This document shows, piece after piece, positions 1 through 64,000 of a DNA stretch of 64,000 nucleotides (its first letter is position 1; every line of letters starts with the position of its first letter). Where the stretch lies: the NCBI GenBank assembly GCA_965277405.1, contig OZ255726.1, forward strand, positions 887,128 to 951,127, written 5' to 3'. Below the pieces are notes generated by a model. The model saw only the letters and a list, made by a program, of their open reading frames with translations. It did no database searches and was not told where the DNA came from. Position numbers and translations under genes: made by a program. The stretch comes from Gammaproteobacteria bacterium. GTDB lineage: Bacteria > Pseudomonadota > Gammaproteobacteria > G965277405.

Positions 1-506
1 ATCACTATTCCCAAGCGACAAGCGAAGTGCTCCTCTAATTTTTGGCAGAGATTTCGTGCGCTTTTATCAGGGTCTTTAGGTAATACAATCAGTTGACCAG
101 GATGATTAGCGTTCGACTCATCGACCGCCGCATTGGCACAAATATAGCCATTTTTATGCTCGGTAATCAGCACTCCTTCCTGTTGATCTTGGCGTTTAAT
201 TGCGCGAATAATCCGGGTTGATTGAGATAAAATAACGGCAACTTTACGCGGATCTTTGTTAATCGTTTTCGCCAGCTCAATCGCCTCTTGGCTCGGTGTT
301 ACTCGGTCTAAATAAATACATGCCCCTTCGGTTTTAGAGACCACCTTATGGGCGACAACCAAGATATCGCCTGCCAATAAGCGTTGCTGATTGACCGTCA
401 GCGCTGCGATAATACTGCAGGCTAGGTCGTCACCTTGGTTAAAATCGGGCAGCCCAGCCACCTGAAATATAGAAATGCAGTTGCTGGTGGACAACGAATC
501 AGCCAT
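1..506 (-). CDS. cofE: Coenzyme F420-0:L-glutamate ligase CofE. Partial: the start codon is at 506 and the 3' end runs off the window.
   Basis: Reverse translation from the ATG at 506 gives MADSLSTSNCISIFQVAGLPDFNQGDDL...HKVVSKTEG...ICANAAVDESN...LPKDPDKSARNL, which are CofE/FbiB N-domain motifs. It overlaps the cofC stop by 8 nt. Confidence 0.75.
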   Translation of the reverse strand, partial: MADSLSTSNCISIFQVAGLPDFNQGDDLACSIIAALTVNQQRLLAGDILVVAHKVVSKTEGACIYLDRVTPSQEAIELAKTINKDPRKVAVILSQSTRIIRAIKRQDQQEGVLITEHKNGYICANAAVDESNANHPGQLIVLPKDPDKSARNLCQKLEEHFACRLGIV

Positions 507-1206
507 ACAAAAACTCCGACACTGTATGTTGTTGATTATGTTGTTGATTATGTTGTTGATTTTTCTCTACCAGTTTTTTTTCACAGTAACAGCGCCATTC
601 TTGAAAGCGTTCTGGTGCTTGTTGTAGCGCTTTGATCAGATCGTCGCTGTGGTCAATGTCCAGCGCAAGGTGGGTAAAATGCAAATAACTACAAGAAAAG
701 CGATGCGCCAAAGCATTGGCATGATGCGCCAGCGCTGACTGATCCCCGTACTCAAATTCAATGGCGTCTGGCGGAGAAGTCAGCAAGGCATTTGTCCCGC
801 CGTCTGTTGCCGCCGCAATCACGACTTGGGCATCCTCAGCTGTGTAGATCAGTTCTTCGATTTCCTGATGGTCGAGTACCGCAATATCCGCTGGAACAAT
901 TAGTTGGCGCGCGTAGCCTGCTTGCTTTACCCAATTACAGGCAAAGCCCAATGCGCCATTCAAACCAGTTGAGCTATCATTGAATAAGGCATTTGCCCCA
1001 TAATCTCTGGCAAGGCTTAGTATCTGCGGGGATTCAGTCACTACCACAACATCTGCGGTGGGGAAGTGGTGCTGGAAAAATAATAGCGTGTTTTTAAATA
1101 AACTTAATGCCAGGCTTGCGCGCGCGGCATCTGACAAGATAGCGGCTAATCTGCGCTTGGAGCGTTGCGGCGCTTTCATCGGCACAACTACACAGAGATT
1201 ATTCAT
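499..1206 (-). CDS. cofC: 2-phospho-L-lactate (or PEP/3-PG) guanylyltransferase CofC, MobA-like family. It carries a C-terminal QQHN-repeat extension.
   Basis: The N-terminus LCVVVPMKAPQRSKRRL...TDGGTNAL is CofC-like. Its start overlaps the cofD stop by 1 nt (TAATG). It lies inside a co-oriented cofG-H-D-C-E operon. Confidence 0.75.
   Translation of the reverse strand: MNNLCVVVPMKAPQRSKRRLAAILSDAARASLALSLFKNTLLFFQHHFPTADVVVVTESPQILSLARDYGANALFNDSSTGLNGALGFACNWVKQAGYARQLIVPADIAVLDHQEIEELIYTAEDAQVVIAAATDGGTNALLTSPPDAIEFEYGDQSALAHHANALAHRFSCSYLHFTHLALDIDHSDDLIKALQQAPERFQEWRCYCEKKLVEKNQQHNQQHNQQHTVSEFLYG
525..560. repeat. In-frame 12-bp x3 tandem repeat (TATGTTGTTGAT) in the 3' end of cofC. It encodes the (NQQH)x3 stretch.
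   Basis: Three perfect copies are read directly in the sequence. Confidence 0.9.
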
Positions 1207-2165
1207 TAAGCAGCCCTGTATTGCTGGCGCGACATGGCAAACTCGACCACTTGGGTTAACAGACGACTTTTATCTTGTGTGGAATTCATCAAGGTCGGGG
1301 TCACCAAGGTATCTAAACCTTGTTGGTTGAGCCAAGTTGCTTCTCCGCTGTCTTCACGGTCAATTACCATGCCGTCTAACAACGTCGAATAACACTGGTA
1401 AATTCCTTTAGAGTCGACGCTTTTCCCTGTATTTTTGAGCATTTTATCCGCCGGACCTTTAACAGTTTTCCCTCCAATCAAAGGAGATACAGCTATCACA
1501 TACGCCTTACTTTCTTCAATTGATGTTTGAATATCTGCGATGGCAAGAATGGCGCCAATACTGACAATAGGGTTACTTGGAGCAATGATAATAATGTCAC
1601 TTTTTGCTATCTGCTCGATGGCGCTCGATGTGGCTGTTGCGGTTTCGACACCTGCATACTGGATTGCCAGCACATCAGGTCGGCAATGCTCGCGTACAAA
1701 ATATTGTTGGAAAGATAGCCAGCCAGCAGCAGTTTTTATTCGGGTTTTCACCACATCATCAGTGGGTAATAAGATAGTCAACGCGACACCATGGCGTTGG
1801 GACAAACGCTGGGTGATATCACTGGCGCTAACCCCCTGCTTTTTTAATTCTGTCCGAAAAATATGCGTGGCAAAATCTAAATCACCCAAGGTCATCCACG
1901 TATCCTGCCCTAAGGCGTTGAGCTCGGTTAGTACGCGGTGGGTTTCATGCGCCCGACCCCACCCTTGCTCGCGGTCAACCTGATTTCCTAGGGAATAAAT
2001 CAGCGTGTCTACATCAGGCGACACCCATAGACCATGGAATTCATCATCGTCGCCAATGTTGGCAATGATTTTGGTCGCGTCGGCGTATTTGCTCGCGGCT
2101 AACCCTTCTGCGGCTTTTGCCCCACCAATGCCACCGGCTAATAAGGTAATAGTTACACCTAGCAT
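1206..2165 (-). CDS. cofD: 2-phospho-L-lactate transferase CofD (LPPG:FO transferase)
   Basis: The N-terminal TLLAGGIGGAK motif and 319-aa length fit the CofD/YvcK-like family. It is translationally coupled to cofH and cofC. Confidence 0.85.
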   Translation of the reverse strand: MLGVTITLLAGGIGGAKAAEGLAASKYADATKIIANIGDDDEFHGLWVSPDVDTLIYSLGNQVDREQGWGRAHETHRVLTELNALGQDTWMTLGDLDFATHIFRTELKKQGVSASDITQRLSQRHGVALTILLPTDDVVKTRIKTAAGWLSFQQYFVREHCRPDVLAIQYAGVETATATSSAIEQIAKSDIIIIAPSNPIVSIGAILAIADIQTSIEESKAYVIAVSPLIGGKTVKGPADKMLKNTGKSVDSKGIYQCYSTLLDGMVIDREDSGEATWLNQQGLDTLVTPTLMNSTQDKSRLLTQVVEFAMSRQQYRAA

Positions 2166-3364
2166 GCGCTAACTCCTTGAGTCGTAATTCGATGCGTTAC
2201 CGGCGTCTTGCCATATGCCTTTACTACTGCGTATAGGGTATTACGCTGGATGGGGTCGAGGCCTGCGGCTTGAATATTTGTGACCATGTCTTGAGGAAAG
2301 ACTTCTTGCCCATGAGTTGCCCCCGCCGCGCGGGATATACTTTCATTCATCAAAGTACCGCCTAAGTCATTCGCCCCAGAACGCAACATTTTGCTGGCGA
2401 CATCTGCCCCCATTTTTACCCAAGAGGCTTGAATATTGTCGATATATCCTTGCAACATTAAACGCGCAATGGCGTGCATTTTAAAATGTTCATCGCGGGT
2501 TGGACCAGGGCGAACTTTGTCTGGATTATCCAGATACAGGCGTGTTTTATAATGAATAAACCCCAACGGAACGAATTCAGTAAAACCGCCTGTTGCACGC
2601 TGGATATCACGGAGTAGCTCAAGGTGTTTTGCCCAATGAATCGGCTGATCTACATGGCCGTACATGATGGTTGACGTTGTCGGCAAACCAACAGAGTGTG
2701 CCGCCTTAATAATGCGCACCCATTGTTGCGCCGTTAGTTTGTTCTTGGTTAATTGCTTGCGTACTTCAGTGTCTAGAATCTCCGCTGCGGTTCCTGGCAT
2801 TGACCCCAAACCAAGGGACTGCAATTCGGAGATAAAAACTTCTGGCTCTAGGCGTGCTTTTTTGCAGCCATACCAAATTTCAAACGGTGAAAAGGCATGG
2901 ATGTGAATATCAGCAACCCGCTTTTTTACGGCAATCACTAGGTTACGATAATAGTCTGCATCGATGGCAGGATGCAGCCCCCCTTGGATGCAGACTTCAG
3001 TGGCGTCTCGATACCACGCCTCTTCGGCACGGTCCGCCACCTGTTCAACGGTTAAAAACTCGGCGTCTTTATCGCCTTTCTGTTTGGCAAAATTGCAGAA
3101 ACGGCAACCCATATAGCAGACATTGGTAAAGTTGATATTTCTGGTGATAACGAAGGTTCCCGTATTGCCAACACGTTGTTCGCGTATTGTATCCGCCGTG
3201 GCTAACACAGCCTGCGCCTCAGCGCCTTGGGTGGCAAATAAAACGCAGGCGTCCTTAACACTCAGTTCTTCCCCACATAACGTTTTTTCTAAAATATCAC
3301 GCACACGCGAACTAATCACACGCGCACTAATCAGACGCGAACGAATATTGTCGCCAATTAGCAC
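2159..3364 (-). CDS. cofH: FO synthase subunit 2 CofH (radical SAM)
   Basis: It has the radical-SAM motif CYMGCRFCNF (the CxxxCRFC pattern typical of CofH). It overlaps cofD by 7 nt. Confidence 0.85.
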   Translation of the reverse strand: MLIGDNIRSRLISARVISSRVRDILEKTLCGEELSVKDACVLFATQGAEAQAVLATADTIREQRVGNTGTFVITRNINFTNVCYMGCRFCNFAKQKGDKDAEFLTVEQVADRAEEAWYRDATEVCIQGGLHPAIDADYYRNLVIAVKKRVADIHIHAFSPFEIWYGCKKARLEPEVFISELQSLGLGSMPGTAAEILDTEVRKQLTKNKLTAQQWVRIIKAAHSVGLPTTSTIMYGHVDQPIHWAKHLELLRDIQRATGGFTEFVPLGFIHYKTRLYLDNPDKVRPGPTRDEHFKMHAIARLMLQGYIDNIQASWVKMGADVASKMLRSGANDLGGTLMNESISRAAGATHGQEVFPQDMVTNIQAAGLDPIQRNTLYAVVKAYGKTPVTHRITTQGVSAC

Positions 3365-4635
3365 AGAGGTTCCATAGCTAACGGTAATAGGTTACTCGAG
3401 CGAGCCGCGCCACTGAGAAGAGACGCGACCCGTGGTAATAACGCTGGGGTTAAATATTTGTGTTGTTGGCGCTGGAAACGCGGGTAAATAGTCAGGCGTT
3501 CTGCCAGGGAGTAACCCAACCCTGCACAGGTCTGTGCCACGCTGCTAATTTGTGGCCAAGCGCGTTCTGGGTTAATAAAGTCCTTGGTAAGCGGAGAAAT
3601 ACCACCAAAATCATTGATGCCAGCGCTGATATAACTGCCGTATTCTTCTTCCAAATTAGGTGGTGCCTGTATGCTGATTTCATCGGGTAGGATTAGACGA
3701 GCCACCGCAATGGTGCGTTTCATGTCATCGAGCGTCGGCTCACGGCAGCCTGCCATCGCGGTTCGTGCTTTGGCGCGAAAATTTTGAATAATAACTTCTT
3801 GAATATGTCCGTAGGCCAGATGCCGATCGCGGATCGCTATGAGACTATGGATACGCTCTTCCCAAGATTCGCCAATACCAATCAGAATTCCCGTAGTAAA
3901 AGCAATATCCAAACGCCCAGCTTGTTCGATAGTATTGAGCCTGCGTTTTGGTGTTTTATCTGGACAAGCGTGGTGAGCTTGTCCTTTTTTGAACAAATTC
4001 ATCGAGAGATTTTCCACCATCATCCCCATGCTCGCAGCAACTGGCTTTAGCCGTTTAAGTTCGTCATAGGAAAGCGCGCCAGCGTTGACATGGGGCAATA
4101 GACTCGTTGCGGTTAACACGCTGGCGCATTGATCGTGCAGATAATCCAAGGTGTTGCTGTACCCGAGGGACGCGAGTAAGTCCCTGGCTTTTTGGTGGCG
4201 TTGTTCAGGGCGCTCGCCCAAACTAAACAAAGCTTCTTTACACGCTAACGCGGCGCCTTCCCGTGCTGTTTTAAGCACTTGCTCTGGCGTCATGTAATTG
4301 GCGTTTGCTGAATCCGCTGCCTGCACAAAGGTGCAATAACCGCAGCTATCACGGCACATATTGGTTAAGGGAATAAATACTTTCTTGGAATAAGTTAGTT
4401 GTTTACCCCAATAATTATCTCGGAGCTTAGCTGCCTGCTGACAGAGTGCGTATAAGTCTGGACCAGTGGCAAACTGATACGCTGCTGCCTCTGCAAAAGA
4501 AACCATACCCCTCCCCACGCGTGAATATAAATTTGATGCTAATGTGTTTCGCAAGGTTAACATAAACCTGATAATGTTGGTCGACTTATTTTTGGCGGCC
4601 AACAACCCTACAATATGTTGCAAGCAAATAATCAT
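3358..4635 (-). CDS. cofG: FO synthase subunit 1 CofG (radical SAM)
   Basis: It has the radical-SAM motif CRDSCGYCTF (the CxxxCGYC pattern typical of CofG) and is 425 aa. It overlaps cofH by 7 nt. Confidence 0.85.
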   Translation of the reverse strand: MIICLQHIVGLLAAKNKSTNIIRFMLTLRNTLASNLYSRVGRGMVSFAEAAAYQFATGPDLYALCQQAAKLRDNYWGKQLTYSKKVFIPLTNMCRDSCGYCTFVQAADSANANYMTPEQVLKTAREGAALACKEALFSLGERPEQRHQKARDLLASLGYSNTLDYLHDQCASVLTATSLLPHVNAGALSYDELKRLKPVAASMGMMVENLSMNLFKKGQAHHACPDKTPKRRLNTIEQAGRLDIAFTTGILIGIGESWEERIHSLIAIRDRHLAYGHIQEVIIQNFRAKARTAMAGCREPTLDDMKRTIAVARLILPDEISIQAPPNLEEEYGSYISAGINDFGGISPLTKDFINPERAWPQISSVAQTCAGLGYSLAERLTIYPRFQRQQHKYLTPALLPRVASLLSGAARSSNLLPLAMEPLC

Positions 4636-4658
4636 GATGTTGCAAGCAAATAATCATG
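4615..4658. repeat. Perfect 22-bp tandem duplication (ATGTTGCAAGCAAATAATCATG x2) spanning the cofG start codon
   Basis: Two identical units lie at 4615-4636 and 4637-4658. The second creates an out-of-frame upstream ATG. Confidence 0.9.
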
Positions 4659-4830
4659 GCTTGAATTGCTGAAAATCGATTATACTGCTAGTGTTTAAGG
4701 CAGTAATGACTGGTGTTTTTTTGTATTTTTTAAAAAAACAAAATATTAGGTGCTATACTTTATGTCTTACGTTACAACCGATAAATCGATACAGTTGCCA
4801 TTTAGGCATATTAGGCATAAGGGGGGAATA

Positions 4831-6081
4831 ATGCAAAATCTTCGTATTAACGCACAGCGCCTTTGGGACACTTTAATGGAAATGGGCGAGATTGGTGGCA
4901 CACAAAAAGGCGGTTGCAATCGACTGGTTGGCACAGATCTAGATAAACAAGCTCGTGATCTTTTTGTTTCTTGGTGTAAAGACGCTAATTGTGAAATTGA
5001 AGTTGATAAAATCGGTAACATCTTTGCACGTCGCCCTGGTAAATATAATGACCTCCCTGCCGTTGTAACTGGCAGCCATCTAGATACGCAGCCGACTGGA
5101 GGCAAATACGACGGCGTATTTGGCGTTTTATCTGGGGTTGAGGTGTTACGCATTCTCCACGAAAACAGCATACAAACGCCAACACCCATGGAGTTCACGG
5201 TATGGACCAACGAAGAAGGTTCGCGTTTCCAACCTGCCATGCAAGGCTCTGGTACGTATGTGGGGCGTTTTGACCTAGCAGATGAGTTGAACAAAACCGA
5301 TGTTGACGGCATCCGCCTTGGCGATGAGTTGCAACGCATCGGCTACCTAGGTGAGATGGAGTTAGGCAGCCGCAATATGGGCGCGTTTTTCGAGGTTCAC
5401 ATTGAACAAGGTCCAATTTTAGAAGATGAAAAAAAATCGATCGGTGTAGTGAGACTCGGACAAGGTATTCGCTGGTATAACATTGAGGTAACTGGTCGCC
5501 CGTCGCATTCTGGTACTACGCCAATGCATTTACGCAAAGATGCGATGCTGACGGCAGCATTGGTAGTATCCGAAACACAAGCGATTGCCAATCGCCATCC
5601 AAGTGGGCTTGGCACAGTCGGTTTTATGCAGGTTTGGCCGAACTCCCGCAATACGATTCCAGGTAGTGTGACATTTAGTGTTGATTTGCGTAATCCGCTG
5701 CCAGAAGTATTATTAGCAATGCATGAAGAGTTGCTAGCTTTCTGTGACGCAACAGCAAGCAACCAAGGTTTAGATATCAAAGTAGACCCCTTTTGGTATT
5801 TTGCCCCAGTGGAGTTTAAAGCCTCTGACGATGTAAAAGTTGCCGCTGCGAAACTGGGTTACACCCACATGGATATTTTCGCAGGTGCTGGCCACGACGC
5901 CTGCTATATGGCGGATATAGTGCCGACAGGGATGATATTTACTCCTTGTTTAAACGGTATTAGTCACAACGAGGCAGAATATACCTCCCCTGAAGAATGC
6001 GCCGCAGGAGCAAACGTACTCCTGCATACCATGTTAGAGGCGAGTGAACGGATTGCCAGAGAACAACAAACTAAAGTCTAG
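4831..6081 (+). CDS. M20-family amidohydrolase: N-carbamoyl-L-amino-acid hydrolase / beta-ureidopropionase / allantoate amidohydrolase-like
   Basis: The protein has zinc-amidase motifs of the HyuC/AllC type. The ATG at 4831 is preceded by an AAGGGGGG SD. The track ORF start at 4750 is probably too far upstream. Confidence 0.8.
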   Translation: MQNLRINAQRLWDTLMEMGEIGGTQKGGCNRLVGTDLDKQARDLFVSWCKDANCEIEVDKIGNIFARRPGKYNDLPAVVTGSHLDTQPTGGKYDGVFGVLSGVEVLRILHENSIQTPTPMEFTVWTNEEGSRFQPAMQGSGTYVGRFDLADELNKTDVDGIRLGDELQRIGYLGEMELGSRNMGAFFEVHIEQGPILEDEKKSIGVVRLGQGIRWYNIEVTGRPSHSGTTPMHLRKDAMLTAALVVSETQAIANRHPSGLGTVGFMQVWPNSRNTIPGSVTFSVDLRNPLPEVLLAMHEELLAFCDATASNQGLDIKVDPFWYFAPVEFKASDDVKVAAAKLGYTHMDIFAGAGHDACYMADIVPTGMIFTPCLNGISHNEAEYTSPEECAAGANVLLHTMLEASERIAREQQTKV

Positions 6082-6123
6082 TTTTGAATGATAATTAAAC
6101 ATTAAACAAAGTGGAGAAGCAAT

Positions 6124-7608
6124 ATGACCAGTAAAGCTGTAAACGTAGGTGATTTTTATGAATTAGAGGTTGGTAACGATCTTAAGCAAAGTACAGCATA
6201 CAACGACGACTTGGCGCCGACAAAAATAAAACAACGGACTTGGAATAAATGGAATATCGGCGCGTTATGGGTCGGGATGTCGATTTGTGTACCTACCTAT
6301 ACATTAGGTGGGGTGTTGACCGCCTATTTTGGGCTATCAGTGATGGAGGCCTTGTTGGCAATCCTTATCGCCAACATCGTAGTGCTCGTTCCACTCACGT
6401 TAAATGCTTACCCAGGCACTAAGTTTGGCATTCCTTTTCCTGTGTTATTGCGGTCGTCATTCGGCGTGGTTGGCTCTAACATTCCTTGTTTAATCCGCGC
6501 TCTCGTCGCTTGTGGCTGGTTTGGCATTCAAACCATGTTCGGCGGTTTAGCGATCCATTTATTCTTATCTGCGCTTTCAGATGGCTGGGCAAGTCTCGGC
6601 GGTTTTGGTGAGGTAATCGGTTTCTTCATTTTTTGGCTACTCAACTTGTACGTGGTCATCCGCGGTGCAGAGTCGATCAAGTGGATGGAAACCTTGTCCG
6701 CGCCGCTGTTGTTAATCGTCGCGATTGGTTTAATGTTCTGGGCAAGCGGGAAAGTATCTTTAATCGAAGTCATAACATCACCTGCTAATCGCCCTGCTGA
6801 CGCTGGCTTTTGGGGTTACTTTTTTAGTGGTATAACGGCTATGGTAGGGTTCTGGGCAACATTATCATTGAATATTCCTGATTTCAGTCGTTACGCAAAA
6901 TCACAAAAAGATCAGGTTATTGGTCAAATTATCGGGCTACCGCTGACGATGTTCTTTTTCTCAGCTTTAGGCGTGGTACTAACCGCCGCTTCAATGAGTT
7001 TAGTCGGCGAAACAATTGCTGATCCAATTACTTTGATTGGTAAAATAGACAGCCCTTTTTGGGTCGCAACGGCGATGGTGTTGATCGTTATCGCAACACT
7101 TTCAACCAATACGGCAGCCAACATCGTCTCTCCCACCAACGACTTCCAAAACATTGCCCCTAAACACATCAATCACTTTCGTGGCGCTGTATTGACAGGC
7201 TTAGTCGGTATCGTGCTAATGGGCTGGGAACTGCTGAAAAAAATAGGTTGGTTGACGACTGAGGTAAGTTTAGAAAGTATGTACTCAAACTGGCTGTTAG
7301 GGTATTCCAGTCTACTAGGTCCTATCGCTGGGATCATGATTGTCGACTACTTCCTAATCAAACGTCAGCAATTGGATTTGGTCGGGTTGTATACCCCAAA
7401 TAGCGTATACCCTGCTTTTAATAGCTCTGGATTGATCGCTTTTGCCGTACCGGTGGTAATGACATTGATCGCTTTAAGTTATCCTGCCGTTAATTGGTTC
7501 TACAGCTATGGTTGGTTCACGGGAGCATTCACAGGCGCTATCGTGTACTACGTGCTTGCTAAAATGCAAACGTCTACCTTGAGCCAAGCCACTGCGTTGC
7601 CATCTTAA
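6124..7608 (+). CDS. NCS1-family nucleobase/hydantoin/allantoin:cation symporter
   Basis: A 494-aa polytopic membrane protein with the typical NCS1 N-terminus (WNKWNIGALWVGMSI). Confidence 0.85.
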   Translation: MTSKAVNVGDFYELEVGNDLKQSTAYNDDLAPTKIKQRTWNKWNIGALWVGMSICVPTYTLGGVLTAYFGLSVMEALLAILIANIVVLVPLTLNAYPGTKFGIPFPVLLRSSFGVVGSNIPCLIRALVACGWFGIQTMFGGLAIHLFLSALSDGWASLGGFGEVIGFFIFWLLNLYVVIRGAESIKWMETLSAPLLLIVAIGLMFWASGKVSLIEVITSPANRPADAGFWGYFFSGITAMVGFWATLSLNIPDFSRYAKSQKDQVIGQIIGLPLTMFFFSALGVVLTAASMSLVGETIADPITLIGKIDSPFWVATAMVLIVIATLSTNTAANIVSPTNDFQNIAPKHINHFRGAVLTGLVGIVLMGWELLKKIGWLTTEVSLESMYSNWLLGYSSLLGPIAGIMIVDYFLIKRQQLDLVGLYTPNSVYPAFNSSGLIAFAVPVVMTLIALSYPAVNWFYSYGWFTGAFTGAIVYYVLAKMQTSTLSQATALPS

Positions 7609-7710
7609 TTAATTTTACTTGTTAGCGTTCTTTTGATAGCTAATGTTTGTATCAAATCATCGCTGATGCAGATGTTGTTGCGAAGTGGTTCACTGTTGAT
7701 TTTAATTTAA

Positions 7711-9165
<1,455 letters not shown>

Positions 9166-9188
9166 ATAGCTGATATGAAAATGCCTAG

Positions 9189-9351
9189 GGAAGCTCTGAT
9201 TAACTCGCTAGTGGAGCGAGGTTGCCTGCAATTGCCGCGTATGTTGTGCTATACCTTGCTTGAATACTACAATACTGCATTTTTGGGATATTCTTTGTCG
9301 GGTTGTAGTGGTTTGCATAAATTGCTTTATAAGCAACTGATTCAGAACTTC
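9189..9351 (-). mobile_element. Diverged, internally deleted copy of the MITE family (about 163 bp). The R-type terminus is on the left.
   Basis: The left end GGAAGCTCTGATTAACTCGCTAGTGGAGCGAGGTTGCCTGCAATTGC matches the R terminus of the full copies. The right end is CTGATTCAGAACTTC. The flanks are CTAG / TTTA. Confidence 0.6.
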
Positions 9352-9352
9352 T

Positions 9353-9712
9353 TTAGATGGAAAAATCAAGTTCGTCTACTGTTGGCATTGCTTTGATTAC
9401 TTCATATGATTGTACAATTCCTTGTTGAAAATATACAATTATATGCCCGTTTTTTTCTGTCGTTGCAGAATTACGCGCATCAAAAGTAAAAACATAGTCC
9501 CAACGGTTTGGTGAGAACGTATCAATCAGCAGTGGATTACCCAATACAAACCGTACTTGGTCTTGCGTCATCCCTACTTGTAAACGATCTAGCGCGGTTG
9601 TCTCAACAATAATGCCTTGCTGGACGGCCGTACGTTGTATGTATGGGTAGCAGCTAGTTAGAAAAAATCCTATGAAAACAAACAAGAATGAGTAAATTAG
9701 AATGATTCGCAT
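9353..9712 (-). CDS. bamE: Outer-membrane protein assembly factor BamE (SmpA/OmlA lipoprotein)
   Basis: It has a lipobox (FLTSC) and the BamE fold motifs LQVGMTQDQVRFVLGNP. It is divergent from fur, which is the conserved omlA-fur arrangement. Confidence 0.85.
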   Translation of the reverse strand: MRIILIYSFLFVFIGFFLTSCYPYIQRTAVQQGIIVETTALDRLQVGMTQDQVRFVLGNPLLIDTFSPNRWDYVFTFDARNSATTEKNGHIIVYFQQGIVQSYEVIKAMPTVDELDFSI

Positions 9713-9736
9713 AAACAGTAGTGTAGGATAAAGATT

Positions 9737-10174
9737 ATGAATGTCGATAAAATTTTACGCGCAGCAGCTCTCAAAGTCACTAAAGCAAGAAAAGATATAT
9801 ATGGTTTACTTGCACGTAGTAAATCACCGTTGCGTGCCGATGATATATACCATCAATTTAAAATAGATGGCAACCCTACAAGTTTAGCAACAATTTATCG
9901 TGTCCTCCTCCAATTAGAACAGGTAGGCCTGTTAAGTAAACATCATTTTGACTCAACTACCGCTTGGTATGAACTGGTAAGTATCAAACACCACGATCAT
10001 CTGCGCTGCCTTGATTGTGGACAATTCGTTGAGTTTTATAACGAAACAATCGAACAAAAGCAAAAAGAAGTAGCGAGGCAACTTGGTTTTACCATGGTTG
10101 ACCATACCCTGAATATTCAAGGTCATTGCCAACAAACAAATTGCGATCATAAACAGCAACAAACAGATACGTAA
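9737..10174 (+). CDS. fur: Ferric uptake regulator Fur
   Basis: A 145-aa Fur-family protein with H-rich C-terminal metal sites (HHDHLRCLDCG...HC). Confidence 0.85.
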   Translation: MNVDKILRAAALKVTKARKDIYGLLARSKSPLRADDIYHQFKIDGNPTSLATIYRVLLQLEQVGLLSKHHFDSTTAWYELVSIKHHDHLRCLDCGQFVEFYNETIEQKQKEVARQLGFTMVDHTLNIQGHCQQTNCDHKQQQTDT

Positions 10175-10176
10175 CT

Positions 10177-11097
10177 ATGATACAGCAGCGCACACTCAGA
10201 ACATCCATCAATGCAAAAGGCATTGGTTTGCATTCTGGTGTTCCAGTTATGATGAAGTTACGCCCTGCACCAGTCAACACTGGGATTATCATCATTCGCA
10301 CAGATCTGCAAGATAAACCACACATTCATGCAACGGCTACGAATGTCTGCGAAACAGTAATGTGTACTAAACTCGGCGCTAGCGGTGATACTGGCGTTAC
10401 AGTTGCAACTGTAGAGCATCTCCTCTCGGCTTTTGCAGGACTTGGAATTGACAATGCGTATGTCGATGTAAATGCTGGAGAAATCCCTATAATGGACGGC
10501 AGTTCTAGCCAGTTTGTTTTTTTAATTCAATCAGCAGGAATACAGGAACAGCAAGAAAATCGTACTTTTGTACGCATCTTGAAAGAGATCAAGATTGACC
10601 AAGGCGATCGTTGGGTCAGTCTTAAGCCATTTGAAGGGTTTCTCTTAAAGTTTTCTATTGGCTTTGATCACCCTTTTTTTGCGAACAAAACATTATCCCA
10701 AGTATTCAATTTTTCTAGCACTTCGTACCTGCGTGAATGTATGCGTTCCAGAACATTTGGCTTTCAAAAAGATATTGACTATTTAAAATCAAAAAAACTT
10801 GCAATGGGTGGCAGTGAAAAAAATGCCATCGTTATCGGTGATAAAGGTGTAATAAACCCAAAAGGGCTGCGCCGTAACAACGAACTGATAATGCATAAAA
10901 TTCTAGATGCTATTGGTGACTTATATCTGCTTGGCCACTTTATCATTGGCAAATTTGAAGGGTTTAAATCAGGTCATGCCTTAAACAATTTATTACTACG
11001 AAAACTACTTGAATCTCCTGACAGTTGGGAGTTTTATCAACCTCCGCCAAACACTGCAATGCCAAGTTACTTTGCTAAAACAGAAGAAACCGAATAA
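10177..11097 (+). CDS. lpxC: UDP-3-O-acyl-N-acetylglucosamine deacetylase LpxC
   Basis: The N-terminus MIQQRTLRTSINAKGIGLHSG is LpxC-like, and the protein is 306 aa. Confidence 0.9.
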   Translation: MIQQRTLRTSINAKGIGLHSGVPVMMKLRPAPVNTGIIIIRTDLQDKPHIHATATNVCETVMCTKLGASGDTGVTVATVEHLLSAFAGLGIDNAYVDVNAGEIPIMDGSSSQFVFLIQSAGIQEQQENRTFVRILKEIKIDQGDRWVSLKPFEGFLLKFSIGFDHPFFANKTLSQVFNFSSTSYLRECMRSRTFGFQKDIDYLKSKKLAMGGSEKNAIVIGDKGVINPKGLRRNNELIMHKILDAIGDLYLLGHFIIGKFEGFKSGHALNNLLLRKLLESPDSWEFYQPPPNTAMPSYFAKTEETE

Positions 11098-12455
11098 TTA
11101 ACCAATTGCTTTTCATATTGTAACAACTCCTTGTATAACGCCCCATCAGCATCAAGCTCCTCTAATTCTGTACGAAACGTGTGTAACCGCGTATGAATTG
11201 ATTGTTTTTGCCATGTATCAAAGCGTACTCGCTCAATTTCGCTCATTGTTGCTGGTGCGTATCTGCATTTCAGCCGATTAAATAACTCTGGTAATCGTGA
11301 ATCACGAAACTCGCATTGCTGCCATTGTGCAATAGGCTGTTGATGTAACGCTGCAGCTTTGAGCATATCCTGTTTGTTAAAAAACCCATTGTATAATTGT
11401 TCTTCAACATCATCAAGCCCTGTTGACCCAACACTAATTTCAGTACGTGACATCACTTGAAGAATTTTTTCATGCAATCGATGTCGTTTTAACACCTCGT
11501 AATGTGCAAAGCATTCCTTTACATCTATTCCTAGCTGTATGGCGCGATCCTCGCCCAACAACTTTGCAGGCATCACCATCGGACTGCGGTTCAAATGCAT
11601 ACCCTTAATGCGAATGGCAGGGGCGCCATCTTGCTGGCGCGACAGCAACGCACGTAATTCCTCAATTGTCGATTGAATAATTAATTGTGGATCACAACTT
11701 AAATCAATAACATAGCAACAATTTTGATTATCAGGATCAAACACTATTGGCAGCACAATTGCAGCGCATCCATGCGCTGCTGGAAACATTCCTGATATAT
11801 GCAGCACTGGCTTGCCGATAACTATCTGCATTGCAACTGCATGCTTATTCCGCAATTGTAGCGCAAAAGAAAATAGCTTAGGTTGGCGGGTTTGTACTAT
11901 TTTCATTAGGGCAATCGTCGCATGAACATCCGCCAAAGCATCATGGGCATTGTGTGAAATATCATTGGCAGCTGTCAAATGCTCTAGGCGAAATGTTGGT
12001 ATTCCATCAATAAGCTGCCATTGTAATGTTTTTGGACGAATTGCATACACCAACCGCAACACATCAAGCACGTCCCAGCGGCTATTTCCATTTTGATAAT
12101 GCCACGTATATGGTTCATATAAATTTCGATAACAGGCATACCGAATAAACTGATCATCAAAGCGTGCAGAATTAAAACCAACAATGCACGTAGGGGTTTT
12201 GGTAAAACACGCATGGATATCTGTAATAAACTGATACTCATTAACCCCATGTTCGCTTGCTAGTTGCGGGGTAATATGCGTGACCATCACAGCTTGTGGA
12301 TGGATTACTTTTTCTAATGGAGGCTTACAATACCAAGGTCCATACGTTTCTATAAGCTGCAACTCGTCATCGGTACGGACACCTGCAAACTGTGCAATTG
12401 CATCTTGCGCAGGATTCAGTCCAAATGTTTCAAGGTCATACCAAACGAACTCCAT
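11067..12455 (-). CDS. sbcB: Exodeoxyribonuclease I SbcB
   Basis: It has the N-terminal exonuclease motif FVWYDLETFG and is 462 aa. Confidence 0.85.
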   Translation of the reverse strand: MEFVWYDLETFGLNPAQDAIAQFAGVRTDDELQLIETYGPWYCKPPLEKVIHPQAVMVTHITPQLASEHGVNEYQFITDIHACFTKTPTCIVGFNSARFDDQFIRYACYRNLYEPYTWHYQNGNSRWDVLDVLRLVYAIRPKTLQWQLIDGIPTFRLEHLTAANDISHNAHDALADVHATIALMKIVQTRQPKLFSFALQLRNKHAVAMQIVIGKPVLHISGMFPAAHGCAAIVLPIVFDPDNQNCCYVIDLSCDPQLIIQSTIEELRALLSRQQDGAPAIRIKGMHLNRSPMVMPAKLLGEDRAIQLGIDVKECFAHYEVLKRHRLHEKILQVMSRTEISVGSTGLDDVEEQLYNGFFNKQDMLKAAALHQQPIAQWQQCEFRDSRLPELFNRLKCRYAPATMSEIERVRFDTWQKQSIHTRLHTFRTELEELDADGALYKELLQYEKQLVNYSVSSVLAK

Positions 12456-12559
12456 ACTTGCCCAATTTCCTCTAATATTAAAATGGTATTAGATTAAACT
12501 GTAAAAGATAAATAATGTCAAATTGACACCGTGGAATTGCTGCCTATTATGCCAGTATT

Positions 12560-12649
12560 GGAGGGATGGCAGAGCGGTTGAATGCACTGGTCTTGAAAAC
12601 CAGCAAGGGTTAACACCCTTCCAGGGTTCGAATCCCTGTCCCTCCGCCA
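12560..12649 (+). tRNA. tRNA-Ser (anticodon UGA) with a long variable arm
   Basis: The sequence is GGAGGGATGGCAGAGCGG...CTTGAAAACCAG...GGTTCGAATCCCTGTCCCTCCGCCA. The 7-bp acceptor stem pairs, the anticodon loop is CTTGAAA and the type II variable arm is present. Confidence 0.9.
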
Positions 12650-12741
12650 TTGCTGTCAAACTCCACCACTTTTTTGGGTTGATGAAGCAGTTATTTCATG
12701 AAACTCTGATTCAATGTGGCGTAACAACAAAGAATTGTAAT

Positions 12742-13692
12742 ATGGCTCAAAAAATTATAATTGATACAGATCCAGGGCAGGATGACGCCGTTGCTTTGCT
12801 GCTGGCACTCGCTTCACCAGAAAATGTTGATGTTTTGGGGGTTGTTGCTGTAGCTGGCAATGTCGGTTTGGCACAAAACGCGCAAAACGCCTTAAAAATT
12901 GTCGAGTTGAGCGGGAGAGTGGATGTGCCTGTATTTGCTGGTTCCTCTGCCCCGCTACAACGCCGGCCGGTGACTGCCGAGCATGTGCATGGTGATACGG
13001 GTTTGAACGGTGCTGATCTGCCAGCTCCTCAAATCAAGCTGCAGGAACAAGACGGTGTGGATTTTATTATCGGCACCATCTTAGCCAATGCAGCCAACAG
13101 TGTTACTTTGTGTGCTCTGGGGCCGCTGACCAACATCGCTGTGGCGCTAACGCGGCAACCTAAAATTGCCAACCGTATTCAAAAAATCGTGTTGATGGGT
13201 GGCGCCTATTTCCAAGTCGGCAACATTACCCCGGCTGCGGAATTTAATATCTATGTGGACCCTGAAGCTGCGGATATTGTGTTCCGTTCTGGCGTGCCGA
13301 TTGTCGTAGCTTCACTCGATGTTACCCACAAAGTTTTGACTAGTAAAAGGCGGCTGCTGAGGATTGCGAACATTGGTAACGCATGCAGTGATGCCGTCGT
13401 AAAAATGCTCAAATTTTCCGCTCAGTTTGACTTGAAAAAATACGGCTGGGACGGCGCGCCGTTGCACGACCCGTGTGTGATTGCCTATTTGATCAAGCCC
13501 GAACTGTTTGTGGGACGGATGATCAATGTCTCCATTGAAACGCAAAGCGAATTAACGCGTGGGATGAGTGTTGCCGATTTTTGGAGCGTTATGGACCAAG
13601 CTGACTATCCAGCGAATGCCAAGTTTTTATCTGATGTCGATGCCAACGGGTTGTATGACCTGTTGTGCGCACGACTGGCGCGGCTACCGTAA
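12742..13692 (+). CDS. Inosine-uridine preferring nucleoside hydrolase (Rih family)
   Basis: The motif IIIDTDPGQDDAVALLLA identifies the IUNH family. The track ORF start at 12523 runs through the tRNA, so the true start is the ATG at 12742. Confidence 0.85.
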   Translation: MAQKIIIDTDPGQDDAVALLLALASPENVDVLGVVAVAGNVGLAQNAQNALKIVELSGRVDVPVFAGSSAPLQRRPVTAEHVHGDTGLNGADLPAPQIKLQEQDGVDFIIGTILANAANSVTLCALGPLTNIAVALTRQPKIANRIQKIVLMGGAYFQVGNITPAAEFNIYVDPEAADIVFRSGVPIVVASLDVTHKVLTSKRRLLRIANIGNACSDAVVKMLKFSAQFDLKKYGWDGAPLHDPCVIAYLIKPELFVGRMINVSIETQSELTRGMSVADFWSVMDQADYPANAKFLSDVDANGLYDLLCARLARLP

Positions 13693-13867
13693 ATTTTTAC
13701 CAGACATAATTTTTACTAGACATATATGCTGATAAGAATTATTAAGGGATAACATATAGCTGTTTTCTTTGTTGTGACAAAGGATTATTGCTGTCATCCC
13801 TTACTTAAATTTTCACAATAACAAGTGATTGTAATGCTGTCCTGCTGGTTGCTGTAGGCATCAAGAA

Positions 13868-14290
13868 CTAATTGACAGTAGTTGTGATTTCAATATTTCC
13901 TCGCGTTGCATTTGAATATGGGCAGACTTGGTGCGCGTCTTCCACAAGTTTTTCAGCAATATTTTGTTCCATGTCGGGCACACTGACCAATAATTCTACA
14001 GCAATAGCAAAGCCAACCCCTGTAACGTTTTCACCAATACCTACATGCGCAGTAGCGCTTACATTGTCACTGATAGCGAGTTTTTGTTCCTTTGCTACAT
14101 GTTGCATTGCTCCGATAAAACAAGCAGAATATCCTGCGGCAAAAAGCTGTTCTGGGTTAGTGCCGTTTCCTCCAGTGCCGCCAAGCTCCTTTGGCACACT
14201 CAATGAAACAGCTAATTTGTTATCATCACTGGCTGATGTTCCTTCTCGCCCGCCAGTTGATGTGGCTCGTGCTGTATATATATTTTGCAT
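13868..14290 (-). CDS. ohr: Organic hydroperoxide resistance protein (OsmC/Ohr family)
   Basis: A 140-aa protein with the two conserved Cys in the Ohr context (AGYSACF...HQVCPYSNA). Confidence 0.8.
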   Translation of the reverse strand: MQNIYTARATSTGGREGTSASDDNKLAVSLSVPKELGGTGGNGTNPEQLFAAGYSACFIGAMQHVAKEQKLAISDNVSATAHVGIGENVTGVGFAIAVELLVSVPDMEQNIAEKLVEDAHQVCPYSNATRGNIEITTTVN

Positions 14291-14364
14291 GTAATTTCCT
14301 TTTCCTTAGGTTGTAACAGATAGTATTCAGTCAATGATATGTTTGACTGAATGATTCGGCTTAG

Positions 14365-14647
14365 TGAAGCTCTGATTAATTCCATGATGGGCGAGACGGA
14401 GAAAAAACGCTGATGATAACTAGACGCAGCACTTGATAATACTGGTGGTATTATCAAGTGCTGCAACGACGTTAGCGCAGCGTTTTTTCCCGTCCTTCTG
14501 TTGAATATACAACGGTTTGATGGTAGCGGTACTTGCTGTGTTGCATCCCTTGGCGTATATGCTATGGCATGCGCCTGCGGAATGCGCCTTGCAATCATCA
14601 GCAATTGCCATCAAACTCGCCCCATCAGCGACTTAATCAGAGCTTCC
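14365..14647 (+). mobile_element. MITE copy 1 (283 bp) with a perfect 4-bp TSD TTAG
   Basis: About 30-bp TIRs (TGAAGCTCTGATTAATTCCATGATGGGCGAG ... CTCGCCCCATCAGCGACTTAATCAGAGCTTCC). TTAG occurs at 14361-14364 and 14648-14651. It is about 90-95% identical to copies 2-6. Confidence 0.85.
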
Positions 14648-14960
14648 TTAGGCTATGATACTAGTAACTAGGAGCATTATTTCAAGTAATCAGAACTGCT
14701 TTGGCGAGGAATTGCTAATTATGATACTGATGTGTTGCTATTGCTATAAAAGTGTTAGCATGCTGTATTGTGAGAGTGGGCACAGTAACATTCACAATCC
14801 ATCAATAAATAAGACGAAAGTTTTTTGATGAACTGTGATAGATTGCTCACTGTTAGTCGTCGTAGATAATATAAGTATGGGCTATGCGCAGGCTTGTGGG
14901 TGTTTCTACCTGAGTTATTCCCACAAACAGTTTTAGAAAATTTTACGATTCATTATATTT

Positions 14961-16313
14961 ATGTACCAAAGAAAACCAATGTCCTTTGCCAATAATATGC
15001 GTATCAACAAGCTGTGTATTCAAACGATTATTGCGTTGACGGTGATGGTGTTTGGGCATGGAGTTTATGCGGAAGATAATGCCATCACAATTCAAATTTC
15101 TAAAGGCATTGTCGCACCAGTTACTATGGCAATTTCTCCATTTTTTCGTGCTGCAGGCATTGATGCGAATATTAATGTGGTTGATGTCATCAGGCAAGAT
15201 ATGCGCTTAAGTGGCGAGATTGTGGTATTGCCAGCGAATAAGTATTTAAGTTTGCCAAGCCGCGCTGATGAAGTGTTTTGGAGCGATTGGGAGAATATTG
15301 ATGCAGAGTATTTATTGATTGGTCGTGTCCGCAAAGACGGAGCCAACCATCGCGTAGAATATGAATTATTCGATGTTTTTGGTCGGCGTACAATCGGCGA
15401 CGAGTATTTAATTTTTACCAAAAAAAATGTTCGGTCGGTCGGTCATTTGATTTCTGATTATATCTATAAAGAAATCACTGGGCTACCAGGAGTGTATTCA
15501 ACAAAATTGGCATATGTGCTAATTGATGGGAAACGAGAGACTCACCCAACATTCCTTTTGCAGATTTCCGACTATGACGGCAAACGTGCCCAGACTATTT
15601 TAAAATCAAAACAGCCAATTATTTCGCCAACGTGGGCTCCCAATGGCTATGACATTGCGTATGTGTCGTATGAGCGCGGTCAGTCAAATATTTTTAGCCA
15701 AAACGTGCGCACAGGAAAGCGGCAGATCATTACTTGGTTTAAAGGCTTGAATAGTTCTCCAGCATGGTCGCCAGATGGCAAAAAACTTGCAATTGTGCTG
15801 TCCCGTGGTGCCAATGCAGATATTTATTTATATACCTTTGCCAACAAAAAATTTACCCGATTGACGAAGCATCTGGGGATTGATACGGAGCCTAGTTGGT
15901 CGGCAGATAGCAACACCTTGTTGTTTACCTCAGAACGTGCTGGCGGATCACCGCAGATTTTTAAATTGAATTTAACGAATAAAACTATTCACCAAATAAC
16001 AAGCGAGGGTCAGTATGCAACCCATGCGCGCTACAGCAATGGCGGTCGTGCCATTGTATATATTAAGAAGATTGGCAATGTGTATAAATTAGTCCACCAT
16101 AATTTAGCTACACGAGAAATAAAGCCGCTTGGCAATAGCCGCGATTATGATGAATCACCAAGCGTTTCTCCAAATGGCAATAGAGTAATATTCTCAACAA
16201 AAATAAACGGGCGTAGTGTGTTAAAGATAGTCTCAGTAGACGGCACTGTTGAACATACACTGCCGTTTAAGAAAGGCGAAGTGCTTGACCCAGCTTGGTC
16301 TGGTTATCGATAA
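14961..16313 (+). CDS. tolB: Tol-Pal system beta-propeller protein TolB. The start is uncertain; an alternative ATG at 14997 gives a clean signal peptide.
   Basis: The signal peptide MRINKLCIQTIIALTVMVFGHGVYA is followed by the TolB N-domain and WD40-like repeats (SPAWSPDGKKLAIV). There is no tolQRA upstream and no pal downstream. Confidence 0.85.
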   Translation: MYQRKPMSFANNMRINKLCIQTIIALTVMVFGHGVYAEDNAITIQISKGIVAPVTMAISPFFRAAGIDANINVVDVIRQDMRLSGEIVVLPANKYLSLPSRADEVFWSDWENIDAEYLLIGRVRKDGANHRVEYELFDVFGRRTIGDEYLIFTKKNVRSVGHLISDYIYKEITGLPGVYSTKLAYVLIDGKRETHPTFLLQISDYDGKRAQTILKSKQPIISPTWAPNGYDIAYVSYERGQSNIFSQNVRTGKRQIITWFKGLNSSPAWSPDGKKLAIVLSRGANADIYLYTFANKKFTRLTKHLGIDTEPSWSADSNTLLFTSERAGGSPQIFKLNLTNKTIHQITSEGQYATHARYSNGGRAIVYIKKIGNVYKLVHHNLATREIKPLGNSRDYDESPSVSPNGNRVIFSTKINGRSVLKIVSVDGTVEHTLPFKKGEVLDPAWSGYR

Positions 16314-16340
16314 TAACTAGCGTGCAATACGCAAATAATA

Positions 16341-17492
16341 ATGACCGCAACACTGCGCCCAGTCCGCTTTATCACCATTGGTTCTGCGATGATAGATATC
16401 ATTGCGTTGATTGGTAAAGATGACATAGAAAAAGTATCGTTTACTAACGCAATAACAGCTTTTCTATTGGTTGAACCAGGCCGAAAAATAGAAGCAAAAA
16501 AAATATTTACCAATGTCGGGGGTGGTGCAATCAATACCGCTGTGTCAATGAAACGCCTCGGTGGTGATGGTGCGGCAATGGTGCGGATTGGTGATGATTT
16601 TGATGGCAAAAAAATAACGCAATTCCTAGAAAAACATGACATTGCTACACGGCTCATAATCACTGACGCAGCGCAGCAAACAGGCAGCGCTGTGTTGATT
16701 ACAGCGCATGATTATAATAATGCTATCTATACCTATCGCGGTGCCAACACTGCATTTATTGCAGCAGAATTTGCCGCTAAAATTTTTTTAGATGTTGATG
16801 TGCTACATATTTGTCCGTTGAGTGGTCGATCTGCAAACCACCTACCAAGAATCATTCAGCAAGCGCGAGCGCAGCCAAATGTTTTTATTTCAGTGAATCC
16901 TGGAATTCGCCAAATGACAGCGCATGCTACTAAACTTTTTTCTCTTGTCGCTCAAATCAATCTGCTCGCGTGTAACGCGGTAGAGGCTGGAGTTTTAGCG
17001 CAGGCCATTGCTCATTTTCTGCATGAAGATATTAGCGAACACAGCATAAAAAAACGCCATGTTGATATCAATACAGCATGCAAACTTTTGCATACAGGCG
17101 CCCCAGTCGGCACAACTGGCCAGACTATTGATGTGCTATGGTTGATGCAAGTGCTCCTCAAGCAAGGACTTGAATATGGCTTGATAACCGATGGCAGCAA
17201 CGGCGCGTATTTATACAGCAAAAGCGGTATTTGGTATCAACCATCGCTGCTGAGTAAGGGGATTCGCGGCACAGCAGGGGCGGGGGATGCGTATATATCC
17301 ACAGTAGTATATTTATTGAACACAGGGCTAGCACCTGAGTTAGTTGTTGCGTATGCTGCCATGAATGCGGTCAATGTTATCGAACATTTAGACACTCACT
17401 CTGGATTATCGTCGCTAGCAAACTTGCAATTACAACGTGATGAAAACACTCCATCGCCGCAGTTTATTTGTTTTACGCATACACCGGGTTAA
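16341..17492 (+). CDS. PfkB-family carbohydrate/nucleoside kinase (ribokinase-like)
   Basis: The N-terminal GG motif (NVGGGAINTA) and the C-terminal PfkB signature GTAGAGDAY are both present. Confidence 0.7.
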   Translation: MTATLRPVRFITIGSAMIDIIALIGKDDIEKVSFTNAITAFLLVEPGRKIEAKKIFTNVGGGAINTAVSMKRLGGDGAAMVRIGDDFDGKKITQFLEKHDIATRLIITDAAQQTGSAVLITAHDYNNAIYTYRGANTAFIAAEFAAKIFLDVDVLHICPLSGRSANHLPRIIQQARAQPNVFISVNPGIRQMTAHATKLFSLVAQINLLACNAVEAGVLAQAIAHFLHEDISEHSIKKRHVDINTACKLLHTGAPVGTTGQTIDVLWLMQVLLKQGLEYGLITDGSNGAYLYSKSGIWYQPSLLSKGIRGTAGAGDAYISTVVYLLNTGLAPELVVAYAAMNAVNVIEHLDTHSGLSSLANLQLQRDENTPSPQFICFTHTPG

Positions 17493-17496
17493 CGCT

Positions 17497-18792
17497 ATGA
17501 CTACTGAATTGTTGTCGCCTGCAGGCACCCTCAAGCATTTGCAATATGCCATAGCATATGGCGCAGATGCAGTATATGCTGGGCAGCCACGATATAGTTT
17601 ACGCGTACGCAATAACTCATTTAATAAAATTGAACATATCAAAACAGGTATAGCAACCGCGCATGCCCAAGGAAAGTTATTTTTTTTAGCGAGCAATATT
17701 GCCGCGCATAATGACAAAGTTAAAACCTATATTCGCGACTTAGAGCCAATCATTGCCTGTCGTCCAGATGCGCTGATTATGTCTGATCCAGGGCTTATTA
17801 TGCTGGTTCGTGAACGCTGGCCAGAGCAAGTCATCCATCTGTCAGTACAAAGCAATGTTGTCAATTACCAAGCGGTGACGTTCTGGCAGAACATCGGCGT
17901 GCAGCGCATTATTTTATCCCGTGAGTTATCGCTAGATGAGATTCGTGAAATCCGCCAACTATGCCCAGATATTGAATTAGAAGTATTTGTCCACGGTGCG
18001 CTGTGCATGGCGTATTCTGGTCGCTGCTTGTTGTCTGGATATTTTAATCATCGCGATGCAAATCAAGGCGCGTGCACCAATGCATGCCGTTGGAAATACG
18101 ATACCTTTGCGACAAATAAAACAGCAAGTGGCGATTACGTGAAACAGCACGACCCCGTCGCTATCGAAGAAAAAACGCGTCCTGGTGAATACATGATTGC
18201 TGACGAAGATGAACACGGCACGTATATTATGAATTCAAAAGACCTGCGTGCCATCGAGCATGTCCACCAACTATGCCGCATTGGTATAAATTCACTCAAA
18301 ATTGAAGGGCGGACAAAGTCGTATTATTATGTAGCAAGAACCGCACAATTATACCGACGAGCAATCCACGCCGCTGAACAAGGTATCCCGTTCGACCCAC
18401 AATGGCTATTCGAATTAGACAAACTGGCGAATCGTGGTTATACAGAAGGTTTTTACCGCAGGCACACCCCAGCAGATGAGTTGCAAAACTACGAACAGGG
18501 TAGTTCGCAAAACTTTAACCAGCAATTTGTTGGTGAAATTACTGATGTCATGGAAAAAGAATTGACGATTGAAGTCAAAAATAAGTTTGTTGTCGGCGAC
18601 ACATTAGAAGTCATCTCACCTACAGGCAATCATCAATTTGTGCTGGATTCAATGCGCGATAAAAACGGCATCGCCACAACTGCAGCGCTCGGCTCTGGGC
18701 ATTTGGTGACTATTCCAAATCCAACAGGAATTGCTGATATACAATATGGCTTATTAGCGTGTAATCGTAACAAAATGGAACAGGCAGCATGA
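17497..18792 (+). CDS. U32-family peptidase-like protein (YegQ/TrhP-type tRNA or rRNA hydroxylation factor)
   Basis: It has the U32 motifs (E-x-F-x-H-G-A-L-C-x-A-Y-S-G-R-C) and is about 430 aa from the ATG at 17497. The track start at 17437 is upstream. Confidence 0.8.
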   Translation: MTTELLSPAGTLKHLQYAIAYGADAVYAGQPRYSLRVRNNSFNKIEHIKTGIATAHAQGKLFFLASNIAAHNDKVKTYIRDLEPIIACRPDALIMSDPGLIMLVRERWPEQVIHLSVQSNVVNYQAVTFWQNIGVQRIILSRELSLDEIREIRQLCPDIELEVFVHGALCMAYSGRCLLSGYFNHRDANQGACTNACRWKYDTFATNKTASGDYVKQHDPVAIEEKTRPGEYMIADEDEHGTYIMNSKDLRAIEHVHQLCRIGINSLKIEGRTKSYYYVARTAQLYRRAIHAAEQGIPFDPQWLFELDKLANRGYTEGFYRRHTPADELQNYEQGSSQNFNQQFVGEITDVMEKELTIEVKNKFVVGDTLEVISPTGNHQFVLDSMRDKNGIATTAALGSGHLVTIPNPTGIADIQYGLLACNRNKMEQAA

Positions 18793-19160
18793 GCAACAGA
18801 CAACAACCAACTCCGCGCAGTGAGCGCCGCGAAAAAATCGCCAGTTTGATACAAAAAACACTCGCTCCATTGCTGCAACAATCGCATATTATTGGCATTG
18901 AATTGTTGAGTATTCATTATGTGCGGATGAATAAAGATTTAAGCATTGCAACTGTATATGTCGATAGTTTTGATCTCGATAAAGATATGGCAGTGGTATG
19001 TAAGCAATTGAACGCACACAGTTATGTGTTGCGCCGACAATTAGCGACTCGCGTGGCGCTAAGACGCATACCTGAACTACGCTTTGCTATTGACGCATCG
19101 CTGACGCGTGGTAATCGAATTGAGAGTATTATCGACAACTACCAAGCGTTGCAAGAGTGA
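18789..19160 (+). CDS. rbfA: Ribosome-binding factor A
   Basis: A 123-aa RbfA-family protein, directly upstream of truB. Confidence 0.85.
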   Translation: MSNRQQPTPRSERREKIASLIQKTLAPLLQQSHIIGIELLSIHYVRMNKDLSIATVYVDSFDLDKDMAVVCKQLNAHSYVLRRQLATRVALRRIPELRFAIDASLTRGNRIESIIDNYQALQE

Positions 19161-20071
19161 ATGGCTTTATTTGTGTAGACAAACCACAAGGATGCACCTC
19201 AAGCCAAGTAGTCGTCAAAATTAAGCGCTTGTTACGCAATTTTGACCCCATCCAACACCGAAAAATAAAAGTCGGCCACACTGGGACGCTTGACCCCATG
19301 GCAACTGGCGTGTTACTAGTGGCAATTGGCAAAGCCACCGTGCTCAGTGATTTTTTTTTGCATGGCGAGAAAACCTATCGAGCGATACTGCAGCTAGGTT
19401 GCGCAACAACGACTGGAGACAGCGAGGGCGCAGTCATGCAGCGACAAATAATACCGCCGTACGATCTGCAAATACTCCAAAATATCGCGCAACAACTGCA
19501 AGGGACACAACAGCAAATTCCGCCGATGTATTCGGCCTTAAAACATAATGGCAAGCCGCTGTATGTATACGCACGAGCAGGTGAAACTATTCCTCGCAAA
19601 CCTAGACAAATCACTGTACACCATCTTGAGATACAGCCAGGGGTGAATACACACACCATAGCCATTACCGTGCATTGTTCAGGGGGAACCTATGTGCGGG
19701 CATTGGCAGAAACCATTGCGCATAATATTGGCACATGTGGTCATTTAACGGCATTGCGGCGTATTAAAAGCGGTAATATTAGTATCAAGCAAGCATATTC
19801 AATTGATTATGTCGCCAAGCAAATTGCAGCGGGAATGGTGGATGACTTGCTGATGCCGATGAATATAATTACACAATACATCCCTTGTATTAAAGCGGAT
19901 AAACACCAGTTAGCACCAATTGCAAAAGGGCAGGCGATTACCATTCCAAATAAAATATCGCATGGTAGAGTAGCGCTGATTTTGCAACCAGAGAACGAAG
20001 TGGTTGCGTTATGTGACAACAAGGCGGATGGGATTTTTCCCAAACGCCTACTTCAACCGGAATTGCTGTAA
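19157..20071 (+). CDS. truB: tRNA pseudouridine(55) synthase TruB
   Basis: The motif GHTGTLDPMATGVL is present, and the rbfA-truB-rpsO-pnp synteny is conserved. Confidence 0.9.
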   Translation: MNGFICVDKPQGCTSSQVVVKIKRLLRNFDPIQHRKIKVGHTGTLDPMATGVLLVAIGKATVLSDFFLHGEKTYRAILQLGCATTTGDSEGAVMQRQIIPPYDLQILQNIAQQLQGTQQQIPPMYSALKHNGKPLYVYARAGETIPRKPRQITVHHLEIQPGVNTHTIAITVHCSGGTYVRALAETIAHNIGTCGHLTALRRIKSGNISIKQAYSIDYVAKQIAAGMVDDLLMPMNIITQYIPCIKADKHQLAPIAKGQAITIPNKISHGRVALILQPENEVVALCDNKADGIFPKRLLQPELL

Positions 20072-20121
20072 ATATGCATGGTAATGATGGTTTTTTTGGA
20101 AAGCATATTTAGGAGATAACA

Positions 20122-20391
20122 ATGGCACTTTCGTTTGAAGAAAAACGCGAAATTGTTGAACAATACGGTAAAACCGCAACAGATACTGGCTCGTCCAAAG
20201 TGCAAATAGCTTTGCTAACTGCAGACATTAATAAACTGCAGGACCATTTTAAAAGACAAGGCAAAGATCACCATTCTCGTCGTGGACTGATTCGCAAAGT
20301 AAATCAAAGACGAAAACTACTGCAATACCTGAAAAACTCAAGCATCCAAGCGTATGGCGAAATTATCCGCGCACTTGGACTACGCCGCTAG
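20122..20391 (+). CDS. rpsO: 30S ribosomal protein S15
   Basis: An 89-aa protein matching S15, preceded by an AGGAGA SD. Confidence 0.92.
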
Positions 20392-20401
20392 GACATACAA
20401 C

Positions 20402-22501
20402 ATGACTCAAAATTCAATTAATTTTAATACCCAAACTGTCTCTTTTGCATTTGGTGACCAAACAATTTCTCTTGAAACCGGCAGAATTGCACGTCAAGCA
20501 AGCGGGGCCGTGCTGGCAACAATGGGTGGAACTGCAATATTGGCAACAACAGTTGTTTCCAAACGCGAAAGCCGTTTTGACTTTTTCCCGTTGACGGTGA
20601 ATTATCAAGAAAAAATCTATTCTGCTGGAAAAATTCCAGGTGGTTTTTTCAAACGCGAAGGACGTCCAAGCGAAAAAGAAACGTTGACATCACGGTTGAT
20701 TGACCGCCCAATTCGTCCATTGTTTCCAAGCGGATACATGCAAGAAGTGCAAGTCGTTTGTACAGTGATGTCTGCGGACAAAAACACCAATCCTGATATA
20801 TTAGCGATGATTGCCGCCTCTGCGAGTTTGTGTATTTCAGGCGCTCCTTTTCAAGGCCCGATCGGCGCTGCGCGGGTCGGTGTTGGTGGTGATGGTTCGT
20901 ATATTCTGAACCCATCATATGATGACATGGGTAAGTCATCGTTGGATATGGTCGTGGCAGGCAGCCAAGATGCAATTTTAATGGTCGAATCTGAAGCCAG
21001 CGAACTTGGCGAAGAACATATGCTTGAGGCAGTGATGTTTGCCCATGAACAAATGCAAACTGCAATAGCCGCAATACAGGAATTGGTTGTCAAAGTTGGT
21101 AACCCCTCAAGTAAATGGGAAGCGCCAGCAACAGACGCAGCATTGGTTGATGGCGTAACTGCCAAGTTTGCAGAAAAAATTGCAGCTGCATATACCACCA
21201 GCGACAAACAGCAACGTAGCGAGCAACTCGATACAATTCGCCAACAAATTCATAGCGAATTTGACACAGAAGACAGCAGCAACGCTGGTGAAATTGACTT
21301 GATTATAAAGTCAATTGAAAAGTCATCAGTGCGCCAGCGTTTGATTCGAGGCGAGCCACGGATTGACGGACGAGATTTAAAAACAGTTCGACCGATTGCC
21401 ATTGAAATTGGTGTGCTACCGAATACACACGGCAGCGCATTGTTTACCCGTGGTGAAACACAGGCAATTGTTGTCAGTACGCTCGGTCCTGTAAAAAGCG
21501 CACAAATTATTGATGCGCTTGAAGGTGAATACCGTGATGGATTTATGTTGCATTATAATTTTCCGCCATTTTGCGTTGGTGAAACAGGAATGATGGTTGG
21601 ACCCAAGCGCCGTGAGATTGGTCATGGACGGTTAGCAAGAAGAGGTATTGCTGCGGTGTTGCCACCACAAGAGCAATTTCCATATACGATTCGTGTGGTT
21701 TCTGAAATTACTGAATCGAATGGTTCAAGTTCTATGGCAAGTATTTGCGGCACCAGTCTTTCATTAATGGATGCTGGTGTGCCAATTAAAGCCGCAGTTG
21801 CTGGGGTGGCGATGGGATTAGTAAAAGAGGCTGAAGGACATGCAATTATTACCGACATCCTCGGTGATGAAGATCACTTAGGCGATATGGACTTTAAAGT
21901 TGCCGGAACTGAAAAAGGTGTGACTGCGCTGCAAATGGATATTAAAATTAGCGGAATTACTCGAGAAATTATGGAAGAAGCGTTGACACAGGCGCGTGAA
22001 GGACGCTTACATATTCTTGGTGAAATGAACAAAGTCATTACCAAATCACGGGATCAGCTTGCTGCGTCTGCGCCAACATTGCTGACATTAAAAATCAAGC
22101 AAGATAAAATTCGTGATGTTATTGGTAAAGGTGGTGCAGTAATCAGACAAATGATAGAAGATAGCGGTGCGACAATTGATATAGCTGATGACGGTATGGT
22201 GCAAGTGTATGGAGAAGGTCGTGATTCAGCAGAAGCTGCGATTCAAATGGTCAAAGACATAGTTGCAGAAGCTGAAGTAGGGCAACAAATTACAGGTACA
22301 GTCCGCTCGATTGTTGATTTTGGCGCATTCGTTAACATTCTGCCAAACACTGATGGCTTGCTGCATATTTCTGAAGTATCAAAACGACGTATCCAAAATG
22401 TCAATGAATTCTTAAAAGAAGGACAGAAAATTGAGGTAATTGTCAAAGAAGTTGACCCGCGCGGGCGTATTAAGCTCAGTTTAGTGAATATTTTTGACTA
22501 A
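20402..22501 (+). CDS. pnp: Polyribonucleotide nucleotidyltransferase (PNPase)
   Basis: It has two RNase PH domains plus KH and S1 domains and is about 700 aa. The ATG at 20402 follows the rpsO stop. The TAA stop lies inside the CTAA flank of MITE copy 2. Confidence 0.92.
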
Positions 22502-22787
22502 GGAACCTCTGATTAATTCCATGATGGGCGAGACGGAGAAAAAACGCTGATGAAACTTAAGCGCAGTGCGCAGATAATACTGGTGGTATTATCAAGTGCT
22601 GCAACGACGTTAGCGCAGCGTTTTTTTTCCGTCCTTCTATTGAATATATGATGGTTTGCCTACAAGCGGTACTTGCTGTGTTGCATCCCTTGGCGTATAT
22701 GCTACGGCATGCGCCTACGGAATGCGCCTTGCAATCATCAGCAATTGCAGGCAAACTCGCTCCATCAGCAAGTTAATCAGAGGTTCC
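22502..22787 (+). mobile_element. MITE copy 2 (286 bp), inserted exactly at the pnp stop codon
   Basis: It has both TIRs. The flanks are CTAA (22498-22501, containing the pnp TAA) and CGAA, a 1-mismatch TSD. Confidence 0.85.
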
Positions 22788-22866
22788 CGAAGCATTGCTA
22801 TGGTTCACATTGACAGGATGGAATAAACTAGCAGTCATACATAAACTCACTTATCAAAGGGCTGTA

Positions 22867-23157
22867 ATGTTGGGGGTAGTCACTTTTTTTATGAAGGAAA
22901 AACAAAAAAACAAACAATTAATTCAGCCGTTTCTGCAGCAACGGTTTGAAGAATTTTTCGCAGCACTTGGTGATGAGAAAATGCCGAGTCTGTATACAAC
23001 AGTCATGCGCCAATGTGAAATTCCTCTGATTCGCGCCGCACTCAAACATTGTAATGATAATAAATCAAAAACTGCTTGTTTGCTTTCTGTCAGCCGAGTA
23101 ACGCTGCGCAATAAAATGCATAAATACAGTATTGAAAGCAGCGCAAATAGCTCATAG
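22867..23157 (+). CDS. Fis-family DNA-binding protein (small nucleoid-associated HTH regulator). The start is uncertain (22867 or 22891).
   Basis: The C-terminus ...NKSKTACLLSVSRVTLRNKMHKYSIE matches the Fis HTH ([26 protein letters not shown]). The track ORF start at 22795 lies inside the MITE. Confidence 0.65.
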   Translation: MLGVVTFFMKEKQKNKQLIQPFLQQRFEEFFAALGDEKMPSLYTTVMRQCEIPLIRAALKHCNDNKSKTACLLSVSRVTLRNKMHKYSIESSANSS

Positions 23158-23161
23158 GCAT

Positions 23162-23207
23162 GGAAACTCTGATTAAGTCGCTCCATGATGGGAAAATCAG
23201 AGTTTGC
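23162..23207. repeat. 46-bp mini-hairpin derived from the MITE termini (GGAAACTCTGATT...AATCAGAGTTTGC)
   Basis: A 13-bp inverted repeat matches the MITE TIR core and brackets a 20-nt TIR-derived loop. It lies between fis-like and gor, immediately upstream of the gor ATG. Confidence 0.6.
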
Positions 23208-23209
23208 GT

Positions 23210-24547
23210 ATGAATACCAACCAATTTGACATCATAGTTATTGGCGCAGGATCAGCAGGCGTACGCGCTGCGCGTGTTGCCGCAGCACTAGGGCGGTCTG
23301 TTGCTATTGTAGAAGCAGATAAAGTTGGTGGCACCTGCGTCAACGTTGGCTGTATTCCCAAAAAATTCTACGCATACGCTGGTGCTTTTCGGCACGACCT
23401 CGCCGTTATGCAAGGATATGGCTGGGATACAACTGCGTCATTTAGTTGGGATAGGCTGCGCGAGAATAAGACCAATGAAATCACGCGGTTGAATGGCATC
23501 TATAACAACATGCTCAAAGATGTAACGTTGCTGCATGGCTTGGCAACATGTGTTGATGCGCACACCATTAGTGTCGCTGGCAACCAATATTCCGCGAAAT
23601 ATATTATTATTGCAACTGGTGGAACACCATTCGTCCCGCAATTTCCAGGCAACGGCCTAGTTGAAACCTCAGACACTATTTTTGATATTGGCGCATTACC
23701 CAAAAAAATCATTGTTGTCGGCGGCGGGTATATTGCCGCAGAATTTGCCAGTATTTTTAATGGTTTAGGCTGTGAAACCACATTGTTATACCGTGGTAAG
23801 CAAATATTTAGGGGCTTCGATAGCCAAATAGCACGGTTCACTCAACAACAAATGATAGAACACGGAATCGACATCCGCTTACACAGCGTTGTTGCTGCCA
23901 TCAAGCAAAATGATGCCAGCTTACAGGTAGTCGTAGCTGATAAAACCATCAACGCTGATATCGTGTTACATGCCACAGGTCGCTCAGCAAATACGGCAAA
24001 ACTTGCATTGGAGAATGCCGGGGTGCTGCTGAACGACAATGGCAGTATTCCTGTCGATGAGCATTACCGCACCAATCAAAGCCATATCTACGCTATTGGC
24101 GATATTCTTTCCCATTTGCAGCTTACACCAGTTGCAATTAAACAGGCGATGCACGTTATCAGCCATATAACTAACCAAACAACGCATCCGCTTGACTATG
24201 CAACTATACCTACAGCCGTGTTCTGTACGCCGAATATTGGCACTGTTGGTCTCGGTGAAGAAGATGCAATCAAGCGGTATGGCAGTGCAGACATTGAGAT
24301 TTTTTTCAGTAATTTTCGCGCGCTAAAAATCACCATGTCCGCTGCGACTGACAAAACAATGACTAAATTGGTTGTGCAAAAATCCACACAGAAAATACTG
24401 GGAATTCATATGGCTGGTGACCATGCTGGTGAGGTTATTCAAGGGTTTGCGGTGGCGGTGCAAATGGGAGTTAGCAAACAACAGCTCGACGCAACAGTGG
24501 GCATCCACCCGACCACTGCAGAAGAATTTGTTACAATGCGCAACTAA
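23210..24547 (+). CDS. gor: Glutathione-disulfide reductase (class I pyridine nucleotide-disulfide oxidoreductase)
   Basis: The redox-active site GGTCVNVGCIPKK, the FAD GxGxxG motif and the 446-aa length fit Gor. The ATG at 23210 is the likely start; the track uses a TTG at 23204. Confidence 0.7.
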   Translation: MNTNQFDIIVIGAGSAGVRAARVAAALGRSVAIVEADKVGGTCVNVGCIPKKFYAYAGAFRHDLAVMQGYGWDTTASFSWDRLRENKTNEITRLNGIYNNMLKDVTLLHGLATCVDAHTISVAGNQYSAKYIIIATGGTPFVPQFPGNGLVETSDTIFDIGALPKKIIVVGGGYIAAEFASIFNGLGCETTLLYRGKQIFRGFDSQIARFTQQQMIEHGIDIRLHSVVAAIKQNDASLQVVVADKTINADIVLHATGRSANTAKLALENAGVLLNDNGSIPVDEHYRTNQSHIYAIGDILSHLQLTPVAIKQAMHVISHITNQTTHPLDYATIPTAVFCTPNIGTVGLGEEDAIKRYGSADIEIFFSNFRALKITMSAATDKTMTKLVVQKSTQKILGIHMAGDHAGEVIQGFAVAVQMGVSKQQLDATVGIHPTTAEEFVTMRN

Positions 24548-25431
24548 TGCGTGGTTTGTATTTACTGGCACCTGCAAAATTAAATTTATTTCTCCATGTG
24601 TTTGCACCACGTAGTGATGGCTATCATCCGTTACATACGTATTTTCAATATATTGGGTTATTCGATGAACTGTATTTTGCTATACTACCAACCACACGTT
24701 TGCAGCCACAAATAACGATAACTATGCAAGGATGTGGTACGGCAATACAAAATAATATCATCAACCAAGCTGCGCAATTGTTGTATGCCTACATTACAAC
24801 ACCCAAGCCAAATATTCACGTTGCCGTTTGCAAACATATCCCAATTGGCGCAGGGCTAGGCGGTGGTAGTAGTAACGCGGCAACGACACTCCATGCGTTA
24901 AATATGTTGTGGAAATTGCAATTGCCGCAACAACAAATACAAGAATTATCACTCGAACTTGGCGCAGACCTGCCGTTTTTTGTCAAAGGAGAAAGTGGCT
25001 TTGCTAGCGGAATTGGTGAAGTCATGACAGCGTATGCATATCCAGATTTGTATTGTGTAGTGGTTTTGAGTGGAATTCATTGCGTTACAAGTGCAGTGTT
25101 TTTGCATAAACAATTGACAACCAAAAAGCAGATGACAACAATACCGCCCGCCTATCAAGAGCTAACTATCAATGAGGTGGTTGGACTGGGAAACGATTGT
25201 ATTGACGCAGCGTTTGCTGAATATCCAAAGCTCAAACAGGTATACAGTATAATCAGCAACTATGGTCAGTTTGCAATGACTGGAACAGGCTCCACGTTTT
25301 TTGCAGTATACCAAAGCAAACAACAAGCGATGCAGCTGGCAAAGCGAATATGCGATGAGCGTGCACTCAACGCAATAGTAGTACCAAGTATTGCACGATG
25401 GCACACGTATTGGGGTGTAGCCAAGTGGTAA
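24547..25431 (+). CDS. ispE: 4-diphosphocytidyl-2-C-methyl-D-erythritol kinase IspE
   Basis: The N-terminus LLAPAKLNLFLHV...RSDGYHPL is IspE-like. The last ~21 nt overlap the tRNA-Gln gene. Confidence 0.85.
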   Translation: MRGLYLLAPAKLNLFLHVFAPRSDGYHPLHTYFQYIGLFDELYFAILPTTRLQPQITITMQGCGTAIQNNIINQAAQLLYAYITTPKPNIHVAVCKHIPIGAGLGGGSSNAATTLHALNMLWKLQLPQQQIQELSLELGADLPFFVKGESGFASGIGEVMTAYAYPDLYCVVVLSGIHCVTSAVFLHKQLTTKKQMTTIPPAYQELTINEVVGLGNDCIDAAFAEYPKLKQVYSIISNYGQFAMTGTGSTFFAVYQSKQQAMQLAKRICDERALNAIVVPSIARWHTYWGVAKW

Positions 25432-25485
25432 GGCAGCGGGTTTTGATCCCGCCATGCGGAGGTTCGAATCCTCCCACCCCAGCCA
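25411..25485 (+). tRNA. tRNA-Gln (anticodon UUG)
   Basis: The sequence TGGGGTGTAGCCAAGTGGTAAGGCAGCGGGTTTTGATCCCGCC...GGTTCGAATCCTCCCACCCCAGCCA closely resembles E. coli tRNA-Gln. It has a U1-A72 pair and the anticodon loop TTTTGAT. Confidence 0.88.
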
Positions 25486-25601
25486 ATTTAATAATGACTG
25501 CTTCACACTGAACTCTGTATCAAAAAGGACGCGCATTGACATTGATCAAGCGCAACTCAAACTTAATAATGGCTGCTGCGCTCACTGCATAAGTTCCCTA
25601 G

Positions 25602-25886
25602 GGAAGCTCTGATTAACTCGCTGATGGAGCGAGTTTGCCTGCAATTGCTGATGATTGCAAGGCGCATTTCGCAGGCGTATGCCGTAGCATATACGCCAAG
25701 GGATGCAACACAGCAAGTACCGCTTGTAGGCAAACCATCATATATTCAATAGAAGGACGGGAAAAAACGCTGCGCTAACGTCGTTACAGCACTTGATAAT
25801 ACCACCAGTGTTATCTGCGCACTGCGTCTAGTTATCATCAGCGTTTTTTCTCCGTCTCGCCCATCATGGACTTAATCAGAGCTTCC
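25602..25886 (-). mobile_element. MITE copy 3 (285 bp), in reverse orientation
   Basis: Both TIRs are present. The flanks are CTAG / TTTG with no TSD. It is about 95% identical to the reverse complement of copy 5. Confidence 0.85.
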
Positions 25887-26386
25887 TTTGTTAAGGCGCG
25901 AGCAGTTTACTGGCGACCACTGACTTGCATAGATTGTAAAGTTTTTTATCATATCTTCCAGTCTGTCGCCTGCATTGCTGCTGCTTTTAATTGATCTCTA
26001 TGTTTTGCGTGATTTACCTCTGTATTCGATCTTTTTTTTATACTGAACATGGATACACTTGCGTATCTGTCCCAGCTGGGGCATGTTATACACCCTGATT
26101 TTGGTCTCGGCCTGCATCAAGGTCACAGATGTGAGCGTTGATTGTAACGCCTGCATAAATTTGGTATCGTTGCGCTGCAGTCAGTCTGCTAGATGTCTTT
26201 GGCATGGTGATTTCACATTGGCTGAATGACCGTGAGATCCACTCACTGACCGTCAACATTCAATGTGTCGCGCTAGCGATTGAAGTCTACGTTTGCATGA
26301 AATAATCTAATTGCGTTGTTAATACTGTCAACACATCAGCTATTTCGTGAGAATGTAAGTATAACTACTTTGTCTAAGGAGGGATA

Positions 26387-28318
26387 ATGAGTAAAAAAGC
26401 AATTCCTAATGCTACAAAAGAGCGAGCATTAATCAACCCAGCGCAATATCAACAAATGTATGATGAATCTATTCAGGATCCTGAAGCATTTTGGCATAAA
26501 CAAGGTAGGCGCATAGATTGGATAACACCATATACGCAAACCAAAACAACATCATTTGCACAAGATAATGTGTCGATTGAATGGTACCGCGATGGTGGAT
26601 TAAACGTTGCAGCGAATTGCCTAGATAGGCATTTAGAGCAACGCGGTGATCAAGTTGCAATTATATGGGAAGGCGATAACTCCCAAGAAAAACGCACAAT
26701 AACATACACTGAATTACACCATCTTGTCTGCCAATGTGGCAATGCACTGCAGCGGATGGGGGTCGCTAAAGGTGACGTTGTAACAATATATATGCCAATG
26801 ATCCCAGAGGCAGCAATAGCCATGCTTGCATGTGCCAGAATTGGCGCGGTGCATTCTGTCATCTTTGCTGGGTTTTCTCCAGAAGCGATTGCCGGAAGAG
26901 TGGAAAATAGCGCGTCTACACTCATTATCACCGCGGATAGCGGCCCACGAGCTGGTAAGCAAACACCACTCAAAGCAAATGTTGATACAGCTATAGCAAA
27001 ACTCGGGTTTGCTGTGCAAACCCTGGTGGTTAAGCGCTCAGGAGAACCCGTTGCTTGGGATGATACGCGTGATCATTGGTGGCACGACATGCTGGACTCT
27101 GCCGACTGCCCGCCTGTAGAAATGAACGCAGAAGACCCTTTATTTATTTTGTATACTTCTGGATCTACTGGAGCACCCAAAGGACTAACGCATACATCGG
27201 GCGGTTATTTGGTCTACGCATCGATTACATATGAATATATTTTTGACTACCACCCGGGTGACATTTTTTGGTGCAGCGCCGATGTTGGATGGATAACTGG
27301 GCATTCATATATAGTGTATGGACCGCTTGCCAATGGTGCGACGACAGTGATGTTTGAAGGTGTACCGACATATCCTGACACCAGTCGTTGGGGGCAAATT
27401 ATTGAACAATACGGCGTAACAGTTTTTTATACGGCGCCGACAGCCATTCGCGCGTTAATGGCAGATGGAGATAATGTATTAGGCAACAGCGATTTATCTT
27501 CATTAAAATTATTAGGCACCGTTGGTGAACCAATAAACCCAGAAGCATGGGAATGGTATAGCCGAGTTTTTGGCAATGGCAAGTTAGCAATTGTAGACAC
27601 TTGGTGGCAAACAGAAACTGGCGCCGCGCTAATATCACCTCTTCCTGGGGCAATCGAAGCCAAACCTGGGTCGGCAACGAAGCCGTTTTTTGGCATTCAA
27701 CCTGCATTAGTCGACGCAGATGGGGTGATTTTGGAGGGTGCTGCGGCTGGAAATTTAGTGCTGCTCGATTCTTGGCCAGGTCAAGCCCGCAGCATTTGGG
27801 GAGACCACCCACGCTTTGTGGCCACATATTTTTCAACATATGCGGGTAAATATTTTACCAGCGATGGCGCGCGTCGCGACGAAGACGGGTATTATTGGAT
27901 TACTGGTCGCGTCGACGATGTTATGAATATATCTGGTCATCGGCTTGGCACAGCAGAAGTCGAGAGTGCGCTGGTGGCGCACCCGCTCGTTGTCGAGGCG
28001 GCGGTTGTTGGTTTTCACCACGATATTAAGGGTCAAGCAATTTATGCATACGTTACGCTCAAGCACGGAGTAGCAGATACGGACGCCCTCAATGCCGAGT
28101 TGAAGCAGTGGGTGCGCCAAGAGATTGGTGCTATCGCCACACCAGAGACTATTCAATGGGCACCAGGGCTGCCCAAAACCCGCTCTGGAAAAATTATGCG
28201 CAGGATATTGCGTCAAATTGCTAAAAATGAATATGAGCAACTTGGAGATATCAGCACACTCGCAGATACAAGTGTTGTCAGCAGCTTAATTGCAGAACAT
28301 AAATACATCAGCGGCTAA
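26387..28318 (+). CDS. acs: Acetyl-coenzyme A synthetase
   Basis: A 643-aa protein with AMP-binding motifs ([11 protein letters not shown]) and an Acs-type N-terminus. Confidence 0.92.
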
Positions 28319-29015
28319 CAGCAATCTTAGCAATTGCCCTAAGCGTTTGTATAAACCTTGCTGCTTTTCCGTTTGTCTGCGGCCTGTATGGTTTGGTAAA
28401 AACGTGCTTGATTTGACAAGCATCAAGATATCGATTTACGAACTTTGGTCGATATGCAGGACCGTTGCCTGTCATCAGCCGTTGCACCGCTATTCCCAAA
28501 GATGAAAAATGCTCCAATGATCGGTGCATAAACCCCTGAGTCGTTGCCTTTTTCTCATTAGGAAGCACCGCCACAAACGCCCATCGACTATGGTCATCAA
28601 TACCAACATGGACGCACTCAATACCATGGCCTGTATTTGCTGTTGCAGGAGCACCAAATTTATGCCCAGGTGGAGTAAAACGTTGCAGTTTCTTGATGTC
28701 CAGATGCAGCATGTCGCCAGGGTGCTCATATCAATGCGCTTTTTCTCTTGTTAAGGTCTTTTTTGTAAGGCACAGCCGTCTCAAAATTTTGGTGACAGTG
28801 GCGTATGCCAATTGCAAATACTTGGCAATGCTCCGTGCATTCATTTGTGACTCTAAATAGAGTTTTTGGATGCGTTGAGCCAAGATCTCAGCGAGTTTAG
28901 CTGGGTTTGAAATTGGCCTGCTGGAAAGATATTGTACAGTGCAGATGTTCCACCTGATGTATAGCGTCTGCGCCACTTGTAAACAGTTAGTAGCGTAATA
29001 GTAGCGAAATGGCAA
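28308..29015 (-). mobile_element. IS481-family transposase pseudogene. It is split into an HTH N-part (28731-29015) and an rve catalytic part (28308-28712), and is 3'-truncated at the acs boundary.
   Basis: An IS481-type HTH (ARSIAKYLQLAYATVTKILRR) and the rve core ...KPYRPQTNGKAARFIQTL are both present. They lie in two frames, and the C-terminal ~100 aa are missing. Confidence 0.75.
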
Positions 29016-29053
29016 AATCGTTGGCTACGCGATTCACAGGGTGCTTGTCGACA

Positions 29054-29083
29054 AGCACCCTGTGAACCATAACTTCTCGACTA
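29054..29083. repeat. Perfect 30-bp palindrome CACAGGGTGCTTGTC|GACAAGCACCCTGTG, with no loop
   Basis: Read directly from the sequence. It sits between the IS481-like and the IS5-like remnants. Confidence 0.9.
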
Positions 29084-29249
29084 TGAAACGTTGTTTTGGC
29101 ACAATGATGTGGGTTGTTCATGCTGTACTCCTTTGTTTAGTAACTAATACAGTACCAGCTTGTTAGTTAGCTGATGTGTGAACACACCTCCGTAGCATTT
29201 ACACTTAATAAGGTATAATGTTTCTTTTCCTGAGATAATTCGATACGAG

Positions 29250-30010
29250 GAACTGATTTCACCCAAGCTAGAATGTTCAGCACCCTGTCGCCTGTAAGCG
29301 CAGTACCCCAAAATCAGCCAATTCGCCATATCAAGAAAATGGTCGATGTGGCGTTGTAGGAAGTGAAAAGCTTCCACATGAAAGACGACGATGACCACAA
29401 TTATGGCAGCAGCAACAAACGGATTGATGTTAAAGGCAAGAAACGCCACCGCGCTACCCACCAATCTACCACAGATCCCGAAGCGCGCTTTGGCAAGAAA
29501 AGCCAAGCCCAAGCGGCAATACCGTGTTACGTGGGCAATATTATGATTGAGAACCGCAATGGTTTGGTGGTAGATGCACATAGCAAACAGTTCAGCGGCA
29601 CCGCTGCAACCGATGCTGCGATACCGATGCTGCGATAGAAATGCTTGCCAATATTCCAAGAAATCGCCAAGTGACATTGGCAGCGGACAAGAAATACGAC
29701 ACCAAAGTCCTTGTCAAGCAATGCCAAGCAATGCCAAGCAATGCCGTGAATTGAGCGTAACGCCCCACGTTGCGCAAAACACAGCAAAACGAAGTTCATC
29801 AATAGATCAACGAACGACGAGACACCCCGGGTATCAAACCAGCCAAAAAGTACGCAAACGCATACAAGAAGTCTTTGGCTGGGCTAAGACTATTGGCGGA
29901 CTTCACAAAGGAAAGTATGTGGTAATAGCAAAGTGAACCATCAATTTGTATTCACCATGGCCGCGTATCACTTGGTACGCATGCGCAATCTTGGTGCTGT
30001 ATCATGCTGA
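29250..30010 (+). mobile_element. IS5/IS1182-superfamily (DDE_Tnp_1) transposase remnant with multiple frameshifts. It contains a 10-bp x3 tandem repeat (CAAGCAATGC) at 29715-29744.
   Basis: The fragments TDPEARFGKK...NGLVVDAHS..., ...ADKKYDT..., RKRIQEVFGWAKTIGGLHKGKY and MAAYHLVRMRNL are spread over three frames. These are typical IS5-group transposase motifs. Confidence 0.65.
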
Positions 30011-30137
30011 TTTGCAACGACAGCGGACAGCCACGCCCAACAATTGGAAACGTGGTAGTTTCACACGGAATACCACCAAAATCCTCCCTAATAACAGCTG
30101 CTGTGCGCAAAAAAATCAATTTTGGCAGTCTTGAGGC

Positions 30138-30908
30138 TTATTTTATATGATAAATTTTTAACAGCCTGTTAAGATCAACCAAACAGACAGATATTTTATT
30201 CTTCTGCATCAATAGTGATGCAAACTGAAAGTACCCCAAAGACATATTGGCACCACTTCCATGAAAAAAAACTAGTGTTTTACCATTGTCGCTATTCGCT
30301 GCATAATAGCGAATATGAATATATTCCTTATCGTATTTTGATTGAACAAACAGGGGTTGGCTTGAAACTAGCTTTATGGCTTCTAATTTGTTAATAAAGT
30401 TATAAAATTTAACATATGACAACTAGTCTTCTGTAGCTATTTTCTTAACTACGTCAAGCATTGACTGTATTCTTAATTTATTAGAATTATCTGTAGTCCT
30501 TAGCAAATCCTCAAGTTTTTCAATAATATAATTAAAATCTGATTTTGCTAATCCTCCTTGCCCAAGGAAATCGGGAATGTTTTTGTTGATTATCGCCCGT
30601 TCGAATCTTGCTGCCAAGTTGTTAGGATTTTGAGAAACAGCTTTAGCCATCATTCTAGTTGCACTCCTTAAATACGAGTAGGCAGTACCTAAATTTTTCT
30701 CTTGCCCAGCTCGTAAAACTAGTAATCCACCATTTACGACTTGTATTAATGGATCTTTATACAATTCATGTAATTTTTCGATTAACTTCGCCCCTTGTTC
30801 AAACTCGAGTATCTGGTTCTCTTTTTGTTGACCGATAAAAATAAATATTAACATTGATAGCTCTTGAGCCTCTAGCAGCGTGAGCTTATTGATATCTTTT
30901 TTATTCAA
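30138..30908 (-). pseudogene. Hypothetical protein interrupted by an in-frame TAG (30423-30425). The downstream part resembles an alpha/beta-hydrolase N-terminal segment (TLVFFHGSGAN) and is truncated. The region is AT-rich (~32% GC).
   Basis: ORFs 30423-30908 and 30138-30422 are in the same frame, separated by a single TAG. The reading frame ends about 50 aa after the HG motif, at the IS remnant. Confidence 0.45.
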
Positions 30909-31152
30909 TTAGTGAAATAGGTCATGCCTTTGATCCATTTCTACTGGTATTTTAATTAGTAAAACTAAGTTATCATTAGACTGTACCTTTTGTATAGAAA
31001 TAAAACACGTCAAACAAACGAAAATCAGTAAACTAGTCAATTTTTTCATTGTTAATCTCTCCATTGTTAATACATATACAAATGGTTGCTGCGTGTACTA
31101 TAGAGGCATATAGTATGCCGCATGATACGCCGACACACCTAAAACATATACC

Positions 31153-31686
31153 ATGAAAGAAGATTTAAATATGGCAGTTGCGATCCTAACTACAGGAGGG
31201 ACAATTGCAAAAATATACGAAAATGGCGACATGATAGATTGTGCTAACGAGAATGTCTCGAATACTATTGGTAATTTACGTTTAGAAGGAACGGAAGTTT
31301 TGATAAATGATATTTTGCACAAAGACTCATTGGACTTTGACGATAACGATAGGCAAATCATGTATACCGCAATACAAGCACAGTTGGCTAATGACAAGAT
31401 AGATGCAATCTTGGTTACGCACGGCACAGATACAATGGTTGTAACGATCAAAAACTACGTTAAACTATTCAGCCATACAGTAGCAAAACCAGTGATTTTC
31501 ACAGGGGCAATGCGCCCACTAGAAGTGCAAAACTCTGATGGTGTGCAAAATATAACAGAAGCATTGTTAGCATGTCGTTTAGTAGCTGCGGGAATATATA
31601 TATCCTTCCACGGCAGGGTGTTGTCATGGCCTGGAATTATTAAGGACTATGAACGCGGAACATTTAAAAAGGCCATTTCTGACTAA
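31153..31686 (+). CDS. L-asparaginase family protein. Only the N-terminal catalytic domain is present, so it is possibly truncated.
   Basis: The asparaginase signatures ILTTGGTIA and VTHGTDTM are present. The 177 aa cover only the N-domain, and the ORF terminates 44 bp before the convergent priA. Confidence 0.55.
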   Translation: MKEDLNMAVAILTTGGTIAKIYENGDMIDCANENVSNTIGNLRLEGTEVLINDILHKDSLDFDDNDRQIMYTAIQAQLANDKIDAILVTHGTDTMVVTIKNYVKLFSHTVAKPVIFTGAMRPLEVQNSDGVQNITEALLACRLVAAGIYISFHGRVLSWPGIIKDYERGTFKKAISD

Positions 31687-31729
31687 ATCGCAGCCATATG
31701 CAACCCGCAACAGCCATATTCAAATGACG

Positions 31730-33943
31730 CTACTGCAGATCAAATGGGTCGACATTAATATGCCAGCGGGTGCGATTCATTGTTGTTGTTGCTGTAATAG
31801 CAATGCATAATTGGCGTAAAATTGCATTGCGCTCACTGTGACTTGGCGCGTTGATAATAATCTGCCAGCGGTAAAATAATTTTATTTTATTGCGTTCTGG
31901 CTGCGACGGAGCAAAAACATAGTGGTGTAGTTGCTGGGGTAGTGCCGCGTGTAGGTTGGTAAAAACATCATGTATACCATCTTGAGCGCGCTTGATATTT
32001 TGGCTTTCAACGCGAAACAATGCCAACTGGCTATACGGGGGTAAGCGTTGTTGCTGGCGAATTGGCAACAATTCTTTGCAAATATTGGCGTAATTATTCG
32101 TGATGATCTGGCTGATGAGGCGGTGGTGAGCCAACGCTGTTTGCAGAATTGCTGTCCCTTGTTTATCGCCACGCCCGACTCTGCCAATGACTTGTAACAG
32201 TTGTTGGCAGGTATGCTCTGGCGCTTTAAAATCCGCAGAAAATAACCCGCCATCAGCCTGCACGATTACAACTAAAGTAATATTATGAAAATCATGCCCT
32301 TTTGACAACATTTGCGTACCAACTAGAATCATCGGTTGTTGTTGATGGACGCGCTTGTATAATTTTCTAAACGCATCTTTACCGCGCATGGTATTGCTAT
32401 CAACACGGACAATATCAACGTCGGCAAAGTAGCGCTGCAGATTATCTTCGATGCGCTGCGAGCCGCTACCAACACTCAATAATGACTTTTGTAAGCAGTT
32501 TGGACATTCCACTGGCATCTGGGTATTATGCCCGCACAGGTGGCAGTGCAGACGTATTGGCAAAGGTTGCTGATGGATGGTTAAATTGGCGTCGCAGTTC
32601 TCACATGTAGCCTGCCAACCGCAGTTCCAGCAATGGAGTGTTGGAGCATACCCTCTGCGGTTAATGTAGATCATGACTTGATTACCCGCAGCGATATGGG
32701 TGCGGATTGCCTGAATTGATGCGGCGTGTAATCCAGCAGAATTTACGCCGTGTTGCGTACTGGTATCCACGCATTGAATAATGGGGGCAAACTTCGCACT
32801 AGGTCGATTGCGTAGCACAACATGTTTAAATCGCTTCGCTGCAATGTTGCGGATAGTTTCTAGGGAAAGTGTTGCGCTACCTAAGACAACAGGAATATTA
32901 AGCAGCTGTGCCCGCTTAATTGCAAGATCGCGGGCATGATAGCGAAAACCATCGTTTTGTTTGAACGACCCATCATGCTCTTCATCGATAATAATGATTC
33001 CTAGATTAGGCAACGGTGTAAACAATGCAGAGCGCGTACCAATGACGAGCCCAGCTTCCGCCAATTGCGCCAATTGCCATTGCTGCAAACGTTGTTGTGG
33101 CTTCATCCCAGAATGCATTTCAATGACGTGTGTATTTAAGCAGGCTTGAAAGCGCGAGACCGTTTGTGGGGTTAGGCCAATTTCAGGGACCAACACCAGT
33201 GCTGTTTTTTGGCGTGCGAGTATTGCGGTTATAGCATGAATATACACATCGGTTTTGCCACTACCGGTGACACCATCAACAGCAACTACGGCAAAGCTTG
33301 CGAACGACTGCTGAATCACTTGCAAGGCATGCTGCTGTTCTGCAGATAATTGTTGGAGTGGCTTGCTAGCTGTTGGTCTAGCTGGCAAAGCAAGAGTTTT
33401 TGTGCTGATATCGAGCAGCCCTCTTGCTGTAAGTGCATTGACCGTGCTGATTGAAATTTTTTGCGCAAGAACGATATGTTCATCAAAAAAGTTAAATTGT
33501 TGGAAGCGTTTAAAAGCTCGCTGCTGCGGCTGAGTGAGCTGTAGTTTGTCGATATTGCTAGCGCTACCTTTGGTAGAAATTGACCAATGTCGCTGGCGTA
33601 AGTCAGGAACCACAGCACTGCGCAAAATGCTTGGTAACGCGCTTGTCAGTACATGCCCAATTGGGCAGAAATAATATGCTGCCGCCCAGCGTAATAACGC
33701 AAACAACTCTTCGCTAATGAGTGGCTGGATATCGAGTAATTGTTTAATTTTCTTGAGTAATGGTGGAGCCAGTGAGCTGCTACTGGCAGCAATGACAATA
33801 CCAACAATCAATTTATTGCTTTTGCCAAAAGGAACGAGCACGCGTGCCCCTGGTAAATATTGGGCTATAGTTGTTGCTGGCGCAGGCAGATAATCGAACG
33901 TTTGAAACAACGCGCTGTCAATTGCAACGGCTATCGTGCGCAT
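31730..33943 (-). CDS. priA: Primosomal protein N' (PriA helicase)
   Basis: A 737-aa protein with Walker A (GVTGSGKT), a DEEH box and a Cys-rich zinc-binding region (CWNCGWQATCENC...CHLCGH...CPNC). Confidence 0.92.
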   Translation of the reverse strand: MRTIAVAIDSALFQTFDYLPAPATTIAQYLPGARVLVPFGKSNKLIVGIVIAASSSSLAPPLLKKIKQLLDIQPLISEELFALLRWAAAYYFCPIGHVLTSALPSILRSAVVPDLRQRHWSISTKGSASNIDKLQLTQPQQRAFKRFQQFNFFDEHIVLAQKISISTVNALTARGLLDISTKTLALPARPTASKPLQQLSAEQQHALQVIQQSFASFAVVAVDGVTGSGKTDVYIHAITAILARQKTALVLVPEIGLTPQTVSRFQACLNTHVIEMHSGMKPQQRLQQWQLAQLAEAGLVIGTRSALFTPLPNLGIIIIDEEHDGSFKQNDGFRYHARDLAIKRAQLLNIPVVLGSATLSLETIRNIAAKRFKHVVLRNRPSAKFAPIIQCVDTSTQHGVNSAGLHAASIQAIRTHIAAGNQVMIYINRRGYAPTLHCWNCGWQATCENCDANLTIHQQPLPIRLHCHLCGHNTQMPVECPNCLQKSLLSVGSGSQRIEDNLQRYFADVDIVRVDSNTMRGKDAFRKLYKRVHQQQPMILVGTQMLSKGHDFHNITLVVIVQADGGLFSADFKAPEHTCQQLLQVIGRVGRGDKQGTAILQTALAHHRLISQIITNNYANICKELLPIRQQQRLPPYSQLALFRVESQNIKRAQDGIHDVFTNLHAALPQQLHHYVFAPSQPERNKIKLFYRWQIIINAPSHSERNAILRQLCIAITATTTMNRTRWHINVDPFDLQ

Positions 33944-33945
33944 CT

Positions 33946-35124
33946 ATGAAGATAAAATGGAATCATACAAATATGACAAACATGCAAATACCGAGCCACC
34001 AGTTGCTGTCATGGGTGCAACGTTTATTATTGGTGTGGCTGATGGTCACGGCAATTATTGTATACAACATTCCTCAGCATATTCTATGGAATAACGAACT
34101 CCTACCCCAAACAGTGATACAAACTGATGTGTTGTTACCACCACAGCAATTTGTCATGCCGCCACCGCCAACAGTCCACGTTCATGCTGCAACTATGGCT
34201 ATTGTCGGCAAACAAATTCTAGCGGCGTGGTTTGGCGGTAGTAGCGAGGGTGGTACAGACGTATCAATTTATGGGTCATGGTTTGATCAACAGGCATTGC
34301 AATGGTCGCCAGTGCAATTACTAGTAAGCAGAGATGATATTGCCGAGCGTGTTGGTCGATACGTAAAAAAACTCGGCAACCCTGTATTGTTTACCGATGC
34401 GCAACATGTGTATCTTGGAGTAGTAGCCGTGTCGTTAGGTGGCTGGTCTGGAAGTTCGATTACCGTGCTAAAAGGAGCTGCCCAACAGCAGCGAATTATC
34501 TGGCAAGAGGGTGGTACGCGTCTGACATTATCACCATTTATCAATGTCAGTACTTTGGTTCGCAACCCTCCTATTGCGCTTACAAGCGGGTGGATATTTC
34601 CTGTTTATCATGAGTTGATAACAACAAGCAGCCAAGCTGTACACCTTAGCGCTGATTTTCATGTCAAAGATAAACAACGCATGGCAACAACAACTTCAGC
34701 ATTACAGCCAGCGTTGACTCAGCATGGCAATAATCAGCTATACGCCTGGTCAAGAAATGGCAGTGATCAGCGACAACGCCATGTTTTAACCAGCCACTAT
34801 CAGCACGGTCGTTGGCAGGCAGGAGCGTCTACAACTATGCGTAACCCGAATTCTGCAGTTGCAGGATTACCGCTCAATGATACCACGGTGTTGCTGGCAG
34901 GAAACGACCAATATGCAACACGAACATCGATAGATTTAGTTGTTATTGATGTATTGAGTGGTGATATGCTTGGAAAACACACTATCGCAACTGGCAAGCG
35001 GTTGGGGTATCCTGCGTTATTGCGTGGTAGTGAAGGAATTATTCATATATTGTATAGCGATAACCGCAGCAAAATTGTTCATCAGCTCTTCAGCACAGCT
35101 TGGGTGGCAACATGGACATCGTAA
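33946..35124 (+). CDS. Membrane-anchored BNR/sialidase-like beta-propeller family protein (uncharacterised)
   Basis: It has an N-terminal TM helix (LLLVWLMVTAIIVY) and repeated beta-strand-rich segments resembling non-viral sialidase/BNR folds. The start is placed just after the priA start; the track start at 33871 overlaps priA. Confidence 0.5.
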   Translation: MKIKWNHTNMTNMQIPSHQLLSWVQRLLLVWLMVTAIIVYNIPQHILWNNELLPQTVIQTDVLLPPQQFVMPPPPTVHVHAATMAIVGKQILAAWFGGSSEGGTDVSIYGSWFDQQALQWSPVQLLVSRDDIAERVGRYVKKLGNPVLFTDAQHVYLGVVAVSLGGWSGSSITVLKGAAQQQRIIWQEGGTRLTLSPFINVSTLVRNPPIALTSGWIFPVYHELITTSSQAVHLSADFHVKDKQRMATTTSALQPALTQHGNNQLYAWSRNGSDQRQRHVLTSHYQHGRWQAGASTTMRNPNSAVAGLPLNDTTVLLAGNDQYATRTSIDLVVIDVLSGDMLGKHTIATGKRLGYPALLRGSEGIIHILYSDNRSKIVHQLFSTAWVATWTS

Positions 35125-35726
35125 TTGCGCACATCTGGTTTTTTATTGTGGTTTTGGCATTTGTCTGGCGGATTATTCGATTGCTGCAGCTGCCGCGTTG
35201 GTTGGTGTTATGTGGAGTTATATTGCTGCCAATACCCGGGTTTCTCGGCTGGTATATCTACGCTGTGATTGGCGATTTGAGCGTATTATCGTTGCTGACG
35301 CTGGTATTCTGGCAGCGACGAACACCCACTGTCAACTTAAGTGTTGCTGTTGCTGTTGCTGTTGCTGGTATAGTGTTGTATGCGAGTACATTAAGCAGCA
35401 GCAATATTGACATATATCGTTGGGGTTTTGTTGCTGCTGAAGTGGCAGGAATCCATCTATTCGCCGGCACGCTGGTATTGATAGCAGCCTATTTACTCTA
35501 CTGCAAGCAACTTGTTGGGGTAGTCAGCCTACTGGTAGCTGTGAATGCGTGGTATTTTAAGATTTTACCAAGCGATAATCTTTGGGACTATGTGGTGGAT
35601 GTTTGGCTGGTGTTGGGGATTATCGCATGGTTACTATACAAAGCAGCAAAAACACTCGCAACACGGCGTTGCTTGATGATTTCAAAGCGCGGTGTTGGTA
35701 GTAATTCAACGGGAGATTCAGCGTAA
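35112..35726 (+). CDS. Hypothetical polytopic membrane protein. It contains the (GTTGCT)x4 repeat and its 3' end overlaps rsmD by about 140 nt.
   Basis: There are six predicted hydrophobic helices. The long convergent overlap with rsmD lowers confidence. Confidence 0.4.
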   Translation: MDIVIAHIWFFIVVLAFVWRIIRLLQLPRWLVLCGVILLPIPGFLGWYIYAVIGDLSVLSLLTLVFWQRRTPTVNLSVAVAVAVAGIVLYASTLSSSNIDIYRWGFVAAEVAGIHLFAGTLVLIAAYLLYCKQLVGVVSLLVAVNAWYFKILPSDNLWDYVVDVWLVLGIIAWLLYKAAKTLATRRCLMISKRGVGSNSTGDSA

Positions 35727-36169
35727 ATTAACATTGGGGTAGCTAGCATGCGCTGATCGATAGTCGCTATGACTGTTGCGGTGTTGATGCGTTGAAACGG
35801 TGGGTCGATAAACATAATGTCAAACTGCAGCGGTTGGGTTCTGATGTAGGCAAACGCGTCGCGTTGTTCGACTGTTATTTTGCCACCATCCACATGGCGC
35901 ATGCACAACTGCGCATTTTTACGCAGATAGCCTGCTTGTAGCTGGCTGGTTTCCATGAATGTGATTTGTTGCACACCCCGCGAATACGCCTCAAAACCCA
36001 GCACTCCAGAGCCTGCAAAGGCATCGAGTGCCGAAACAAGGGTGTATGGTTGCAACCAATTAAACAACATCTCACGGCAGCGCGATGTTGTCGGTCGCAA
36101 TTCTTGGTGTGAGGCGAAGGTTATTTTGCGTCTGCGCAGCTGTCCTGCGATAATTTGAACGGTATTCAC
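35588..36169 (-). CDS. rsmD: 16S rRNA (guanine966-N2)-methyltransferase RsmD
   Basis: The motifs IIAGQLRRRKI...RPTTSRCREMLFNWL...DAFAGSG...FIDPPF are RsmD-like, and the protein is 193 aa. Confidence 0.85.
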   Translation of the reverse strand: MNTVQIIAGQLRRRKITFASHQELRPTTSRCREMLFNWLQPYTLVSALDAFAGSGVLGFEAYSRGVQQITFMETSQLQAGYLRKNAQLCMRHVDGGKITVEQRDAFAYIRTQPLQFDIMFIDPPFQRINTATVIATIDQRMLATPMLIYAESPVELLPTPRFEIIKQRRVASVFAALYSNHAIIPNTSQTSTT

Positions 36170-36885
36170 GCGTTACGAACAAGTGCTTTTAGGCTGTTGA
36201 TGTCGTCTTGGCTAAGCTCAAAAAACTGCTTTGGTTTGACGCTTGGCAACAACATGATTGTACCAAAACGGACGCGAATAAGCCTACTTACTTGGGCGTC
36301 GACTGCCTGCCATAGCCGCCGTACTTGGCGATGCCCTCCGCTTTGTAACACGACATGGAACCAGTGATTCATATTTTCACCTTTGCCTACAGCAATATCG
36401 GTAAACCTGGCGACGCCGTCTTCCAGTTCAATGCCAGTACGCAGTGCTGCTAGCATTGTGTCAGTAATATTTCCGTAAACCCGTACCGCATATTCCCGGT
36501 CAATCTTGTTGGCACGTTTGGTAAGCTGATGGAGTAACATCCCGTCGTTGGTGCAGAGCAATAGTCCTGAAGTATTGACATCCAGTCTGCCGATATATTG
36601 CCAGTGACCATCGTTTATATTAGGCAGGCTACTAAAAATAGACGGCGTATCAGTTCGGCTGCAAAACTCACCAACAGGTTTGTGGTATGCAATAACCCTG
36701 GTGTTAAATCCAGCAGATTTGAGCGCCCCCTTATTGACGATAATCGTATCGTGATGGGTGACAGGTTGACCAATAATTGCTTGTTTCCCATTCACAAAAA
36801 CTAAGCCATTACGGATAAGTTCTTCTGCTTGACGCAGCGAATACTGGCTATTTTTTGCAATGAGTTTATGAATGCGGGTTGCCAT
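36166..36885 (-). CDS. rluB: rRNA pseudouridine synthase with an S4 domain (RsuA/RluB family; RluB is favoured by the scpAB synteny)
   Basis: An S4 domain is followed by the RLDVNTSGLLLCTNDG catalytic motif. It lies immediately downstream of scpB. Confidence 0.7.
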   Translation of the reverse strand: MATRIHKLIAKNSQYSLRQAEELIRNGLVFVNGKQAIIGQPVTHHDTIIVNKGALKSAGFNTRVIAYHKPVGEFCSRTDTPSIFSSLPNINDGHWQYIGRLDVNTSGLLLCTNDGMLLHQLTKRANKIDREYAVRVYGNITDTMLAALRTGIELEDGVARFTDIAVGKGENMNHWFHVVLQSGGHRQVRRLWQAVDAQVSRLIRVRFGTIMLLPSVKPKQFFELSQDDINSLKALVRNA

Positions 36886-37436
36886 TATTGTTGTGGTGTT
36901 TGTTCATACAGCAGTTCGCGTTGTGGCGGCTTAAGTGGCGGTAGATCGTTGACGGACTGCAAGCCAAAATGATCGAGAAATTCTTTAGTTGTGGCTAATA
37001 AGCTAGGCTTGCCTGGTACATCGCGTTGACCGATAACCCGAATCCAGTTATGTTCAAACAGCGTTCTGATAATTGACGAACTTGCCTGAACTCCACGAAT
37101 ATATTCAATTTCACTGCGGGTAATAGGCTGTTTATATGCAATGAGTGCGAGTGTTTCAAGCAATGCTGGTGAATACTTGCTCGGTTTTTCTTGCCACAAT
37201 GTGTGAATCAGTGGTGCAAATTGCTGTTTAATTTGTAATCGCCATCCAGTTGCAACTTCGACAAGATCAAGCGACTGCTGCGCCGTATATGTTTGCTGTA
37301 TGTGTTGCAGCGCAGCAATAATGTCTTCTGCAGTGATACTGGTTGGTAGACAATGTTGAATTGTTGCTATATCCAACGGCTTATCTGCTGCGAACAGCAA
37401 TGCGCTGATCATGTGTGGTAATGCGAGCTTTGCCAT
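36885..37436 (-). CDS. scpB: Segregation and condensation protein B
   Basis: A 183-aa protein with ScpB winged-helix motifs (KQPITRSEIEYIRGV). Confidence 0.85.
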   Translation of the reverse strand: MAKLALPHMISALLFAADKPLDIATIQHCLPTSITAEDIIAALQHIQQTYTAQQSLDLVEVATGWRLQIKQQFAPLIHTLWQEKPSKYSPALLETLALIAYKQPITRSEIEYIRGVQASSSIIRTLFEHNWIRVIGQRDVPGKPSLLATTKEFLDHFGLQSVNDLPPLKPPQRELLYEQTPQQ

Positions 37437-37438
37437 AT

Positions 37439-38224
37439 TTATTGGGTGCGGATGTGCAGTTCATCATATAATTGCGGCTGTATCGCCACAATCGTATTAT
37501 CACGGAGCATTTCGAGTATTGCGACAAAACTTACCACAACACCTGCTAGCCCTTCTTGATGCTCAAAGCATTGTGAGAACGAACAAAATTCCTGTGTAAT
37601 CGCCAGCAATGATTTAATATAACTAATCCTGGTGGTAACTGATAGGACTTGTTGATCAATGACAAATGTCTTACTAAATTGTGCGCGTCTGCTAATAGCT
37701 GCCAGCGCTGCGGTTAATTGCTCGAGTGTCACTGTAGCAATCGCCTTTGGTATTTCTGTATTTATATGAACATTCGCTGGCATGACGTCGCGGTGGTATT
37801 GTGGTATTTCTGCAATTAATGTGGCTGCTTCTTTTATTTGTGAATACGTTTGCAGTCGTTGTAACAACGCTGCGCGCGGGTCTTGTTCCTCGTCATCATC
37901 AAATATTGTTGTTGGCAATAGATAGCGTGATTTTAATTCGGTTAACCACGCAGCCATTGCTAAATAATCAGCAGCTAGCTCTAAATCGAATGCATTCATT
38001 TTGTCAATATACGCAATATATTGATCCGTTATCAATGCCACATTAATGGTGACAATATCGATGTTTTGTTTTTTTGTGAGGTATAGCAGTAAATCAAGAG
38101 GTCCTTCAAATTGTTCTAACAACACCCGCAGTGCATCAGGTGGTATATACAGATCTTTGGGAAATGTATGGATATAGTCATCACCTATTTTAGCAACTGC
38201 TGGCTGAGTCAAAATAGCTTCCAT
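37439..38224 (-). CDS. scpA: Segregation and condensation protein A
   Basis: The motif FEGPLDLLLYLTKKQNIDIVTINVALITDQY is ScpA-like. The protein is 261 aa and lies upstream of scpB. Confidence 0.85.
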   Translation of the reverse strand: MEAILTQPAVAKIGDDYIHTFPKDLYIPPDALRVLLEQFEGPLDLLLYLTKKQNIDIVTINVALITDQYIAYIDKMNAFDLELAADYLAMAAWLTELKSRYLLPTTIFDDDEEQDPRAALLQRLQTYSQIKEAATLIAEIPQYHRDVMPANVHINTEIPKAIATVTLEQLTAALAAISRRAQFSKTFVIDQQVLSVTTRISYIKSLLAITQEFCSFSQCFEHQEGLAGVVVSFVAILEMLRDNTIVAIQPQLYDELHIRTQ

Positions 38225-38256
38225 TATAGCGATTTATTCAAAGTGCTGCGAGATAT

Positions 38257-39951
38257 TCACGGCTGTATGTGCTGTGCATCATCTTGTGTATTCTGTGTGT
38301 CCTTTCCCGCAACGTTATCCAAAGGCTGTATACCTTTTCCTTCAGTTGCAATAACCTCAGCTGATGGAGTATCAGTTGCTATGTCTACACGCGTTGGCAC
38401 TGGCGTATCGTTACTATCATCTTCACCACCTATAGTTTCTAAGATATCCAGCTTAAATTGGACAAATTCGAGGAATTGCTGCCGGCGAATTTTAATATCC
38501 TCATTGCGTTTTGTTTGCATTAAACGGAAGTTATCCAAAGCTGTCACAGTCAGCCGCGCATCCTTGCCATTTCTGGTGCGGACTATGTCGACTTTTACTT
38601 GATCTATCGTCTCCCAGCGGTAGTCACGATCATAATCAAAAAGATTGCCTGCAAGCAATTGTTGGTTGTCAATTGTTTGCCCCAGTTGTTCTGCAATATT
38701 GGTATACAGTCCGCGGTATTGCAGATTTTGTATGTTTCTAAATGTTAATTCGAATTGACTAAATTGATTGTTGTAGGTATACAAAATATTTAGTTCATTT
38801 GAACCTGGCCAAAATGAGAATGAATAATACATATCGCCCCAATTATTCATGTCTTGTGAGCGAACTTTAACGTCAAGAAACCCCAGGTATATTTGCATTG
38901 TCTCCCTATCGATACATTTGATCTTGTGATCAAAAAAAATAGTTAGACCTTTACGAGCACAATAACTATAGCGTTGAATTCTATCTATATCTGTTAACGC
39001 CTGTTCTAATTGTGACTGCTTATATAATTCAAGTGCCATTACTTTGTTGACTGCAATGCCAATCCCAAATTCATAGGCAACACCGAGTTGGTATGCTGCT
39101 GGTTTTGAATGCAACATCGCAGCGCTTTCCAACAACTTGGTAGATTTTTCATAATCTTTGGACAGCCATCTTCCTTCACGGTAATACATGGCCAAACGAA
39201 ACATAGCTGCTGCTGACTGCTGTTCAAGCGCACGTCGATACCAACGAATAGCAAGCTCATGGTCGACTGCAACGTCACGACCTGTGCGGTAACGGTATGC
39301 CAAGTCAAGCTGTGCTGCTAAGCTACCTTGGCGAGCTGAGCGCGTTAACCATATCATACCTTTTTCTATATCGCGAAGATTGTATGCAGCAGATTTTTCG
39401 CTGAGATACACCTTAGCTAGCAATGTGGTTACTGTTTTATTTCCAAGAGCTGCTGCGTAATTGTAATATTCTAATGCTTTGTTTATATCAGTGGCAACAG
39501 TGATGCCAATCTCATAAAACCGGCCTAAATGCTCCAACGCTTTTGCGTCTTTTCGATTGGCAGCTTTGGTATAATACCAGCGTGCCAGTTCGTTGTTGCT
39601 TGCACCAAACTGACCGTTTTCGTACAGTTCTCCAATTCGGCGCAACGCAGGTGCGTAGTTTTGTGCAGCAGCGGCACGATACAACGCAATAGCCTTAGCC
39701 GCATCCTGTGAAACAATATCGTTACCATAATCATATCCCTCAGCAACTGTGAACTGGGCATCGGCATCACCTGCTGCGGCGCGCTCAACCGCTTGCTCAA
39801 ATATAACAGCCGAGTTAAGTGTTGGGGTTTGCGCATCTTCTATTTGCGCAATCTTCGGGGAAAAAGTACAGCTGGATAGCAGTATGCCCACAACAACCAG
39901 TCCATAAAATTGGTTGCGCGTCTGCCGTTGCAATACTATTCGTGCTACCAT
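38257..39951 (-). CDS. Sel1-repeat (SLR) lipoprotein with an uncharacterised ~230-aa C-terminal domain
   Basis: It has a lipobox (LLSSCTF) and about 8 Sel1-like repeats (A..YRRAA.QG...A...LG.MY..G). The C-terminal domain has no similarity I can recognise. Confidence 0.7.
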   Translation of the reverse strand: MVARIVLQRQTRNQFYGLVVVGILLSSCTFSPKIAQIEDAQTPTLNSAVIFEQAVERAAAGDADAQFTVAEGYDYGNDIVSQDAAKAIALYRAAAAQNYAPALRRIGELYENGQFGASNNELARWYYTKAANRKDAKALEHLGRFYEIGITVATDINKALEYYNYAAALGNKTVTTLLAKVYLSEKSAAYNLRDIEKGMIWLTRSARQGSLAAQLDLAYRYRTGRDVAVDHELAIRWYRRALEQQSAAAMFRLAMYYREGRWLSKDYEKSTKLLESAAMLHSKPAAYQLGVAYEFGIGIAVNKVMALELYKQSQLEQALTDIDRIQRYSYCARKGLTIFFDHKIKCIDRETMQIYLGFLDVKVRSQDMNNWGDMYYSFSFWPGSNELNILYTYNNQFSQFELTFRNIQNLQYRGLYTNIAEQLGQTIDNQQLLAGNLFDYDRDYRWETIDQVKVDIVRTRNGKDARLTVTALDNFRLMQTKRNEDIKIRRQQFLEFVQFKLDILETIGGEDDSNDTPVPTRVDIATDTPSAEVIATEGKGIQPLDNVAGKDTQNTQDDAQHIQP

Positions 39952-39954
39952 GTT

Positions 39955-41505
39955 TTAATGATAAAAATGGCGGCGGTGGGTCGAAATCATTGTTATATTG
40001 TTGTTTTTAGCATGTTCAACCACAGCATCGTGTTGTCCGCCACCACCAGGTTGGATAATACACCAAACACCAATAGCTATAGAGGCATCAACACTATCAC
40101 AAAATGGTAAAAATGCATCTGATGCAAGTACTGGATTTTGATAGAGTTTAGCAAACTTTTTTGCTTGTCGTATAGCGTTGTCTATTGCGTTAATACGGCT
40201 TACTTGTCCAGCGCCAAGACCGATTAAACGCCCATCTTTTACCAACACAATCGCATTTGACTTGACGTGGGCGACGAGTGCCCATGCTAGTAATATATCC
40301 GTTTTTTGAACATCAGAAAATTGTGCAAAACTGGTGTTCTTTCCTGTTTCAATCCTCCAGTTTTCCGTATCGAATGCTACGACATCTATTGATTGTGCTA
40401 TTGACAGCGCAGGGTCTAAATTGACTATTTGAAAATCAGGCTGTCGCTGGCTAGGTAGACTCACTAGCCGGACATTCGGCTTGTATGCGGCAGCGGCCAC
40501 AGCACAGTCACTGATTGCTGGAGCAATAATCACTTCAATAAATTGGTTTGCTAGCATGTGAGACACCAACGCGGCGTTGATGGGCTGGTAAAAGGCAATG
40601 ATGCCACCAAATGCCGCTTGTGGCTCAGCAGCAAACGCGTGGTCATATGCTTGTTGGGGCGTTGCTGCCAGTGCTGCGCCACATGGATTTGCATGTTTGA
40701 CAATGACGCATGCGGCTTGACAAGCGTTTGGTATCGCAGCAATCGAGGCGCAGATGCGCATTGCTGCATACATGTCGATGATGTTATTATACGATAATGG
40801 CTTACCACAGTGCTGAGTGTAGGGTAAAACATCGTTGGTAGAATATAGCTGTGCCTGTTGTTGTGGGTTTTCTCCATAGCGCAATACTTGCTGGTTGTGT
40901 TTGCTGATATGCAGCAGTTGCGGCAACATTCTAGGCGCTGCTCTCTCGTTGAAATATGCTGCAATGTTACTGTCGTACACCGCTACATGGTTAAAGGCTT
41001 TAGCCGCGCAACAACAGCGGGTTTTTTCTGTTACGTCTGCGTCAATCAATTGATAGTCGCTGGGGTCGCACAGCACTAATACATCAGCATAGTTTTTGGC
41101 AGCAGCACGTAATAAAGTTGGTCCGCCAATATCAATATTTTCAATATGGACATTGTGATCGCAACTATTGGCAACTGCTTGGGCAAATGGATATAAATTG
41201 ACAGCAACAATATCAATAGCAGGTAGAGAAAACTTAGTAATTTGCGCTGCATCAATGTTGCGACGTGCCAGGATGCCGCCATGGATGATTGGGTGGAGTG
41301 TTTTTACCCTGCCTCCGAGCATTGGCGCAACGCCGGTGAGTGTGGCGACATCAACGTGGTCGATGTTGTGTTCAGTCAATACGGCGCTGGTACCGCCTGT
41401 AGCTACAAGCGTGTAGTGTTGCGCTGTCAACGCTTGTGCAAAAGAGATAATTCCTGTTTTATCGAATACCGATAACAGGGCAAAGCGTTGTTTTGGTTTA
41501 TCCAT
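39955..41505 (-). CDS. purH: Bifunctional AICAR transformylase / IMP cyclohydrolase PurH
   Basis: An MGS-like N-domain (RFALLSVFDKTG...LVATGGT) and AICARFT domain are present. The start is taken at the ATG at 41505; the track start at 41586 overlaps galU. Confidence 0.88.
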   Translation of the reverse strand: MDKPKQRFALLSVFDKTGIISFAQALTAQHYTLVATGGTSAVLTEHNIDHVDVATLTGVAPMLGGRVKTLHPIIHGGILARRNIDAAQITKFSLPAIDIVAVNLYPFAQAVANSCDHNVHIENIDIGGPTLLRAAAKNYADVLVLCDPSDYQLIDADVTEKTRCCCAAKAFNHVAVYDSNIAAYFNERAAPRMLPQLLHISKHNQQVLRYGENPQQQAQLYSTNDVLPYTQHCGKPLSYNNIIDMYAAMRICASIAAIPNACQAACVIVKHANPCGAALAATPQQAYDHAFAAEPQAAFGGIIAFYQPINAALVSHMLANQFIEVIIAPAISDCAVAAAAYKPNVRLVSLPSQRQPDFQIVNLDPALSIAQSIDVVAFDTENWRIETGKNTSFAQFSDVQKTDILLAWALVAHVKSNAIVLVKDGRLIGLGAGQVSRINAIDNAIRQAKKFAKLYQNPVLASDAFLPFCDSVDASIAIGVWCIIQPGGGGQHDAVVEHAKNNNITMISTHRRHFYH

Positions 41506-42346
41506 CAATATATAGTTTATGTTGGTAGACATGGGCAGTTGCTGCAGCATAACCATGGACTTGACCACAGTCAAAACGCAGGCCACGGTGGCGCACGGCT
41601 ATGACTTTGCCTTGTGCCGCGAGTATCGCTAAAGCATCAGTTATTTGAATCTCTCCATGCTGTGTTGTTTTAATTTGCTTAGCTAACACTGCAAAAACTT
41701 CAGGTATAAGAATGTATCTACCAATGATCGCTAAATTTGATGGCGGGTTGTTGCTCGGTTTTTCAATCATGCTGTCGACGCGCAGTATGTCCTCATCAAT
41801 GGCTGTTGCGGTGACGATGCCATAATTATGCGTAGTTTGTATTGGCACTTCTTCAACGGCAATTACACAACATTGATGCGCAATATACGCAGCAATCATT
41901 TGCTGTAAAATTGAACTTGCAGCAACGCCTGTTGCCGTCAAGCATAAATCGTCAGCTAGAATAACTGCAAAAGGGTTGTCACCGATCAGTGAGGCACCAG
42001 TATATATAGCATGGCCGAGCCCAGCTATTATGCGTTGCCGAGTAAAGGAAAACGTACACGACTCCATCAGTTGCCGAATTGAAATCATGCTATTTTCTTT
42101 GCTGCTACCAGCGATTTGCTGATCTAGCTCAAAGTTACTATCAAAATAATTCATTACAGGTTCTTTATTGCGACCAAGCACAAAATGAATATTATGCACA
42201 CCTGCGTTTACCGCTTCTTCTACGGCAAAATGAATAAGCGGCTTATTGACGATTGGCAACATTTCTTTAGGCAGCGATTTCGTCGCAGGAAGAAACCGCG
42301 TGCCATATCCCGCAGCAGGGTATAAACAATGTTGAATTGCAGCCAT
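41498..42346 (-). CDS. galU: UTP-glucose-1-phosphate uridylyltransferase GalU
   Basis: The motif LYPAAGYGTRFLPATKSLPKEMLPIVNKPLI is GalU-like, and the protein is 282 aa. Confidence 0.9.
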   Translation of the reverse strand: MAAIQHCLYPAAGYGTRFLPATKSLPKEMLPIVNKPLIHFAVEEAVNAGVHNIHFVLGRNKEPVMNYFDSNFELDQQIAGSSKENSMISIRQLMESCTFSFTRQRIIAGLGHAIYTGASLIGDNPFAVILADDLCLTATGVAASSILQQMIAAYIAHQCCVIAVEEVPIQTTHNYGIVTATAIDEDILRVDSMIEKPSNNPPSNLAIIGRYILIPEVFAVLAKQIKTTQHGEIQITDALAILAAQGKVIAVRHRGLRFDCGQVHGYAAATAHVYQHKLYIDG

Positions 42347-43239
42347 TACGCAGTTGGTGTAGTTGATAGCAAAGACCAGTGTATTGGCACGGACACCTCA
42401 ATTGTTGCTGCTTTGCCGATCGGTTTAAAGCCGATGGTCTCTGCGTGTAAATGTAACCTACTGGCTGGAGTATTGCTGTATACAGAATCACCAATGACAG
42501 GATGTTGTGCGCTGGCACAATGACTGCGAATTTGATGGTTGCGACCTGTTATTGGGAATGCATGCAGCACACTGACAATCCCAAGCTCTGGGTCATGAAC
42601 AGTCTTTTGCTTGGTAAAGCGTGTAAGTGATTGCTTCCCCATGGGTTGAGATATACTCAAAGTTTGTCCAGATATAAATTGCTTGGTTAAGGGAATATCG
42701 ATTTCTCGCAAGTCATCAGGCCAGTCTCCGGCAACGACACAATTATATTGCTTGTAGACAGCGCGATGCTTAAGCTGCTGTTGCAATGCCAATAGTGCCG
42801 CACGGTTTTTTGAGATAAGCAGGCAACCTGAGGTGTCTTTATCGATTCTATGCACAAGTTCGTATTCGTTGTTCCATACTGTCCGCACCAGATTTATCAA
42901 GCCAAATTGATGACCAGAGCCACCATGCACAGGAATTCCAGCAGGCTTATTGACAACAATACACGCTTCATCTTCATACACAATTGCATCAATAACCCAA
43001 CTGCTGCGCTCAAAACTTGGTTGCATTGGGATATGCTGTTCAAGCCACGGAGGTAGGCGAATAATGTCTCCTGTAGCAACGCGTTGCATCGGTTTACAGC
43101 GCGACTTATTGCAACGCACTTGACCAGATCTGATTAGTTTGTAGATATTTGAGCGAGCCAGCGACCGCACTTTGCCTAATAAAAAATTATCCAGCCGTTG
43201 ACCATGATGCTGCGTATCAACAATCATGGTGTTACTCAT
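42346..43239 (-). CDS. rluC: 23S rRNA pseudouridine synthase RluC (RluA family with S4 domain)
   Basis: An S4 N-domain is followed by HRIDKDTSGCLLISK and a C-terminal GDSVY motif. The protein is 297 aa. Confidence 0.8.
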   Translation of the reverse strand: MSNTMIVDTQHHGQRLDNFLLGKVRSLARSNIYKLIRSGQVRCNKSRCKPMQRVATGDIIRLPPWLEQHIPMQPSFERSSWVIDAIVYEDEACIVVNKPAGIPVHGGSGHQFGLINLVRTVWNNEYELVHRIDKDTSGCLLISKNRAALLALQQQLKHRAVYKQYNCVVAGDWPDDLREIDIPLTKQFISGQTLSISQPMGKQSLTRFTKQKTVHDPELGIVSVLHAFPITGRNHQIRSHCASAQHPVIGDSVYSNTPASRLHLHAETIGFKPIGKAATIEVSVPIHWSLLSTTPTA

Positions 43240-44308
43240 CAGCTAGTCCGGCCATGAGTCGCGCTTGATGTTCTTGTTGCAAAGCAGTGATGGTTTCGTC
43301 TAAATCACCTTCGACAATAGTATCGAGTTTATACAGCGTTAAACCAATACGATGGTCTGTCATCCGTCCTTGGGGAAAGTTATAAGTACGGATTCGTTGC
43401 GACCGGTCACCACTACCGATTAAATTTCTACGTGTTTCTGCTTGTTGCTGATGCGCTTGCTGACGCTGCTGATCTTCGAGTCTTGCCCCAAGCAATGATA
43501 GCGCACGCGCTTTGTTTTTATGCTGTGAGCGCTCATCTTGACATTCAACGACAACGCCTGTTGGAACATGGGTGATGCGTATCGCAGAATCAGTGGTATT
43601 AACATGTTGCCCGCCAGCACCAGAAGAGCGAAAGGTATCAATGCGCAAGTCACTTTTGTCAATTTGTATTGCTAACTCTTCTGGTTCGACTAGTACAGCC
43701 ACTGTGCACGCCGATGTATGAATACGCCCTTGCGACTCAGTCGCTGGCACCCGTTGGACACGGTGTGCGCCTGATTCAAATTTCAAATGCCGATAAACAT
43801 CTTTTCCTTCAACCCGGGTGATAATTTCACGATAGCCTCCTTGTTCACTTTCGCTAATCGATACAACTTGCGTCGTCCAACGGTGTTGCTCAGCAAAACG
43901 CAGATACATCCGCTGCAGGTCAGCACAAAAAAGTGCAGCTTCGCTGCCACCAGTCCCTGCGCGGATTTCGACGAATACATTGGCGCCATCATCTTTATCT
44001 TTTGGTAACAATAGTGTTTTGATAGTCATTAATGTGTCGTCAATTCCATGTTGCAGGTCTTGCAGTTCCGTTACCGCAAGATTATGCATTTCTGCATCCG
44101 CTAATAATACAGATGTTGATTGGTGCTGCGCTTCAAAGCCTATATATGTCAACCATGCATTGTGGATTGGCTCTAAGTCGGCAATTTCTTGCATCAACGC
44201 CTTGTATACATCAATATCGTTAGTAATGTCTGGCTGTGCCAGCTGATTCGCAACAATGGTATGACGCTCTTCAAGAGCTTGGAGCCGATTGCGCAGTTGA
44301 TTATTCAT
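43232..44308 (-). CDS. prfA: Peptide chain release factor 1
   Basis: A GGQ motif (SGAGGQHVNTTDSAIRITHVPTG) and PxT-type RF1 features are present. It lies downstream of hemA. Confidence 0.92.
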   Translation of the reverse strand: MNNQLRNRLQALEERHTIVANQLAQPDITNDIDVYKALMQEIADLEPIHNAWLTYIGFEAQHQSTSVLLADAEMHNLAVTELQDLQHGIDDTLMTIKTLLLPKDKDDGANVFVEIRAGTGGSEAALFCADLQRMYLRFAEQHRWTTQVVSISESEQGGYREIITRVEGKDVYRHLKFESGAHRVQRVPATESQGRIHTSACTVAVLVEPEELAIQIDKSDLRIDTFRSSGAGGQHVNTTDSAIRITHVPTGVVVECQDERSQHKNKARALSLLGARLEDQQRQQAHQQQAETRRNLIGSGDRSQRIRTYNFPQGRMTDHRIGLTLYKLDTIVEGDLDETITALQQEHQARLMAGLADE

Positions 44309-45615
44309 GGTGTTGGTGTTTGCTGTTTGCTGTTTACGCTGGTAGCGGGTGGATGGATTGCAAAGAGGGTATGCGCTGCTTGCAAGAGTTGGGTATCGCC
44401 TTTCTTTCCGGCTTCACGCATTGCTACGGTTGGATGGTGGGCAATTTTTTGGATGAGCGCAGACGCCATCCGCTCGATGACGTATTTTGGATCATCTCCT
44501 CTGTTGAGCATAGTATATGCTTTGCGTATTTCTACATCTCGAACTGATTGTATATGTGCGCGAAATGGCCGCAACAATGCGTTATGATTGGTTTGATTGA
44601 TGCGCTGTTGCAGCTCATACATGGCTGTATTGATGATCAAGTGTGCGTGTTGAGCTGCTTGTTTGCGTAACTTACTGTTGCCTTCGATAATGGCTCCTAA
44701 GTCGTCAACACAATATAAAAATACATGGTCTATTGCAGCCACTTCATATTCAATATCACGCGGTACCGCTAAGTCAAAATACAGTTGAGTTGCATATTTT
44801 CGTTGTTTGCCTGCCTGCTCTACTTGCCCTTTTCCTACCAGCGGTAATGTGCTAGATGTTGCGCTGACTATAATATCTGCTTGGTGAAGTAGTTCAGGAA
44901 TTTCATACAGCGGGTAGGTGCTTCCCCCAGTTTTTTGCGCCAACCGCGTGCCACGAACACTACTGCGGTTGCATATCCAAGGAGGTGGACAGCCCAAATC
45001 TGACAGATATTGGGCGACCAAAACGATGGTATCGCCAGCACCAATAAGTAACACGCGTTTATTGTCAAATCTAGAGAATATATTTTTTGCCAATGAAACC
45101 GCTATATGGGCGACCGACATTGGTGATTGGCCAATTGCGGTGTTGTGACGAATGCGTTTAACAATATGGAATACAAACGGGATGACTGTAGCAAAAAAAT
45201 CCCCACAGTAATCAAGCTGCTTGGCGTGGTCGTACGCTGCTTTCATTTGCCCAAATATTTGCGGCTCACCGAGCGCCATCGATTCAAGACCGCAGGCAAC
45301 TATAATTAAGTGCCTAATTGCCTCGTCGCCAGTATAGCAATAATGGTCAGCAATTTTTTCGGCGACAACAAAGCGCAGCCACGTGTCAAGGATGCGTTGC
45401 AAGCAAACCTCAGTTGCCAACGTCTTGGCAACGATATACCACTCTATTCTATTGCAGGTTGATAGCACAAAACACTCATCAACGCCATGCTGTTGTAGTT
45501 CGGCGTATATCAACTCTATCGCAGCGGCATTTGGCAATAATCGCTCGCGCTGAGCAATATCTGTTTTGCGGTGATCTATGCCAACGATAAGGCATTGCAT
45601 ACTGTTGAGTTTCAT
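44305..45615 (-). CDS. hemA: Glutamyl-tRNA reductase HemA
   Basis: The N-terminus MKLNSMQCLIVGIDHRKTDI...LSTCNRIEWY has the catalytic Cys (CNR) and an NADPH domain. The protein is 436 aa. Confidence 0.9.
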   Translation of the reverse strand: MKLNSMQCLIVGIDHRKTDIAQRERLLPNAAAIELIYAELQQHGVDECFVLSTCNRIEWYIVAKTLATEVCLQRILDTWLRFVVAEKIADHYCYTGDEAIRHLIIVACGLESMALGEPQIFGQMKAAYDHAKQLDYCGDFFATVIPFVFHIVKRIRHNTAIGQSPMSVAHIAVSLAKNIFSRFDNKRVLLIGAGDTIVLVAQYLSDLGCPPPWICNRSSVRGTRLAQKTGGSTYPLYEIPELLHQADIIVSATSSTLPLVGKGQVEQAGKQRKYATQLYFDLAVPRDIEYEVAAIDHVFLYCVDDLGAIIEGNSKLRKQAAQHAHLIINTAMYELQQRINQTNHNALLRPFRAHIQSVRDVEIRKAYTMLNRGDDPKYVIERMASALIQKIAHHPTVAMREAGKKGDTQLLQAAHTLFAIHPPATSVNSKQQTPTP

Positions 45616-45626
45616 ACGTATGCTAA

Positions 45627-45910
45627 GGAACCTCTGATTAAGTCCATGATGGGCGAGACGGAGAAAAAACGCTGATGATAACTAGACGCAGTGCGCAGAT
45701 AATACTGGTGGTATTATTAAGTGCTGCAACGACGTTAGCGCAGCGTTTTTTCCCGTCCTTCTGTTGAATATACAACAGTTTGATGGTAGCGGTACTTGCT
45801 GTGTTGCATCCTTTGGCGTATATGCTACGGCATACGCCTGCGGAATGCGCCTTGCAATCATCAGCAATTACCATCAAACTCGCTCCATCAGCGACTTAAT
45901 CAGAGGTCCC
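45627..45910 (+). mobile_element. MITE copy 4 (284 bp) with a perfect TSD CTAA. It is inserted between the plsC stop and the hemA start.
   Basis: CTAA occurs at 45623-45626 and 45911-45914. The right TSD contains the plsC stop (TAG on the minus strand). The hemA ATG is 11 bp from the left end. Confidence 0.88.
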
Positions 45911-46630
45911 CTAATGAATGGAGCTACAAGTAGCTTCGATCCAGGTTCTTAGTTGTTGTGTTGCTAACTTACTATCTGGCATTGGTTGTATATGCGGACC
46001 AAAAATCACGCGGATAGTTCCAGGGTATTTAGTTATTTGATGCGCGGGCCAACGCGACCCAGCATTGTGTGCAAATGGAATAATTGGGCATTTGTTTTCA
46101 TGCGCCAGTTTTGTCGCGGTGCGGGTAAATGGTCCAAGTTCAGGTGCATAACGTCTGGTTCCTTCAGGGAAAATGAGTAAATTATGACCTTGAGATAAGT
46201 GGACACTTCCTTGCGCAATAACTTGGCGAAGTGCCTGTGTCTTATTTTTTCTAATCAGTGTTACTGGTTTGAGCAATGCTAATGCCCAACCAAATATTGG
46301 AATCCAAATCAGCTCATACTTTAATACACTGACCATTGGCATTGCAAATGATTGAATAACCAGTGTTTCCCATGGGCTTTGGTGGTTACCGGCAAACACA
46401 CAGGCACGATGCGCTTGCAATGCGGTGCGGATATGTTCTAAGCCATCGATTTGCATGGAAATATTGCAGCTGAGTTTTAGCCAAAATAACACAAACCGCG
46501 TGAGTACAGCAGGCACTATAAAGCGTTTTTTGAACGGCAGCATCCAACCAAATAGCAGCGATGCCACGCACACTATAGTGACCGCTACCACGTAGCCGAT
46601 ATAAAAAATTATTGAACGGAAAATCAACAT
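45911..46630 (-). CDS. plsC: 1-acyl-sn-glycerol-3-phosphate acyltransferase (PlsC family)
   Basis: The HX4D-type motif (NHQSPWE) and FPEGTR motif are present, along with an N-terminal TM segment. Confidence 0.8.
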   Translation of the reverse strand: MLIFRSIIFYIGYVVAVTIVCVASLLFGWMLPFKKRFIVPAVLTRFVLFWLKLSCNISMQIDGLEHIRTALQAHRACVFAGNHQSPWETLVIQSFAMPMVSVLKYELIWIPIFGWALALLKPVTLIRKNKTQALRQVIAQGSVHLSQGHNLLIFPEGTRRYAPELGPFTRTATKLAHENKCPIIPFAHNAGSRWPAHQITKYPGTIRVIFGPHIQPMPDSKLATQQLRTWIEATCSSIH

Positions 46631-46634
46631 TTAG

Positions 46635-46838
46635 AGAATCTCTGATGTAATTGCTAGTGAAACACTGTATGTGTCGCCAATTAGTTGCGGTAACATCGCC
46701 GCTACAACAGCAGGGCAAGATTTACTGTGAACGGCTGGTGTGCATGGGCTTGCCAAGGCAGCACCATTTACAGCAAACCGCCGTGCTTTTCAACCTGTAA
46801 AGTTGCCTCACACCCATCATGGGCTTAATCAGCGCTTC
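46635..46838 (-). mobile_element. Diverged older MITE copy (about 204 bp), between the yaaA stop and the plsC start
   Basis: The left end is AGAATCTCTGATGTAATTGC and the right end is CACCCATCATGGGCTTAATCAGCGCTTC, which matches the L-type TIR in reverse complement. The left flank TTAG lies directly after the plsC ATG. Confidence 0.6.
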
Positions 46839-46841
46839 TCT

Positions 46842-47618
46842 CTATACAGTAACAGGATGCCTGCGTAAAAACACCCAAGTATTGGCGGTGCTACGCTCAC
46901 ATGAAAAGCTATAGCTATCCATTGCGAATAACTGTAATTCTTCAATACTTGTAATATTATTTTCAGCCACAAAACGCACAAACCTGCCGCGTGCATGCTT
47001 TGCATACACGCCGATAGTTTTTACCACAGCGTTTTTTTCTTCTACAAATGAAATATTGATAACGTGGCGTTGTTGGCTTATTGCCTGCAAGTCGAGCGCT
47101 TTGGCGTATTCAATCGATGCTAAGTTGATAATTGCAGCGGTTGCTGCTGTTTGCTCAAGCAGCGTCTCGGTGAGTTGTTTCTTCCAGAAAGCGTATAAAT
47201 TACCACCTGCTGGATTTGGCATTTTAGCACCCATTTCTAGACGATACGGCATAATTCCATCGCTGGGACGCAGCAGCCCGTACAGCCCTGAAAGAATGCG
47301 CACATGGCTGTTGATGTACTCACGTCCAGCGGCATCGATTGTAGCAATATCAAGACCGCGGTATACATCTCCTTGGAACATCCAAATCGACTGGAAGCCA
47401 GCGCCAGCATCAACCGACCAGTTATTATGGTAGGACAGCGTGCGTTGCGCTACGGCAGGCGAAATCCCCAGCAACTGTTGTAAGTCATGCTGCGAATATT
47501 GACGCAATATTCCATGGAGCTGTTGTGCTTGTTGGCTAAATTCAGGAACCGTGGCTGCAGGAAGACCTGCGTGGAATTCCGTTCGCAGTTTTTTCGCTGG
47601 AGAAATCAGGAATTTCAT
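46842..47618 (-). CDS. yaaA: Peroxide stress protein YaaA (UPF0246/DUF328)
   Basis: The N-terminus MKFLISPAKKL is YaaA-like, and the protein is 258 aa. Confidence 0.85.
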   Translation of the reverse strand: MKFLISPAKKLRTEFHAGLPAATVPEFSQQAQQLHGILRQYSQHDLQQLLGISPAVAQRTLSYHNNWSVDAGAGFQSIWMFQGDVYRGLDIATIDAAGREYINSHVRILSGLYGLLRPSDGIMPYRLEMGAKMPNPAGGNLYAFWKKQLTETLLEQTAATAAIINLASIEYAKALDLQAISQQRHVINISFVEEKNAVVKTIGVYAKHARGRFVRFVAENNITSIEELQLFAMDSYSFSCERSTANTWVFLRRHPVTV

Positions 47619-48020
47619 TTGCTATACCATCGAGCAGTCTTCAAAATGAACAAACAAGCATTGCGCTTCGCTACGAATGCGTCGGGGGGCTATGTTGCCA
47701 CATTTGCTTAGGCTGTCATCGCTTTGACGCCAATTGTGTTGGATATTTACCAAGATATATTTGCTCGATAGATGTATTTGCTCGATAGCTGCCGCTAAAA
47801 TTCGAAAAACACCTGATATTTGTCCGTTATTCAGTACTCCAATGAGCTAATGCTGGCTGTAAAACTCCTTGCCAAGTTATTTTTTTAACAAAAAAAATAA
47901 TTTTTAGCAAATTTGTGCATTTTTGGTATCATGAACACGCTCAATATTGGTTTGCAACATTGCTGCGTCAAGAACATCAAATGTGGTCAGTTTTTCGAGA
48001 TTTGTTAGGGTATATTTAAA

Positions 48021-48887
48021 ATGAATGGAAAGTTTTTATATTACCAAGGTGTTTACGCAGAGGCAGAAAAATACCCATTTTTGCTGGCTCATGCGCTGCA
48101 TTATGCAACGTCCGTTTTCGAAGGGATACGAGTTTACAATGGCGCACCATTTTTGCTCGAAGAGCATCTCTCACGGCTGATAACCTCTTGCGAACTCATC
48201 GGCATTGATTGTCCGGCAACGGTCCAAGAACTATCCAAGATCTGCTACAACCTTATCGACAAGACTGGGGTGCAAAATGCCTACCTAAGACCGGTGGTAT
48301 TCAAAGGCGGTCCCGATCTTGGCGTGTATGCACCCAAAAACACGATTGAGTTAAGTGTCATCATCTGGGAATGGCCATCAGTCTTCGGCGCAGCTGCGGT
48401 TTCTAAGGGAATATCGCTAACTTCAGATATCCCTTATAGACGACCGCCACCAACGTGTTTTCCAACTCAAGCAAAGAGTTCAGCAGCGTATCTCATAGGC
48501 GCAATTAACCGGCAAAAAGCGGAAAACGACGGCTTCAATGACGCCCTACTTTTCACCCACGCAGGGATGGTTGCGGAAGCAACTGGCGCCAATATTTTTT
48601 TAGTCAATGGCAACACTGTTACTACACCACCTGCAAATGATTTCCTCAATGGCCTTACCCGCCAGACGGTGATTGGATTGCTGGCAAGCGGTCAAGTTGA
48701 GGAAAGAGAAATCACGTTGGATGATGTTAAATCGGCAGATGAGGTCTTTCTCACTGGCACTGCCTACGAAGTAATTGGCGTCTCAAAAATTGACGATTGT
48801 GAAAAATCCGTTGGTCAATTTACCAGCAACATTCGCAATGCCTACCTCAAACTTACCAAAACAACCAACCTTAAAGGCGCGGCCTGA
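48021..48887 (+). CDS. Class IV PLP-dependent aminotransferase (branched-chain / D-amino-acid aminotransferase family)
   Basis: The EGIRVY motif and 288-aa length fit the fold-type IV family (IlvE/Dat/PabC). Confidence 0.75.
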   Translation: MNGKFLYYQGVYAEAEKYPFLLAHALHYATSVFEGIRVYNGAPFLLEEHLSRLITSCELIGIDCPATVQELSKICYNLIDKTGVQNAYLRPVVFKGGPDLGVYAPKNTIELSVIIWEWPSVFGAAAVSKGISLTSDIPYRRPPPTCFPTQAKSSAAYLIGAINRQKAENDGFNDALLFTHAGMVAEATGANIFLVNGNTVTTPPANDFLNGLTRQTVIGLLASGQVEEREITLDDVKSADEVFLTGTAYEVIGVSKIDDCEKSVGQFTSNIRNAYLKLTKTTNLKGAA

Positions 48888-49085
48888 ACACGACAGAATG
48901 TATGATGGCTGCTAACACCAAAATTCGCAAAATTTACACGCTTGGCCCTGGAGGCACAAACTGCGCAGCAGCGGCTGCTGAACTCTGTCGATCTGGTGGA
49001 GTAGCAGCCTGTATACCAACATTACCTGCAGCCAAAGCCAAATGAAAAAGCACTTTCTGCACGACGCAAACCTGCGGGGCTGCTG

Positions 49086-50042
49086 ATGATAGGTATTAGT
49101 CACCCTTTTTCAAAACACATGCGGCTGTTGGCGCTGACGATCAGTATTCTTGCCTGCTTCACAGCAAGCTGGGTGTTGGCTAAAAACATCATCGAAAGTG
49201 CCCCTGCGTATGCTTCGGCTACCGGCCGGGTGTTGGCGACTAGTCTGTTCCTTTGGGCTTTTCTCCTACTCCGTCCTGGCGAACGCGTAAAGTCGATGGT
49301 AGTGTTGCGCCGCTGGCCAGCTATCATCGTATTAGCTTTGCTGGGTTTTGTCCTGTATTCGCTACTGACATTTCTCGCCTTGACGGTGCTAAATCCATCG
49401 GATCTGGGAATGACGCTGGCGCTTATACCTGGGTTTACCTACGTGCTTGGGTTGGCTTTTTTTAGCGACCAAATTCACCATCTCAAATTGCTCGGTGTTT
49501 CTTTGGCCAGCGGGGCGGCGCTATACTACACCACCAACGGCTTCCTAAGTTTGACAACAGCAGATGCTTTTGGAATCACAATGGCAGCGGGGGCGGCACT
49601 TAGCTATGCCCTGTATGGTTTAACGTATAAAAAGCTCATGGCAGACTTGCCCACAACAAGCGTGTTACCGTTTATCACTGCCGTTGCTTTCCTCATGTTG
49701 CTACCCTGGTTGCTGTTTGTCAGCCCAGCAGAAAGGTCAATTGACCTTTGGACAGCTGCTAAATTGCTGATGCTCGGTGCTGGGCTGTCTGCGCCAGTAT
49801 TCTTAATGTATCATGCCGTGCTTGATTTAGGCGGGGTGCTGTATGCAAATTCAATCGGAATTCTTGCGCCTTTTGCGATCTTACTCACCGAATGGGGCTG
49901 CGGCTATCGCAGTAGCGTCAGCCTAGGAGAACTAAGCGCGATGGCGATCTGTGCAGTCGGCGTCGCTTTAATTTTTAAAGACGCCGCCAGACCAAATCGC
50001 GTATCTGCGAACATCGCCGTATCTAACCGCCCCACTGATTAG
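49086..50042 (+). CDS. DMT-superfamily (EamA-like) transporter
   Basis: Ten predicted TM helices in two EamA-like halves. Confidence 0.7.
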   Translation: MIGISHPFSKHMRLLALTISILACFTASWVLAKNIIESAPAYASATGRVLATSLFLWAFLLLRPGERVKSMVVLRRWPAIIVLALLGFVLYSLLTFLALTVLNPSDLGMTLALIPGFTYVLGLAFFSDQIHHLKLLGVSLASGAALYYTTNGFLSLTTADAFGITMAAGAALSYALYGLTYKKLMADLPTTSVLPFITAVAFLMLLPWLLFVSPAERSIDLWTAAKLLMLGAGLSAPVFLMYHAVLDLGGVLYANSIGILAPFAILLTEWGCGYRSSVSLGELSAMAICAVGVALIFKDAARPNRVSANIAVSNRPTD

Positions 50043-50064
50043 GATAATTTAGGAGGAATACTAT

Positions 50065-50347
50065 GGAAGCTATGATTAAGTCCATGACGGGCGAGACGGA
50101 GAAAAAACGCTGATGATAACTAGACGCAGTGCGCAGATAATACTGGTGGTATTATCAAGTGCTGCAACGACGTTAGCGCAGCGTTTTTTTCCGTCCTTCT
50201 GTTGAATATATGATGGTTTGCTGCAGCGGTACTTGCTGTGTTGCATCCCTTGGCGTATATGCTACGGCATGCGCCTGCGGAATGCGCCTTGCAATCATCA
50301 GCAATTGCAGGCAAACTCGCTCCATCAGCGACTTAATCAGAGCTTCC
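50065..50347 (+). mobile_element. MITE copy 5 (283 bp) with a perfect TSD CTAT. It is inserted between the SD and start codon of the ATP-grasp gene.
   Basis: CTAT occurs at 50061-50064 and 50348-50351. The AGGAGG SD at 50051-50056 is now separated from the ATG (50350) by the element. Confidence 0.9.
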
Positions 50348-50349
50348 CT

Positions 50350-51615
50350 ATGGGCCTTACATTAGGGTTGGTCTGTCAGCGCAATAACAACGTGCCGTTC
50401 CTATTTGAAGCAGCGGCAGCCAATCGATGTGGTTTAGTACTTATTCACGCACCCGGTGAATCTCCCCCGACGCATATGCCAGCTGTTGTCCACACGTTGG
50501 AGCTCGACGTATTTGCTCATCCACAAGCCGCGCTCTCACAGCTTGAGGCTGAAAAAATCGGACTAGATGGCATATTAACCTGCCGTGAAGAGGCTGTGCC
50601 CTGGACTGCCTTAGCAGCCCAACGCCTCAAACTACCTGGACTCAACCCCGATGCGGCACTCATCACCCGCGATAAAGCACAGATGAGAAAAGCTTTTGCA
50701 GTGGCGGGGTTAAATGTTCCAAGCTATACCTCCCTGTCAGCAGACGCCCCAGTAACACTATCCGCTAGCATGTCATACCCGCTAGTCGTCAAACCCACAG
50801 GTGGCTACGCAAGCCAAGGTGTCATTCGCGTTGATAAAGCGAGTGATCTGAAAAATACAGTAGCTAAAGTGCGAGCAATCAATGCCAATGACCTCGACGC
50901 TTTCGCCACCACTACCAGCGGAATCAATTGGGGCGCTGTTATCGTTGAAGAGTATATCGACGGCCCCGAATATGCAGTAGAGGTGTTTGCAACCGAAGGG
51001 CGGGTACATGTACTCTCCATTGGTTACAAAGGCGAGCCCAAGGGTCCTTACTTTGAGGAGACAGTTTACCTCGCGCCACCACACCTCGCGCCAGCTACAC
51101 ATAAGGCAATTGTGGAGCAAGCAATTGGCGGCATGGAATCTTTAGGCCTTACTGACGGCCCAGGCCACTGCGAGTTAAGACTGCAAAATAGCACGAAACC
51201 CTATCTGCTTGAGATTGGAGCAAGGATCGGCGGGTCTGGGGTAAGCCAATTTATAGTACAGGAAAGTTCAGGAATTGATTATGCTGGCCTACAGTTCCGC
51301 CAGTCCGCCAAGTCCTCCCTTCCCGAACTTCCTGACATAGCGACGCCAATCGCGACTGCAGGAAACTGGATTATCCCACTCGGTGGTCATGGAAAATTGG
51401 TTGATATTGCAGGTCTACAAGTGGTTCATGAGCATCCAGAAACCAAGCGCGTGCTAACCTTCCTCGAACCTGGCACCGCTGTGCAACCCTATCCAATTTT
51501 CAGTGGGTATCCAGGTTTCGTGTTATCACGCCACACCGACTGGCAGTCTGGTATAGACTATCATCGCTGGCTCAGCCAAAAACTCCGTACACATTGGGTG
51601 GAGGTAGAAACTTAA
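50350..51615 (+). CDS. ATP-grasp domain protein (carboxylate-amine / L-amino-acid ligase-like)
   Basis: ATP-grasp motifs (PLVVKPTGGYASQGV...EEYIDGPEYAVE...ELRL...LLEIGARIGG). The start at 50350 is reconstructed from the pre-insertion site. The track ORF start at 50218 lies inside the MITE. Confidence 0.75.
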   Translation: MGLTLGLVCQRNNNVPFLFEAAAANRCGLVLIHAPGESPPTHMPAVVHTLELDVFAHPQAALSQLEAEKIGLDGILTCREEAVPWTALAAQRLKLPGLNPDAALITRDKAQMRKAFAVAGLNVPSYTSLSADAPVTLSASMSYPLVVKPTGGYASQGVIRVDKASDLKNTVAKVRAINANDLDAFATTTSGINWGAVIVEEYIDGPEYAVEVFATEGRVHVLSIGYKGEPKGPYFEETVYLAPPHLAPATHKAIVEQAIGGMESLGLTDGPGHCELRLQNSTKPYLLEIGARIGGSGVSQFIVQESSGIDYAGLQFRQSAKSSLPELPDIATPIATAGNWIIPLGGHGKLVDIAGLQVVHEHPETKRVLTFLEPGTAVQPYPIFSGYPGFVLSRHTDWQSGIDYHRWLSQKLRTHWVEVET

Positions 51616-51671
51616 ATCGCCTGTTAATCCTATGTTATCGCTATGCAGTTAGCAGATTATGCCGCTCTTAT

Positions 51672-51701
51672 TACATACTAATACATACTAATACATACTA
51701 T
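51672..51701. repeat. 10-bp x3 tandem repeat (ATACATACTA) in the convergent intergenic region between ATP-grasp and gatC
   Basis: Read directly from the sequence. Confidence 0.85.
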
Positions 51702-51982
51702 AAAATTTTCGGAACTGTATAAAAATGGTCAGTAACATAGGGATTATCCCTTTGCAGCTCTGCTCTGCTATGGTGTTTGGCAACAATATCTGCGCGCAAT
51801 GGCTGTGCTTGTTCCAATGGGGTGTGGAGGGGTTCTAACCCTGTCACGTCGATTGTTTTCATTGTTTCAATCATTTGTAAAACATTTTCAAGATCAGCGC
51901 TGAATGCGGCAGCTTGCTCATCACTCAGTTGAAGTTTTGCCAGTGTGCAGAGTTTTTGTATGTCGATATGTAACGGCGTCAT
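51698..51982 (-). CDS. gatC: Glu-tRNA(Gln)/Asp-tRNA(Asn) amidotransferase subunit C
   Basis: A 94-aa GatC-family protein. No gatA or gatB is adjacent. A MITE TIR-like 13-mer (GAACCTCTGATTT) lies 8 nt upstream of the start. Confidence 0.8.
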   Translation of the reverse strand: MTPLHIDIQKLCTLAKLQLSDEQAAAFSADLENVLQMIETMKTIDVTGLEPLHTPLEQAQPLRADIVAKHHSRAELQRDNPYVTDHFYTVPKIL

Positions 51983-51984
51983 AT

Positions 51985-52730
51985 TTAATGAACCTCTGAT
52001 TTAAAATGTTTACATGAATATCGCTGTGCTTGGACAGCTGTCATTGCGCTGGTCGCTATAATATCGTCAATACTGCAACCACGCGAGAGCTCATTCACTG
52101 GTTTGTTTGACCCTTGTAAAAAGGTCCAATCGCAGTCCCTCCGCCCATTCGCCCATTCGCCCATTAGTTGCGCAATTGTATCGCCACTATTCGCAACCTC
52201 TAGCGCTGGAAATATTAAAACATTGGCGCTGCATTGGCTGATTATTAACCAACCACAACCAATCACCATCAACAACCGCGTGCTATTGTGCCACGCTGGT
52301 ATGAATATGCAGTATATTTTTGCTTGTAAACTGTCGCAGCCATGAGTTTTGTGATCCCCAGCAATGGCACATATGCATGCGTCGCCGGGTAATTGCATGC
52401 TGCATGCAACAGATATTGTTCTTGTGTATCAATATAATCTTCTATAAACGGCGGATACCACAGCGGTAGTGGGTCGTAGCACGTAGTAAGCTGTTCAAGG
52501 TATGCGCTGCACCAATGCTGCCGTACATTTGTTTGCTTCCTTTTTACAGCACTTTGATAAACGCTTCTTGTATTGTCATTTGTATCATATACCGCTCCTG
52601 CTAAATAATTTCTCAGTAACGACCTATGGTCAATCAAGATAATGCGAGATTGAATAGCAACCGCGCAGCAACTGTACTGAATTTTGCACCATGCAGACAC
52701 ATCCAACAATAATTGCTGCGTAACTATCAC
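51985..52730 (-). pseudogene. Cys-rich hypothetical reading frame split over two overlapping ORFs (52269-52730 and 51985-52398). It is possibly a frameshifted remnant.
   Basis: The two ORFs lie in different frames and overlap by 130 nt. I recognise no family, and a (CGCCCATT)x3 repeat lies at 52142-52165. Confidence 0.25.
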
Positions 52731-52882
52731 GCTTGTCCAAACTCCCCCCAGCTACGAAAGCACCACCGCCCCATTAAAAAATCTATGCTGCATACCAACT
52801 ATCAACGCCTAAACTATAAATTCTAAATAGTTATGTCTCGCTTCACAATTGGTGCGGGCAAATACAATCCCAAAGCATCTAG

Positions 52883-53026
52883 GGAACCTCTGATTAAGTC
52901 CATAATGGGCGAAACGGAGCAAAAACGACGTGAGCACAGCGTTTTTCCTGTTCCTCTGTTGCATATACTGTTCAATATACAACGGTTTGGAGCAATTGCT
53001 GCATCAGCGCCTTAATTAGGACTTCC
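52883..53026 (+). mobile_element. Internally deleted MITE derivative (144 bp) retaining both termini
   Basis: The left end is GGAACCTCTGATTAAGTCCATAATGGGCGAAACGGAGCAAAAACG and the right end is ...GCGCCTTAATTAGGACTTCC. The flanks are CTAG / TTAA. Confidence 0.7.
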
Positions 53027-53149
53027 TTAAGTCAAAAAATCTAAAAATGATTCATATGGGGTATACGGCATACGTTTATCATATTATCATATTATCATTA
53101 GTCATATTACAACACTTGCTATTTACAAGCTTTGCCTAAGGAGAAATAC

Positions 53150-54949
53150 ATGACTGCTTCTATGCCTAATCGTCTATTCAACACCCCGATAGATACGCAA
53201 GACGATATAACAGCACTTATTCCTGATTTCCCGTTTGATTACGCAGTTTTCTTGGACACCGCTAAGATCAATCGCAAACCGTTGTTCAATATTCCTTCAG
53301 CCAATTATGGACAAGAAGTCTGTATTGTTGGAGGTGGCATGGCCGGCTTGACGGCAGCATACGAACTTATGAGAAGCGGACTCAAACCGATCATTTTTGA
53401 AGCTGATCGGATTGGCGGGCGTATGGACGCTAAGCCGATGAGTAACTCCGGCACATTGGCTGAAATGGGTTCGATGAGGTTTCCGCTAAGTGGGAAAGCA
53501 TTGTTCCACTATATCAATAAGGTTGGAGCCTATACTGCGCCATTTCCAAACCCAGGTACAGCTGCATCTTTTGGGAATCTGGTCAATTACCGCGGCGAAA
53601 ACTTCTATTACGAACGTGATAGTAAAAATTTCCCGATACCATCACACTTCGTTGCGCTTGAGCAAGATTGGCAGGACATGCTGGACGGTTCACCGACCAA
53701 TTTTCAGCAGATGCGCCAGGCGCTAATTCGCAAGGATATAACTACGATCAAGAGAATATGGAATAATCTTATCACGGGGACGGAGAGCATAGACAGTTTT
53801 GATAACATCAGTTTTTACAACTATCTAAAGATGTACGGCAACTGGTCAATGGATGAAATTGACCTGTTTGGTCAAGTGGGCTTTGGCACAGGTGGATGGA
53901 ATACAGATTTTCCAAACTGTATACTTGAGGTCCTTAGGGTCGCGATGACCTACCTTGATTCCGACCACCAGTTGATTTATGAAGGCTCCACTTTTGTACC
54001 TAGCTCACTTCTACAGCAGACCCCTAGTGTATTGGGTGACGTCATGGTGCATTGGTCTGAAAATACAACTGTTCAGTCTCTAACAGAATCGGTCTTGAAT
54101 AGTGTATCTGGCAACAAAGTTAATGCTTTTCAACCTTCTAACAGCGACACTAACAAAATCAAAGTTGAATACTCAGGTCCGAATGGCGAAAAGAAATCCC
54201 GAGATTTCAGTGCTGTAATTTACACTCCTCAAGTGCGCTGCCTACAGCAAATGGGTCATAATTACGCTGAACAAAATTCCTATAGCATTCTTACCCAGGA
54301 TATTATCGAAGCAGTTCAATACACTCACTACATGCAATCAGCAAAAACATTCATTGAGCTTAAAACACCATTCTGGAAGGAACGCGATTCAACTACCGGA
54401 AAGTATAAGATGAGTATCACTCTTACAGACCGTAAGACACGTGGGACCTATCTTCTTGACTATACCCGCGATGATGAAACACCGCGTCCTGTTGTATGCA
54501 TCTCATACACTTGGAACGATGATGCGCTGAAATATCTTCCGCTTAAATCCGCCGACCGTCTATATGGAGGAATTACGACCCTGTACGACATTGATCCAAA
54601 TTTAATGGGGCATCTGGGGCATGAGGTGACCGGCGACCCCATTACTATCTCCTGGGAAAACGAACTGTTCTACCTTGGTGCCTTCAAAAATAACCTTCCT
54701 GGCCAATACAGAATGCAAAGACGCCTGTTCACTCAGTTCATGCAAAATACAAGCTCGGTCAAAGATCGTTTTATCTTGGCAGGTGACGACATTTCTTGGA
54801 CGGCTGGATGGGCAGAAGGAGCAGTATCAACTGCCATAAATGCAGCAAATGCCGTCGCGGGCTTGTTCGAAGGCTCAACTTATCAAAATAACTCTGATCC
54901 TGTAAGCCGTTTTAATGACTTAAAGCCGGTCGAACTGAATGCTGTTTGA
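53150..54949 (+). CDS. Flavin-dependent amino-acid 2-monooxygenase (oxidative decarboxylase) of the Trp/Lys/Arg 2-monooxygenase - amine oxidase family
   Basis: The FAD dinucleotide motif VCIVGGGMAGLTAAYEL..GGR is present. By my recollection it resembles lysine 2-monooxygenase DavB-type sequences, for example the conserved block FGQVGFGTGGWNTDFPN. The SD AAGGAG is 6 nt upstream of the ATG at 53150. Confidence 0.75.
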   Translation: MTASMPNRLFNTPIDTQDDITALIPDFPFDYAVFLDTAKINRKPLFNIPSANYGQEVCIVGGGMAGLTAAYELMRSGLKPIIFEADRIGGRMDAKPMSNSGTLAEMGSMRFPLSGKALFHYINKVGAYTAPFPNPGTAASFGNLVNYRGENFYYERDSKNFPIPSHFVALEQDWQDMLDGSPTNFQQMRQALIRKDITTIKRIWNNLITGTESIDSFDNISFYNYLKMYGNWSMDEIDLFGQVGFGTGGWNTDFPNCILEVLRVAMTYLDSDHQLIYEGSTFVPSSLLQQTPSVLGDVMVHWSENTTVQSLTESVLNSVSGNKVNAFQPSNSDTNKIKVEYSGPNGEKKSRDFSAVIYTPQVRCLQQMGHNYAEQNSYSILTQDIIEAVQYTHYMQSAKTFIELKTPFWKERDSTTGKYKMSITLTDRKTRGTYLLDYTRDDETPRPVVCISYTWNDDALKYLPLKSADRLYGGITTLYDIDPNLMGHLGHEVTGDPITISWENELFYLGAFKNNLPGQYRMQRRLFTQFMQNTSSVKDRFILAGDDISWTAGWAEGAVSTAINAANAVAGLFEGSTYQNNSDPVSRFNDLKPVELNAV

Positions 54950-55002
54950 CAGGAAATTTGGCAGCGGTGTCTAAACTAGCGCTGAACAGCGTTGTAGCCT
55001 AG

Positions 55003-55294
55003 GGGATCTCTGATGAACTAGCTGACGGAATGAGTTTGCCTGCAATTGCTGATGATTACAAGGCGTAGAGCGCATGACCTAGCTATACGCCAAGGGATGC
55101 AATACAGCAAGCGTAAGCAATTGCCGCAAACCAAAAGTGTATTCAACACAACGACGGAGAAAAAACGCTGTGCTACCGTCGTTGCAGCACTTGGCAATAC
55201 CCACAGGACCCACCAATATTATCTGCGCACTGCGCTTAAGTTTCATCAAGCGTTTTTCTCCGTCTCGTCCAGCATGGACTGAATCAGAGCTTCC
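55003..55294 (-). mobile_element. MITE copy 6 (292 bp), in reverse orientation, between the monooxygenase and ureohydrolase genes
   Basis: Both TIRs are present (GGGATCTCTGATGAA... / ...GACTGAATCAGAGCTTCC). The flanks are CTAG / TTTA with no TSD. Confidence 0.82.
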
Positions 55295-55562
55295 TTTATG
55301 GGACAGCCGCTGAGTTCACTTGTCAACCAGACCGCGTGGAGTGTAGTAACTAATACGTTGAAATCTTCAAGCCTAGTGCCCGATAGTCGAAAAATAATGC
55401 AGGTTGCGCGCTTAGAACCTTACAGAAGCTTAATAATATGACACTCCAACTATTCAGACCTAACATCGTATAAAAACAGCCTATTTGTGCAGCACGTCTG
55501 TTTAATCTAGGTAATTTCTAAGCTATAATTCGTTTTCGCAGTATATTTTGGGGGAATGGAAT

Positions 55563-56516
55563 ATGGTGCCAAAAGAATATTTTCAACCGTTAAGTGGCAA
55601 CGAAATGCCCCGTTTTGCTGGGCTGTCTACTATGATGCGTCTGCCTGCTAAGCACACTGCACTTGACCTTGATGCCTGTTTTATCGGTATCCCGTTAGAT
55701 ATTGGCACATCGAACCGATCAGGAACACGCTTTGGACCGCGACAAATACGTGCTGAGTCTAGCATGCTGCGCCCCTATAATATGGCGACTGGTGCGGCAC
55801 CCTTTGATGCCATGCGGGTTGCCGATATCGGTGATGTGCCAATTAATACATTTAATTTAAAAGACAGTATACAGCTAATTTCAAAGTATTATTGCGATCT
55901 GCTAAAACATGATGTTATTCCTCTAACGATGGGCGGGGATCATACGATTAGCTTCCCTATTTTGCAGGCAATCGCGGCCAAACATGGACCAGTAGCTTTA
56001 ATCCACATTGACGCTCACGCCGACATTAATGACGAGATGTTTGGTGAAAAAATTGCCCATGGCACACCCTTTAGACGGGCCTTTGATGATGGTTTACTGA
56101 ACAACGACAAGGTTTTCCAGATAGGATTGCGCGGCACAGGATATTCACCAGAAGACTTTAACTGGTCCCGTCAACAAGGGTGGACGGTTGTTCAAGCCGA
56201 AGAGTGCTGGGGCAAATCTCTTGCACCATTAATAAAGAATATCAGCAAAAAAATCGGCAACACCCCAACGTATATCACCTACGATATTGACAGCCTTGAC
56301 CCGGCATTTGCACCTGGCACTGGTACGGTAGAGATAGGTGGGTTGACCACATGGCAGGCTTTGGAACTCGTGCGGGGATGTGCTGGTCTTAATATCGTAG
56401 GAGGTGATCTGGTTGAGGTGTCACCACCGTATGACCCCAGCGGCAATACCGCTTTAATTGCAGCAAATCTGCTGTATGAAATGCTCTGCGTGCTACCAAA
56501 AAACTATCAAGACTGA
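55563..56516 (+). CDS. Arginase-family ureohydrolase (agmatinase / guanidinobutyrase / guanidinopropionase-like)
   Basis: The binuclear Mn motifs GGDHTIS, DAHADIND and SLDPAFAPGTG are present. The protein is 317 aa. The ATG at 55563 is preceded by a GGGGGA SD. Confidence 0.85.
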   Translation: MVPKEYFQPLSGNEMPRFAGLSTMMRLPAKHTALDLDACFIGIPLDIGTSNRSGTRFGPRQIRAESSMLRPYNMATGAAPFDAMRVADIGDVPINTFNLKDSIQLISKYYCDLLKHDVIPLTMGGDHTISFPILQAIAAKHGPVALIHIDAHADINDEMFGEKIAHGTPFRRAFDDGLLNNDKVFQIGLRGTGYSPEDFNWSRQQGWTVVQAEECWGKSLAPLIKNISKKIGNTPTYITYDIDSLDPAFAPGTGTVEIGGLTTWQALELVRGCAGLNIVGGDLVEVSPPYDPSGNTALIAANLLYEMLCVLPKNYQD

Positions 56517-56542
56517 CTAAATCTAAACAGGGAGAAAATAAT

Positions 56543-57646
56543 ATGTCGAAACGCAAACAAACAATCAAATTGAGCCGCCGCGCCTTTGTCGGCACTGCGA
56601 TTACAGCAGGAGTTGTGGCGGCCTCAATAGGCGCGCCTTCAATCTTACGGGGAGCAGCAGATCGAACCCTCAAAGTGGGGGTATACGGCGGTTACTTTCA
56701 GGAATCTTTCGACAAGCATATTTTTCCTGATTTTACAACTGCAACGGGTATCAAGCTTGAATCAATTGGAGAGCCGACAGGTGAAGCATGGTTGGTACAG
56801 CTGATGGCGGCTGCGCGGGCAAACCAAGCGCCTGCTGATGTCTCGATGATGGCACAAGTTGCACGTTTGAAAGGTGAGAAAGCAAAACTTTGGGGAGCGT
56901 TGGATGATAGCGCATTAACGAATGCTGCTAACTTACCTGATCACTTCGTGCACCGGTATGAAGATGGCAAAATCAATAGCTTAGGCGCTGTGGCTTGGTA
57001 TGTCACATTGGTTACAAACACTGATGTTTACAAAGATGCGCCAACATCATGGAAATCTTTATGGGATTCGGCAAATGCTGATAGTCTTGGCCTTATGGCA
57101 CTCGTAACCAACTCTTTTCTTTTAGAAATCACAGCTAAGACATGGTTCGGTGGCACCGGAATCTTGGACACAAAAGATGGCATTTTGCAGACCATGCACA
57201 AGCTGGAAGAAGTAAAACCAAACGTGCGACTGTGGTATCGCGACGAAGGTCAATTCCAGCAAGCCTTGGAAACTGGCGAGATCCCTATGGGCGAGTATTA
57301 TCACGATGTTACTGGACTGGCTGCGTCTGCAGGAAAGCCTGTAAGATCAACGTTCCCAGTAGAAGGTGGGGTGCTTGACTCAGGGTCTTGGTGTGTTTCC
57401 AAAGCATCCAAAAAAGTGACAGAAGCACAAGAATTCATCAACTATATGTGCCAACCTGAAATTCAAGCTAAACTGTCGCGTTTCGTCGGTACGGCACCAA
57501 CTGTACGGCGTGATCTGACGGATTTGACCGATGAAGAATATGCCGCAGTTGCAAGCCCCATTGATCCAATCATCCCACGTTATGATTTATATAGCGAACG
57601 TGAAGATTGGCTGACTCAAAAATGGTCTGAATTGGTAACTGGATAA
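56543..57646 (+). CDS. Periplasmic polyamine-type substrate-binding protein (PotF/PotD-like) with a Tat signal
   Basis: The twin-arginine motif SRRAFVGTAI is followed by an SBP family 1 fold. It is the first gene of a PotFGHI-ordered operon. Confidence 0.8.
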   Translation: MSKRKQTIKLSRRAFVGTAITAGVVAASIGAPSILRGAADRTLKVGVYGGYFQESFDKHIFPDFTTATGIKLESIGEPTGEAWLVQLMAAARANQAPADVSMMAQVARLKGEKAKLWGALDDSALTNAANLPDHFVHRYEDGKINSLGAVAWYVTLVTNTDVYKDAPTSWKSLWDSANADSLGLMALVTNSFLLEITAKTWFGGTGILDTKDGILQTMHKLEEVKPNVRLWYRDEGQFQQALETGEIPMGEYYHDVTGLAASAGKPVRSTFPVEGGVLDSGSWCVSKASKKVTEAQEFINYMCQPEIQAKLSRFVGTAPTVRRDLTDLTDEEYAAVASPIDPIIPRYDLYSEREDWLTQKWSELVTG

Positions 57647-57672
57647 ACCAATACTGGCTCGCCAAAAAATTT

Positions 57673-58764
57673 TGACGGGGACCATACACATCAACTATTG
57701 CGAGAATATTCATTAGCCAGGTTAAAATTGAAAATTTCACAAAGAAATTTGGTCATTTTACCGCCGTTGATAACGTCTCTCTTGATGTTGCTGATGGTAG
57801 TTTAGTCTGCTTGCTTGGTCCTTCTGGTTGCGGCAAGACGACTTTGCTGCGCTTGATTGCTGGTTTAGAAGACCTGACAGCAGGAAAATTAACGGTTGGC
57901 GGCGAAGATTATGGCGAGGTTCCAGCGCATAAACGTAATTTTGGGATGGTATTTCAATCTCTAGCTCTTTTCCCGCATCTGACAGTCGGCGAAAATATTG
58001 CATATCCGCTTAAGATCAGGGGAGCTTCTGCCACCAAGCAGCGAACTCGTGCAACCGAATTGCTCGAATTGGTAAAACTGGCAGGTCTGGAAGATCGCAA
58101 AATTTATCAACTATCTGGTGGTCAGCGGCAACGCGTGGCAATCGCACGTGGTCTAGCAATTGACCCCAACGTATTTTTGTTAGATGAACCGCTTTCGGCA
58201 CTTGATGCCAATTTACGGGAACATATGCAGATTGAACTCAGACAATTGCAACAAGATTTGGGCGTAACAACAATTGTAGTGACCCATGACCAGCGTGAGG
58301 CCATGTCGATGGCTGATATAGTTATTGTTATGGAAGCAGGAAAAGTACAACAAGTTGGATCGCCCATCGACATTTATCGTAACCCAGAAAACACCTTTGT
58401 CGCCAATTTTATCGGCGTCAACAATTTACTAACAGGACAGATGCTCGACGCAACAACCTTTGATTTTGACGGCAATCATATCGACCTTACGGACGATGAT
58501 AGCGTACATTACGAAATTGGCAGGCCAGCCATATTATCATTTCGGCCTGAGGATGTCGTTGTATCTACTAAAAAAGGTAGCGCACAACTTAACGGTGAAG
58601 TTCTTTTTATTCGCGATCTGGGGGCAAGCGTAGAGATTTTGACCCGTGTTGGCGATATTGAGATCACTGCGGTTTGTGCGCCCAAACATCGACCAGATGT
58701 GAATATTGGTGATGTCGTCTGGCTTGAGATCCACACTGGTCGCACAACGGTACTGGCATCATAA
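57673..58764 (+). CDS. ABC transporter ATP-binding protein (PotG/PotA-like). The start codon is uncertain and may be non-canonical.
   Basis: Walker A (GPSGCGKTT), LSGGQ, Walker B and a C-terminal TOBE domain are present. A conserved N-terminal segment (VKIENFTKKFGHFTAVDNVSL) lies upstream of the track start (a TTG at 57811). The only in-frame candidate starts there are the TTG at 57673 or ATT/ATA codons. Confidence 0.75.
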
Positions 58765-58772
58765 GCACGCGC

Positions 58773-59606
58773 ATGTCTTTGTTTAAGGATAATAAAGGGG
58801 TTAGCTATGCACTGCTAATGTTGGTCGTATTTTTCTTTATTCCCTTTTTGATTATGTTTGCGGTCAGCTTCTTCAATCGAGACGAAGGTGCATTTTTTCA
58901 TACCGCCTTTGAGTTGAATAACTATGTGCGTTTCCTAACGCCGTTCTTCGGAAAAGTACTGTTAACATCGCTTGGCCTGTCCATAGCGACGGCTGTCATT
59001 TCTGTATCAGTTGCCCTGCCATTCACCTATTTCGTGACCCGTATGTCAGCGGTTCGGCAATCGATTATTCTGGTTTTTCTATTGTCAGTGTTATCGCTAT
59101 CAGAAGTCATAATCGGTTTTGCATGGTCCATCTTGTTGTCAAAGACAGCAGGCGTGGGCAACCTGCTAGCTGCGCTCGGAATTCTTGAAGCATCAAAGAG
59201 TTTTACGCCCAGTCTGGGTGCATTACTGCTCGGCGTGACTTATCTTGGGTTTCCCTACGCGGTTTTGGTGATCTACCCCGCCTTGTCGCGGCTTGACCCT
59301 GAGATTCCCGAAGCGGCGCGGATGTTTGGCGCATCTCCAATCAAAAGCTTCCTAAATGTCACTGTCCCTTTGATGAAAAACACCATTATAGGAACGCTCA
59401 TTCTGGTGTTCGCCTTCACCTTGGGTGCATATCTGTTGCCACAGGTGCTGGGTCGCCCCCAGCATTGGACATTATCCGTACATATTACTGACCAGGCAAT
59501 TTTTCAATCTAATCTTCCATTTGCGGCAGCAATGGCTATCTTCTTGATGCTTGTCTCATTGGCATTGGTTGGGCTGTCGGCACTGGTCATCAAAAAAACG
59601 GCATAA
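58773..59606 (+). CDS. ABC transporter permease (PotH/PotB-like)
   Basis: There are six TM segments and an EAA loop (EAARMFGASP). Confidence 0.85.
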   Translation: MSLFKDNKGVSYALLMLVVFFFIPFLIMFAVSFFNRDEGAFFHTAFELNNYVRFLTPFFGKVLLTSLGLSIATAVISVSVALPFTYFVTRMSAVRQSIILVFLLSVLSLSEVIIGFAWSILLSKTAGVGNLLAALGILEASKSFTPSLGALLLGVTYLGFPYAVLVIYPALSRLDPEIPEAARMFGASPIKSFLNVTVPLMKNTIIGTLILVFAFTLGAYLLPQVLGRPQHWTLSVHITDQAIFQSNLPFAAAMAIFLMLVSLALVGLSALVIKKTA

Positions 59607-59609
59607 CTC

Positions 59610-60407
59610 ATGTCCAAGCTGATAAAAAACACTTTTATCCTGCTGGTCTTGGTATTCCTTGCCGCGCCACTTGTTGTTGTTCTTGGTGTCTCCTTAAATA
59701 AATCCAAGCAGATGTTGTTCCCGCCTGAAGACTTTTCGCTACATTGGTATGCTGATTTTTTTCAGGCAAAGGATTGGCTAAATGCGTTGAGCAATTCTCT
59801 GGTTATTGCGCTTGGGGCAAGCACGCTTGCAGTCTCAATTGCCTTGCCGTTGGCACTCTACATTTGGCGAAAACAGAACAGCCTCGCCAAAGCACTTTTT
59901 GGGCTTGGCGTCGCGCCGTTCATGCTGCCACCAGTCATTTCTGCACTCGGCTTTATGATATTCTGGATAACCATCGGATTTTACGGGCAAATCTCTGCAA
60001 CGATAATTTCTCATGGAGTATTTCTGGTGACACTACCACTTGTCACGATTTCACTGGGTCTTGATTCCATCGACAAACAGTTGATTGAAGTCTCGCGCAC
60101 CATGGGAGCCGACAAGAGAACAGTCTTGCGAACAATTATCTGGCCGTTGGTAAGGCCCTACATGGTTTCAGGTTTTGCCTTTGCGTTCGTCCTCAGCCTG
60201 AACGAGTATATTATCGCATATATGGTGTCAGGCTTTACAGCGGAAACACTGCCAATCAAAATATTCAATTCGCTTAGATATGGCTATACACCAGTCATGG
60301 CTGTTGTTGCGGTGTTTTTCGTGATGACTGCGGTTGTGGTATTCGGAACCTTTGCTCTGTTTGGGGATTTGCCTAAACTTTTGGGCGCAGAGAGAGCGGA
60401 CAAATGA
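59610..60407 (+). CDS. ABC transporter permease (PotI/PotC-like)
   Basis: There are six TM segments and an EAA-like loop (EVSRTMGADKRTVLRTIIWPLVRP). Confidence 0.85.
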   Translation: MSKLIKNTFILLVLVFLAAPLVVVLGVSLNKSKQMLFPPEDFSLHWYADFFQAKDWLNALSNSLVIALGASTLAVSIALPLALYIWRKQNSLAKALFGLGVAPFMLPPVISALGFMIFWITIGFYGQISATIISHGVFLVTLPLVTISLGLDSIDKQLIEVSRTMGADKRTVLRTIIWPLVRPYMVSGFAFAFVLSLNEYIIAYMVSGFTAETLPIKIFNSLRYGYTPVMAVVAVFFVMTAVVVFGTFALFGDLPKLLGAERADK

Positions 60408-61213
60408 GTGGAACTGATAAAGAAATGATCTTAGGTCTTTGGCAAGGCGTCGGTATCCGCGGTGAGGTGACGTCGAACATCGAAGACATTCAGCGAATAG
60501 CAATACAGGCAGCTGCTGAGGGTGTCGAACTTCTGGTTTTTCCCGAATGTTTTTTGACGGGATACTTAGCGTCGGCAGATGTAGCAGAGATCGCAGCGCA
60601 AGTAGATGGTCTTGTCTTTGATAAATTGGAGAGCATCGCGGATGAATACAACATCGCCTTGGTTGTTGGCTCCTATGAAGTCTCCACGCGAGGGGTCTAT
60701 AATGCGGCCTTTGTCGTGCATCCTGGAATAGGATTAGTCGGAATTTATCGAAAACGCATGCTCTATGGCGCTTGGGAAAAGCGGACATTCCAGCAAGGCA
60801 CCGAACCGCTGACCTTCAAATGGAAGGGACTAACAGTCGGGGTGTTGATCTGCTTTGATATTGAGTTTCCAGAGCGCACCAGAGAATTGGCAAACTTAGG
60901 AGTCGATTTGATTGTTACACCAACCGCACTGATGGAGCCGTTTGCTAAAATTTCATCGCTTGTTGTCCCAACGCGGGCGCTGGAAAACGGTATATATGTA
61001 GGCTACGCAAACCGGATAGATCGTGAAGAAGAATTTGAATATGTCGGTGGTAGTTGTATTATTGCCCCAGATGGGACGGATATGGCGCGGGCGGAAAAAG
61101 CAACAGCAACGCTGCTGACTGCTAGTATATCAACACAATACCGCGATTTGATAACATCAAAAATCAACTACCTTGTTGAAGTTTCTCGCGAAAATACGCA
61201 TGTCATTGATTGA
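60404..61213 (+). CDS. Carbon-nitrogen hydrolase family amidase (nitrilase superfamily, DavA/omega-amidase-like)
   Basis: The catalytic glutamate context LLVFPECFLTGY, the Cys context VLICFDIEFPE and a 269-aa length fit the CN-hydrolase family. The start overlaps the upstream permease stop. Confidence 0.8.
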   Translation: MSGTDKEMILGLWQGVGIRGEVTSNIEDIQRIAIQAAAEGVELLVFPECFLTGYLASADVAEIAAQVDGLVFDKLESIADEYNIALVVGSYEVSTRGVYNAAFVVHPGIGLVGIYRKRMLYGAWEKRTFQQGTEPLTFKWKGLTVGVLICFDIEFPERTRELANLGVDLIVTPTALMEPFAKISSLVVPTRALENGIYVGYANRIDREEEFEYVGGSCIIAPDGTDMARAEKATATLLTASISTQYRDLITSKINYLVEVSRENTHVID

Positions 61214-61264
61214 GTATCCCCGCACAATGAAAAATGCAACATCAGGAATGGTTGCTTATCTTTA

Positions 61265-61302
61265 ACAACGAGGATATGCGCTAACAACGAGGATATGCGC
61301 TA
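61265..61302. repeat. 19-bp x2 perfect tandem duplication (ACAACGAGGATATGCGCTA)
   Basis: Read directly from the sequence, in the intergenic region upstream of the second SBP gene. Confidence 0.85.
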
Positions 61303-61510
61303 AGCATAAAATTCCACATTCTCCAGCAAGGACTCCTACTGCGGCTGTAGCCCTTAAGATCTGCACCAGTTGAGAACACCTATCCGGCAACAATAACAAC
61401 CTTTAATTAGAGGTTGTCAAGCAACAATTATTGCGAGTTTTCTTCTTGTAACTCCTCTAATTTTAGAGGGGATATCATGATGCCGAAAAAATAAAACATC
61501 TATGTAAATT

Positions 61511-61563
61511 GTGATATAATGTAAACTAAGTGTGTTGGATGTACTGGATGCATAGATGCATCC
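61511..61563 (+). promoter_or_regulatory. Candidate sigma70 promoter with an extended -10 (TGaTATAAT at 61512-61520), followed by a palindromic operator-like site GGATGCAT-AG-ATGCATCC (61546-61563) and an extra GGATG half-site
   Basis: TATAAT lies 67 nt upstream of the ATG at 61587. An 8-bp perfect inverted repeat lies between the -10 and the SD AAGGAG (61575-61580). Confidence 0.45.
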
Positions 61564-61586
61564 AAACGAACAACAAGGAGAAAAAT

Positions 61587-63170
61587 ATGACCAAAATGCT
61601 TAAGCAATCTCTGATTACGTCGATAATTAGCAAGACGGGGCAACAAGATGATAATAATAGCCGCAGTACGCAGACAATACTGCTGGGTATTATCGAGTAC
61701 TTTAACGACCTTCGCGCAGCGCTGTTTGCCGCCGATGTGTTGAAGATACTGTTGGTTTACGGTACATGTTGTGTTACTCGCTTGGCGGATATGCTCAGGT
61801 CTGCGGTTTGCGCCTTGCAATCATCAGCAATTGCCATCAAGCTCGCCAATCAGCGCCTTAATCAGAGCTTCCTTAGAATACTAGCTATTTCTGCCACAGT
61901 ATTTGTCACATTGCCGGTTTTGGCAAAGGACACTCCTGTTACTTGGTGGTATGAACGCGCCACCCCTGAGCAACAAGCTGCACTGTCGGAACTGATGATT
62001 GATAAATTCAATGCTGCTGACAATGGCAACACTCTCACAATCGACTACCGTGGCAACGAATTGGATAAGCAGCTGCGGATTGCACTTTTATCAGGAACTG
62101 GTCCGGATGTAGTCAATACACCTGGTCCGTCTTTCGTGGCAACAATGGCACGCGCTGGGCAATTGCTGGCACTCGATGATATCGCTGTTAAAAAAGGCTG
62201 GAACGACCGAATCCTGCCATTCTTCATGGATTTGGGTCGGTTCGATGGCCATCTGTATGCGCTGCCAAAAACCTATGAAACACTTGGATTGTTCTACAAC
62301 AAAAAGGTCATGGCAGAGAATGGCTGGGCGGTACCTACAACTCTTGCAGAACTGACGACAGTTGCCGATGCAATGCTGTCTAAAAACATTATCCCATTTG
62401 GGTCTGGCAACTCGGACTGGCGTCCAGCCAACGAATTTCAGGTATCAATTGCTCTCAACTCCATCGCTGGTCCAGACAACATGCAAAAAGCGCTAACAGG
62501 TGAGTTGCCGTGGACGGCAGAACCTTTTGCCAAAGCCATCAATACACTAGATAGCTGGTGGAAAAAAGGCTATTTTGGACCTGACTACTTCTCACTCACC
62601 GGTGATCAGGTCATGGCTAACCTGGCTAATGGTTCTGCTGCGATGGTGCCAACCGGCACATGGAACTTCCAACTAGTCCCAGAATATTTTGGCGATCAAC
62701 TTGACAACATTGGTTTTGTAGGTTTTCCCAGCGGCGAAGGAGTGGCATACCCAATATACGCACTTGGCATTGGCTCCACACTCTCTATCGCGGCAAAAGC
62801 CAACAACCCTGAAGGTGCTGCCAACGTCATTGATTTTATCTTTAGTAAAGGTTTCTATCAGGACATGAACAGTGTTTGGCAAGGTGAGTGGAACATGCCG
62901 CTGCGTGACCTCAGCAACGTAAAACTGAGCGAAGATATCATCCCGCTGTATACGGAATCTATGGCTGCCTTGGCTGAATCCGTGAATCAAAGTCAATACG
63001 GTTACACTACTTGGACGTTCTTCCCTCCTGCAAGCAACTCTTACATTGTGAGTGGCATCGAGCAAGTTTGGCTGGATGATATTACTACCGAAGAATTCCT
63101 CGCAGAACTTGATGATATTTTCAAGCAGGAATTGGCTGAAGGCAAAGTCGCGGATATCCCTGCGCGTTAA
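61587..63170 (+). CDS. Periplasmic substrate-binding protein (SBP family 1) of a CUT1-type ABC importer. A MITE is inserted in frame inside its signal-peptide coding region.
   Basis: An SBP_bac_1-like mature domain is present. The ATG at 61587 follows an SD. Codons 1-5 (MTKML) are followed by a 91-codon MITE-derived insertion and then RILAISATVFVTLPVLA|KDTP. The frame stays open through the element. Confidence 0.75.
   Translation: MTKMLKQSLITSIISKTGQQDDNNSRSTQTILLGIIEYFNDLRAALFAADVLKILLVYGTCCVTRLADMLRSAVCALQSSAIAIKLANQRLNQSFLRILAISATVFVTLPVLAKDTPVTWWYERATPEQQAALSELMIDKFNAADNGNTLTIDYRGNELDKQLRIALLSGTGPDVVNTPGPSFVATMARAGQLLALDDIAVKKGWNDRILPFFMDLGRFDGHLYALPKTYETLGLFYNKKVMAENGWAVPTTLAELTTVADAMLSKNIIPFGSGNSDWRPANEFQVSIALNSIAGPDNMQKALTGELPWTAEPFAKAINTLDSWWKKGYFGPDYFSLTGDQVMANLANGSAAMVPTGTWNFQLVPEYFGDQLDNIGFVGFPSGEGVAYPIYALGIGSTLSIAAKANNPEGAANVIDFIFSKGFYQDMNSVWQGEWNMPLRDLSNVKLSEDIIPLYTESMAALAESVNQSQYGYTTWTFFPPASNSYIVSGIEQVWLDDITTEEFLAELDDIFKQELAEGKVADIPAR
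61604..61872 (+). mobile_element. Diverged MITE copy (269 bp) inserted in frame within the SBP gene. Flanks are TTAA / TTAG.
   Basis: The left end is GCAATCTCTGATTACGTCGATAAT...GACGGGGCAACAAGATGATAATAATAGCCGCAGTACGCAGACAATACTGCTGGGTATTATCGAGTAC. The right end ...GCGCCTTGCAATCATCAGCAATTGCCATCAAGCTCGCCAATCAGCGCCTTAATCAGAGCTTCC aligns along the full length of the family consensus. Confidence 0.8.
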
Positions 63171-63264
63171 ATCCTGACTAACAACAATGGTGTGCCAGGC
63201 TAGATTATGCCGCAACTATGTTAAAAAATAGTTGAAAAATAGTTAAAAAATACTGAAATTGCCG

Positions 63265-64000
63265 ATGCACCGTTTGTTTGTTATACCGACATTGCTCATC
63301 AGCGTTTCTATCATCATGTTACCAGCAATATTAACCATATTGCTTGCATTCTTAAGATGGGATGGGGTTTCTGTCCCGCAGTTTATTGGCCTAGAAAATT
63401 TTGAGAAACTTTGGAATGATCGTATTTTTTGGCGCTCACTCGCAAATAACTTAAAATGGACAGTTCTGTTTATGACGTTTCCCATCATAATCGGCCTTGT
63501 CGCTGCCTCTTTGTTGTTGATTGTGAAACGAGGTAAGACATTCTTTCAGGTTATCTACTTTTTGCCAGTCATCATTGCGTCCGTGATTACGGCGCGTATT
63601 TGGCAAGGTATGATCTACAACCCGCAAACGGGCATTGTGGCATTGCTGAATCGATATGGGTTTGAGTTGAACGATCCGCTCGCCCGCATGTCTTCCGCGC
63701 TCTACGGCGTGGCTGTGGTTGATCTTTGGCACTGGTGGGGGTTCATTGCGATGATTTTCTTTGCGTCCCTGCGGCAGGTTCCGACCGAACAGATCGAAGC
63801 TGCGCGGATTGATGGGGCTAGCTACTTGCAACAAATGCGCTGGGTGCTGATCCCCGCAATCAAACCAACGATCACACTGATGATGATCATGACCGTGATC
63901 TGGTCGTTCCTTGTCTTCGATTTCATCTACGTTATGACCCAAGGCGGTCCTGCGTTTTCTAGCGAAGTTCTTTCAACAATGTCCTATCGCGAGGCGTTTT
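63265..64000 (+). CDS. ABC transporter permease of the MalF/UgpA (CUT1) type. Partial: the 3' end runs off the window.
   Basis: The ORF is open from the ATG at 63265 to the window end. There are multiple TM helices and the EAA motif (IEAARIDGASYLQQMRWVLIP). It is not in the ORF track because no stop lies within the window. Confidence 0.8.
   Translation, partial: MHRLFVIPTLLISVSIIMLPAILTILLAFLRWDGVSVPQFIGLENFEKLWNDRIFWRSLANNLKWTVLFMTFPIIIGLVAASLLLIVKRGKTFFQVIYFLPVIIASVITARIWQGMIYNPQTGIVALLNRYGFELNDPLARMSSALYGVAVVDLWHWWGFIAMIFFASLRQVPTEQIEAARIDGASYLQQMRWVLIPAIKPTITLMMIMTVIWSFLVFDFIYVMTQGGPAFSSEVLSTMSYREAF

Follow-up and report, generated by a model that had tools for sequence, protein, structure and literature searches.

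The window considered here, a 64-kb stretch of gammaproteobacterial DNA, is scattered with short repeats in both orientations, and the question that it raises is what these repeats are and what has moved them. We consider it very probable that they are non-autonomous MITEs, moved in trans by the IS5-group DDE transposase of an insertion sequence (IS) of ~1219 bp located elsewhere in the genome. Eleven elements bounded by terminal inverted repeats (TIRs), 46-292 bp in size, are found in the 64 kb (Table 1): five copies of ~284 bp, two diverged full-length copies, one deletion derivative of 144 bp and three shorter elements related to the rest by their ends alone. The first-pass annotation had counted at least 11 copies, and its six full-length ones are borne out by blastn and alignment; its range of 90-95% identity applies, slightly widened to 88-95% in the pairwise identity matrix, to the five 284-bp copies, but not to 55003-55294, which is far more distant. 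The 144-bp derivative retains both termini, as had been claimed. Among three supposed diverged copies, 61604-61872 is one, whereas 9189-9351 and 46635-46838 have only end(s) in common with the family and, judged from alignment, are separate short TIR-bounded elements of the same superfamily. A TIR-like 13-mer reported at 51990 is mismatched at 3 of 15 positions, which is the chance level, and is dropped. Together, the listed elements cover 4% of the window (~2.5 kb), against an earlier estimate of 4-5%, and more MITE copies are dispersed over other loci of the same species. None encodes a transposase, as previously noted: the open reading frames that overlap copies are spurious read-throughs, and a tblastn search of the window with the transposase of the IS described below gave no match.

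Table 1. TIR-bounded elements in the 64-kb window
Element	Position	Strand	Flanks (left/right)	Identity and context
Full-length MITE, 283 bp	14365..14647	+	TTAG/TTAG	Between divergent OsmC-like gene and tolB
Full-length MITE, 286 bp	22502..22787	+	CTAA/CGAA	TAA stop of pnp within left CTAA
Full-length MITE, 285 bp	25602..25886	-	CTAG/TTTG	116 bp downstream of tRNA-Gln
Full-length MITE, 284 bp	45627..45910	+	CTAA/CTAA	
Full-length MITE, 283 bp	50065..50347	+	CTAT/CTAT	Splits Shine-Dalgarno AGGAGG from ATG of ATP-grasp gene
Diverged full-length copy, 292 bp	55003..55294	-	CTAG/TTTA	73-77% identity to main group
Diverged full-length copy, 269 bp	61604..61872	+	TTAA/TTAG	69-72% identity to main group
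Internally deleted derivative, 144 bp	52883..53026	+	CTAG/TTAA	Both termini kept
Short element, 163 bp	9189..9351	-		Terminus plus ~47-75 nt of MITE right end; remainder unrelated; far end degenerate
Short element, 204 bp	46635..46838	-		TIR-like termini only (26 nt, 46813-46838); core unrelated
46-bp element	23162..23207			Two partial termini abutting; between Fis-type HTH gene and glutathione reductase start

The termini of the MITEs pair with each other at 28 of 31 aligned positions, in keeping with the ~30-bp TIR proposed at first, and the TIR 15-mer GGAAGCTCTGATTAA has 23 matches at up to 3 mismatches where 1.2 are expected, a count that 0 of 100 shuffles reach. The perfect direct repeats that had been read around three copies, TTAG (14365), CTAA (45627) and CTAT (50065), are present and non-palindromic. 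Identical flanks thus occur in 3 of 9 window MITE pairs against 0.66 expected on random re-pairing of left and right flanks (P = 0.02), the imperfect pairs differing by 1-3 bases, and two further copies at other loci of the species are flanked by TTAG/TTAG. Related genomes supply the empty sites for which the earlier reading had called. Where the window has CTAT-MITE-CTAT at 50065-50347, the tetranucleotide occurs once in two related species, as CTAT or CCAT: L115 reads GGATAATTTGGAGTAAATACCATGAGTTTCACATTAGGG and L113 has one CTAT, while the window reads GGATAATTTAGGAGGAATACTAT, the MITE, and then CTATGGGCCTTACATTAGGG. The window is in turn an empty site for the IS. In one conspecific assembly (L105) an IS lies between the pnp stop codon and MITE 22502, flanked left and right by CTAA; the window has only one CTAA at the pnp stop, and the two sequences are 99.9% identical on both sides of the IS, CTAA plus IS being the sole difference. 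Because a single tetranucleotide stands at the empty sites of both, IS and MITE alike generate a 4-bp target duplication of the YTAR type. The strictly intergenic positions of the MITEs, often exactly on stop codons, fit such targeting: YTAR includes TAA or TAG, and gene ends are therefore natural and harmless targets. At 45627-45910, for example, the right repeat (45911-45914) contains the TAG stop of a minus-strand acyltransferase gene, and the start of hemA lies 11 bp to the left of the element.

The partner that we propose is a 1219-bp IS of the IS5 group found in assemblies of the same species, for instance at L105:8070-9288, where its first end reads GGAATCTCTGATTAAGTCCC and its opposite end GGAAGCTCTGATTAAGACTCGC. 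The outer ~17-19 nt (GGAAKCTCTGATTAAGTC) are common to MITE and IS. Its 315-aa transposase, with the Pfam domains DUF772 and DDE_Tnp_1, scores 325.6 bits against the NCBIfam IS5 model NF033581 (score cut-off 140) and is 47% identical to InsH of Escherichia coli IS5; the ends of the latter element, taken from NC_000913, read GGAAGGTGCGAATAAG and GGAAGGTGCGAACAAGTCCC, and the partner-IS end first given matches the second of these at 14 of 20 positions. Target duplications are perfect in five of eight copies of the species (CTAA twice, TTAG twice and CTAG). On its sequence, the element is a new IS of the IS5 family, IS5 group. The closest relatives of the transposase, at 70-76%, come from metagenomes only, apart from one protein labelled Thiolapillus sp., and the best of the plasmid-borne relatives among the tblastn matches listed has ~52% amino acid identity. 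Searched with one MITE copy, a plasmid collection gave no blastn match, and viral contigs searched with the TIR 15-mer gave 95 single matches, the chance level. The expectation of an IS5-like transposase elsewhere in the genome is thereby upheld: besides the intact IS with the same termini in the species, full-length 315-aa transposases of the same cluster are recorded on a 2,174,577-bp contig that also encodes P0362 and P0241, to which two window proteins are 100% identical, the contig being represented here by protein records and the IS DNA having been read only in the conspecific assemblies L105, L112 and L119-L122. Transposase-like remnants in the window itself are only of rve and IS5 type. 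The IS5-like remnant at 29250-30010, which had already been said to lack matching termini, is not this IS: neither the new IS, by blastn, nor its transposase, by tblastn, matches anything in the window.

By blastn, the similarity of MITE and IS is confined to the terminal 19 nt at the left end and the terminal 15-17 nt at the right end. Because its ~250-bp core has no relation to the IS, the MITE is of type II, and not an internal-deletion derivative (type I) of the IS. We suggest that the transposase would recognise the outer nucleotides common to the inverted termini of both elements, that the element would be inserted into a 4-bp YTAR-like target, and that repair of the staggered cut would duplicate the tetranucleotide. 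For IS5 itself, the target duplication is YTAR across 220 experimental insertions (PMC5009759). That this particular 315-aa transposase mobilises the MITE is our inference.

It could be argued that the 1219-bp IS is merely a relative, and that the MITEs are mobilised by another IS5-type element with GGAAGCTCTGATTAAGTCCATGATGG-type ends matching the full ~31-nt TIR. The arms of the MITE match over 31 nt, a longer stretch than the MITE has in common with the IS, so a different IS with longer matching ends could be the true partner; moreover, positions 20-31 are kept between the window family and its relatives in the MAG family, and the transposase cluster comprises 61 sequence variants in this species. 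However, all nine IS copies seen in ~100 kb of the species belong to one family and have the same ends. A sister IS in another organism (74% amino acid identity) is accompanied by short MITEs (~145-164 bp) that have the same termini, and there, too, IS and MITEs share only ~18 nt. Type II MITEs as a rule have only their TIRs in common with an IS (PMC4596501). We therefore regard a different IS as an improbable partner and retain the 1219-bp IS.

Strain comparison bears on the timing of mobilisation by this IS. The first-pass annotation had called it recent, for which the comparison gives no support: the MITE copies differ from each other by 5-12%, and in the ~24 kb common to the window and a strain 99-99.9% identical to it, all five elements are present in both, no presence/absence difference between the two strains being found for the MITEs, whereas IS copies are polymorphic. 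The 46-bp element at 23162-23207 is present in both strains. Because some IS copies but no MITE differ between the two strains, the MITE burst looks older than current IS activity. The other strain has an IS copy at the left junction of MITE 25602, where synteny ends, and another that begins at the left junction of the 52883 derivative, where synteny ends 19 nt in. IS copies were observed to insert exactly 4 bp from the ends of resident elements, and breaks in synteny to coincide with element termini.

A further possibility is that the repeat is a structured non-coding RNA gene or a cis-regulatory module, such as a terminator or processing element, in which the terminal repeats would be no more than the closing stem. 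The fold is indeed strong, with z about -11 for both strands; in it the termini make up the closing stem, to which two long internal hairpins of ~100 nt each are added. It persists across families with no more than 47-60% identity, with 83.8% of cells paired against at most 48% in slid controls and 22 pairs altered on both sides, and the window family has a 6-nt block swap (GATGGT/ACCATC against GCCTRC/GCAGGC). In the window family, runs of A6 and T6 alongside hairpin 1 also recall a bidirectional terminator. Yet the T-run is missing from the MAG family and a terminator scan makes no call on the hairpin, so that hairpin 1 was rejected as a terminator. G·T outnumber A·C pairs (123 against 54 cells) and 10 of 12 copies have a slightly better fold on the plus strand; selection on a strand-specific RNA was nevertheless discarded as the reason, the structure having been derived from the plus strand of one copy, the copies being kin by descent, and the orientation relative to flanking transcription being sense in four copies and antisense in three. 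That mixed orientation also speaks against an RNA gene, as do the target duplications and empty sites, which indicate insertion by transposition, and the identity of MITE and IS termini; templated correction, moreover, can co-evolve the arms of a palindrome without selection. In Rfam searches, the window yielded only two tRNAs at the gathering threshold and one MITE copy only noise matches at E<=5, so the match to a structured-RNA family that had been named as the refuting outcome was not found. We thus consider an RNA gene or module very unlikely. Least credible of all is an origin as REP/BIME-like or ERIC-like palindromes dispersed through recombination or a RAYT-type (Y1/HUH) enzyme, an origin that would suit strictly intergenic, highly structured repeats in both orientations, but not 4-bp direct target duplications reduced to a single copy at empty sites, termini in common with an IS5-type DDE element, a length of 284 bp, far above that of a REP unit, or a 64-kb window in which no RAYT was seen.

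Within the reading as MITEs mobilised by the 1219-bp IS, it would be tempting to go further and propose that the MITE fold is under selection and that the partner IS prefers the 4-bp duplications at the ends of resident elements. A selected role of the structure is suggested because compensatory changes preserve the three-way fold across subfamilies of different species; if so, mobilisation might require the structure, in DNA or in RNA, or the element might act on expression as a module set at the borders of genes. Integration of the IS into a flanking 4-bp duplication would produce end-4bp-end junctions and arrays, and would account for the coincidence of synteny breaks with elements. We know of no description of such integration for IS5-group elements. 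Taken jointly, these two proposals are speculative, and we think them rather unlikely to be both correct.

Our results document a MITE/IS pair from an uncultured, IS-rich marine gammaproteobacterium, with its termini and target, its empty sites and its transposase each identified, and show a route by which a YTAR-targeting element lands on stop and start codons. Such insertion explains disagreements in annotation, for instance over the ATP-grasp gene, called as 421 or 467 aa, and the elements mark points of rearrangement between two strains. The kind of repeat is ordinary and well documented, and knowledge of bacterial MITEs is unchanged by it; the main value of the elements lies in annotation, strain typing and the genome dynamics of the lineage.

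Compared with known systems, the window MITEs resemble the Correia elements of Neisseria, ERIC and other intergenic MITEs in being intergenic, abundant, present in both orientations, bounded by TIRs and folded into hairpins. Correia elements duplicate TA and are not known to have a matching transposase, whereas the window MITE has a 4-bp YTAR target and an identified partner IS. Transcripts of Correia- and ERIC-type MITEs fold into long hairpins, and such elements can adjoin start or stop codons and may affect expression (PMC10969869). A closer likeness is to the type II MITEs of Porphyromonas gingivalis, BrickBuilt and MITE464/PgRS (with ISPg1/3/4/9), and to ATR of Neisseria (with ISNme1), which are short and non-coding and combine the termini of an IS5-family IS of the same genome with an unrelated core (PMC4596501). 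TIR sequence, core and host all differ, however, and the target duplications of BrickBuilt are variable (PMC4596501), whereas those of the window MITE are consistently 4-bp YTAR and verified by empty sites. The partner IS, finally, is much like E. coli IS5 in length (1219 against 1195 bp), in its single DDE transposase, in termini that start with GGAAG and in 4-bp duplication at YTAR (PMC5009759), and it differs from IS5 in being accompanied by short non-autonomous elements in large number.

With the copy at 14365-14647 as query, a self-blastn of the whole window recovered the matches in the table, and a repeat search returned the same families. The repeat observation of the first-pass annotation is thereby confirmed, and its coordinates and sequences for the copies are correct by both blastn and A1, our alignment of the MITE copies with their flanks. 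The terminus 15-mer GGAAGCTCTGATTAA has 23 matches in the window at no more than 3 mismatches against ~1.2 expected, a count attained by 0 of 100 shuffles. In A1 the left end reads GGAAGCTCTGATTAAGTCCATGATGGGCGAG and the reverse complement of the right end GGAAGCTCTGATTAAGTCGCTGATGGAGCGAG, with 28 of 31 positions identical between the two. Six copies had been described as 90-95% identical; five do form a tight group (88-95% pairwise), but the copy at 55003, like that at 61604, is only 69-77% identical to it. Similarly, among three supposed diverged copies, that at 61604 is a diverged full-length element, but 9189-9351 and 46635-46838 have only the terminus or one end in common with the MITE. 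As their cores are unrelated, they are best classed as other short members of one TIR superfamily. The TIR-like 13-mer reported at 51990 is a match at chance level.

MITE matches in the window, end-to-end junctions and synteny breaks (L-numbers denote loci of other assemblies)
Feature	Position	Strand	Remark
Full-length MITE match	22503-22787		blastn 89% to 14365 copy
Full-length MITE match	25602-25885	minus	blastn 91% to 14365 copy
Full-length MITE match	45628-45905		blastn 95% to 14365 copy
Full-length MITE match	50066-50347		blastn 93% to 14365 copy
Full-length MITE match	55008-55293	minus	blastn 75% to 14365 copy
Full-length MITE match	61606-61872		blastn 76% to 14365 copy
Split match	52884-53026		blastn, 14365 copy as query
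End-only matches	9189, 23162, 46813		blastn, 14365 copy as query
End-4bp-end junctions	L105 9288/9293; L119 3902/3907, 5121/5126; L121 3902/3907		window's species
End-4bp-end junction	L108 2928/2933		other organism
Synteny break	window 25602-25616 vs L105:12393		MITE in window, IS in other strain
Synteny break	window 52883-52901 vs L112:12665		MITE in window, IS in other strain

The glutathione reductase of the window, used as a query, matched at 99% identity a protein encoded by an ENA contig of 236 kb. The 21-kb locus at that protein, L105, is 99.9% identical to window 14433-22520 and 99.6% to 22498-25616, and therefore represents the same species, as a further strain or assembly. L105 differs from the window there only in having 1223 extra bp between pnp and the 22502 MITE. 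This insertion is a 1219-bp IS (L105:8070-9288) with a single 315-aa ORF; the junction reads TGA CTAA, IS GGAATCTCTGATTAAGTCCC ... GAGTCTTAATCAGAGCTTCC, CTAA, MITE GGAACCTCTGATTAATTCC. The encoded protein reaches 325.6 bits with NCBIfam NF033581 'IS5 family transposase' (cut-off 140) and carries the Pfam domains DUF772 and DDE_Tnp_1. The IS and MITE termini are identical for 19 nt at the left end and for 15-17 nt at the right end, with no similarity beyond them. An intact IS5-family IS with termini matching those of the MITE, which the first-pass annotation had proposed to seek, is thus present in a conspecific genome. In ~100 kb of DNA from this species we found nine IS copies, 92-97% identical to that in L105. 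Directly after the transposase stop lies a short tandem repeat (AAAAACAGTA, ~4 units, L105:9128-9175), whose number varies among IS copies and accounts for their length spread of 1208-1238 bp.

Neither blastn nor tblastn detected this partner IS in the window itself. However, the glutathione reductase and ATP-grasp proteins of the window are 100% identical to database proteins P0362 and P0241, both assigned to a 2,174,577-bp NCBI/ENA contig, on which several full-length members of the 315-aa transposase cluster are also recorded (for example P0364, 96% identical). Because window-identical proteins and cluster transposases lie on one contig, the partner IS very probably resides elsewhere in the window's own genome, in line with the earlier proposal of a transposase encoded elsewhere. 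The IS5-like remnant at 29250-30010 was rejected as the partner, being another element. It belongs to a decayed mobile-element patch (28308-30010) containing an rve-type integrase fragment (28308-28712), an HTH fragment, an IS5-type transposase fragment other than the partner IS (29574-29936; NF033581, E 6e-11) and a short direct duplication (gatgctgcgatac / caagcaatgc); a low-GC stretch follows (37% in 30-32 kb).

At the position of CTAA-IS-CTAA in L105 the window contains one CTAA; it therefore represents the empty site and shows the 4-bp duplication by the IS directly. Perfect flanks accompany five of the eight IS copies, out of nine, that have both ends intact (CTAA, CTAA, TTAG, TTAG, CTAG). 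This duplication is the YTAR known from IS5, as documented by 220 experimental insertions (PMC5009759). For the MITE, all five elements common to the two strains compared (14365, 22502, 23162, 45627/46635 and 50065) are present in both, so empty sites were looked for in more distant relatives. Homologues of the ATP-grasp gene that follows the 50065 copy are 77% identical on a TARA contig (L113) and 80% on a JGI contig (L115), and both keep the EamA-ATP-grasp gene pair. The filled site of the window reads GGATAATTTAGGAGGAATA CTAT [283-bp MITE] CTAT GGGCCTTACATTAGGG, against GGATAATTTGGAGTAAATA CCAT GAGTTTCACATTAGGG in L115 and ATAATAATG CTAT GAGTCTTACC in L113. One tetranucleotide when empty and two when filled is the decisive sign of a target-site duplication (TSD) at 50065. 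The comparison matters because YTAR is near-palindromic, and flank identity alone could be mistaken for an extension of the TIR. Identical flanks occur in 3 of 9 MITE pairs in the window versus 0.66 expected, a modest excess (permutation, P = 0.02); all three are non-palindromic direct repeats, and two more MITE copies elsewhere in the species are flanked by TTAG/TTAG. Empty sites and permutation together back the 4-bp duplication claimed earlier.

Common ends, a TSD, empty sites and a transposase in the species are all observed, and we infer that the 315-aa transposase is the enzyme that moves the MITE. The element, sharing its termini alone with the IS, can be classed as a type II MITE. In the mechanism we propose, the IS-encoded IS5-group DDE transposase would bind, at both ends, the outer 17-19 nt that MITE and IS have in common and insert the MITE into a YTAR-like tetranucleotide with a 4-bp stagger. 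It is conceivable, though we consider it improbable, that a closer IS, as yet unseen, is the true partner; conservation of the MITE arms extends to 31 nt and exceeds the stretch they share with the partner IS. As to timing, divergence among MITE copies is 5-12% and both strains have them fixed, whereas IS copies differ between strains at three of three places compared, so the MITE burst appears to predate current IS activity. Of the "recent trans-mobilisation" originally suggested, the IS5-type source is supported but the recency is not.

Exactly one YTAR (4 bp) separates several IS copies from the end of a resident MITE or IS, generating end-YTAR-end junctions and small arrays. Four of nine IS copies occupy such junctions although YTAR sites next to an element end make up only ~3% of all (binomial tail ~9e-5, in a small sample not designed for an insertion-preference test), which suggests that the IS prefers to insert into the duplication flanking resident ends. 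Moreover, the two points at which the window loses synteny with the other strain each map within an element terminus (window 25616 and 52901). At each, the IS of the other strain occupies the same left junction as the window MITE and the downstream DNA is unrelated, which indicates element-mediated rearrangement. This offers a possible account of the mismatched flanking tetranucleotides, which may be products of recombination between copies.

The window is chromosomal gammaproteobacterial DNA (G+C ~45%; pnp, tolB, priA, acs, hemA-prfA, tRNA-Ser and tRNA-Gln), in which all elements are intergenic, frequently exact to the base. The pnp TAA stop lies inside the left CTAA (22498-22501) of the 22502 copy, and the TAG stop of a minus-strand acyltransferase inside the right CTAA (45911-45914) of the 45627 copy; with the stop codon within the duplicated tetranucleotide, insertion restores it and leaves the protein unaltered. 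The 46-bp element at 23162 terminates 2 nt upstream of the glutathione reductase ATG. The 50065 copy splits the AGGAGG Shine-Dalgarno sequence of the ATP-grasp gene from its ATG (window 50043-50352), a displacement of 287 bp. The old Shine-Dalgarno now heads a 16-codon ORF (MEAMIKSMTGETEKKR) extending into the MITE, and the right CTAT together with a G restores the ATG; in public databases the gene is called at either 421 aa or 467 aa. Relative to flanking transcription, four MITE copies are sense and three antisense, showing no bias. The earlier annotation had named a match to a structured-RNA family as an outcome against its reading; Rfam gave zero family matches to the MITE, at the gathering threshold over the whole window and at E<=5 on one copy.

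Beyond this species, an exact-pattern scan of GTDB (one genome per species) with a 26-nt MITE terminus found only nine places in three MAGs (Chromatiales bacterium, Gammaproteobacteria bacterium and Sedimenticolaceae bacterium). The MAG elements are ~275 bp; they share the 34-nt left end with the window family, are related to it in the right ~115 nt and differ in the left hairpin. One locus, in the high-GC Sedimenticolaceae MAG, is a solo 34-nt terminus (L098:2067-2100) between a SPOR-like gene and coaX, the second end being absent nearby. Window and MAG copies are 47-60% identical and have a common folding architecture (z about -11). Pairing extends to 83.8% of cells in their joint alignment versus at most 48% with partners slid, 22 pairs are changed on both sides, and both-side-changed cells number 65 versus 29 in shuffles. 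The base of hairpin 2 comes in two forms in the window family, set apart by the compensatory replacement of an entire block (alignment A3, columns ~176-188 with 271-282; for example window 14522-14531 with 14611-14620): GTTTGATGGT...ACCATCAAAC in copies 14365 and 45627, and GTTTGCCTAC/GCTGC...GCAGGCAAAC in copies 22502, 25602 and 50065. Co-variation in the terminal stem is expected if one protein binds both ends; in the internal hairpins its cause may be templated correction of the palindrome arms and not function.

Transposases 70-76% identical to that of the partner IS are common in metagenomes, one being labelled Thiolapillus sp. A different organism (ENA ERZ21930204; L106-L111) carries many copies of a 1172-bp sister IS (transposase 74% aa identity; TIR GGAAYCTCTGATTAAG; flanks mostly TTAA/TTAA), together with 145-164-bp MITEs that have the termini of the sister IS and unrelated cores. 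This IS clade has thus spawned different MITEs in different hosts. Among the conspecific assemblies that carry the partner IS, one contig codes for a protein of 947 aa that has many Pfam matches of eukaryote-type WD40/beta-propeller kind (L122:619-3462); either a host-associated bacterium makes this eukaryote-like protein or the contig is mis-binned or chimeric.

A literature search did not find these terminal sequences in print; both the partner IS and the MITE appear to be undescribed, but their biology is standard. MITEs in general prefer intergenic sites, form stable hairpins and possibly exert terminator or sRNA effects (PMC10969869). The partner transposase is 47% identical to InsH of E. 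coli IS5, whose ends (NC_000913) are GGAAGGTGCGAATAAG and GGAAGGTGCGAACAAGTCCC, the latter identical to the partner-IS end at 14 of 20 positions. IS5-family ISs with TIR-only MITEs are known from P. gingivalis, where BrickBuilt and MITE464 accompany ISPg1/3/4/9, and from Neisseria, where ATR accompanies ISNme1 (PMC4596501). As in those pairs, the window MITE and its IS5-family IS match in the TIR only.

Follow-up and report, generated by a model that had tools for sequence, protein, structure and literature searches.

RNase III cleaves the terminal duplex formed by Correia elements, the MITEs of Neisseria, and outward-directed promoters are present in some of their subtypes (PMC10969869). In Porphyromonas gingivalis, the BrickBuilt/MITEPgRS elements have been found by experiment to possess promoter activity in both directions (PMC4596501). 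The ERIC/IRU repeats of enterobacteria are palindromic intergenic sequences that are transcribed within operons and affect mRNA stability in a context-dependent manner (PMC10969869).

We compared these systems with a MITE that separates a plsC-like gene from hemA in a 64-kb window, the whole stretch of DNA analyzed here. Like Correia elements, it is small and non-coding, has terminal inverted repeats and a target duplication, and occurs in many copies at gene borders. It is also predicted to be co-transcribed with its neighbors, its RNA folding into a long terminal duplex. Correia elements, however, measure ~100-200 bp, duplicate TA, are not related to IS5 and belong to another lineage, whereas our element is 284 bp long, is flanked by a 4-bp YTAR-type duplication and contains two large internal hairpins. 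Membership in the Correia (CREE) group was rejected, because the duplication is 4 bp and not TA and the termini are not Correia-type 26-bp repeats. The analogy is thus functional only, and as such Correia elements may offer the best guide to the fate of a transcript running from plsC through the MITE into hemA. BrickBuilt is likewise an IS5-family-type MITE that is strictly intergenic and lies near gene starts, but it has terminal repeats of the GAGACC... class, a minisatellite and a host from another phylum, and no comparable conserved three-way fold has been reported for it. ERIC/IRU resembles our element as a palindromic intergenic repeat transcribed in operons (predicted here), and differs in its length of 127 bp, in having no known IS5 partner, and in its termini and duplication.

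The insertion between the plsC-like gene and hemA

As read from the sequence, the element is bounded by 18-nt inverted repeats matching at 17 of 18 positions, with a perfect CTAA on either side (Table 1). Removing the element together with one CTAA in silico yields ...TCC ATT CAT TAG CATACGT ATG AAA CTC AAC, exactly the junction that an earlier, sequence-only reading had restored. Its placement of the insertion on the plsC-like stop codon and beside the hemA start also stands, as the TAG is contained in the right CTAA and the hemA ORF begins 11 nt from the element. The assignment as a MITE is borne out by the terminal repeats, the target duplication, the many copies and the sharing of ends with an IS5-family partner. 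The insertion is genuine but unremarkable for a transposon, and it is characteristic of a repeat family that is widespread and strongly folded.

Table 1. Features of the plsC-like/hemA region in window coordinates
Feature	Position	Strand	Remarks
MITE copy	45627..45910	+	284 bp; A-end adjoins hemA, B-end adjoins plsC-like gene
Target-site duplication, left CTAA	45623..45626	.	Coding strand TTAG; between element and hemA
Target-site duplication, right CTAA	45911..45914	.	45911-45913 is the plsC-like TAG stop (45913-45911 as read)
Terminal inverted repeat, A-end (left)	45627..45644	+	GGAACCTCTGATTAAGTC; pattern match, 0 mismatches; outward (hemA-ward) reading has GAGGU
Terminal inverted repeat, B-end (right, reverse complement)	45893..45910	-	GGGACCTCTGATTAAGTC; 0 mismatches to GGRACC...
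Internal hairpin I, ~100 nt	45657..45757	.	GACGGAG-A6-CGCTG ... CAGCG-T6-CCCGTC; RNA folds
U6 of hairpin I on hemA-ward RNA	45669-45664		"Terminator-like" feature
Small hairpin II	45761..45778	.	CTGTTG-AATATA-CAACAG at three-way junction; RNA folds
Internal hairpin III, ~110 nt	45779..45890	.	RNA folds
Weak in-element promoter-like site	45675..45702	-	TTATCT-16-TATCAT; faces hemA; chance level; below 9/12 threshold
Weak promoter-like site	45646-45620	hemA-ward	TGGACT-15-TAGCAT; would start transcript at about the Met1 ATG
Best sigma-70-like site in region	47943..47971	-	TTGACG-17-AATATT; divergent spacer upstream of yaaA; consensus 9/12
plsC-like lysophospholipid acyltransferase	45911..46630	-	239 aa, full length; PF01553 Acyltransferase, 68 bits
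hemA (glutamyl-tRNA reductase)	44305..45615	-	ORF Met1 at 45615; TIGR01035, 332 bits (cutoff 209.55)
prfA	43232..44308	-	TIGR00019, 491 bits; 4-nt overlap with hemA stop

Both strands of the element are predicted to fold very stably (-131 and -135 kcal/mol, with z-scores of -12.3 and -11.3). Its internal ORFs (61-79 aa) have no Pfam match, and no reading frame is open throughout the MITE copies compared; a coding role of the internal 79-aa ORF was rejected on these grounds. A spurious 78-aa gene inside the element is a product of annotation pipelines.

The upstream gene is called plsC-like because its scores fall under the plsC equivalog cutoffs (67.5 bits against TIGR00530, cutoff 103); its homologs, 235-259 aa in length, cover 97-100% of the protein. 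In an alignment of HemA N termini, 12 of 12 homologs begin at the column of Met-6, and the true start of hemA is probably this ATG (45600-45598). The gap between the two genes before the insertion would then have been 22 nt rather than 7, and the element would now end 26 nt rather than 11 nt from the start codon. The shorter distances given by the sequence-only reading thus hold for the first ATG of the ORF but probably not for the gene. The tight linkage that it proposed is supported with either start, and so small a gap could not have accommodated a promoter or terminator between the genes. Downstream, hemA and prfA are the first two genes of a tightly packed 10-gene string (hemA-prfA-rluC-galU-purH-...) that reaches ~35588; the element occupies the spacer at its head, and all ORFs beyond it are intact.

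The insertion is also present, with three substitutions, in a second assembly, that of a sister strain (98.3% identity over 18.6 kb). No empty site was found in a search of 5.8 billion proteins, in which the nearest HemA and acyltransferase homologs are ~40% identical. The two genes are not adjacent in three genomes at this level of identity, where the acyltransferase lies near moaC/moaD and fabA/B and hemA near lolB-ispE-prs. Exact scans with the MITE core returned nothing from the species-genome collection or the JGI metagenomes. At this locus the insertion is of little consequence: it leaves the upstream protein unaltered and the downstream genes whole, and it is fixed in both strains.

Copies, an IS5-family partner and a wider family

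The window holds seven full and three partial copies of the MITE, and the terminal-repeat pattern matches 16 times against 0.04 expected. The copy at 45627 is 90-95% identical to those at 14365, 22502, 25602 and 50065. Perfect duplications also flank copies 14365 (TTAG) and 50065 (CTAT), and three of four positions match at 22502 and 61604; CTAA, TTAG and CTAT were classed as YTAR-type, as for IS5. Another insertion in the window lies between eamA and an ATP-grasp gene.

A partner IS of 1229 bp is present in the sister strain (locus L001, 1510-2738), with the termini GGAAGCTCTGATTAAG; no other full-length copy was found among the fetched loci. Three ORF fragments of this IS match NF033581 ("IS5 family transposase") at 92, 82 and 85 bits, carry DUF772 and DDE_Tnp_1 domains and are ~59% identical to ISXfu1-like transposases. 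The MITE and its partner resemble IS5 in their YTAR-type 4-bp duplications and in termini starting with GGAAG/GGAAC. They depart from a simple IS5 relationship in that only the outer 16-19 nt are common to the partner and the MITE, whose interior is unrelated, and in that the transposase is split into three ORFs, so present-day mobility is putative.

Elements of ~275 bp delimited by the same terminal repeats number at least 90 in genomes of beta- and gammaproteobacteria. A perfect 4-bp duplication flanks 29 of the 88 scorable elements in other genomes (TTAG 10, CTAA 9, TTAA 5, CTAG 3 and TTTA 2, the last not of the YTAR type). Using RNAalifold and pair counting, we found that the family shares a conserved three-way-junction fold with strong covariation, 93.4% of cells being paired compared with 82% in shuffles and 37-41% with slid partners, and double changes occurring in 59 of 96 pairs. 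The family counterparts of hairpin I (helices 2-4) and hairpin III (helices 6-8) covary, and hairpin II corresponds in position to an invariant CCC-loop-GGG hairpin.

Nine of 91 members from other genomes lie between two long ORFs, the upstream one ending in the 4-bp flank and the downstream one starting within 30 nt. Of 108 ORF ends that point inward, 27 coincide exactly with the element boundary. Long-ORF starts are located ≤9 nt from 12.9% of element ends compared with 4.3% of unoccupied non-genic YTAR sites (OR 3.3, p=1e-5), and stricter criteria give 7.6% versus 1.5% (OR 5.4, p=2e-5). The arrangement of a stop codon in the duplication and a start codon a few nt past the opposite end recurs in the family and is not peculiar to the hemA copy.

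Neither the window nor 12 loci with family members gave an Rfam match at gathering score; the plsC-like/hemA locus returned only noise (E ~5). The terminal-repeat-pair pattern was absent from viral contigs, and a BLAST search of plasmids with a family member returned no match. No paper was found that contains the terminal-repeat sequence, nor, by keyword, one on such a MITE in betaproteobacterial hosts. A widespread ~275-bp MITE family with IS5-type ends and a covarying fold is apparently undescribed.

Transcription and translation across the element

We consider it somewhat probable that a MITE mobilized by an IS5-group transposase hit the plsC-like stop and that the hemA string is still read through from upstream. 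The 284-bp non-autonomous element would have entered the coding-strand TTAG, which consists of the third base of the terminal His codon and the TAG stop and lay 7 nt upstream of the first ATG in the hemA ORF, or 22 nt upstream of Met-6, the probable start. The 4-bp duplication typical of IS5-type insertion would have rebuilt the stop codon, leaving the acyltransferase unchanged. Transcription of the hemA string would then come mainly by read-through from one or more upstream promoters. The best candidate precedes yaaA, where a site with a PWM score of 10.6 (99.96th percentile) is a candidate promoter for a transcript covering yaaA, plsC, hemA and genes beyond. The element RNA is predicted to close on itself as a three-way junction, so that access to the hemA start region would be unchanged; near Met-6 the mean unpaired probability is 0.43 whether or not the element is present. 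Some transcripts may be lost to termination or to processing at the long terminal duplex, and possible stop/start translational coupling would be lost through the insertion.

Translation of hemA would proceed without a Shine-Dalgarno (SD) sequence, as for most genes of the genome. Pairing with the anti-SD at or below -6 kcal/mol is predicted at only eight of 46 gene starts in the window, two of which owe it to the GAGG of a MITE terminal repeat, and the same scan found no SD for prfA, rluC or galU. Since most genes in the window lack one, hemA is not special in this respect. The statement that hemA has no recognizable SD needs qualification, as the terminal repeat read outward (...CAGAGGUUCC) does place GAGGU 14-15 nt before the Met-1 ATG. 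Two useful corrections emerge at this locus: hemA probably starts at Met-6, and starts without an SD are the norm in this genome.

The element could instead block transcription from plsC, with an outward promoter inside it, or a hybrid one at its hemA side, driving hemA-prfA and the remaining genes of the string. A U6 run preceded by a hairpin does face hemA; the sequence-only reading had spoken of internal terminator-like hairpins, and the CAGCG-U6 at this position, a motif found on both strands, could act as a partial intrinsic terminator. The terminator scan did not call it, however. The ~100-nt hairpin is imperfect with ~76 nt between the arms, the A6:U6 pairing runs through the U-run, and the T-run is absent from many family members and thus not conserved. 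The two weak hemA-ward sites in Table 1 would provide a promoter, for which the outward promoters of Correia and BrickBuilt are a precedent, and the GAGG of the terminal repeat would stay unpaired in a transcript that begins within the element. These sites nevertheless score at the 99.2-99.5th percentile, and neither reaches 9/12. Neither consensus nor PWM scans found a hemA-ward promoter above chance within the element, the best PWM score being ~6.7-6.8 (99.5th percentile), with ~2 such chance matches expected per 360 nt; consensus scans are weak tools here, as their consensus may not be that of the host. The hemA-proximal 75 nt (45627-45701) differ from those of copy 25602 at two bases only, one of them base 5 of the terminal repeat, and bear no sign of local adaptation. 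Copies between co-directional genes occur in both orientations without bias (4 versus 3 in the window, 9 versus 8 in other genomes). Together, we regard an element-driven hemA string as somewhat unlikely, and the earlier conclusion that hemA-prfA must depend on signals borne by the element is not supported: SD-less starts are usual, no in-element promoter exceeds chance, the terminator is uncalled and copies stand in either orientation. Read-through would be at least as likely as element-borne signals, given the SD-less genes, the chance-level promoter scores and the two orientations; we infer it solely from the lack of better signals.

A different role for the insertion would be that of a portable ribosome-binding site: the outward GAGG of the terminal repeat, located 4 nt from the element end, would replace lost coupling or a lost SD for the next gene, including hemA. 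GAGG is kept in nearly all of the 91 fetched family members, and the enrichment of long-ORF starts within 9 nt of element ends puts it 5-13 nt before the start codon. At hemA the spacing is 15 nt from Met-1 and 30 nt from Met-6, beyond the usual window, and in read-through RNA the opposite terminal repeat is predicted to pair completely with this GAGG (unpaired probability 0.00). The genome mostly manages without SD sequences, and a target preference for AT-rich stop/start junctions could explain the enrichment equally well; we consider this role very improbable. That the element is a repeated structured RNA gene or a cis-regulatory RNA rather than a transposon remnant appears extremely improbable. 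Its very stable fold and the family covariation would fit such a function, but the terminal repeats, the 4-bp YTAR duplications and the IS5 partner with the same ends speak for a transposon, and Rfam gave no match. Both strands fold equally well (-218 versus -220), G-U and A-C mismatches are balanced save at two fixed positions, and orientation relative to genes is unbiased; a strand-specific RNA role was rejected on these three grounds.

Beyond the read-through that we favor for hemA, the family offers a tractable system for how bacteria tolerate large structured insertions within operons, and bears on the question whether transposon ends can provide translation signals. It is conceivable, though in our view unlikely, that the family is pre-adapted to operon junctions, a rebuilt YTAR stop, a terminal GAGG at SD distance and a self-contained fold making insertion near-neutral. 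The fold and the terminal GAGG would then be selected features of a mobile operon spacer and not by-products. On this reading, the YTAR target would often be a TAA or TAG stop codon, the fold would prevent sequence that loads Rho or blocks ribosomes from being exposed in the inserted 275-285 nt, and the compensatory changes across beta- and gammaproteobacteria would maintain it. The plsC-like/hemA and eamA/ATP-grasp insertions would be two instances in the window.

Insertion between the plsC-like gene and hemA

Across the junction the forward strand reads ...tttCAT acgtatg CTAA, then the MITE from GGAACCTCTGATTAAGTC to GACTTAATCAGAGGTCCC, then CTAA tgaatgg..., and the 18-nt termini of the element are identical at 17/18 positions. 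Read on the minus (coding) strand, the right-hand CTAA becomes TTAG, which ends in the TAG stop codon of the plsC-like gene; the annotated hemA ATG lies 11 nt past the opposite MITE end. Removing the element and one CTAA in silico yields TCC ATT CAT TAG CATACGT ATG AAA CTC AAC. A sequence-only reading had described this arrangement, with the CTAA duplication, the stop TAG, 7 nt, the hemA ATG and its 11-nt distance from the element, and we confirm the observation as correct and precise. The splitting of the operon is likewise real, but such a configuration is typical for this MITE family. Any translational coupling between the plsC stop and the hemA start was certainly lost through the insertion.

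Positions of features in the window (empty cells, no value reported)
Feature	Position	Description
plsC-like gene	45911..46630 (-)	PF01553 acyltransferase
hemA ORF	44305..45615 (-)	as annotated
pnp	20354..22501	TAA stop in flank 22498-22501
MITE copy	14365	full
MITE copy	22502-22787	full; CTAA and CGAA (3/4) flanks
MITE copy	25602	full
MITE copy	45627-45910	full; 284 bp; CTAA on either flank
MITE copy	50065-50347	full; duplication CTAT, window 50043-50352
MITE copy	54998	full
MITE copy	61604	full
Terminal-repeat end	9189	solo
Terminal-repeat end	23162-23203	solo; ~40 nt
Terminal-repeat end	52883	solo
Best promoter-like site of region	47971-47943	TTGACG-17-AATATT; PWM 10.6, 99.96th percentile

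The hemA product scores 332 bits against TIGR01035 (cutoff 209.55) and has all three GlutR Pfam domains. prfA follows directly with a 4-nt overlap, and then come a rluC-like gene, galU, purH, a Sel1-repeat gene, scpA, scpB, a second pseudouridine synthase gene and rsmD, all from hemA onward encoded on the minus strand, where neighbors overlap or lie at most 32 nt apart. The acyltransferase scores below the plsC equivalog cutoffs and is therefore called plsC-like; it is full length compared with its homologues, and TAG is thus the native stop rather than the mark of a truncation.

The source organism is an orphan: the closest homologues of its HemA and acyltransferase among 5.8 billion collected proteins are 39-42% identical. 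In the relatives inspected, the acyltransferase gene neighbors moaC/moaD and fabA/fabB, and hemA has its usual divergent lolB-ispE-prs neighborhood, which makes plsC next to hemA a lineage-specific arrangement. An unoccupied junction was found neither among the homologue genomes inspected nor in a second strain, and it is duplication logic by itself that points to the pre-insertion state. The second strain, reached via its HemA protein, is a nearly identical one (L001, ENA ERZ26859071 contig_5), with 98.3% identity to the window across 18.6 kb and differences mostly in one 1.5-kb tract. It carries the same insertion with 3 substitutions in its 284 bp, which is therefore real and no assembly artefact, and older than the split of the two strains. 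The divergent tract (window 36500-38000; scpA/scpB/pseudouridine synthase) holds 187/296 mismatches, the remainder of the 18.6 kb being nearly identical, and looks like a recombination import.

Expression of hemA next to the element

The sequence-only reading had further proposed that hemA-prfA expression must depend on element-borne signals, hemA having no recognizable SD. We paired the 22 nt upstream of 46 window gene starts with the anti-SD, and only 8/46 reach -6 kcal/mol or better; prfA, rluC, galU and most other window genes have no SD by this measure, so that an SD-less hemA would be normal here. Many window genes overlap or abut their upstream neighbor. Two of the eight starts use the GAGG of the MITE terminal repeat, namely that of the fis-like ORF behind copy 22502 and that of hemA itself, to which the absence of any recognizable SD thus does not strictly apply. 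The repeat reads outward ...CAGAGGTTCC, and a start 1-9 nt past it has GAGG 5-13 nt upstream. For hemA, however, the spacing is 15 or 30 nt, and we give an SD function low weight at this locus because the GAGG is fully paired in the modeled read-through RNA. Start-proximal GAGG in the family may be a used SD or a by-product of an element preference for stop/start junctions. The hemA start itself is probably Met6 (ATG 45600-45598), the column at which 12/12 aligned homologues begin, the ORF then being annotated 5 codons too long (window 45598-45615). This ATG would have lain 22 nt from the plsC stop before the insertion and is now 26 nt from the element. Its mean unpaired probability in the model RNA is 0.43 with and without the element, whereas that around Met1 falls from 0.42 to 0.24 when the element is present.

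A promoter within the element that drives hemA-prfA is the main rival to transcription reading through from upstream, and we consider it a live one, though less probable. In a consensus scan, the element showed neither a promoter on its hemA-ward strand nor a terminator; over 15 kb, the counts show no excess over shuffles. The PWM scores reached in the element (5.9-6.8, 99.2-99.5th percentile) are such that about two would be expected by chance in this stretch, and the best promoter-like site of the region is found elsewhere, in the divergent spacer of 400 bp in front of yaaA, as one would expect of an operon promoter. The terminator-like hairpin that had been proposed does contain a real CAGCG-U6; this closes a 76-nt imperfect hairpin in which the U-run pairs with an upstream A-run, and related elements have T4-5 in its place or no run at all. 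Orientation between co-directional genes is balanced, with 4 window copies one way vs 3 the other and 9 vs 8 family members in other genomes. Taken over SD, start codon, promoter and terminator scans and orientation, nothing computed supports an obligatory dependence on the element. We rank read-through transcription first and consider the explanation as a whole rather probable. Rho should load less readily on the 295 untranslated nt of such a transcript because of the closed fold (-131 kcal/mol, z = -12.3), and the 18-30-bp terminal duplex would be the kind of substrate that RNase III cleaves in Correia-containing transcripts (PMC10969869).

An IS5-type MITE family and its fold

The terminal-repeat pattern matches 16 times in the window vs 0.04 expected. 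The 4-bp duplications are perfect at three copies (TTAG, CTAA, CTAT) and 3/4 at two. None of the internal ORFs matches Pfam, and the copies share no open frame; an automatically called ORF of 78-79 aa (window 45638-45877 (-), L001 9742-9978), likewise without a Pfam hit or a kept frame, is likely spurious. The second strain carries a 1229-bp element with termini GGAAGCTCTGATTAAG and three ORF fragments with DUF772 and DDE_Tnp_1. Against NCBIfam NF033581 (IS5 family transposase) these fragments score 92, 82 and 85 bits, and their identity to ISXfu1-like transposases is ~59%. The 1229-bp element shares with the MITE the outer 16-19 nt only. The insertion at hemA is thus an IS5-mobilized MITE and as such nothing out of the ordinary.

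Divergence between the two strains begins exactly at a terminal repeat (window 52883-52901 vs L001 1-2740). On the window side a solo MITE-like end is followed by a 605-aa amine-oxidase-like ORF; on the L001 side, hda and a gene for RNase R, both absent from the window, come after the 1229-bp IS5-family element with its broken transposase, which suggests that a rearrangement had its breakpoint at IS/MITE ends. Upstream of the IS5-family element, the L001 spacer holds a tandem repeat, GCACCCATGTAA x5 (1140-1195). Another solo end, at 23162, lies directly before a glutathione-reductase-like gene (start about 23204).

With each species represented by one genome, a search for the two terminal repeats at a distance of 238-268 nt matched at least 90 stretches. 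Hosts among the matches listed are beta- and gammaproteobacterial, including Gallionella, Nitrotoga, Halothiobacillus, Burkholderiales, Nitrosomonadales, Methylophilaceae, Steroidobacteraceae and Natronospira, with a few acidobacterial, deltaproteobacterial and clostridial MAGs. Among the same matches, 73/91 elements form one similarity cluster (269-294 bp, mostly 270-276 bp; L008:1015-1287, L044:1294-1566 and L017:2507-2776 are examples of ~275 bp), and 29/88 scorable elements have a perfect 4-bp duplication, YTAR-type save two TTTA. Several genomes hold at least 9-12 copies each in the fetched loci alone. Window copies align end to end with family members and share their architecture, a three-way-junction fold. 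Its terminal stem measures about 30 bp, and there are three hairpins, of which I is long and has conserved motifs in its internal loops (GATGAT..C.AG.CGC / GCAACGA), II is small and III is again long.

Covariation of this fold is strong. In an RNAalifold consensus of 96 pairs from 69 distinct sequences, 93.4% of cells are paired, vs 82.0% when columns are shuffled and 37-41% when partners are slid by 1-3 columns; 59/96 pairs have changes on both sides, and the covariation score is 0.306 vs 0.118, a value reached by 0/500 shuffles the former. The two strands fold alike (-218 vs -220 kcal/mol), and G-U and A-C mismatches are balanced save at two fixed U·G positions, which points to DNA-level or palindrome maintenance as the cause, template-switch repair included, rather than to a strand-specific RNA. 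No Rfam model matches the family and no paper containing the terminal repeat sequence was found; it is apparently an undescribed, widespread and strongly covarying MITE family. Together with its habit of occupying stop/start junctions, it is the most interesting by-product of this analysis.

Occupancy of stop/start junctions

In the loci from species genomes carrying family members (L006-L095), 108 long ORFs run toward an element and end no more than 200 nt from it; 27 of them stop exactly at its boundary, with the stop codon in the 4-bp flank. Outward long ORFs start at most 9 nt from 22/170 element ends vs 113/2620 unoccupied non-genic YTAR sites of the same loci (OR 3.3, p = 1e-5). When restricted to ATG starts, ORFs of at least 200 aa and de-duplicated flanks, the comparison gives 12/158 vs 37/2464 (OR 5.4, p = 2e-5). 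Both features are combined, as at the hemA junction, in 9/91 elements among the matches listed. With crude ORF calls and non-independent copies, these statistics are a lead, no proof.

In the window, copy 50065, an insertion common to both strains, splits a canonical SD from its start codon. In-silico removal restores AGGAGGAATACTATGGGC, with AGGAGG 7 nt before ATG 50350 of an ATP-grasp gene, whose N-terminus is placed there by homology (NF002563 aligns from residue 90 to profile position 47). The gene's own reading frame continues without a stop for 132 nt into the copy, and the orphaned SD now precedes a 16-codon ORF in the element, the ATG of which is formed by CTAT+G. At copy 22502, the pnp stop lies in the CTAA flank like that of the plsC-like gene, and the downstream fis-like gene probably has its real start 70-100 nt past the copy.

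Follow-up and report, generated by a model that had tools for sequence, protein, structure and literature searches.

Within the window, by which we mean the whole 64-kb stretch of DNA analysed, three intact ORFs were found at the locus, all on the + strand. The first (48021–48887) encodes a class IV, BCAT-like aminotransferase of 288 aa, AT4, which matched Pfam Aminotran_4 (PF01063) with an E-value of 2.5e-49. The second (49086–50042) encodes an EamA/DMT transporter of 318 aa with two Pfam EamA repeats, presumed to be an exporter, and the third (50350–51615) an L-amino-acid ligase of the BL00235 type with the domains ATPgrasp_N, ATP-grasp_4 and LAL_C2. These are the co-oriented aminotransferase, transporter and ATP-grasp ligase genes of an earlier note on this DNA, which had given the ligase 422 aa in place of the 421 aa observed here. 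The relic of another gene lies between AT4 and the transporter gene, and a MITE lies at the ligase start.

Co-orientation per se is no evidence; the case for a non-random association rests on co-conservation across other genomes (see below). The GC content was 0.49–0.52 at the locus and 0.41–0.46 in the flanks, and the closest relatives of the ligase and EamA come from organisms of 55% GC. No intrinsic terminators were predicted between 47600 and 51800, where promoter-like matches were at background level, and an Rfam scan matched two tRNAs and nothing else. The host genome, small at 2.17 Mb and viewed here through the 64-kb window, is that of a MITE-rich, divergent gammaproteobacterium; for PrfA of the window, no homologue exceeded 61% identity (Saccharospirillum, Halomonas, Endozoicomonas).

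Identity of the aminotransferase and the ligase

The aminotransferase had been described earlier as being of D-amino-acid or BCAA type, and only the latter part held. With NCBIfam, AT4 matched BCAT at 4e-84 and D-amino-acid transaminase at 4e-32; the DAAT models gave 98–111 bits against cutoffs of 277–320, and a D-amino-acid enzyme was ruled out because the BCAT models score far better. AT4 also fell under every NCBIfam BCAT equivalog cutoff (NF005726, the best, 282 vs 396 bits; TIGR01122, 222 vs 245 bits). It grouped with proteins P0126–P0139 at a bootstrap of 200/200, and all four context-checked members of its clade were housed in AT4 - PDT-like - DUF6421 operons, with the gene order as in the window. 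Profiles and grouping indicate that AT4 belongs to a cluster-specific lineage and is not a generic ilvE product.

In the ligase, Pfam detected ATPgrasp_N (E = 1e-11), ATP-grasp_4 (5.8e-28), and LAL_C2 (5.8e-6), the last slightly under the Pfam gathering score (26.9 vs 29.4 bits). The protein was alignable end to end with BL00235 of Bacillus licheniformis (PDB 3VOT; E = 1.2e-95, residues 5–413 vs 8–412), with which it has a three-domain architecture in common. Matches to other ATP-grasp proteins were BacD (8e-13), Ddl (1.7e-5), and biotin carboxylase (5e-5), and in NCBIfam PurK (about 1e-7) and RimK (1e-4). The NCBIfam BacD model gave 39.8 bits against a cutoff of 850, and the Ddl/Van models, at E-values of 1e-5 to 1e-15, were far under their own cutoffs. 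Similarity to an L-amino-acid ligase was at the 45% level and that to Ddl remote; identity to the BL00235 orthologue P0048 of B. paralicheniformis was only about 41%. The protein keeps every one of the 37 columns that are invariant in an alignment of 20 family members (A1), which cover the ATP/Mg and catalytic positions.

These comparisons place the protein in the BL00235 subfamily of L-amino-acid ligases and not with Ddl, RimK or PurK, settling in favour of LAL, and not of primary metabolism, a placement that the earlier note had left open. Its likeness to D-Ala-D-X ligases, proposed in the same place, did not hold, as the family is L-specific. With a BCAT-like AT4 and an L-specific ligase family, the locus offers no pointer to D-amino acids or a D-Ala-D-X ligase.

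The wider cluster and its lost genes

Relatives of the ligase were sought by a contig scan; among the matches listed, most were distant ATP-grasp proteins (30–35%), and L001–L010 were usable. The conserved set around the ligase comprises a PDT-like (BacA/TdaC-like) protein, DUF6421 (a PolE-type Fe/pterin oxidase), a DMT exporter and the ligase, with or without an aminotransferase. The arrangement PDT-like - DUF6421 - EamA - ligase was found in Azospirillaceae, Streptomyces/Kitasatospora, Plantibacter, Pantoea, B. paralicheniformis, Bartonella, and Fodinicurvata, and also on a mobilizable S. xylosus plasmid, so that the taxa having the cluster include Bacillus, Staphylococcus (plasmid), Pantoea, Bartonella, Streptomyces, and alphaproteobacteria. 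In L086, a close Bacillus relative, the BL00235 orthologue lies in the order EamA - ligase - PDT-like - DUF6421 - aminotransferase; unlike such a locus, that of the window has a ligase without its cluster partners and with a MITE at its start.

The DMT exporter gene was immediately 5′ of the ligase gene in the window and 13 other loci, and EamA/DMT adjoined the ligase in most relatives. The window EamA was 78–80% identical to the ligase-adjoining EamA of L081 and L084 and 70% to that of L001. Among the loci fetched, all those having both the ligase and an aminotransferase of the cluster kind (class IV; class I/II in Bacillus L086) also had PDT-like and DUF6421. The lineage of L081–L083 had the EamA-ligase pair intact and no trace of the remaining cluster genes. 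No description of the cluster was found in the searchable literature, in agreement with the earlier statement that this is not a recognised operon.

With these contexts, a fortuitous neighbourhood of ilvE, a generic DMT permease and a housekeeping ATP-grasp enzyme deserves practically no credence. The resemblance of AT4 to BCATs and the strong constraint on it would suit such a reading, but the co-conservation data refute it: AT4 lies under all BCAT equivalog cutoffs and in a clade of its own linked to PDT-like/DUF6421 operons, the ligase is repeatedly paired with EamA in different phyla, and the GC content of the locus is atypical.

The relic between AT4 and EamA (48902–49045, + strand) was recognised by translation, alignment and HMM as what is left of a PDT-like gene. 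In its 47 codons, the N-terminal motif KIYTLGPGGTNCAAAA is joined in frame to the C-terminal motif ACIPTLPAAKAK, which is followed by a stop; when aligned to 13 PDT-like proteins, the counterparts in L084 were KIFTFGPTGTNCEAAA and ACITTLPAAKKQ. An HMM of the PDT-like family matched the relic with E = 5.4e-7 in two separate model segments, 3–23 and 125–148. Deleted from this region were about 125 internal codons, the final 25 or so codons, and the entire DUF6421 gene 3′ of them, and from 49040 on the window DNA aligns with the DUF6421-EamA intergenic region of L084. Neither tblastn nor HMM searches gave any DUF6421 signal in the 64-kb window, L081 or L092. Two deletions account for the loss of DUF6421 from the locus and of all but 47 codons of the PDT-like gene.

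The three gene families co-occur in other genomes, as the earlier note had anticipated, though inside a larger five-gene cluster; its self-contained three-gene module is a leftover of that cluster. That the three genes form a complete operon, in which a D-amino-acid/BCAA-type transaminase and the ligase would yield a (D-)dipeptide or amide for export by the DMT protein, is thus very improbable and already mostly refuted, given the relic and the gene contexts. Intact, co-oriented ORFs of co-conserved families speak for it; against it stand the PDT-like and DUF6421 genes always found alongside in relatives, the relic, an AT4 far better matched as an L-specific BCAT, and a ligase only remotely similar to Ddl.

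Among the closest known systems is the bacilysin (bac) operon of Bacillus subtilis, which encodes BacA prephenate decarboxylase, BacF aminotransferase, BacD ligase, and BacE exporter. Both follow one logic, combining a PDT-fold enzyme that has no ACT domain with an aminotransferase, an exporter and an L-amino-acid ligase. The PDT-like family aligned with BacA over its full length (E = 1.5e-23), which we take as a lead only; NCBIfam gave no BacA-type match on the PDT-like proteins, only weak prephenate dehydratase matches. Unlike bacilysin, the cluster has no BacB, BacC or BacG homologues, has DUF6421 instead, and has an exporter of DMT and not MFS type; BacD itself is distant from the window ligase (E about 1e-12). 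The set of bac homologues in the window was incomplete, with a BacA-like relic and analogues of the aminotransferase and ligase only, and no cupin, SDR or reductase was found in the window or related clusters.

Other systems share parts of the cluster. The AT4 - PDT-like core, which in Stappia-type operons precedes a LysE exporter, has a parallel in the 2,5-dihydro-L-phenylalanine cluster plu3041-3043 (Photorhabdus, Erwinia, Pseudomonas syringae, Streptomyces); that cluster differs by a PaaK-like gene and by lacking DUF6421, the ligase and the DMT exporter. Pairing of an IlvE-type aminotransferase with a prephenate decarboxylase has a precedent in dihydrophenylalanine (bioRxiv 10.1101/2025.04.26.650784). 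PolE, the DUF6421 protein of the polyoxin pathway, modifies an amino acid by desaturating free L-Ile, and its motif has been proposed to bind Fe/pterin (PMC12614342). This motif, HDxxH-x(21-23)-E, was kept in 13 of 13 cluster DUF6421 homologues and is common to PolE and the intact clusters; the window has no DUF6421 gene. The Hil operon of Pantoea ananatis (HilA/B dioxygenases, HilC, HilD ATP-grasp ligase, RhtA/MFS exporter), for which a dipeptide antibiotic has been proposed (PMC3684760), likewise combines amino-acid-modifying enzymes, a PF13535 ligase and an exporter; its tailoring enzymes are 2OG dioxygenases, and it has no PDT-like or DUF6421 gene.

The MITE at the ligase start

A MITE of 285 bp (50064–50348, + strand) was delimited by a seven-copy alignment, blastn and pattern search. 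It has TIRs of about 20 nt (AGGAAGCTCTGATTAAGTC) and a TA duplication (50062–63 and 50349–50), is shorter than 600 bp, has no transposase and is multicopy. Seven full copies, at 14366, 22497, 25590, 45620, 50064, 55000, and 61606, and several fragments were present in the window; the full copies are 76–95% identical to that at 50064, which is the fifth in order, as noted earlier. TA-targeting bacterial MITEs, such as the Correia elements of Neisseria, are short, non-autonomous and multicopy, have TIRs and a TA duplication, often lie at gene 5′ ends, and form stable RNA hairpins. The window MITE is like Correia elements in its TIRs, TA duplication, copies, 5′-end placement and hairpin; it differs in being 285 bp long and, as far as compared (no Rfam match), is unrelated in sequence.

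The insertion point is the TA of cTAtg, so that the ligase start codon takes its A from the duplication. The native Shine-Dalgarno AGGAGG (50051–50056, + strand), identified from the sequence and from colinearity with MITE-free homologues, was shifted 288 bp upstream, to a distance of 294 nt from the ligase ATG. Without the MITE, the sequence AGGAGGaatacTATGGGC is colinear with GGATAATTTGGAGTAAATACCATGAG of the MITE-free L081, and also with L084, and the native gap from EamA to the ligase ATG is 20 nt. At the left junction a 16-codon uORF arises (50063–50113, + strand; MEAMIKSMTGETEKKR and a stop), which now has the native Shine-Dalgarno; copy alignment traced its ATG to an A→T substitution in base 1 of the MITE. 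This ATG at 50063 was ruled out as the original ligase start, as it belongs to the MITE junction, and comparison with L081 and L084 puts the native start at 50350. The MITE RNA folds into a predicted hairpin of −128 kcal/mol (z = −6.75), with the ligase ATG in its base.

MITE ends abut five starts, those of hemA, plsC, gatC, an lpd-like gene, and the ligase, 0–8 nt upstream of them (P about 9e-8 for the association with start codons). Canonical Shine-Dalgarno sequences precede just 7 of the 40 long ORFs of the window. The earlier claim that the MITE uncoupled and regulatorily disrupted the ligase is borne out in that the native Shine-Dalgarno is displaced; silencing is not demonstrated, because MITE ends abut these five starts and the ligase has been under purifying selection since the insertion (see below).

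Selection and origin of the locus

A sister strain, L092, 99% identical to the window, carries the identical MITE insertion and served as the reference for dN/dS. Its EamA has a nonsense mutation (W57*), and its ligase has a +1 frameshift after codon 3, at codon 4, the ligase body being re-fused to a MITE-encoded leader with its own ATG. The ligases differ at 15 amino acids, all in variable columns. Between the strains, dN/dS was 0.05 for AT4, 0.13 for prfA, 0.21 for EamA, and 0.28 for the ligase; the test ruled out neutral divergence of the ligase (P = 2e-4) and EamA (P = 5e-4). With L081 and L084, which are deeper relatives, as the reference, the ligase and EamA gave 0.17–0.25. Recombination may have contributed to the raised dS of EamA and the ligase between strains. 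All three window ORFs remain unbroken, and purifying selection acted on them until recently.

Since L081–L083 keep the intact pair without the other genes, EamA and the ligase may have a stand-alone role. In such a case the pair, and separately AT4 as a BCAT, would still be expressed and useful, for instance in turning ordinary amino acids into an exported dipeptide, with a workable start supplied by the MITE end. We consider this rather unlikely. The selection on both genes since the shared insertion and against deeper relatives, the retained invariant residues of the ligase, the MITE ends at the other starts, and the scarcity of canonical Shine-Dalgarno sequences are consistent with it, and Kino et al. 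are said to have seen BL00235 join ordinary amino acids in vitro, giving Met-X and Leu-X dipeptides. Against it, W57* and the ligase frameshift show the pair to be dispensable in a near-identical genome, dN/dS exceeds that of the neighbours prfA and AT4, the ligase ATG lies in the hairpin base, and the ligase-side MITE end reads GAGC, not GAGG. It is similarly doubtful that the MITE terminal repeat (…CAGAG[G/C]TTCCyTA) serves as a movable region of translation initiation that keeps the ligase alive, the pair persisting as a stand-alone dipeptide-export unit after partner loss; such a region would explain the position of the repeat 0–8 nt 5′ of the five genes.

With good probability, the locus is a decaying leftover of a five-gene cluster (AT4 - PDT-like - DUF6421 - EamA - L-amino-acid ligase) that was gained by horizontal transfer and whose chemistry we infer from family membership. 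In the intact cluster, the PDT-like enzyme (BacA/TdaC-type, ACT-less), DUF6421 and the BCAT-like aminotransferase would make a non-proteinogenic amino acid, probably from a prephenate or branched-chain precursor; the BL00235-type ligase would join it to a second L-amino acid at the expense of ATP, and the DMT protein would export the dipeptide, following the "masked antimetabolite" logic of bacilysin. The earlier proposal that an unusual (D-)amino acid is built into a dipeptide and exported therefore survives for the intact cluster, without the D-configuration. In this genome the two deletions in PDT-like and DUF6421 were followed by the MITE insertion at the ligase start codon; the displaced AGGAGG now drives the uORF, and the sister strain has gone further by losing the exporter and shifting the ligase frame. 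As PDT-like and DUF6421 are deleted, the original product is probably no longer made from this locus. Intact paralogues of these two genes may lie in the part of the 2.17-Mb genome beyond the window.

On this interpretation, an apparent orphan biosynthetic module becomes a documented stepwise decay of an acquired secondary-metabolite cluster, one that Firmicutes, Actinobacteria and Proteobacteria share and that a mobilizable plasmid also carries. BL00235, a ligase handled as a biocatalyst in papers citing it, gains a genomic context. The start-codon habit of the MITE is a second lead. The recently characterised DUF6421 Fe/pterin oxidase family, a BacA/TdaC-like enzyme and a BCAT-like aminotransferase are tied into one testable pathway, which would yield a novel non-proteinogenic amino acid and a dipeptide made from it.

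Gene content of the locus and of related clusters

The three genes were found co-oriented on the plus strand, as described in the earlier note: a class IV aminotransferase of 288 aa (48021-48887; Pfam Aminotran_4, E = 2.5e-49), an EamA/DMT transporter of 318 aa (49086-50042; Pfam) and an ATP-grasp protein of 421 aa (50350-51615; Pfam). The ATP-grasp protein had the Pfam domain order ATPgrasp_N, ATP-grasp_4 and LAL_C2, and aligned end to end with BL00235 (PDB 3VOT), an L-amino-acid ligase of Bacillus licheniformis of solved structure, with E = 1.2e-95. Matches to BacD (8e-13), Ddl (2e-5) and biotin carboxylases (about 1e-5) were weaker, and scores with the NCBIfam PurK, RimK and Van models were well under the cutoffs. 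An alignment of 20 family members had 37 invariant columns, every one of which the window protein retained. By sequence, the protein is thus an L-amino-acid ligase, one of the affinities proposed earlier, and not an ATP-grasp enzyme of primary metabolism.

Homologues of the ligase with 38-81% identity occurred in Bacillus, Priestia, Pantoea, Bartonella, Streptomyces, Photobacterium and many alphaproteobacterial MAGs. In the loci fetched for comparison, tblastn and gene calls placed an EamA gene upstream of the ligase nearly always and revealed two more accompanying genes, one for a PDT-like (BacA/TdaC-like) protein of ~180 aa and one for a DUF6421 protein of ~410 aa. Many versions of the cluster in these loci also contained an aminotransferase, which was of class IV in Streptomyces, Kitasatospora, Plantibacter and one Azospirillaceae MAG, and of class I/II in B. 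paralicheniformis. On p14BME10-2, a 25.6-kb mobilizable plasmid of Staphylococcus xylosus, the order was DMT - ligase - PDT-like - DUF6421, and three genes for GNAT acetyltransferases came next. The gene association is therefore real and non-random, and the co-conservation expected for a three-gene module was seen in the fetched loci; the three genes did not form the unit, since PDT-like and DUF6421 genes were also present, giving five. No description of this five-gene cluster was found in the literature searched.

The window aminotransferase scored under all NCBIfam BCAT cutoffs; its BCAT score was far better than its D-amino-acid transaminase score, which argues against the D-amino-acid type suggested before. 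Its closest relatives (46-54% identity) formed a clade with 200/200 bootstrap, separate from generic BCATs. The four members checked for context, from one Stappia genome, one Pseudoruegeria MAG and two metagenome contigs, were all in operons of the order AT4 (class IV aminotransferase) - PDT-like - DUF6421 - (SnoaL) - LysE, in which the identity of the PDT-like protein was confirmed (E~1e-72). As these operons match the gene order in the window, the ancestral local order was AT4 - PDT-like - DUF6421 - EamA - ligase, and the aminotransferase is a member of the cluster.

Deletions and recurrent decay

Searches of the 64-kb window with tblastn and HMMs detected no complete PDT-like gene and no DUF6421 sequence. 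The 198-bp gap between the aminotransferase and EamA genes holds a 47-codon ORF (48902-49045; MMAANTKIRKIYTLGPGGTNCAAAAAELCRSGGVAACIPTLPAAKAK*), with the first half corresponding to the PDT-like N-terminal motif HTLGPxGTNCxAA and the second to the C-terminal motif ...ACITTLPAAK.... In L084, the TARA contig nearest to the window, the PDT-like counterparts of these halves are 'KIFTFGPTGTNCEAAA' and 'ACITTLPAAKKQ'. A clean PDT-like HMM matched the ORF (E = 5.4e-7) at model positions 3-23 and 125-148, as two distinct segments, and the window DNA from 49040 on could be aligned to the DUF6421-EamA intergenic region of L084. From this two-segment relic and the alignment we infer two deletions, one in frame and internal to the PDT-like gene, where it lies between a pair of similar motifs of the [ST]N[CS]EAA type, and the other from near the end of that gene through the entire DUF6421 gene.

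The locus has a GC content of 0.49-0.52 versus 0.41-0.46 in the flanks, and the nearest relatives of its ligase and EamA proteins (77-81% identity) were on metagenomic contigs of 55% GC without synteny to the window. The host has a genome of 2.17 Mb; against named gammaproteobacteria, Saccharospirillum, Halomonas and Endozoicomonas among them, its PrfA reaches no more than 61% identity. Of the nearest relatives, L084 (324-4468) has a stop in the PDT-like gene and DUF6421 split into two ORFs, with the EamA-ligase ORFs kept; another (L081-L083) has EamA and the ligase only. These lesions and gene contents indicate recurrent loss of the amino-acid-forming half with retention of the EamA-ligase pair. 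DUF6421 is likewise divided into two ORFs in a Bartonella sp. (L087, 4418-8266); together with the L084 lesions, this shows repeated decay of the amino-acid-forming genes in host-associated or reduced lineages, with the neighbouring EamA-ligase pair left intact.

A MITE at the ligase start

Seven full-length MITE copies were found in the window, at 14366, 22497, 25590, 45620, 50064, 55000 and 61606. The copy that separates the ligase ATG from the transporter stop (50042) was delimited by alignment of the copies to 285 bp (50064-50348), with terminal inverted repeats of ~20 nt and TA on both sides. It was inserted at the TA of cTAtg before the ligase, so the ligase ATG (50350) begins with the duplicated A. 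The sequence after excision, AGGAGGaatacTATGGGCCTT, is colinear with MITE-free L081 (GGAGTAAATACCATGAG) and L084. At the left MITE junction a new ATG has arisen, which opens a 16-codon uORF (50063-50113) and is now the one that follows the strong native SD (50051-50056). The MITE was predicted to form a hairpin with a folding energy of -128 kcal/mol (z = -6.75), and the ligase ATG is part of the hairpin base. The anatomy of the MITE and the MITE-free homologues thus confirm and refine the proposal that the ligase was physically uncoupled from its SD.

The terminal repeat (AATCAGAG[G/C]TTCCyTA) ends 0-8 nt before the start codons of hemA (45624-45639, minus strand), plsC (46632-46647, minus), an lpd-like Pyr_redox_2 gene (23195-23210, plus), gatC (51986-52001, minus) and the ligase (50335-50350, plus). 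This unusual association involved 5 of ~22 repeat ends in the window, versus 0.1 expected (P~9e-8). In the lpd-like gene and the ligase, the A of the ATG is the final A of the repeat. With a GAGG or GAGC about 7-10 nt from its end, the repeat could be a portable ribosome-binding site; alternatively, TA at start sites could be what the element targets.

Shortened derivatives were also observed: one of ~211 bp (46632-46842) occupies the entire yaaA-plsC gap, and one of ~52 bp (23159-23210), upstream of the lpd-like gene, consists of two back-to-back terminal repeats. The most diverged copy (61606-61875) lies directly after an SD and ATG, within the 5′ end of an ORF for a solute-binding protein of 546 aa (SBP_bac_1; 61530-63170, plus); the ORF stays in frame through it for about 90 codons before the apparent signal peptide. 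Downstream of the ligase, a 137-aa ORF (51985-52398, minus), adjoined by MITE fragments (52879-52967), is probably a piece of a pseudogene; its match to phosphate acetyl/butyryl transferase (PTA_PTB, E = 6e-13) is confined to the final ~60 residues of that family. The genes that follow (53132-61213, plus), a co-oriented stretch broken by a MITE (55000-55294), may serve the utilisation of polyamines or guanidino compounds; they encode a flavin amine oxidase of 605 aa, an agmatinase and a solute-binding/ABC transporter set.

A canonical SD was present in only 7 of 40 long ORFs. Both the MITE and the PDT-like relic are shared by a sister strain (L092), which showed 99.0% identity across 12.7 kb. 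Between the two strains, dN/dS was 0.28 for the ligase and 0.21 for EamA, with neutrality rejected (P = 2e-4 and 5e-4), and all 15 ligase replacements were in variable columns; with the MITE common to both, the ligase has been constrained since the insertion. Of the regulatory disruption claimed earlier, displacement of the SD stands, and the repeat ends at five starts, the scarcity of SDs and this constraint argue for caution about silencing.

In the sister strain, EamA carries W57*, and codon 3 of the ligase is followed by a +1 insertion that puts the native ATG out of frame; decay of the cluster goes on there. A 467-aa ORF (L092 10001-11404, equal to window 50210-51615) starts at a MITE-internal ATG and is made jointly by this insertion and another +1 insertion within the MITE. 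It reads the outward-facing MITE frame, likewise open in the copy at 45620, and is either a pseudogene open by happenstance or a re-invented N-terminus. Across the 12.7 kb compared (window 40214-52901), dS was uneven (hemA 0.003, plsC 0.012, AT4 0.030, yaaA 0.041, EamA 0.055, ligase 0.059), which suggests recombination or mosaic ancestry.

Possible function of the intact cluster

The PDT-like proteins are ACT-less, have the PDT fold and share ~43% identity with Phaeobacter TdaC, annotated as prephenate dehydratase; their full-length alignment with BacA (E = 1.5e-23) serves as a lead only. TdaC is encoded in Phaeobacter inhibens pP92_b (L093, 5932-6534) within the tropodithietic-acid gene set, ordered GST - 'prephenate dehydratase' - thioesterase - acyl-CoA dehydrogenase, and this membership connects the PDT-like family to a second prephenate/phenylacetate-derived antibiotic pathway. 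PolE, of the DUF6421 family, is an Fe/pterin-dependent amino-acid desaturase (PMC12614342), and its HDxxH...E motif is retained in the cluster members. A prephenate decarboxylase with an IlvE-type aminotransferase yields the antimetabolite 2,5-dihydrophenylalanine (bioRxiv 10.1101/2025.04.26.650784). Based on these relationships, the likeliest scheme is that the PDT-like protein, DUF6421 and the aminotransferase would form a non-proteinogenic amino acid. In some operons it would be exported free by LysE; in others, the BL00235-type ligase would join it and the DMT protein would export the product, by analogy to ligation and export in bacilysin and, as proposed, in the Hil operon (PMC3684760).

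The cluster is of an already known kind, the ligase-based dipeptide cluster, of which the window form is a variant. The window locus is a relic, with the amino-acid-forming half deleted and the ligase start rearranged by a MITE; degenerate as it is, this copy draws attention to a cluster that is widely distributed and uncharacterised.

Follow-up and report, generated by a model that had tools for sequence, protein, structure and literature searches.

A MITE between the SD and the start codon of an ATP-grasp gene in a gammaproteobacterial genome

Anatomy of the locus and its empty sites

The window analysed here is a 64-kb stretch of a contig from an uncultured gammaproteobacterium of marine type, in which a gene for an EamA-family transporter is followed by an ATP-grasp gene whose domain make-up resembles that of an L-amino-acid ligase (Table 1). 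Both reading frames are intact. Between the AGGAGG and the ATG of the ATP-grasp gene lies a MITE of 283 bp (50065-50347), and the native SD is now 293 nt upstream of that ATG. The anti-SD duplex energy of AGGAGG is -10.2 kcal/mol, compared to a window median of -1.2, and the original sequence 3' of it is the spacer AATACT. The start codon at 50350 is made up of the AT of the right CTAT duplication and G50352, and excising 50065-50351 in silico yields TTAGGAGGAATACTATGGGCCTTACATTAGGG. The left junction has created a chimeric ORF (ATG GAA GCT ... CGC TGA, encoding MEAMIKSMTGETEKKR), whose ATG consists of the AT of the duplication and the first G of the element and lies 6 nt past the SD. The family consensus of the MITE carries only the shorter ATGATGGGCGAGACGGAGAAAAAACGCTGA, and we found no evidence of coding for the 16-codon ORF.

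ATG 50350 is the native start of the ATP-grasp gene, as 13 homologues begin at the same alignment column (MSFTLGLVCQRNNN, MSLTIGLVCQRNNN and similar). The Pfam ATPgrasp_N domain begins at residue 19 of the protein. An N-terminally extended product from TTG 50218 or ATG 50266, both in frame inside the element, was rejected as the main product, since the homologues start at 50350 and neither of the alternative starts has an SD. The 44 codons that are open upstream in frame have a chance expectation of about 12%. In L008, a contig from another strain of the species, the 467-aa call P0121 was likewise rejected as a longer native protein; there an ORF of the element runs into the gene through a +1 frameshift.

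The two closest lineages found outside the source species, L001/L002 and L006, have ATP-grasp proteins that are 81% and 77% identical to that of the window and a contiguous SD-ATG arrangement without the element. The excised junction aligns without gaps to L001/L002 (...GGATAATTTGGAGTAAATACCATGAGTTTC...) and to L006, and L001 has GGAG at the position homologous to AGGAGG. None of L001-L004 and L006 has the element at the orthologous site. More distantly, the RF1 of the window is about 60% identical to those of Saccharospirillum, Halomonas and Endozoicomonas. The gene order EamA then ATP-grasp is found in L001-L004, L006 and L007, and the distance from the EamA stop to the ATP-grasp start is 20 bp in the reconstructed site, 23 bp in L006 and 109 bp in L001. 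With these gaps the pair is probably co-transcribed, with no promoter in the spacer that was disrupted. An exact 22-mer of the reconstructed empty site had no match in the JGI metagenomes, and no empty site was found within the species, where one other strain (L008) could be compared.

L008 is 98.87% identical to the window over 10.7 kb and has the same element at the same CTAT in the same orientation, including the C-to-A change that is private to the left repeat of this copy. The insertion is shared and therefore predates the split of these two 98.9%-identical strains; it happened after the species had separated from its nearest sampled relatives.

An earlier note on this DNA had proposed that a MITE is inserted between the native SD and the native ATG. 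When checked, all that it says about the sequence held to the base. The repeats, the CTAT duplication and the multi-copy family bear this out, and we consider the insertion nearly certain. The empty site that the note reconstructed base for base agrees gap-free with L001/L002 and L006, the related lineages in which the proposed sequence comparison did find such sites, and a conserved ancestral 5' UTR is absent from L001-L004 and L006. The element-derived 16-codon peptide placed after the displaced SD is also there as an ORF. Calling the transposition recent, though, does not agree with its presence in L008 or with the copy being 92-96% identical to its closest sister copies in the window. The note also had both the SD and the promoter displaced; this holds for the SD and is not supported for the promoter, as the gene lay 20 bp behind EamA in the reconstructed site and was probably co-transcribed with it.

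Table 1. Coordinates of the features at the locus and of related MITE copies in the window
Feature	Position	Strand	Basis
EamA-family transporter gene	49086..50042	+	Pfam EamA match
Native SD AGGAGG of the ATP-grasp gene	50051..50056	+	sequence
Left target-site duplication CTAT	50061..50064	+	sequence
Chimeric ORF, 16 codons + stop	50063..50113	+	sequence
Left terminal inverted repeat GGAAGCTATGATTAAGTC	50065..50082	+	sequence
Internal long hairpin, -46.3 kcal/mol	50096..50195	+	predicted fold
Right terminal inverted repeat GGAAGCTCTGATTAAGTC (minus strand)	50330..50347	-	sequence
Right target-site duplication CTAT	50348..50351	+	sequence
ATP-grasp gene, 421 aa	50350..51615	+	ATPgrasp_N + ATP-grasp_4 + LAL_C2
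Sister copy, duplication TTAG	14365..14647	+	
Sister copy, directly after the TAA stop of pnp	22502..22787	+	
Sister copy, opposite orientation; closest relative of the copy at 50065 (95-96%)	25602..25886	-	
Sister copy, duplication CTAA, between plsC stop (0 nt) and hemA ATG (11 nt)	45627..45910	+	
Short variant (about 143 bp), same ends as the MITE	52883..53025	+	
Diverged sister copy	55003..55294	-	
Diverged sister copy, duplication TTA	61604..61872	+	

The MITE family and its IS5-type ends

The terminal inverted repeats read GGAAGCT(A/C)TGATTAAGTC, and the left end is identical to the reverse complement of the right end at 17 of 18 bases. On the + strand the right repeat is GACTTAATCAGAGCTTCC, with a GAG at -10 to -8 of the ATG. 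Within the window the 18-mer end, with up to 3 mismatches, gave 17 matches where 0.04 are expected from shuffles. The family has at least 11 copies in these 64 kb, 7 of them full-length and at least 4 short or diverged, and 3 copies lie in the 17 kb of L008. Over their whole length (269-292 bp) seven copies can be aligned at a mean column identity of 82%. Target duplications are seen for this copy (CTAT), for two sisters (TTAG and CTAA) and for a third (TTA), and three other copies no longer have one. Other copies lie 4 nt before the plsC ATG, 11 nt before that of hemA and 2 nt before that of gor. The MITE has no transposase ORF, its longest internal ORFs being 50-64 codons on either strand. 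Searching 49000-51500 against Rfam with E values up to 1 gave no matching family, so the element is not one of the leaders or sRNAs already described.

The interior of the MITE was found only in the source species, and an exact 24-mer of it had no match in the JGI metagenomes. When the 18-mer end was searched in one genome per species, the matches listed covered more than 110 loci in many phyla; among them L069 alone had further similarity (29 bp at the left end, E = 3e-4) and none carried the interior. The ends are generic IS5-type ends.

Where the window has the short variant, L008 carries an IS5-family element of 1230 bp (10664-11893 of that contig), whose left end reads GGAAGCTCTGATTAAGTC and whose right end matches this in inverted form at 16 bases. 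Its transposase is split into three ORFs that cover the NCBIfam IS5 model NF033581 at 5-85, 109-182 and 190-285. The transposase has the Pfam domains DUF772 and DDE_Tnp_1 and is about 60% identical to its best annotated relatives, which are IS5-family transposases. The MITE has in common with the IS5 family ends that begin GGAAG and a 4-bp duplication at YTAN sites (TTAG, CTAA, CTAT). IS5-family elements duplicate 4 bp at YTAR targets; TTAG and CTAA fit this, and the CTAT of the copy at 50065 deviates at the last base. On this evidence we regard the MITE as a non-autonomous IS5-family element and the 1230-bp element as its putative autonomous partner with matching ends. Only the ends are shared, and since the interiors show no similarity the MITE is not a simple deletion derivative of the 1230-bp element.

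Predicted folding, expression signals and selection

The predicted RNA fold of the MITE has a minimum free energy of -121.7 kcal/mol with the terminal repeats closing it, and with the flanks included the fold has a z of -5.2 against shuffles. The closing pair 50065-50347 has a predicted probability of 0.95. The predicted closing helix is flanked by 8 nt upstream of it (AAUACUAU) and by the dinucleotide CU downstream of it. Positions -15 to -3 of the ATP-grasp ATG are predicted to be fully paired, and the stretch downstream of the AUG to be largely unpaired. Forcing 50048-50125 to be single-stranded freed part of the right arm in the prediction, and with the left arm held open the GAG and the AUG were still predicted to be largely paired. 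At the base of the internal hairpin (50096-50195) an A-run (GACGGAGAAAAAACGCTG) pairs with a U-run (CAGCGTTTTTTTCCGTC). This hairpin looks like a bidirectional terminator. A terminator scan of 49800-50600 returned no sites and left it uncalled. A promoter scan of the same region returned a single weak site at 50113-50141, a count no better than shuffles; it lies upstream of the internal hairpin, and none was returned in the right half of the element. We do not claim that the MITE carries a promoter.

Strong SDs are not the rule in this neighborhood. The median of -1.2 kcal/mol was obtained from 48 ORF starts, of which about 10% are at -6.5 kcal/mol or lower, using the first in-frame start of each ORF, and as some of these are wrong (e.g. 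53132) SD use is underestimated. The GAG of the right repeat binds the anti-SD at -2.1 kcal/mol, compared to -10.2 for the native site. A terminal repeat supplies CAGAG or CAGAGG at a distance suited to an SD for the ATP-grasp gene, gor and plsC; for hemA the motif is farther from the ATG. A solo repeat remnant puts it before gatC, and hemA and gatC reach -6.5 kcal/mol.

Selection was assessed from the differences between the window and L008, all of which were taken to be later than the insertion. Non-synonymous and synonymous differences number 15.5 and 17.5 in the ATP-grasp gene (dN/dS 0.29) and 9 and 13 in the EamA gene (dN/dS 0.24), giving about 0.27 for the pair. This is significantly below 1 by a one-sided binomial test against neutrality (p = 2e-4 for ATP-grasp, 9e-4 for EamA and 8e-7 pooled). 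The pair has the highest dN in the shared 10.7-kb stretch, and its dN/dS is higher than the 0.11 of seven neighboring genes; at a Fisher p of 0.12, however, we had to reject the idea of a clear relaxation relative to the neighbors. In L008 the pair looks broken: the EamA gene has a nonsense mutation (W57*) and the ATP-grasp gene an additional C (+1) at codon 4, which shifts the frame. These lesions fit relaxed selection after silencing, though each is a single event and both come from one assembly that may contain errors.

A caveat comes from the element itself, which differs between the strains at 2.1% of positions, compared to 5.5% at flanking synonymous sites. If it had reached one strain later by recombination, some of the substitutions would be older than the insertion and the selection argument would be weaker. 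A model with 40% of the time neutral predicts a dN/dS of about 0.45, which arithmetic on the counts excludes only marginally (p about 0.04). In the copy at 50065 the two strains have identical arms (234 bp in all), and the flanks differ at about 2.5% of sites up to the element borders; the invariance could possibly reflect constraint on the element. Overall, the substitutions indicate that selection on the ATP-grasp protein continued after the insertion. The earlier note had seen evidence of a regulatory consequence, which is not supported here; the substitution pattern instead is that of a protein still under selection.

Probable continued use of the gene, its alternatives and known systems

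Our preferred explanation is that the insertion was followed by continued use of the ATP-grasp gene, a statement that as a whole we hold at slightly better than even; expression of the gene taken by itself seems a little more probable than that. The MITE transposed into the 20-bp spacer between EamA and ATP-grasp, duplicating CTAT, and the ATP-grasp gene would still be transcribed with EamA and translated from its native AUG. The transcribed element may fold back on itself with the terminal repeats as closing helix (G50065-C50347). As this helix leaves 8 + 2 unpaired nt, the strong SD could then lie about 10 nt through space from the AUG, and the competing junction AUG at 50063 would be buried. 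The fallback is initiation without a strong SD, which is apparently common in the source genome. The copies next to plsC, hemA and gor suggest that the MITE is tolerated beside start codons, which supports continued use. Against it, and against the bridge, a hairpin of 283 nt is more than 10 times longer than the precedents from phage T4. Ribosomes that start on the junction AUG would open up the left arm, and the terminator-like hairpin could end transcription short of the gene. Among the possible routes of expression the hairpin bridge is the one we favor, as a tentative model that taken by itself we would rate as rather unlikely.

The alternative to be taken most seriously, if distinctly less probable than continued use, is that the ATP-grasp gene ceased to be translated when the insertion took away its only strong SD and buried -15 to -3 in a helix, and that the pair is dispensable and decaying, with the window strain simply having no disabling mutation so far. 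The two L008 lesions, the top dN of the pair, the fully paired right arm and the weakness of the leftover upstream GAG all agree with this. The window branch carries about 17 substitutions, a number at which by our estimate chance alone would leave the ORF intact about half the time. Silencing is, however, hard to square with a dN/dS of 0.27 if the substitutions all came later than the insertion, the lesions carry the limits given above, and the genes whose starts the family abuts (plsC, hemA, gor) cannot all be dead.

It is also conceivable, though we think it improbable, that the element supplies the signals itself, through an outward promoter in its right half and the GAG as a weak SD that comes free once the helix is opened, whether by ribosomes on the junction ORF or through cutting by RNase III as in the Correia elements of Neisseria. 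The repeat-derived CAGAG/CAGAGG near five starts (ATP-grasp, gor, plsC, hemA, gatC) and the freeing of part of the right arm in the single-stranded prediction would fit, and other MITEs have been shown to carry promoters and to be processed by RNase III (PMC10969869). Yet the sole promoter-like site is weak and on the wrong side of the internal hairpin, the repeat in this copy reads GAGC and not GAGG, and the GAG and AUG are predicted to stay largely paired with the left arm open. Finally, there is next to no chance that the 283 bp are an ancestral structured leader (riboswitch or attenuator) or an assembly artefact. The strong structure and the presence in both strains of the species are what such a leader would show, but the empty sites in the relatives and the dispersed copies with target duplications already refute it. 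The ends are moreover common to a transposase-bearing element, Rfam gave no match, and the sequence is found in two independent assemblies.

Returning to continued use, the locus can be seen as a natural experiment on the tolerance of a ribosome-binding site, in which one dated event moved the strongest SD of the neighborhood 293 nt from its AUG and the gene appears to have stayed under purifying selection. If the hairpin bridge is true, there would be a physical reason for palindromic mobile elements being tolerated in the operons of reduced genomes. A more general proposal, which we consider doubtful, is that a near-palindromic MITE transcript removes itself topologically, rejoining its flanks with an offset of only the target-duplication length. 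Placed at an SD/AUG or between translationally coupled genes, such an element would then do far less damage than a non-palindromic insert of the same length. The proposal would also explain the build-up of the family at start codons in a compact genome and the invariant arms, and at this locus the result would be a ribosome-binding site split by 283 nt with an effective spacing of about 10 nt. If instead the gene is silenced, the locus would record how a MITE sets operon decay in motion, and the sister strain would show what follows.

By its ends and duplications the element appears to be of an already known kind, an IS5-derived bacterial MITE. Correia elements have 26-bp repeats of the Neisseria type, a TA duplication, defined promoters and an IHF site. 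Like the MITE they are small, have inverted-repeat ends and are abundant near gene starts and in operons. They differ in coming from another transposase lineage and in being unrelated in sequence, a comparison made on their general traits. The MITE in turn has a 4-bp duplication, no strong promoter that we could find and an unrelated gammaproteobacterial host, and the resemblance seems to be functional only. Correia elements are transcribed as hairpins that are cleaved by RNase III and can alter expression of the downstream gene (PMC10969869). The ERIC, BOX, RUP and SPRITE repeats of enterobacteria and pneumococci belong to different sequence families; they too are multi-copy, structured, intergenic and co-transcribed and affect mRNA stability or termination, and none is reported between an SD and a start codon in that review (PMC10969869).

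The closest parallel to the proposed bridge is found in T4 genes 38 and 25, where structure brings the SD closer to the AUG, at 5 instead of 22 nt in gene 38 and at 11 instead of 27 nt in gene 25 (PMC3014915). At the MITE locus, too, a stable intervening structure is predicted to return the SD to a workable distance, with 293 nt reduced to about 10 nt. In T4 the hairpins are short and arose in situ, whereas the predicted structure here is a transposon of 283 nt acquired in a single event. If the bridge is true, the principle of the T4 split sites would extend from hairpins of about 20 nt to whole transposons.

Insertion site and reconstructed junction

The locus reads TTAGGAGGAATACTAT and GGAAGCTATGATTAAGTCC on the two sides of the left border of the element and GCGACTTAATCAGAGCTTCC and CTATGGGCCTTACA on those of the right border (see table). 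An earlier note, made from the sequence alone, had described a recent MITE insertion separating the ATP-grasp gene from its SD and promoter, and its statements about the sequence were all correct when the window coordinates were read again. A new ATG, 6 nt past the SD, arises at the left border from the AT of the CTAT copy and the first G of the element; it opens a 16-codon ORF (MEAMIKSMTGETEKKR) with its stop at 50111-13.

The insertion and the native start at 50350 are confirmed by the empty sites in related lineages and by the common start column of the homologues. When 50065-50351 is removed, the window aligns without gaps across the junction to the nearest lineages outside the species; the excised junction is GGATAATTTAGGAGGAATACTATGGGCCTTACATTAGGG and its counterpart in the related lineage L001 is GGATAATTTGGAGTAAATACCATGAGTTTCACATTAGGG. 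The same lineages speak against an ancestral, conserved leader. Thirteen homologues begin at the same column (e.g. MSFTLGLVCQRNNN and MSLTIGLVCQRNNN), the ATPgrasp_N domain starts from residue 19, and the pairing with the upstream EamA transporter gene is kept in the nearest outside lineages.

The displacement of a promoter is the part of the earlier note that has to be dropped, since the reconstructed gene starts 20 bp past the EamA stop and none can have lain in the disrupted spacer. This distance is 23 bp in L006, another related lineage, and 109 bp in L001, and an operon is the simplest reading of the pair. A promoter scan inside the element gave nothing convincing. A different insertion of ~104 bp lies near the 3' end of EamA in L001 (5846-5949; also in L002), roughly 45 bp upstream of the studied site in a lineage where that site is empty. 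It has inverted ends TAGAGCAAATTC / GAATCTGCTCTA and a CTA site, and alters the EamA C-terminus.

Coordinates of the element, its relatives and the features around them (window positions unless stated)
Feature	Position	Detail
MITE	50065-50347	283 bp
CTAT duplication	50061-64 and 50348-51	both sides of element
SD AGGAGG	50051-56	
ATP-grasp start ATG	50350	421 codons; AT supplied by right CTAT
Sister copy	45627-45910	between plsC stop (0 nt) and hemA ATG (11 nt)
Diverged copy	46632-46839	between yaaA stop (2 nt) and plsC ATG (4 nt)
Mini-element	23162-23206	45 bp; ends 2 nt before gor ATG
Other shorter or diverged copies	~9189; 52883	
Flanking duplications	14365; 45627; 50065; 61604	TTAG; CTAA; CTAT; TTA
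Lesion region of second strain (L008)	L008 7083-9404	equivalent window positions 49255 and 50358

The element family and its host

At ≤3 mismatches the window contains 17 occurrences of the 18-nt end, against 0.04 expected, and this excess in a multi-copy family marks the element as a MITE rather than a chance palindrome. Seven copies of 269-292 bp can be aligned end to end within the 64 kb, of which the family makes up roughly 4%; the duplication is gone from three older copies. In L008 (ENA ERZ26859071 contig_5), a contig of a second strain of the species, a 1230-bp element at 10664-11893 has the same ends and is the candidate autonomous partner of the MITE. Its three ORF fragments match Pfam DUF772 and DDE_Tnp_1 and together cover positions 5-285 of the 285 in NCBIfam NF033581 'IS5 family transposase', and the N-terminal fragment has ~60% identity to plasmid-borne transposases annotated as IS5-family. 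The interiors of the two elements have no detectable similarity. All structural criteria tested on the sequence identify the 283-bp element as an IS5-family MITE. Its 18-nt end recurs widely across many phyla; among the matches listed for it, L008 alone contains the MITE interior. The interior is absent from the JGI metagenomes searched, the element has no match in Rfam, and no further occurrence of the sequence family came up in the collections that were searched.

The 1230-bp element lies between two diverged copies of a sequence of roughly 200 bp. Its site, CAAAGCATCTAG followed by GGAA, holds a short element of roughly 143 bp in the window (52883-53025), and downstream of it collinearity between the strains is lost. 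A tandem repeat, CGCCCATT, has three units in the window (52139-52165) and one fewer in L008, where a 12-bp unit, GGGTGCTTACAT, is repeated ~5 times (12205-12265). RF1 is only ~60% identical to its best named relatives (Saccharospirillum, Halomonas, Endozoicomonas), and the host is, as judged from such comparisons, a divergent gammaproteobacterium. The source contig (2.17 Mb, 45% G+C, high load of MITE-family elements) matches the profile of a genome that is host-restricted or reduced in some other way.

Age of the insertion and probable continued use of the gene

Calling the insertion recent was an overstatement. L008 is 98.87% identical to window 42214-52901 and has in common with it the element, the duplication, the orientation and a private C-to-A change in the left repeat, so the insertion is older than the split of the two strains. 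It came after the divergence from the L001 lineage, in which the ATP-grasp protein has 81% identity.

The differences between the strains are all younger than the shared insertion, and non-synonymous and synonymous counts are 15.5 and 17.5 in ATP-grasp (dN/dS 0.29), 9 and 13 in EamA (0.24), and 9 and 24 in seven neighbouring genes pooled (0.11). Given the p-values against neutrality (2e-4 and 9e-4 for the pair, 8e-7 pooled), selection on the proteins continued after the insertion. Against this count the lesions of L008, EamA W57* (TGG-to-TAG) and a +1 C at ATP-grasp codon 4, because of which a 467-aa fusion ORF is called there; either the pair is decaying in that strain or these are assembly errors. 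Also on that side are the higher dN/dS of the pair than of its neighbours, which is not significant (p = 0.12), and the divergence of the element (6/283 sites), which lies below the synonymous divergence of the flanks (0.055) and leaves some room for later spread by recombination. Synonymous divergence in the EamA/ATP-grasp segment (49086-51615) is ~3x the 0.018 of the seven neighbours (42214-49000), and divergence is patchy over the 10.7 kb shared with L008, as recombination would give. Weighing these sequence comparisons, we lean modestly toward the ATP-grasp gene being still expressed in the window strain.

Possible initiation across the element

The native SD (-10.2 kcal/mol) is among the strongest of 48 ORF starts, where strong SDs are rare (median anti-SD duplex -1.2 kcal/mol, although first-start calls underestimate SD use). 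The element RNA has a predicted fold of -121.7 kcal/mol closed by the terminal repeats, in which 50065 and 50347 pair at a probability of 0.95; with flanks, z is -5.2 against shuffles. Closing this helix would leave 8 nt between it and the SD and 2 nt between it and the AUG, an effective spacing of ~10 nt; the junction AUG would be locked inside the helix and the stretch downstream of the true AUG would be mostly open. All six strain differences in the element fall within its central 49 bp (50172-50220), and both arms (50065-50171 and 50221-50347; 234 bp) are invariant, whereas the flanks differ by ~2.5% right to the borders and other copies common to both strains change more quickly than the sequence around them. 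The pattern would fit a constraint on the hairpin but is no more than suggestive. Alternatively, the gene may be silenced, or initiation may proceed without a strong SD. The GAG of the right repeat could also be used, once ribosomes on the junction ORF have opened the helix or RNase III has cut it, as it does Correia elements (PMC10969869).

The positions of other copies bear on how well such insertions are tolerated. One begins directly after the pnp stop codon, and those 0-2 nt past the plsC and yaaA stops give a yaaA-plsC-hemA-prfA string with an element in two successive junctions. Since YTAR targets contain TAA or TAG, stop codons attract the elements, as does the start of the following gene where the genome is compact. 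Before plsC and gor the CAGAG or CAGAGG of the repeat stands at SD distance; for hemA it is farther upstream. Upstream of gatC (minus strand, 51983-52005) a solo terminal-repeat remnant (TTAAATCAGAGGTTCATTAAAT-ATG) provides the sole SD-like motif, GAGG (-6.5 kcal/mol), and looks like a domesticated repeat end.

The geometry of an insertion between SD and ATG is unusually informative. A recent review names six routes by which MITEs influence expression (promoters, IHF sites, RNase cleavage, gene disruption, sRNAs and terminators), and an SD split from its start codon is not among them (PMC10969869). The novel part, if true, would be the bridging of this split by the hairpin. In phage T4, structure reduces the spacing from 22 to 5 nt in gene 38 and from 27 to 11 nt in gene 25, the same SD-to-AUG shortening as we propose for the element (PMC3014915).
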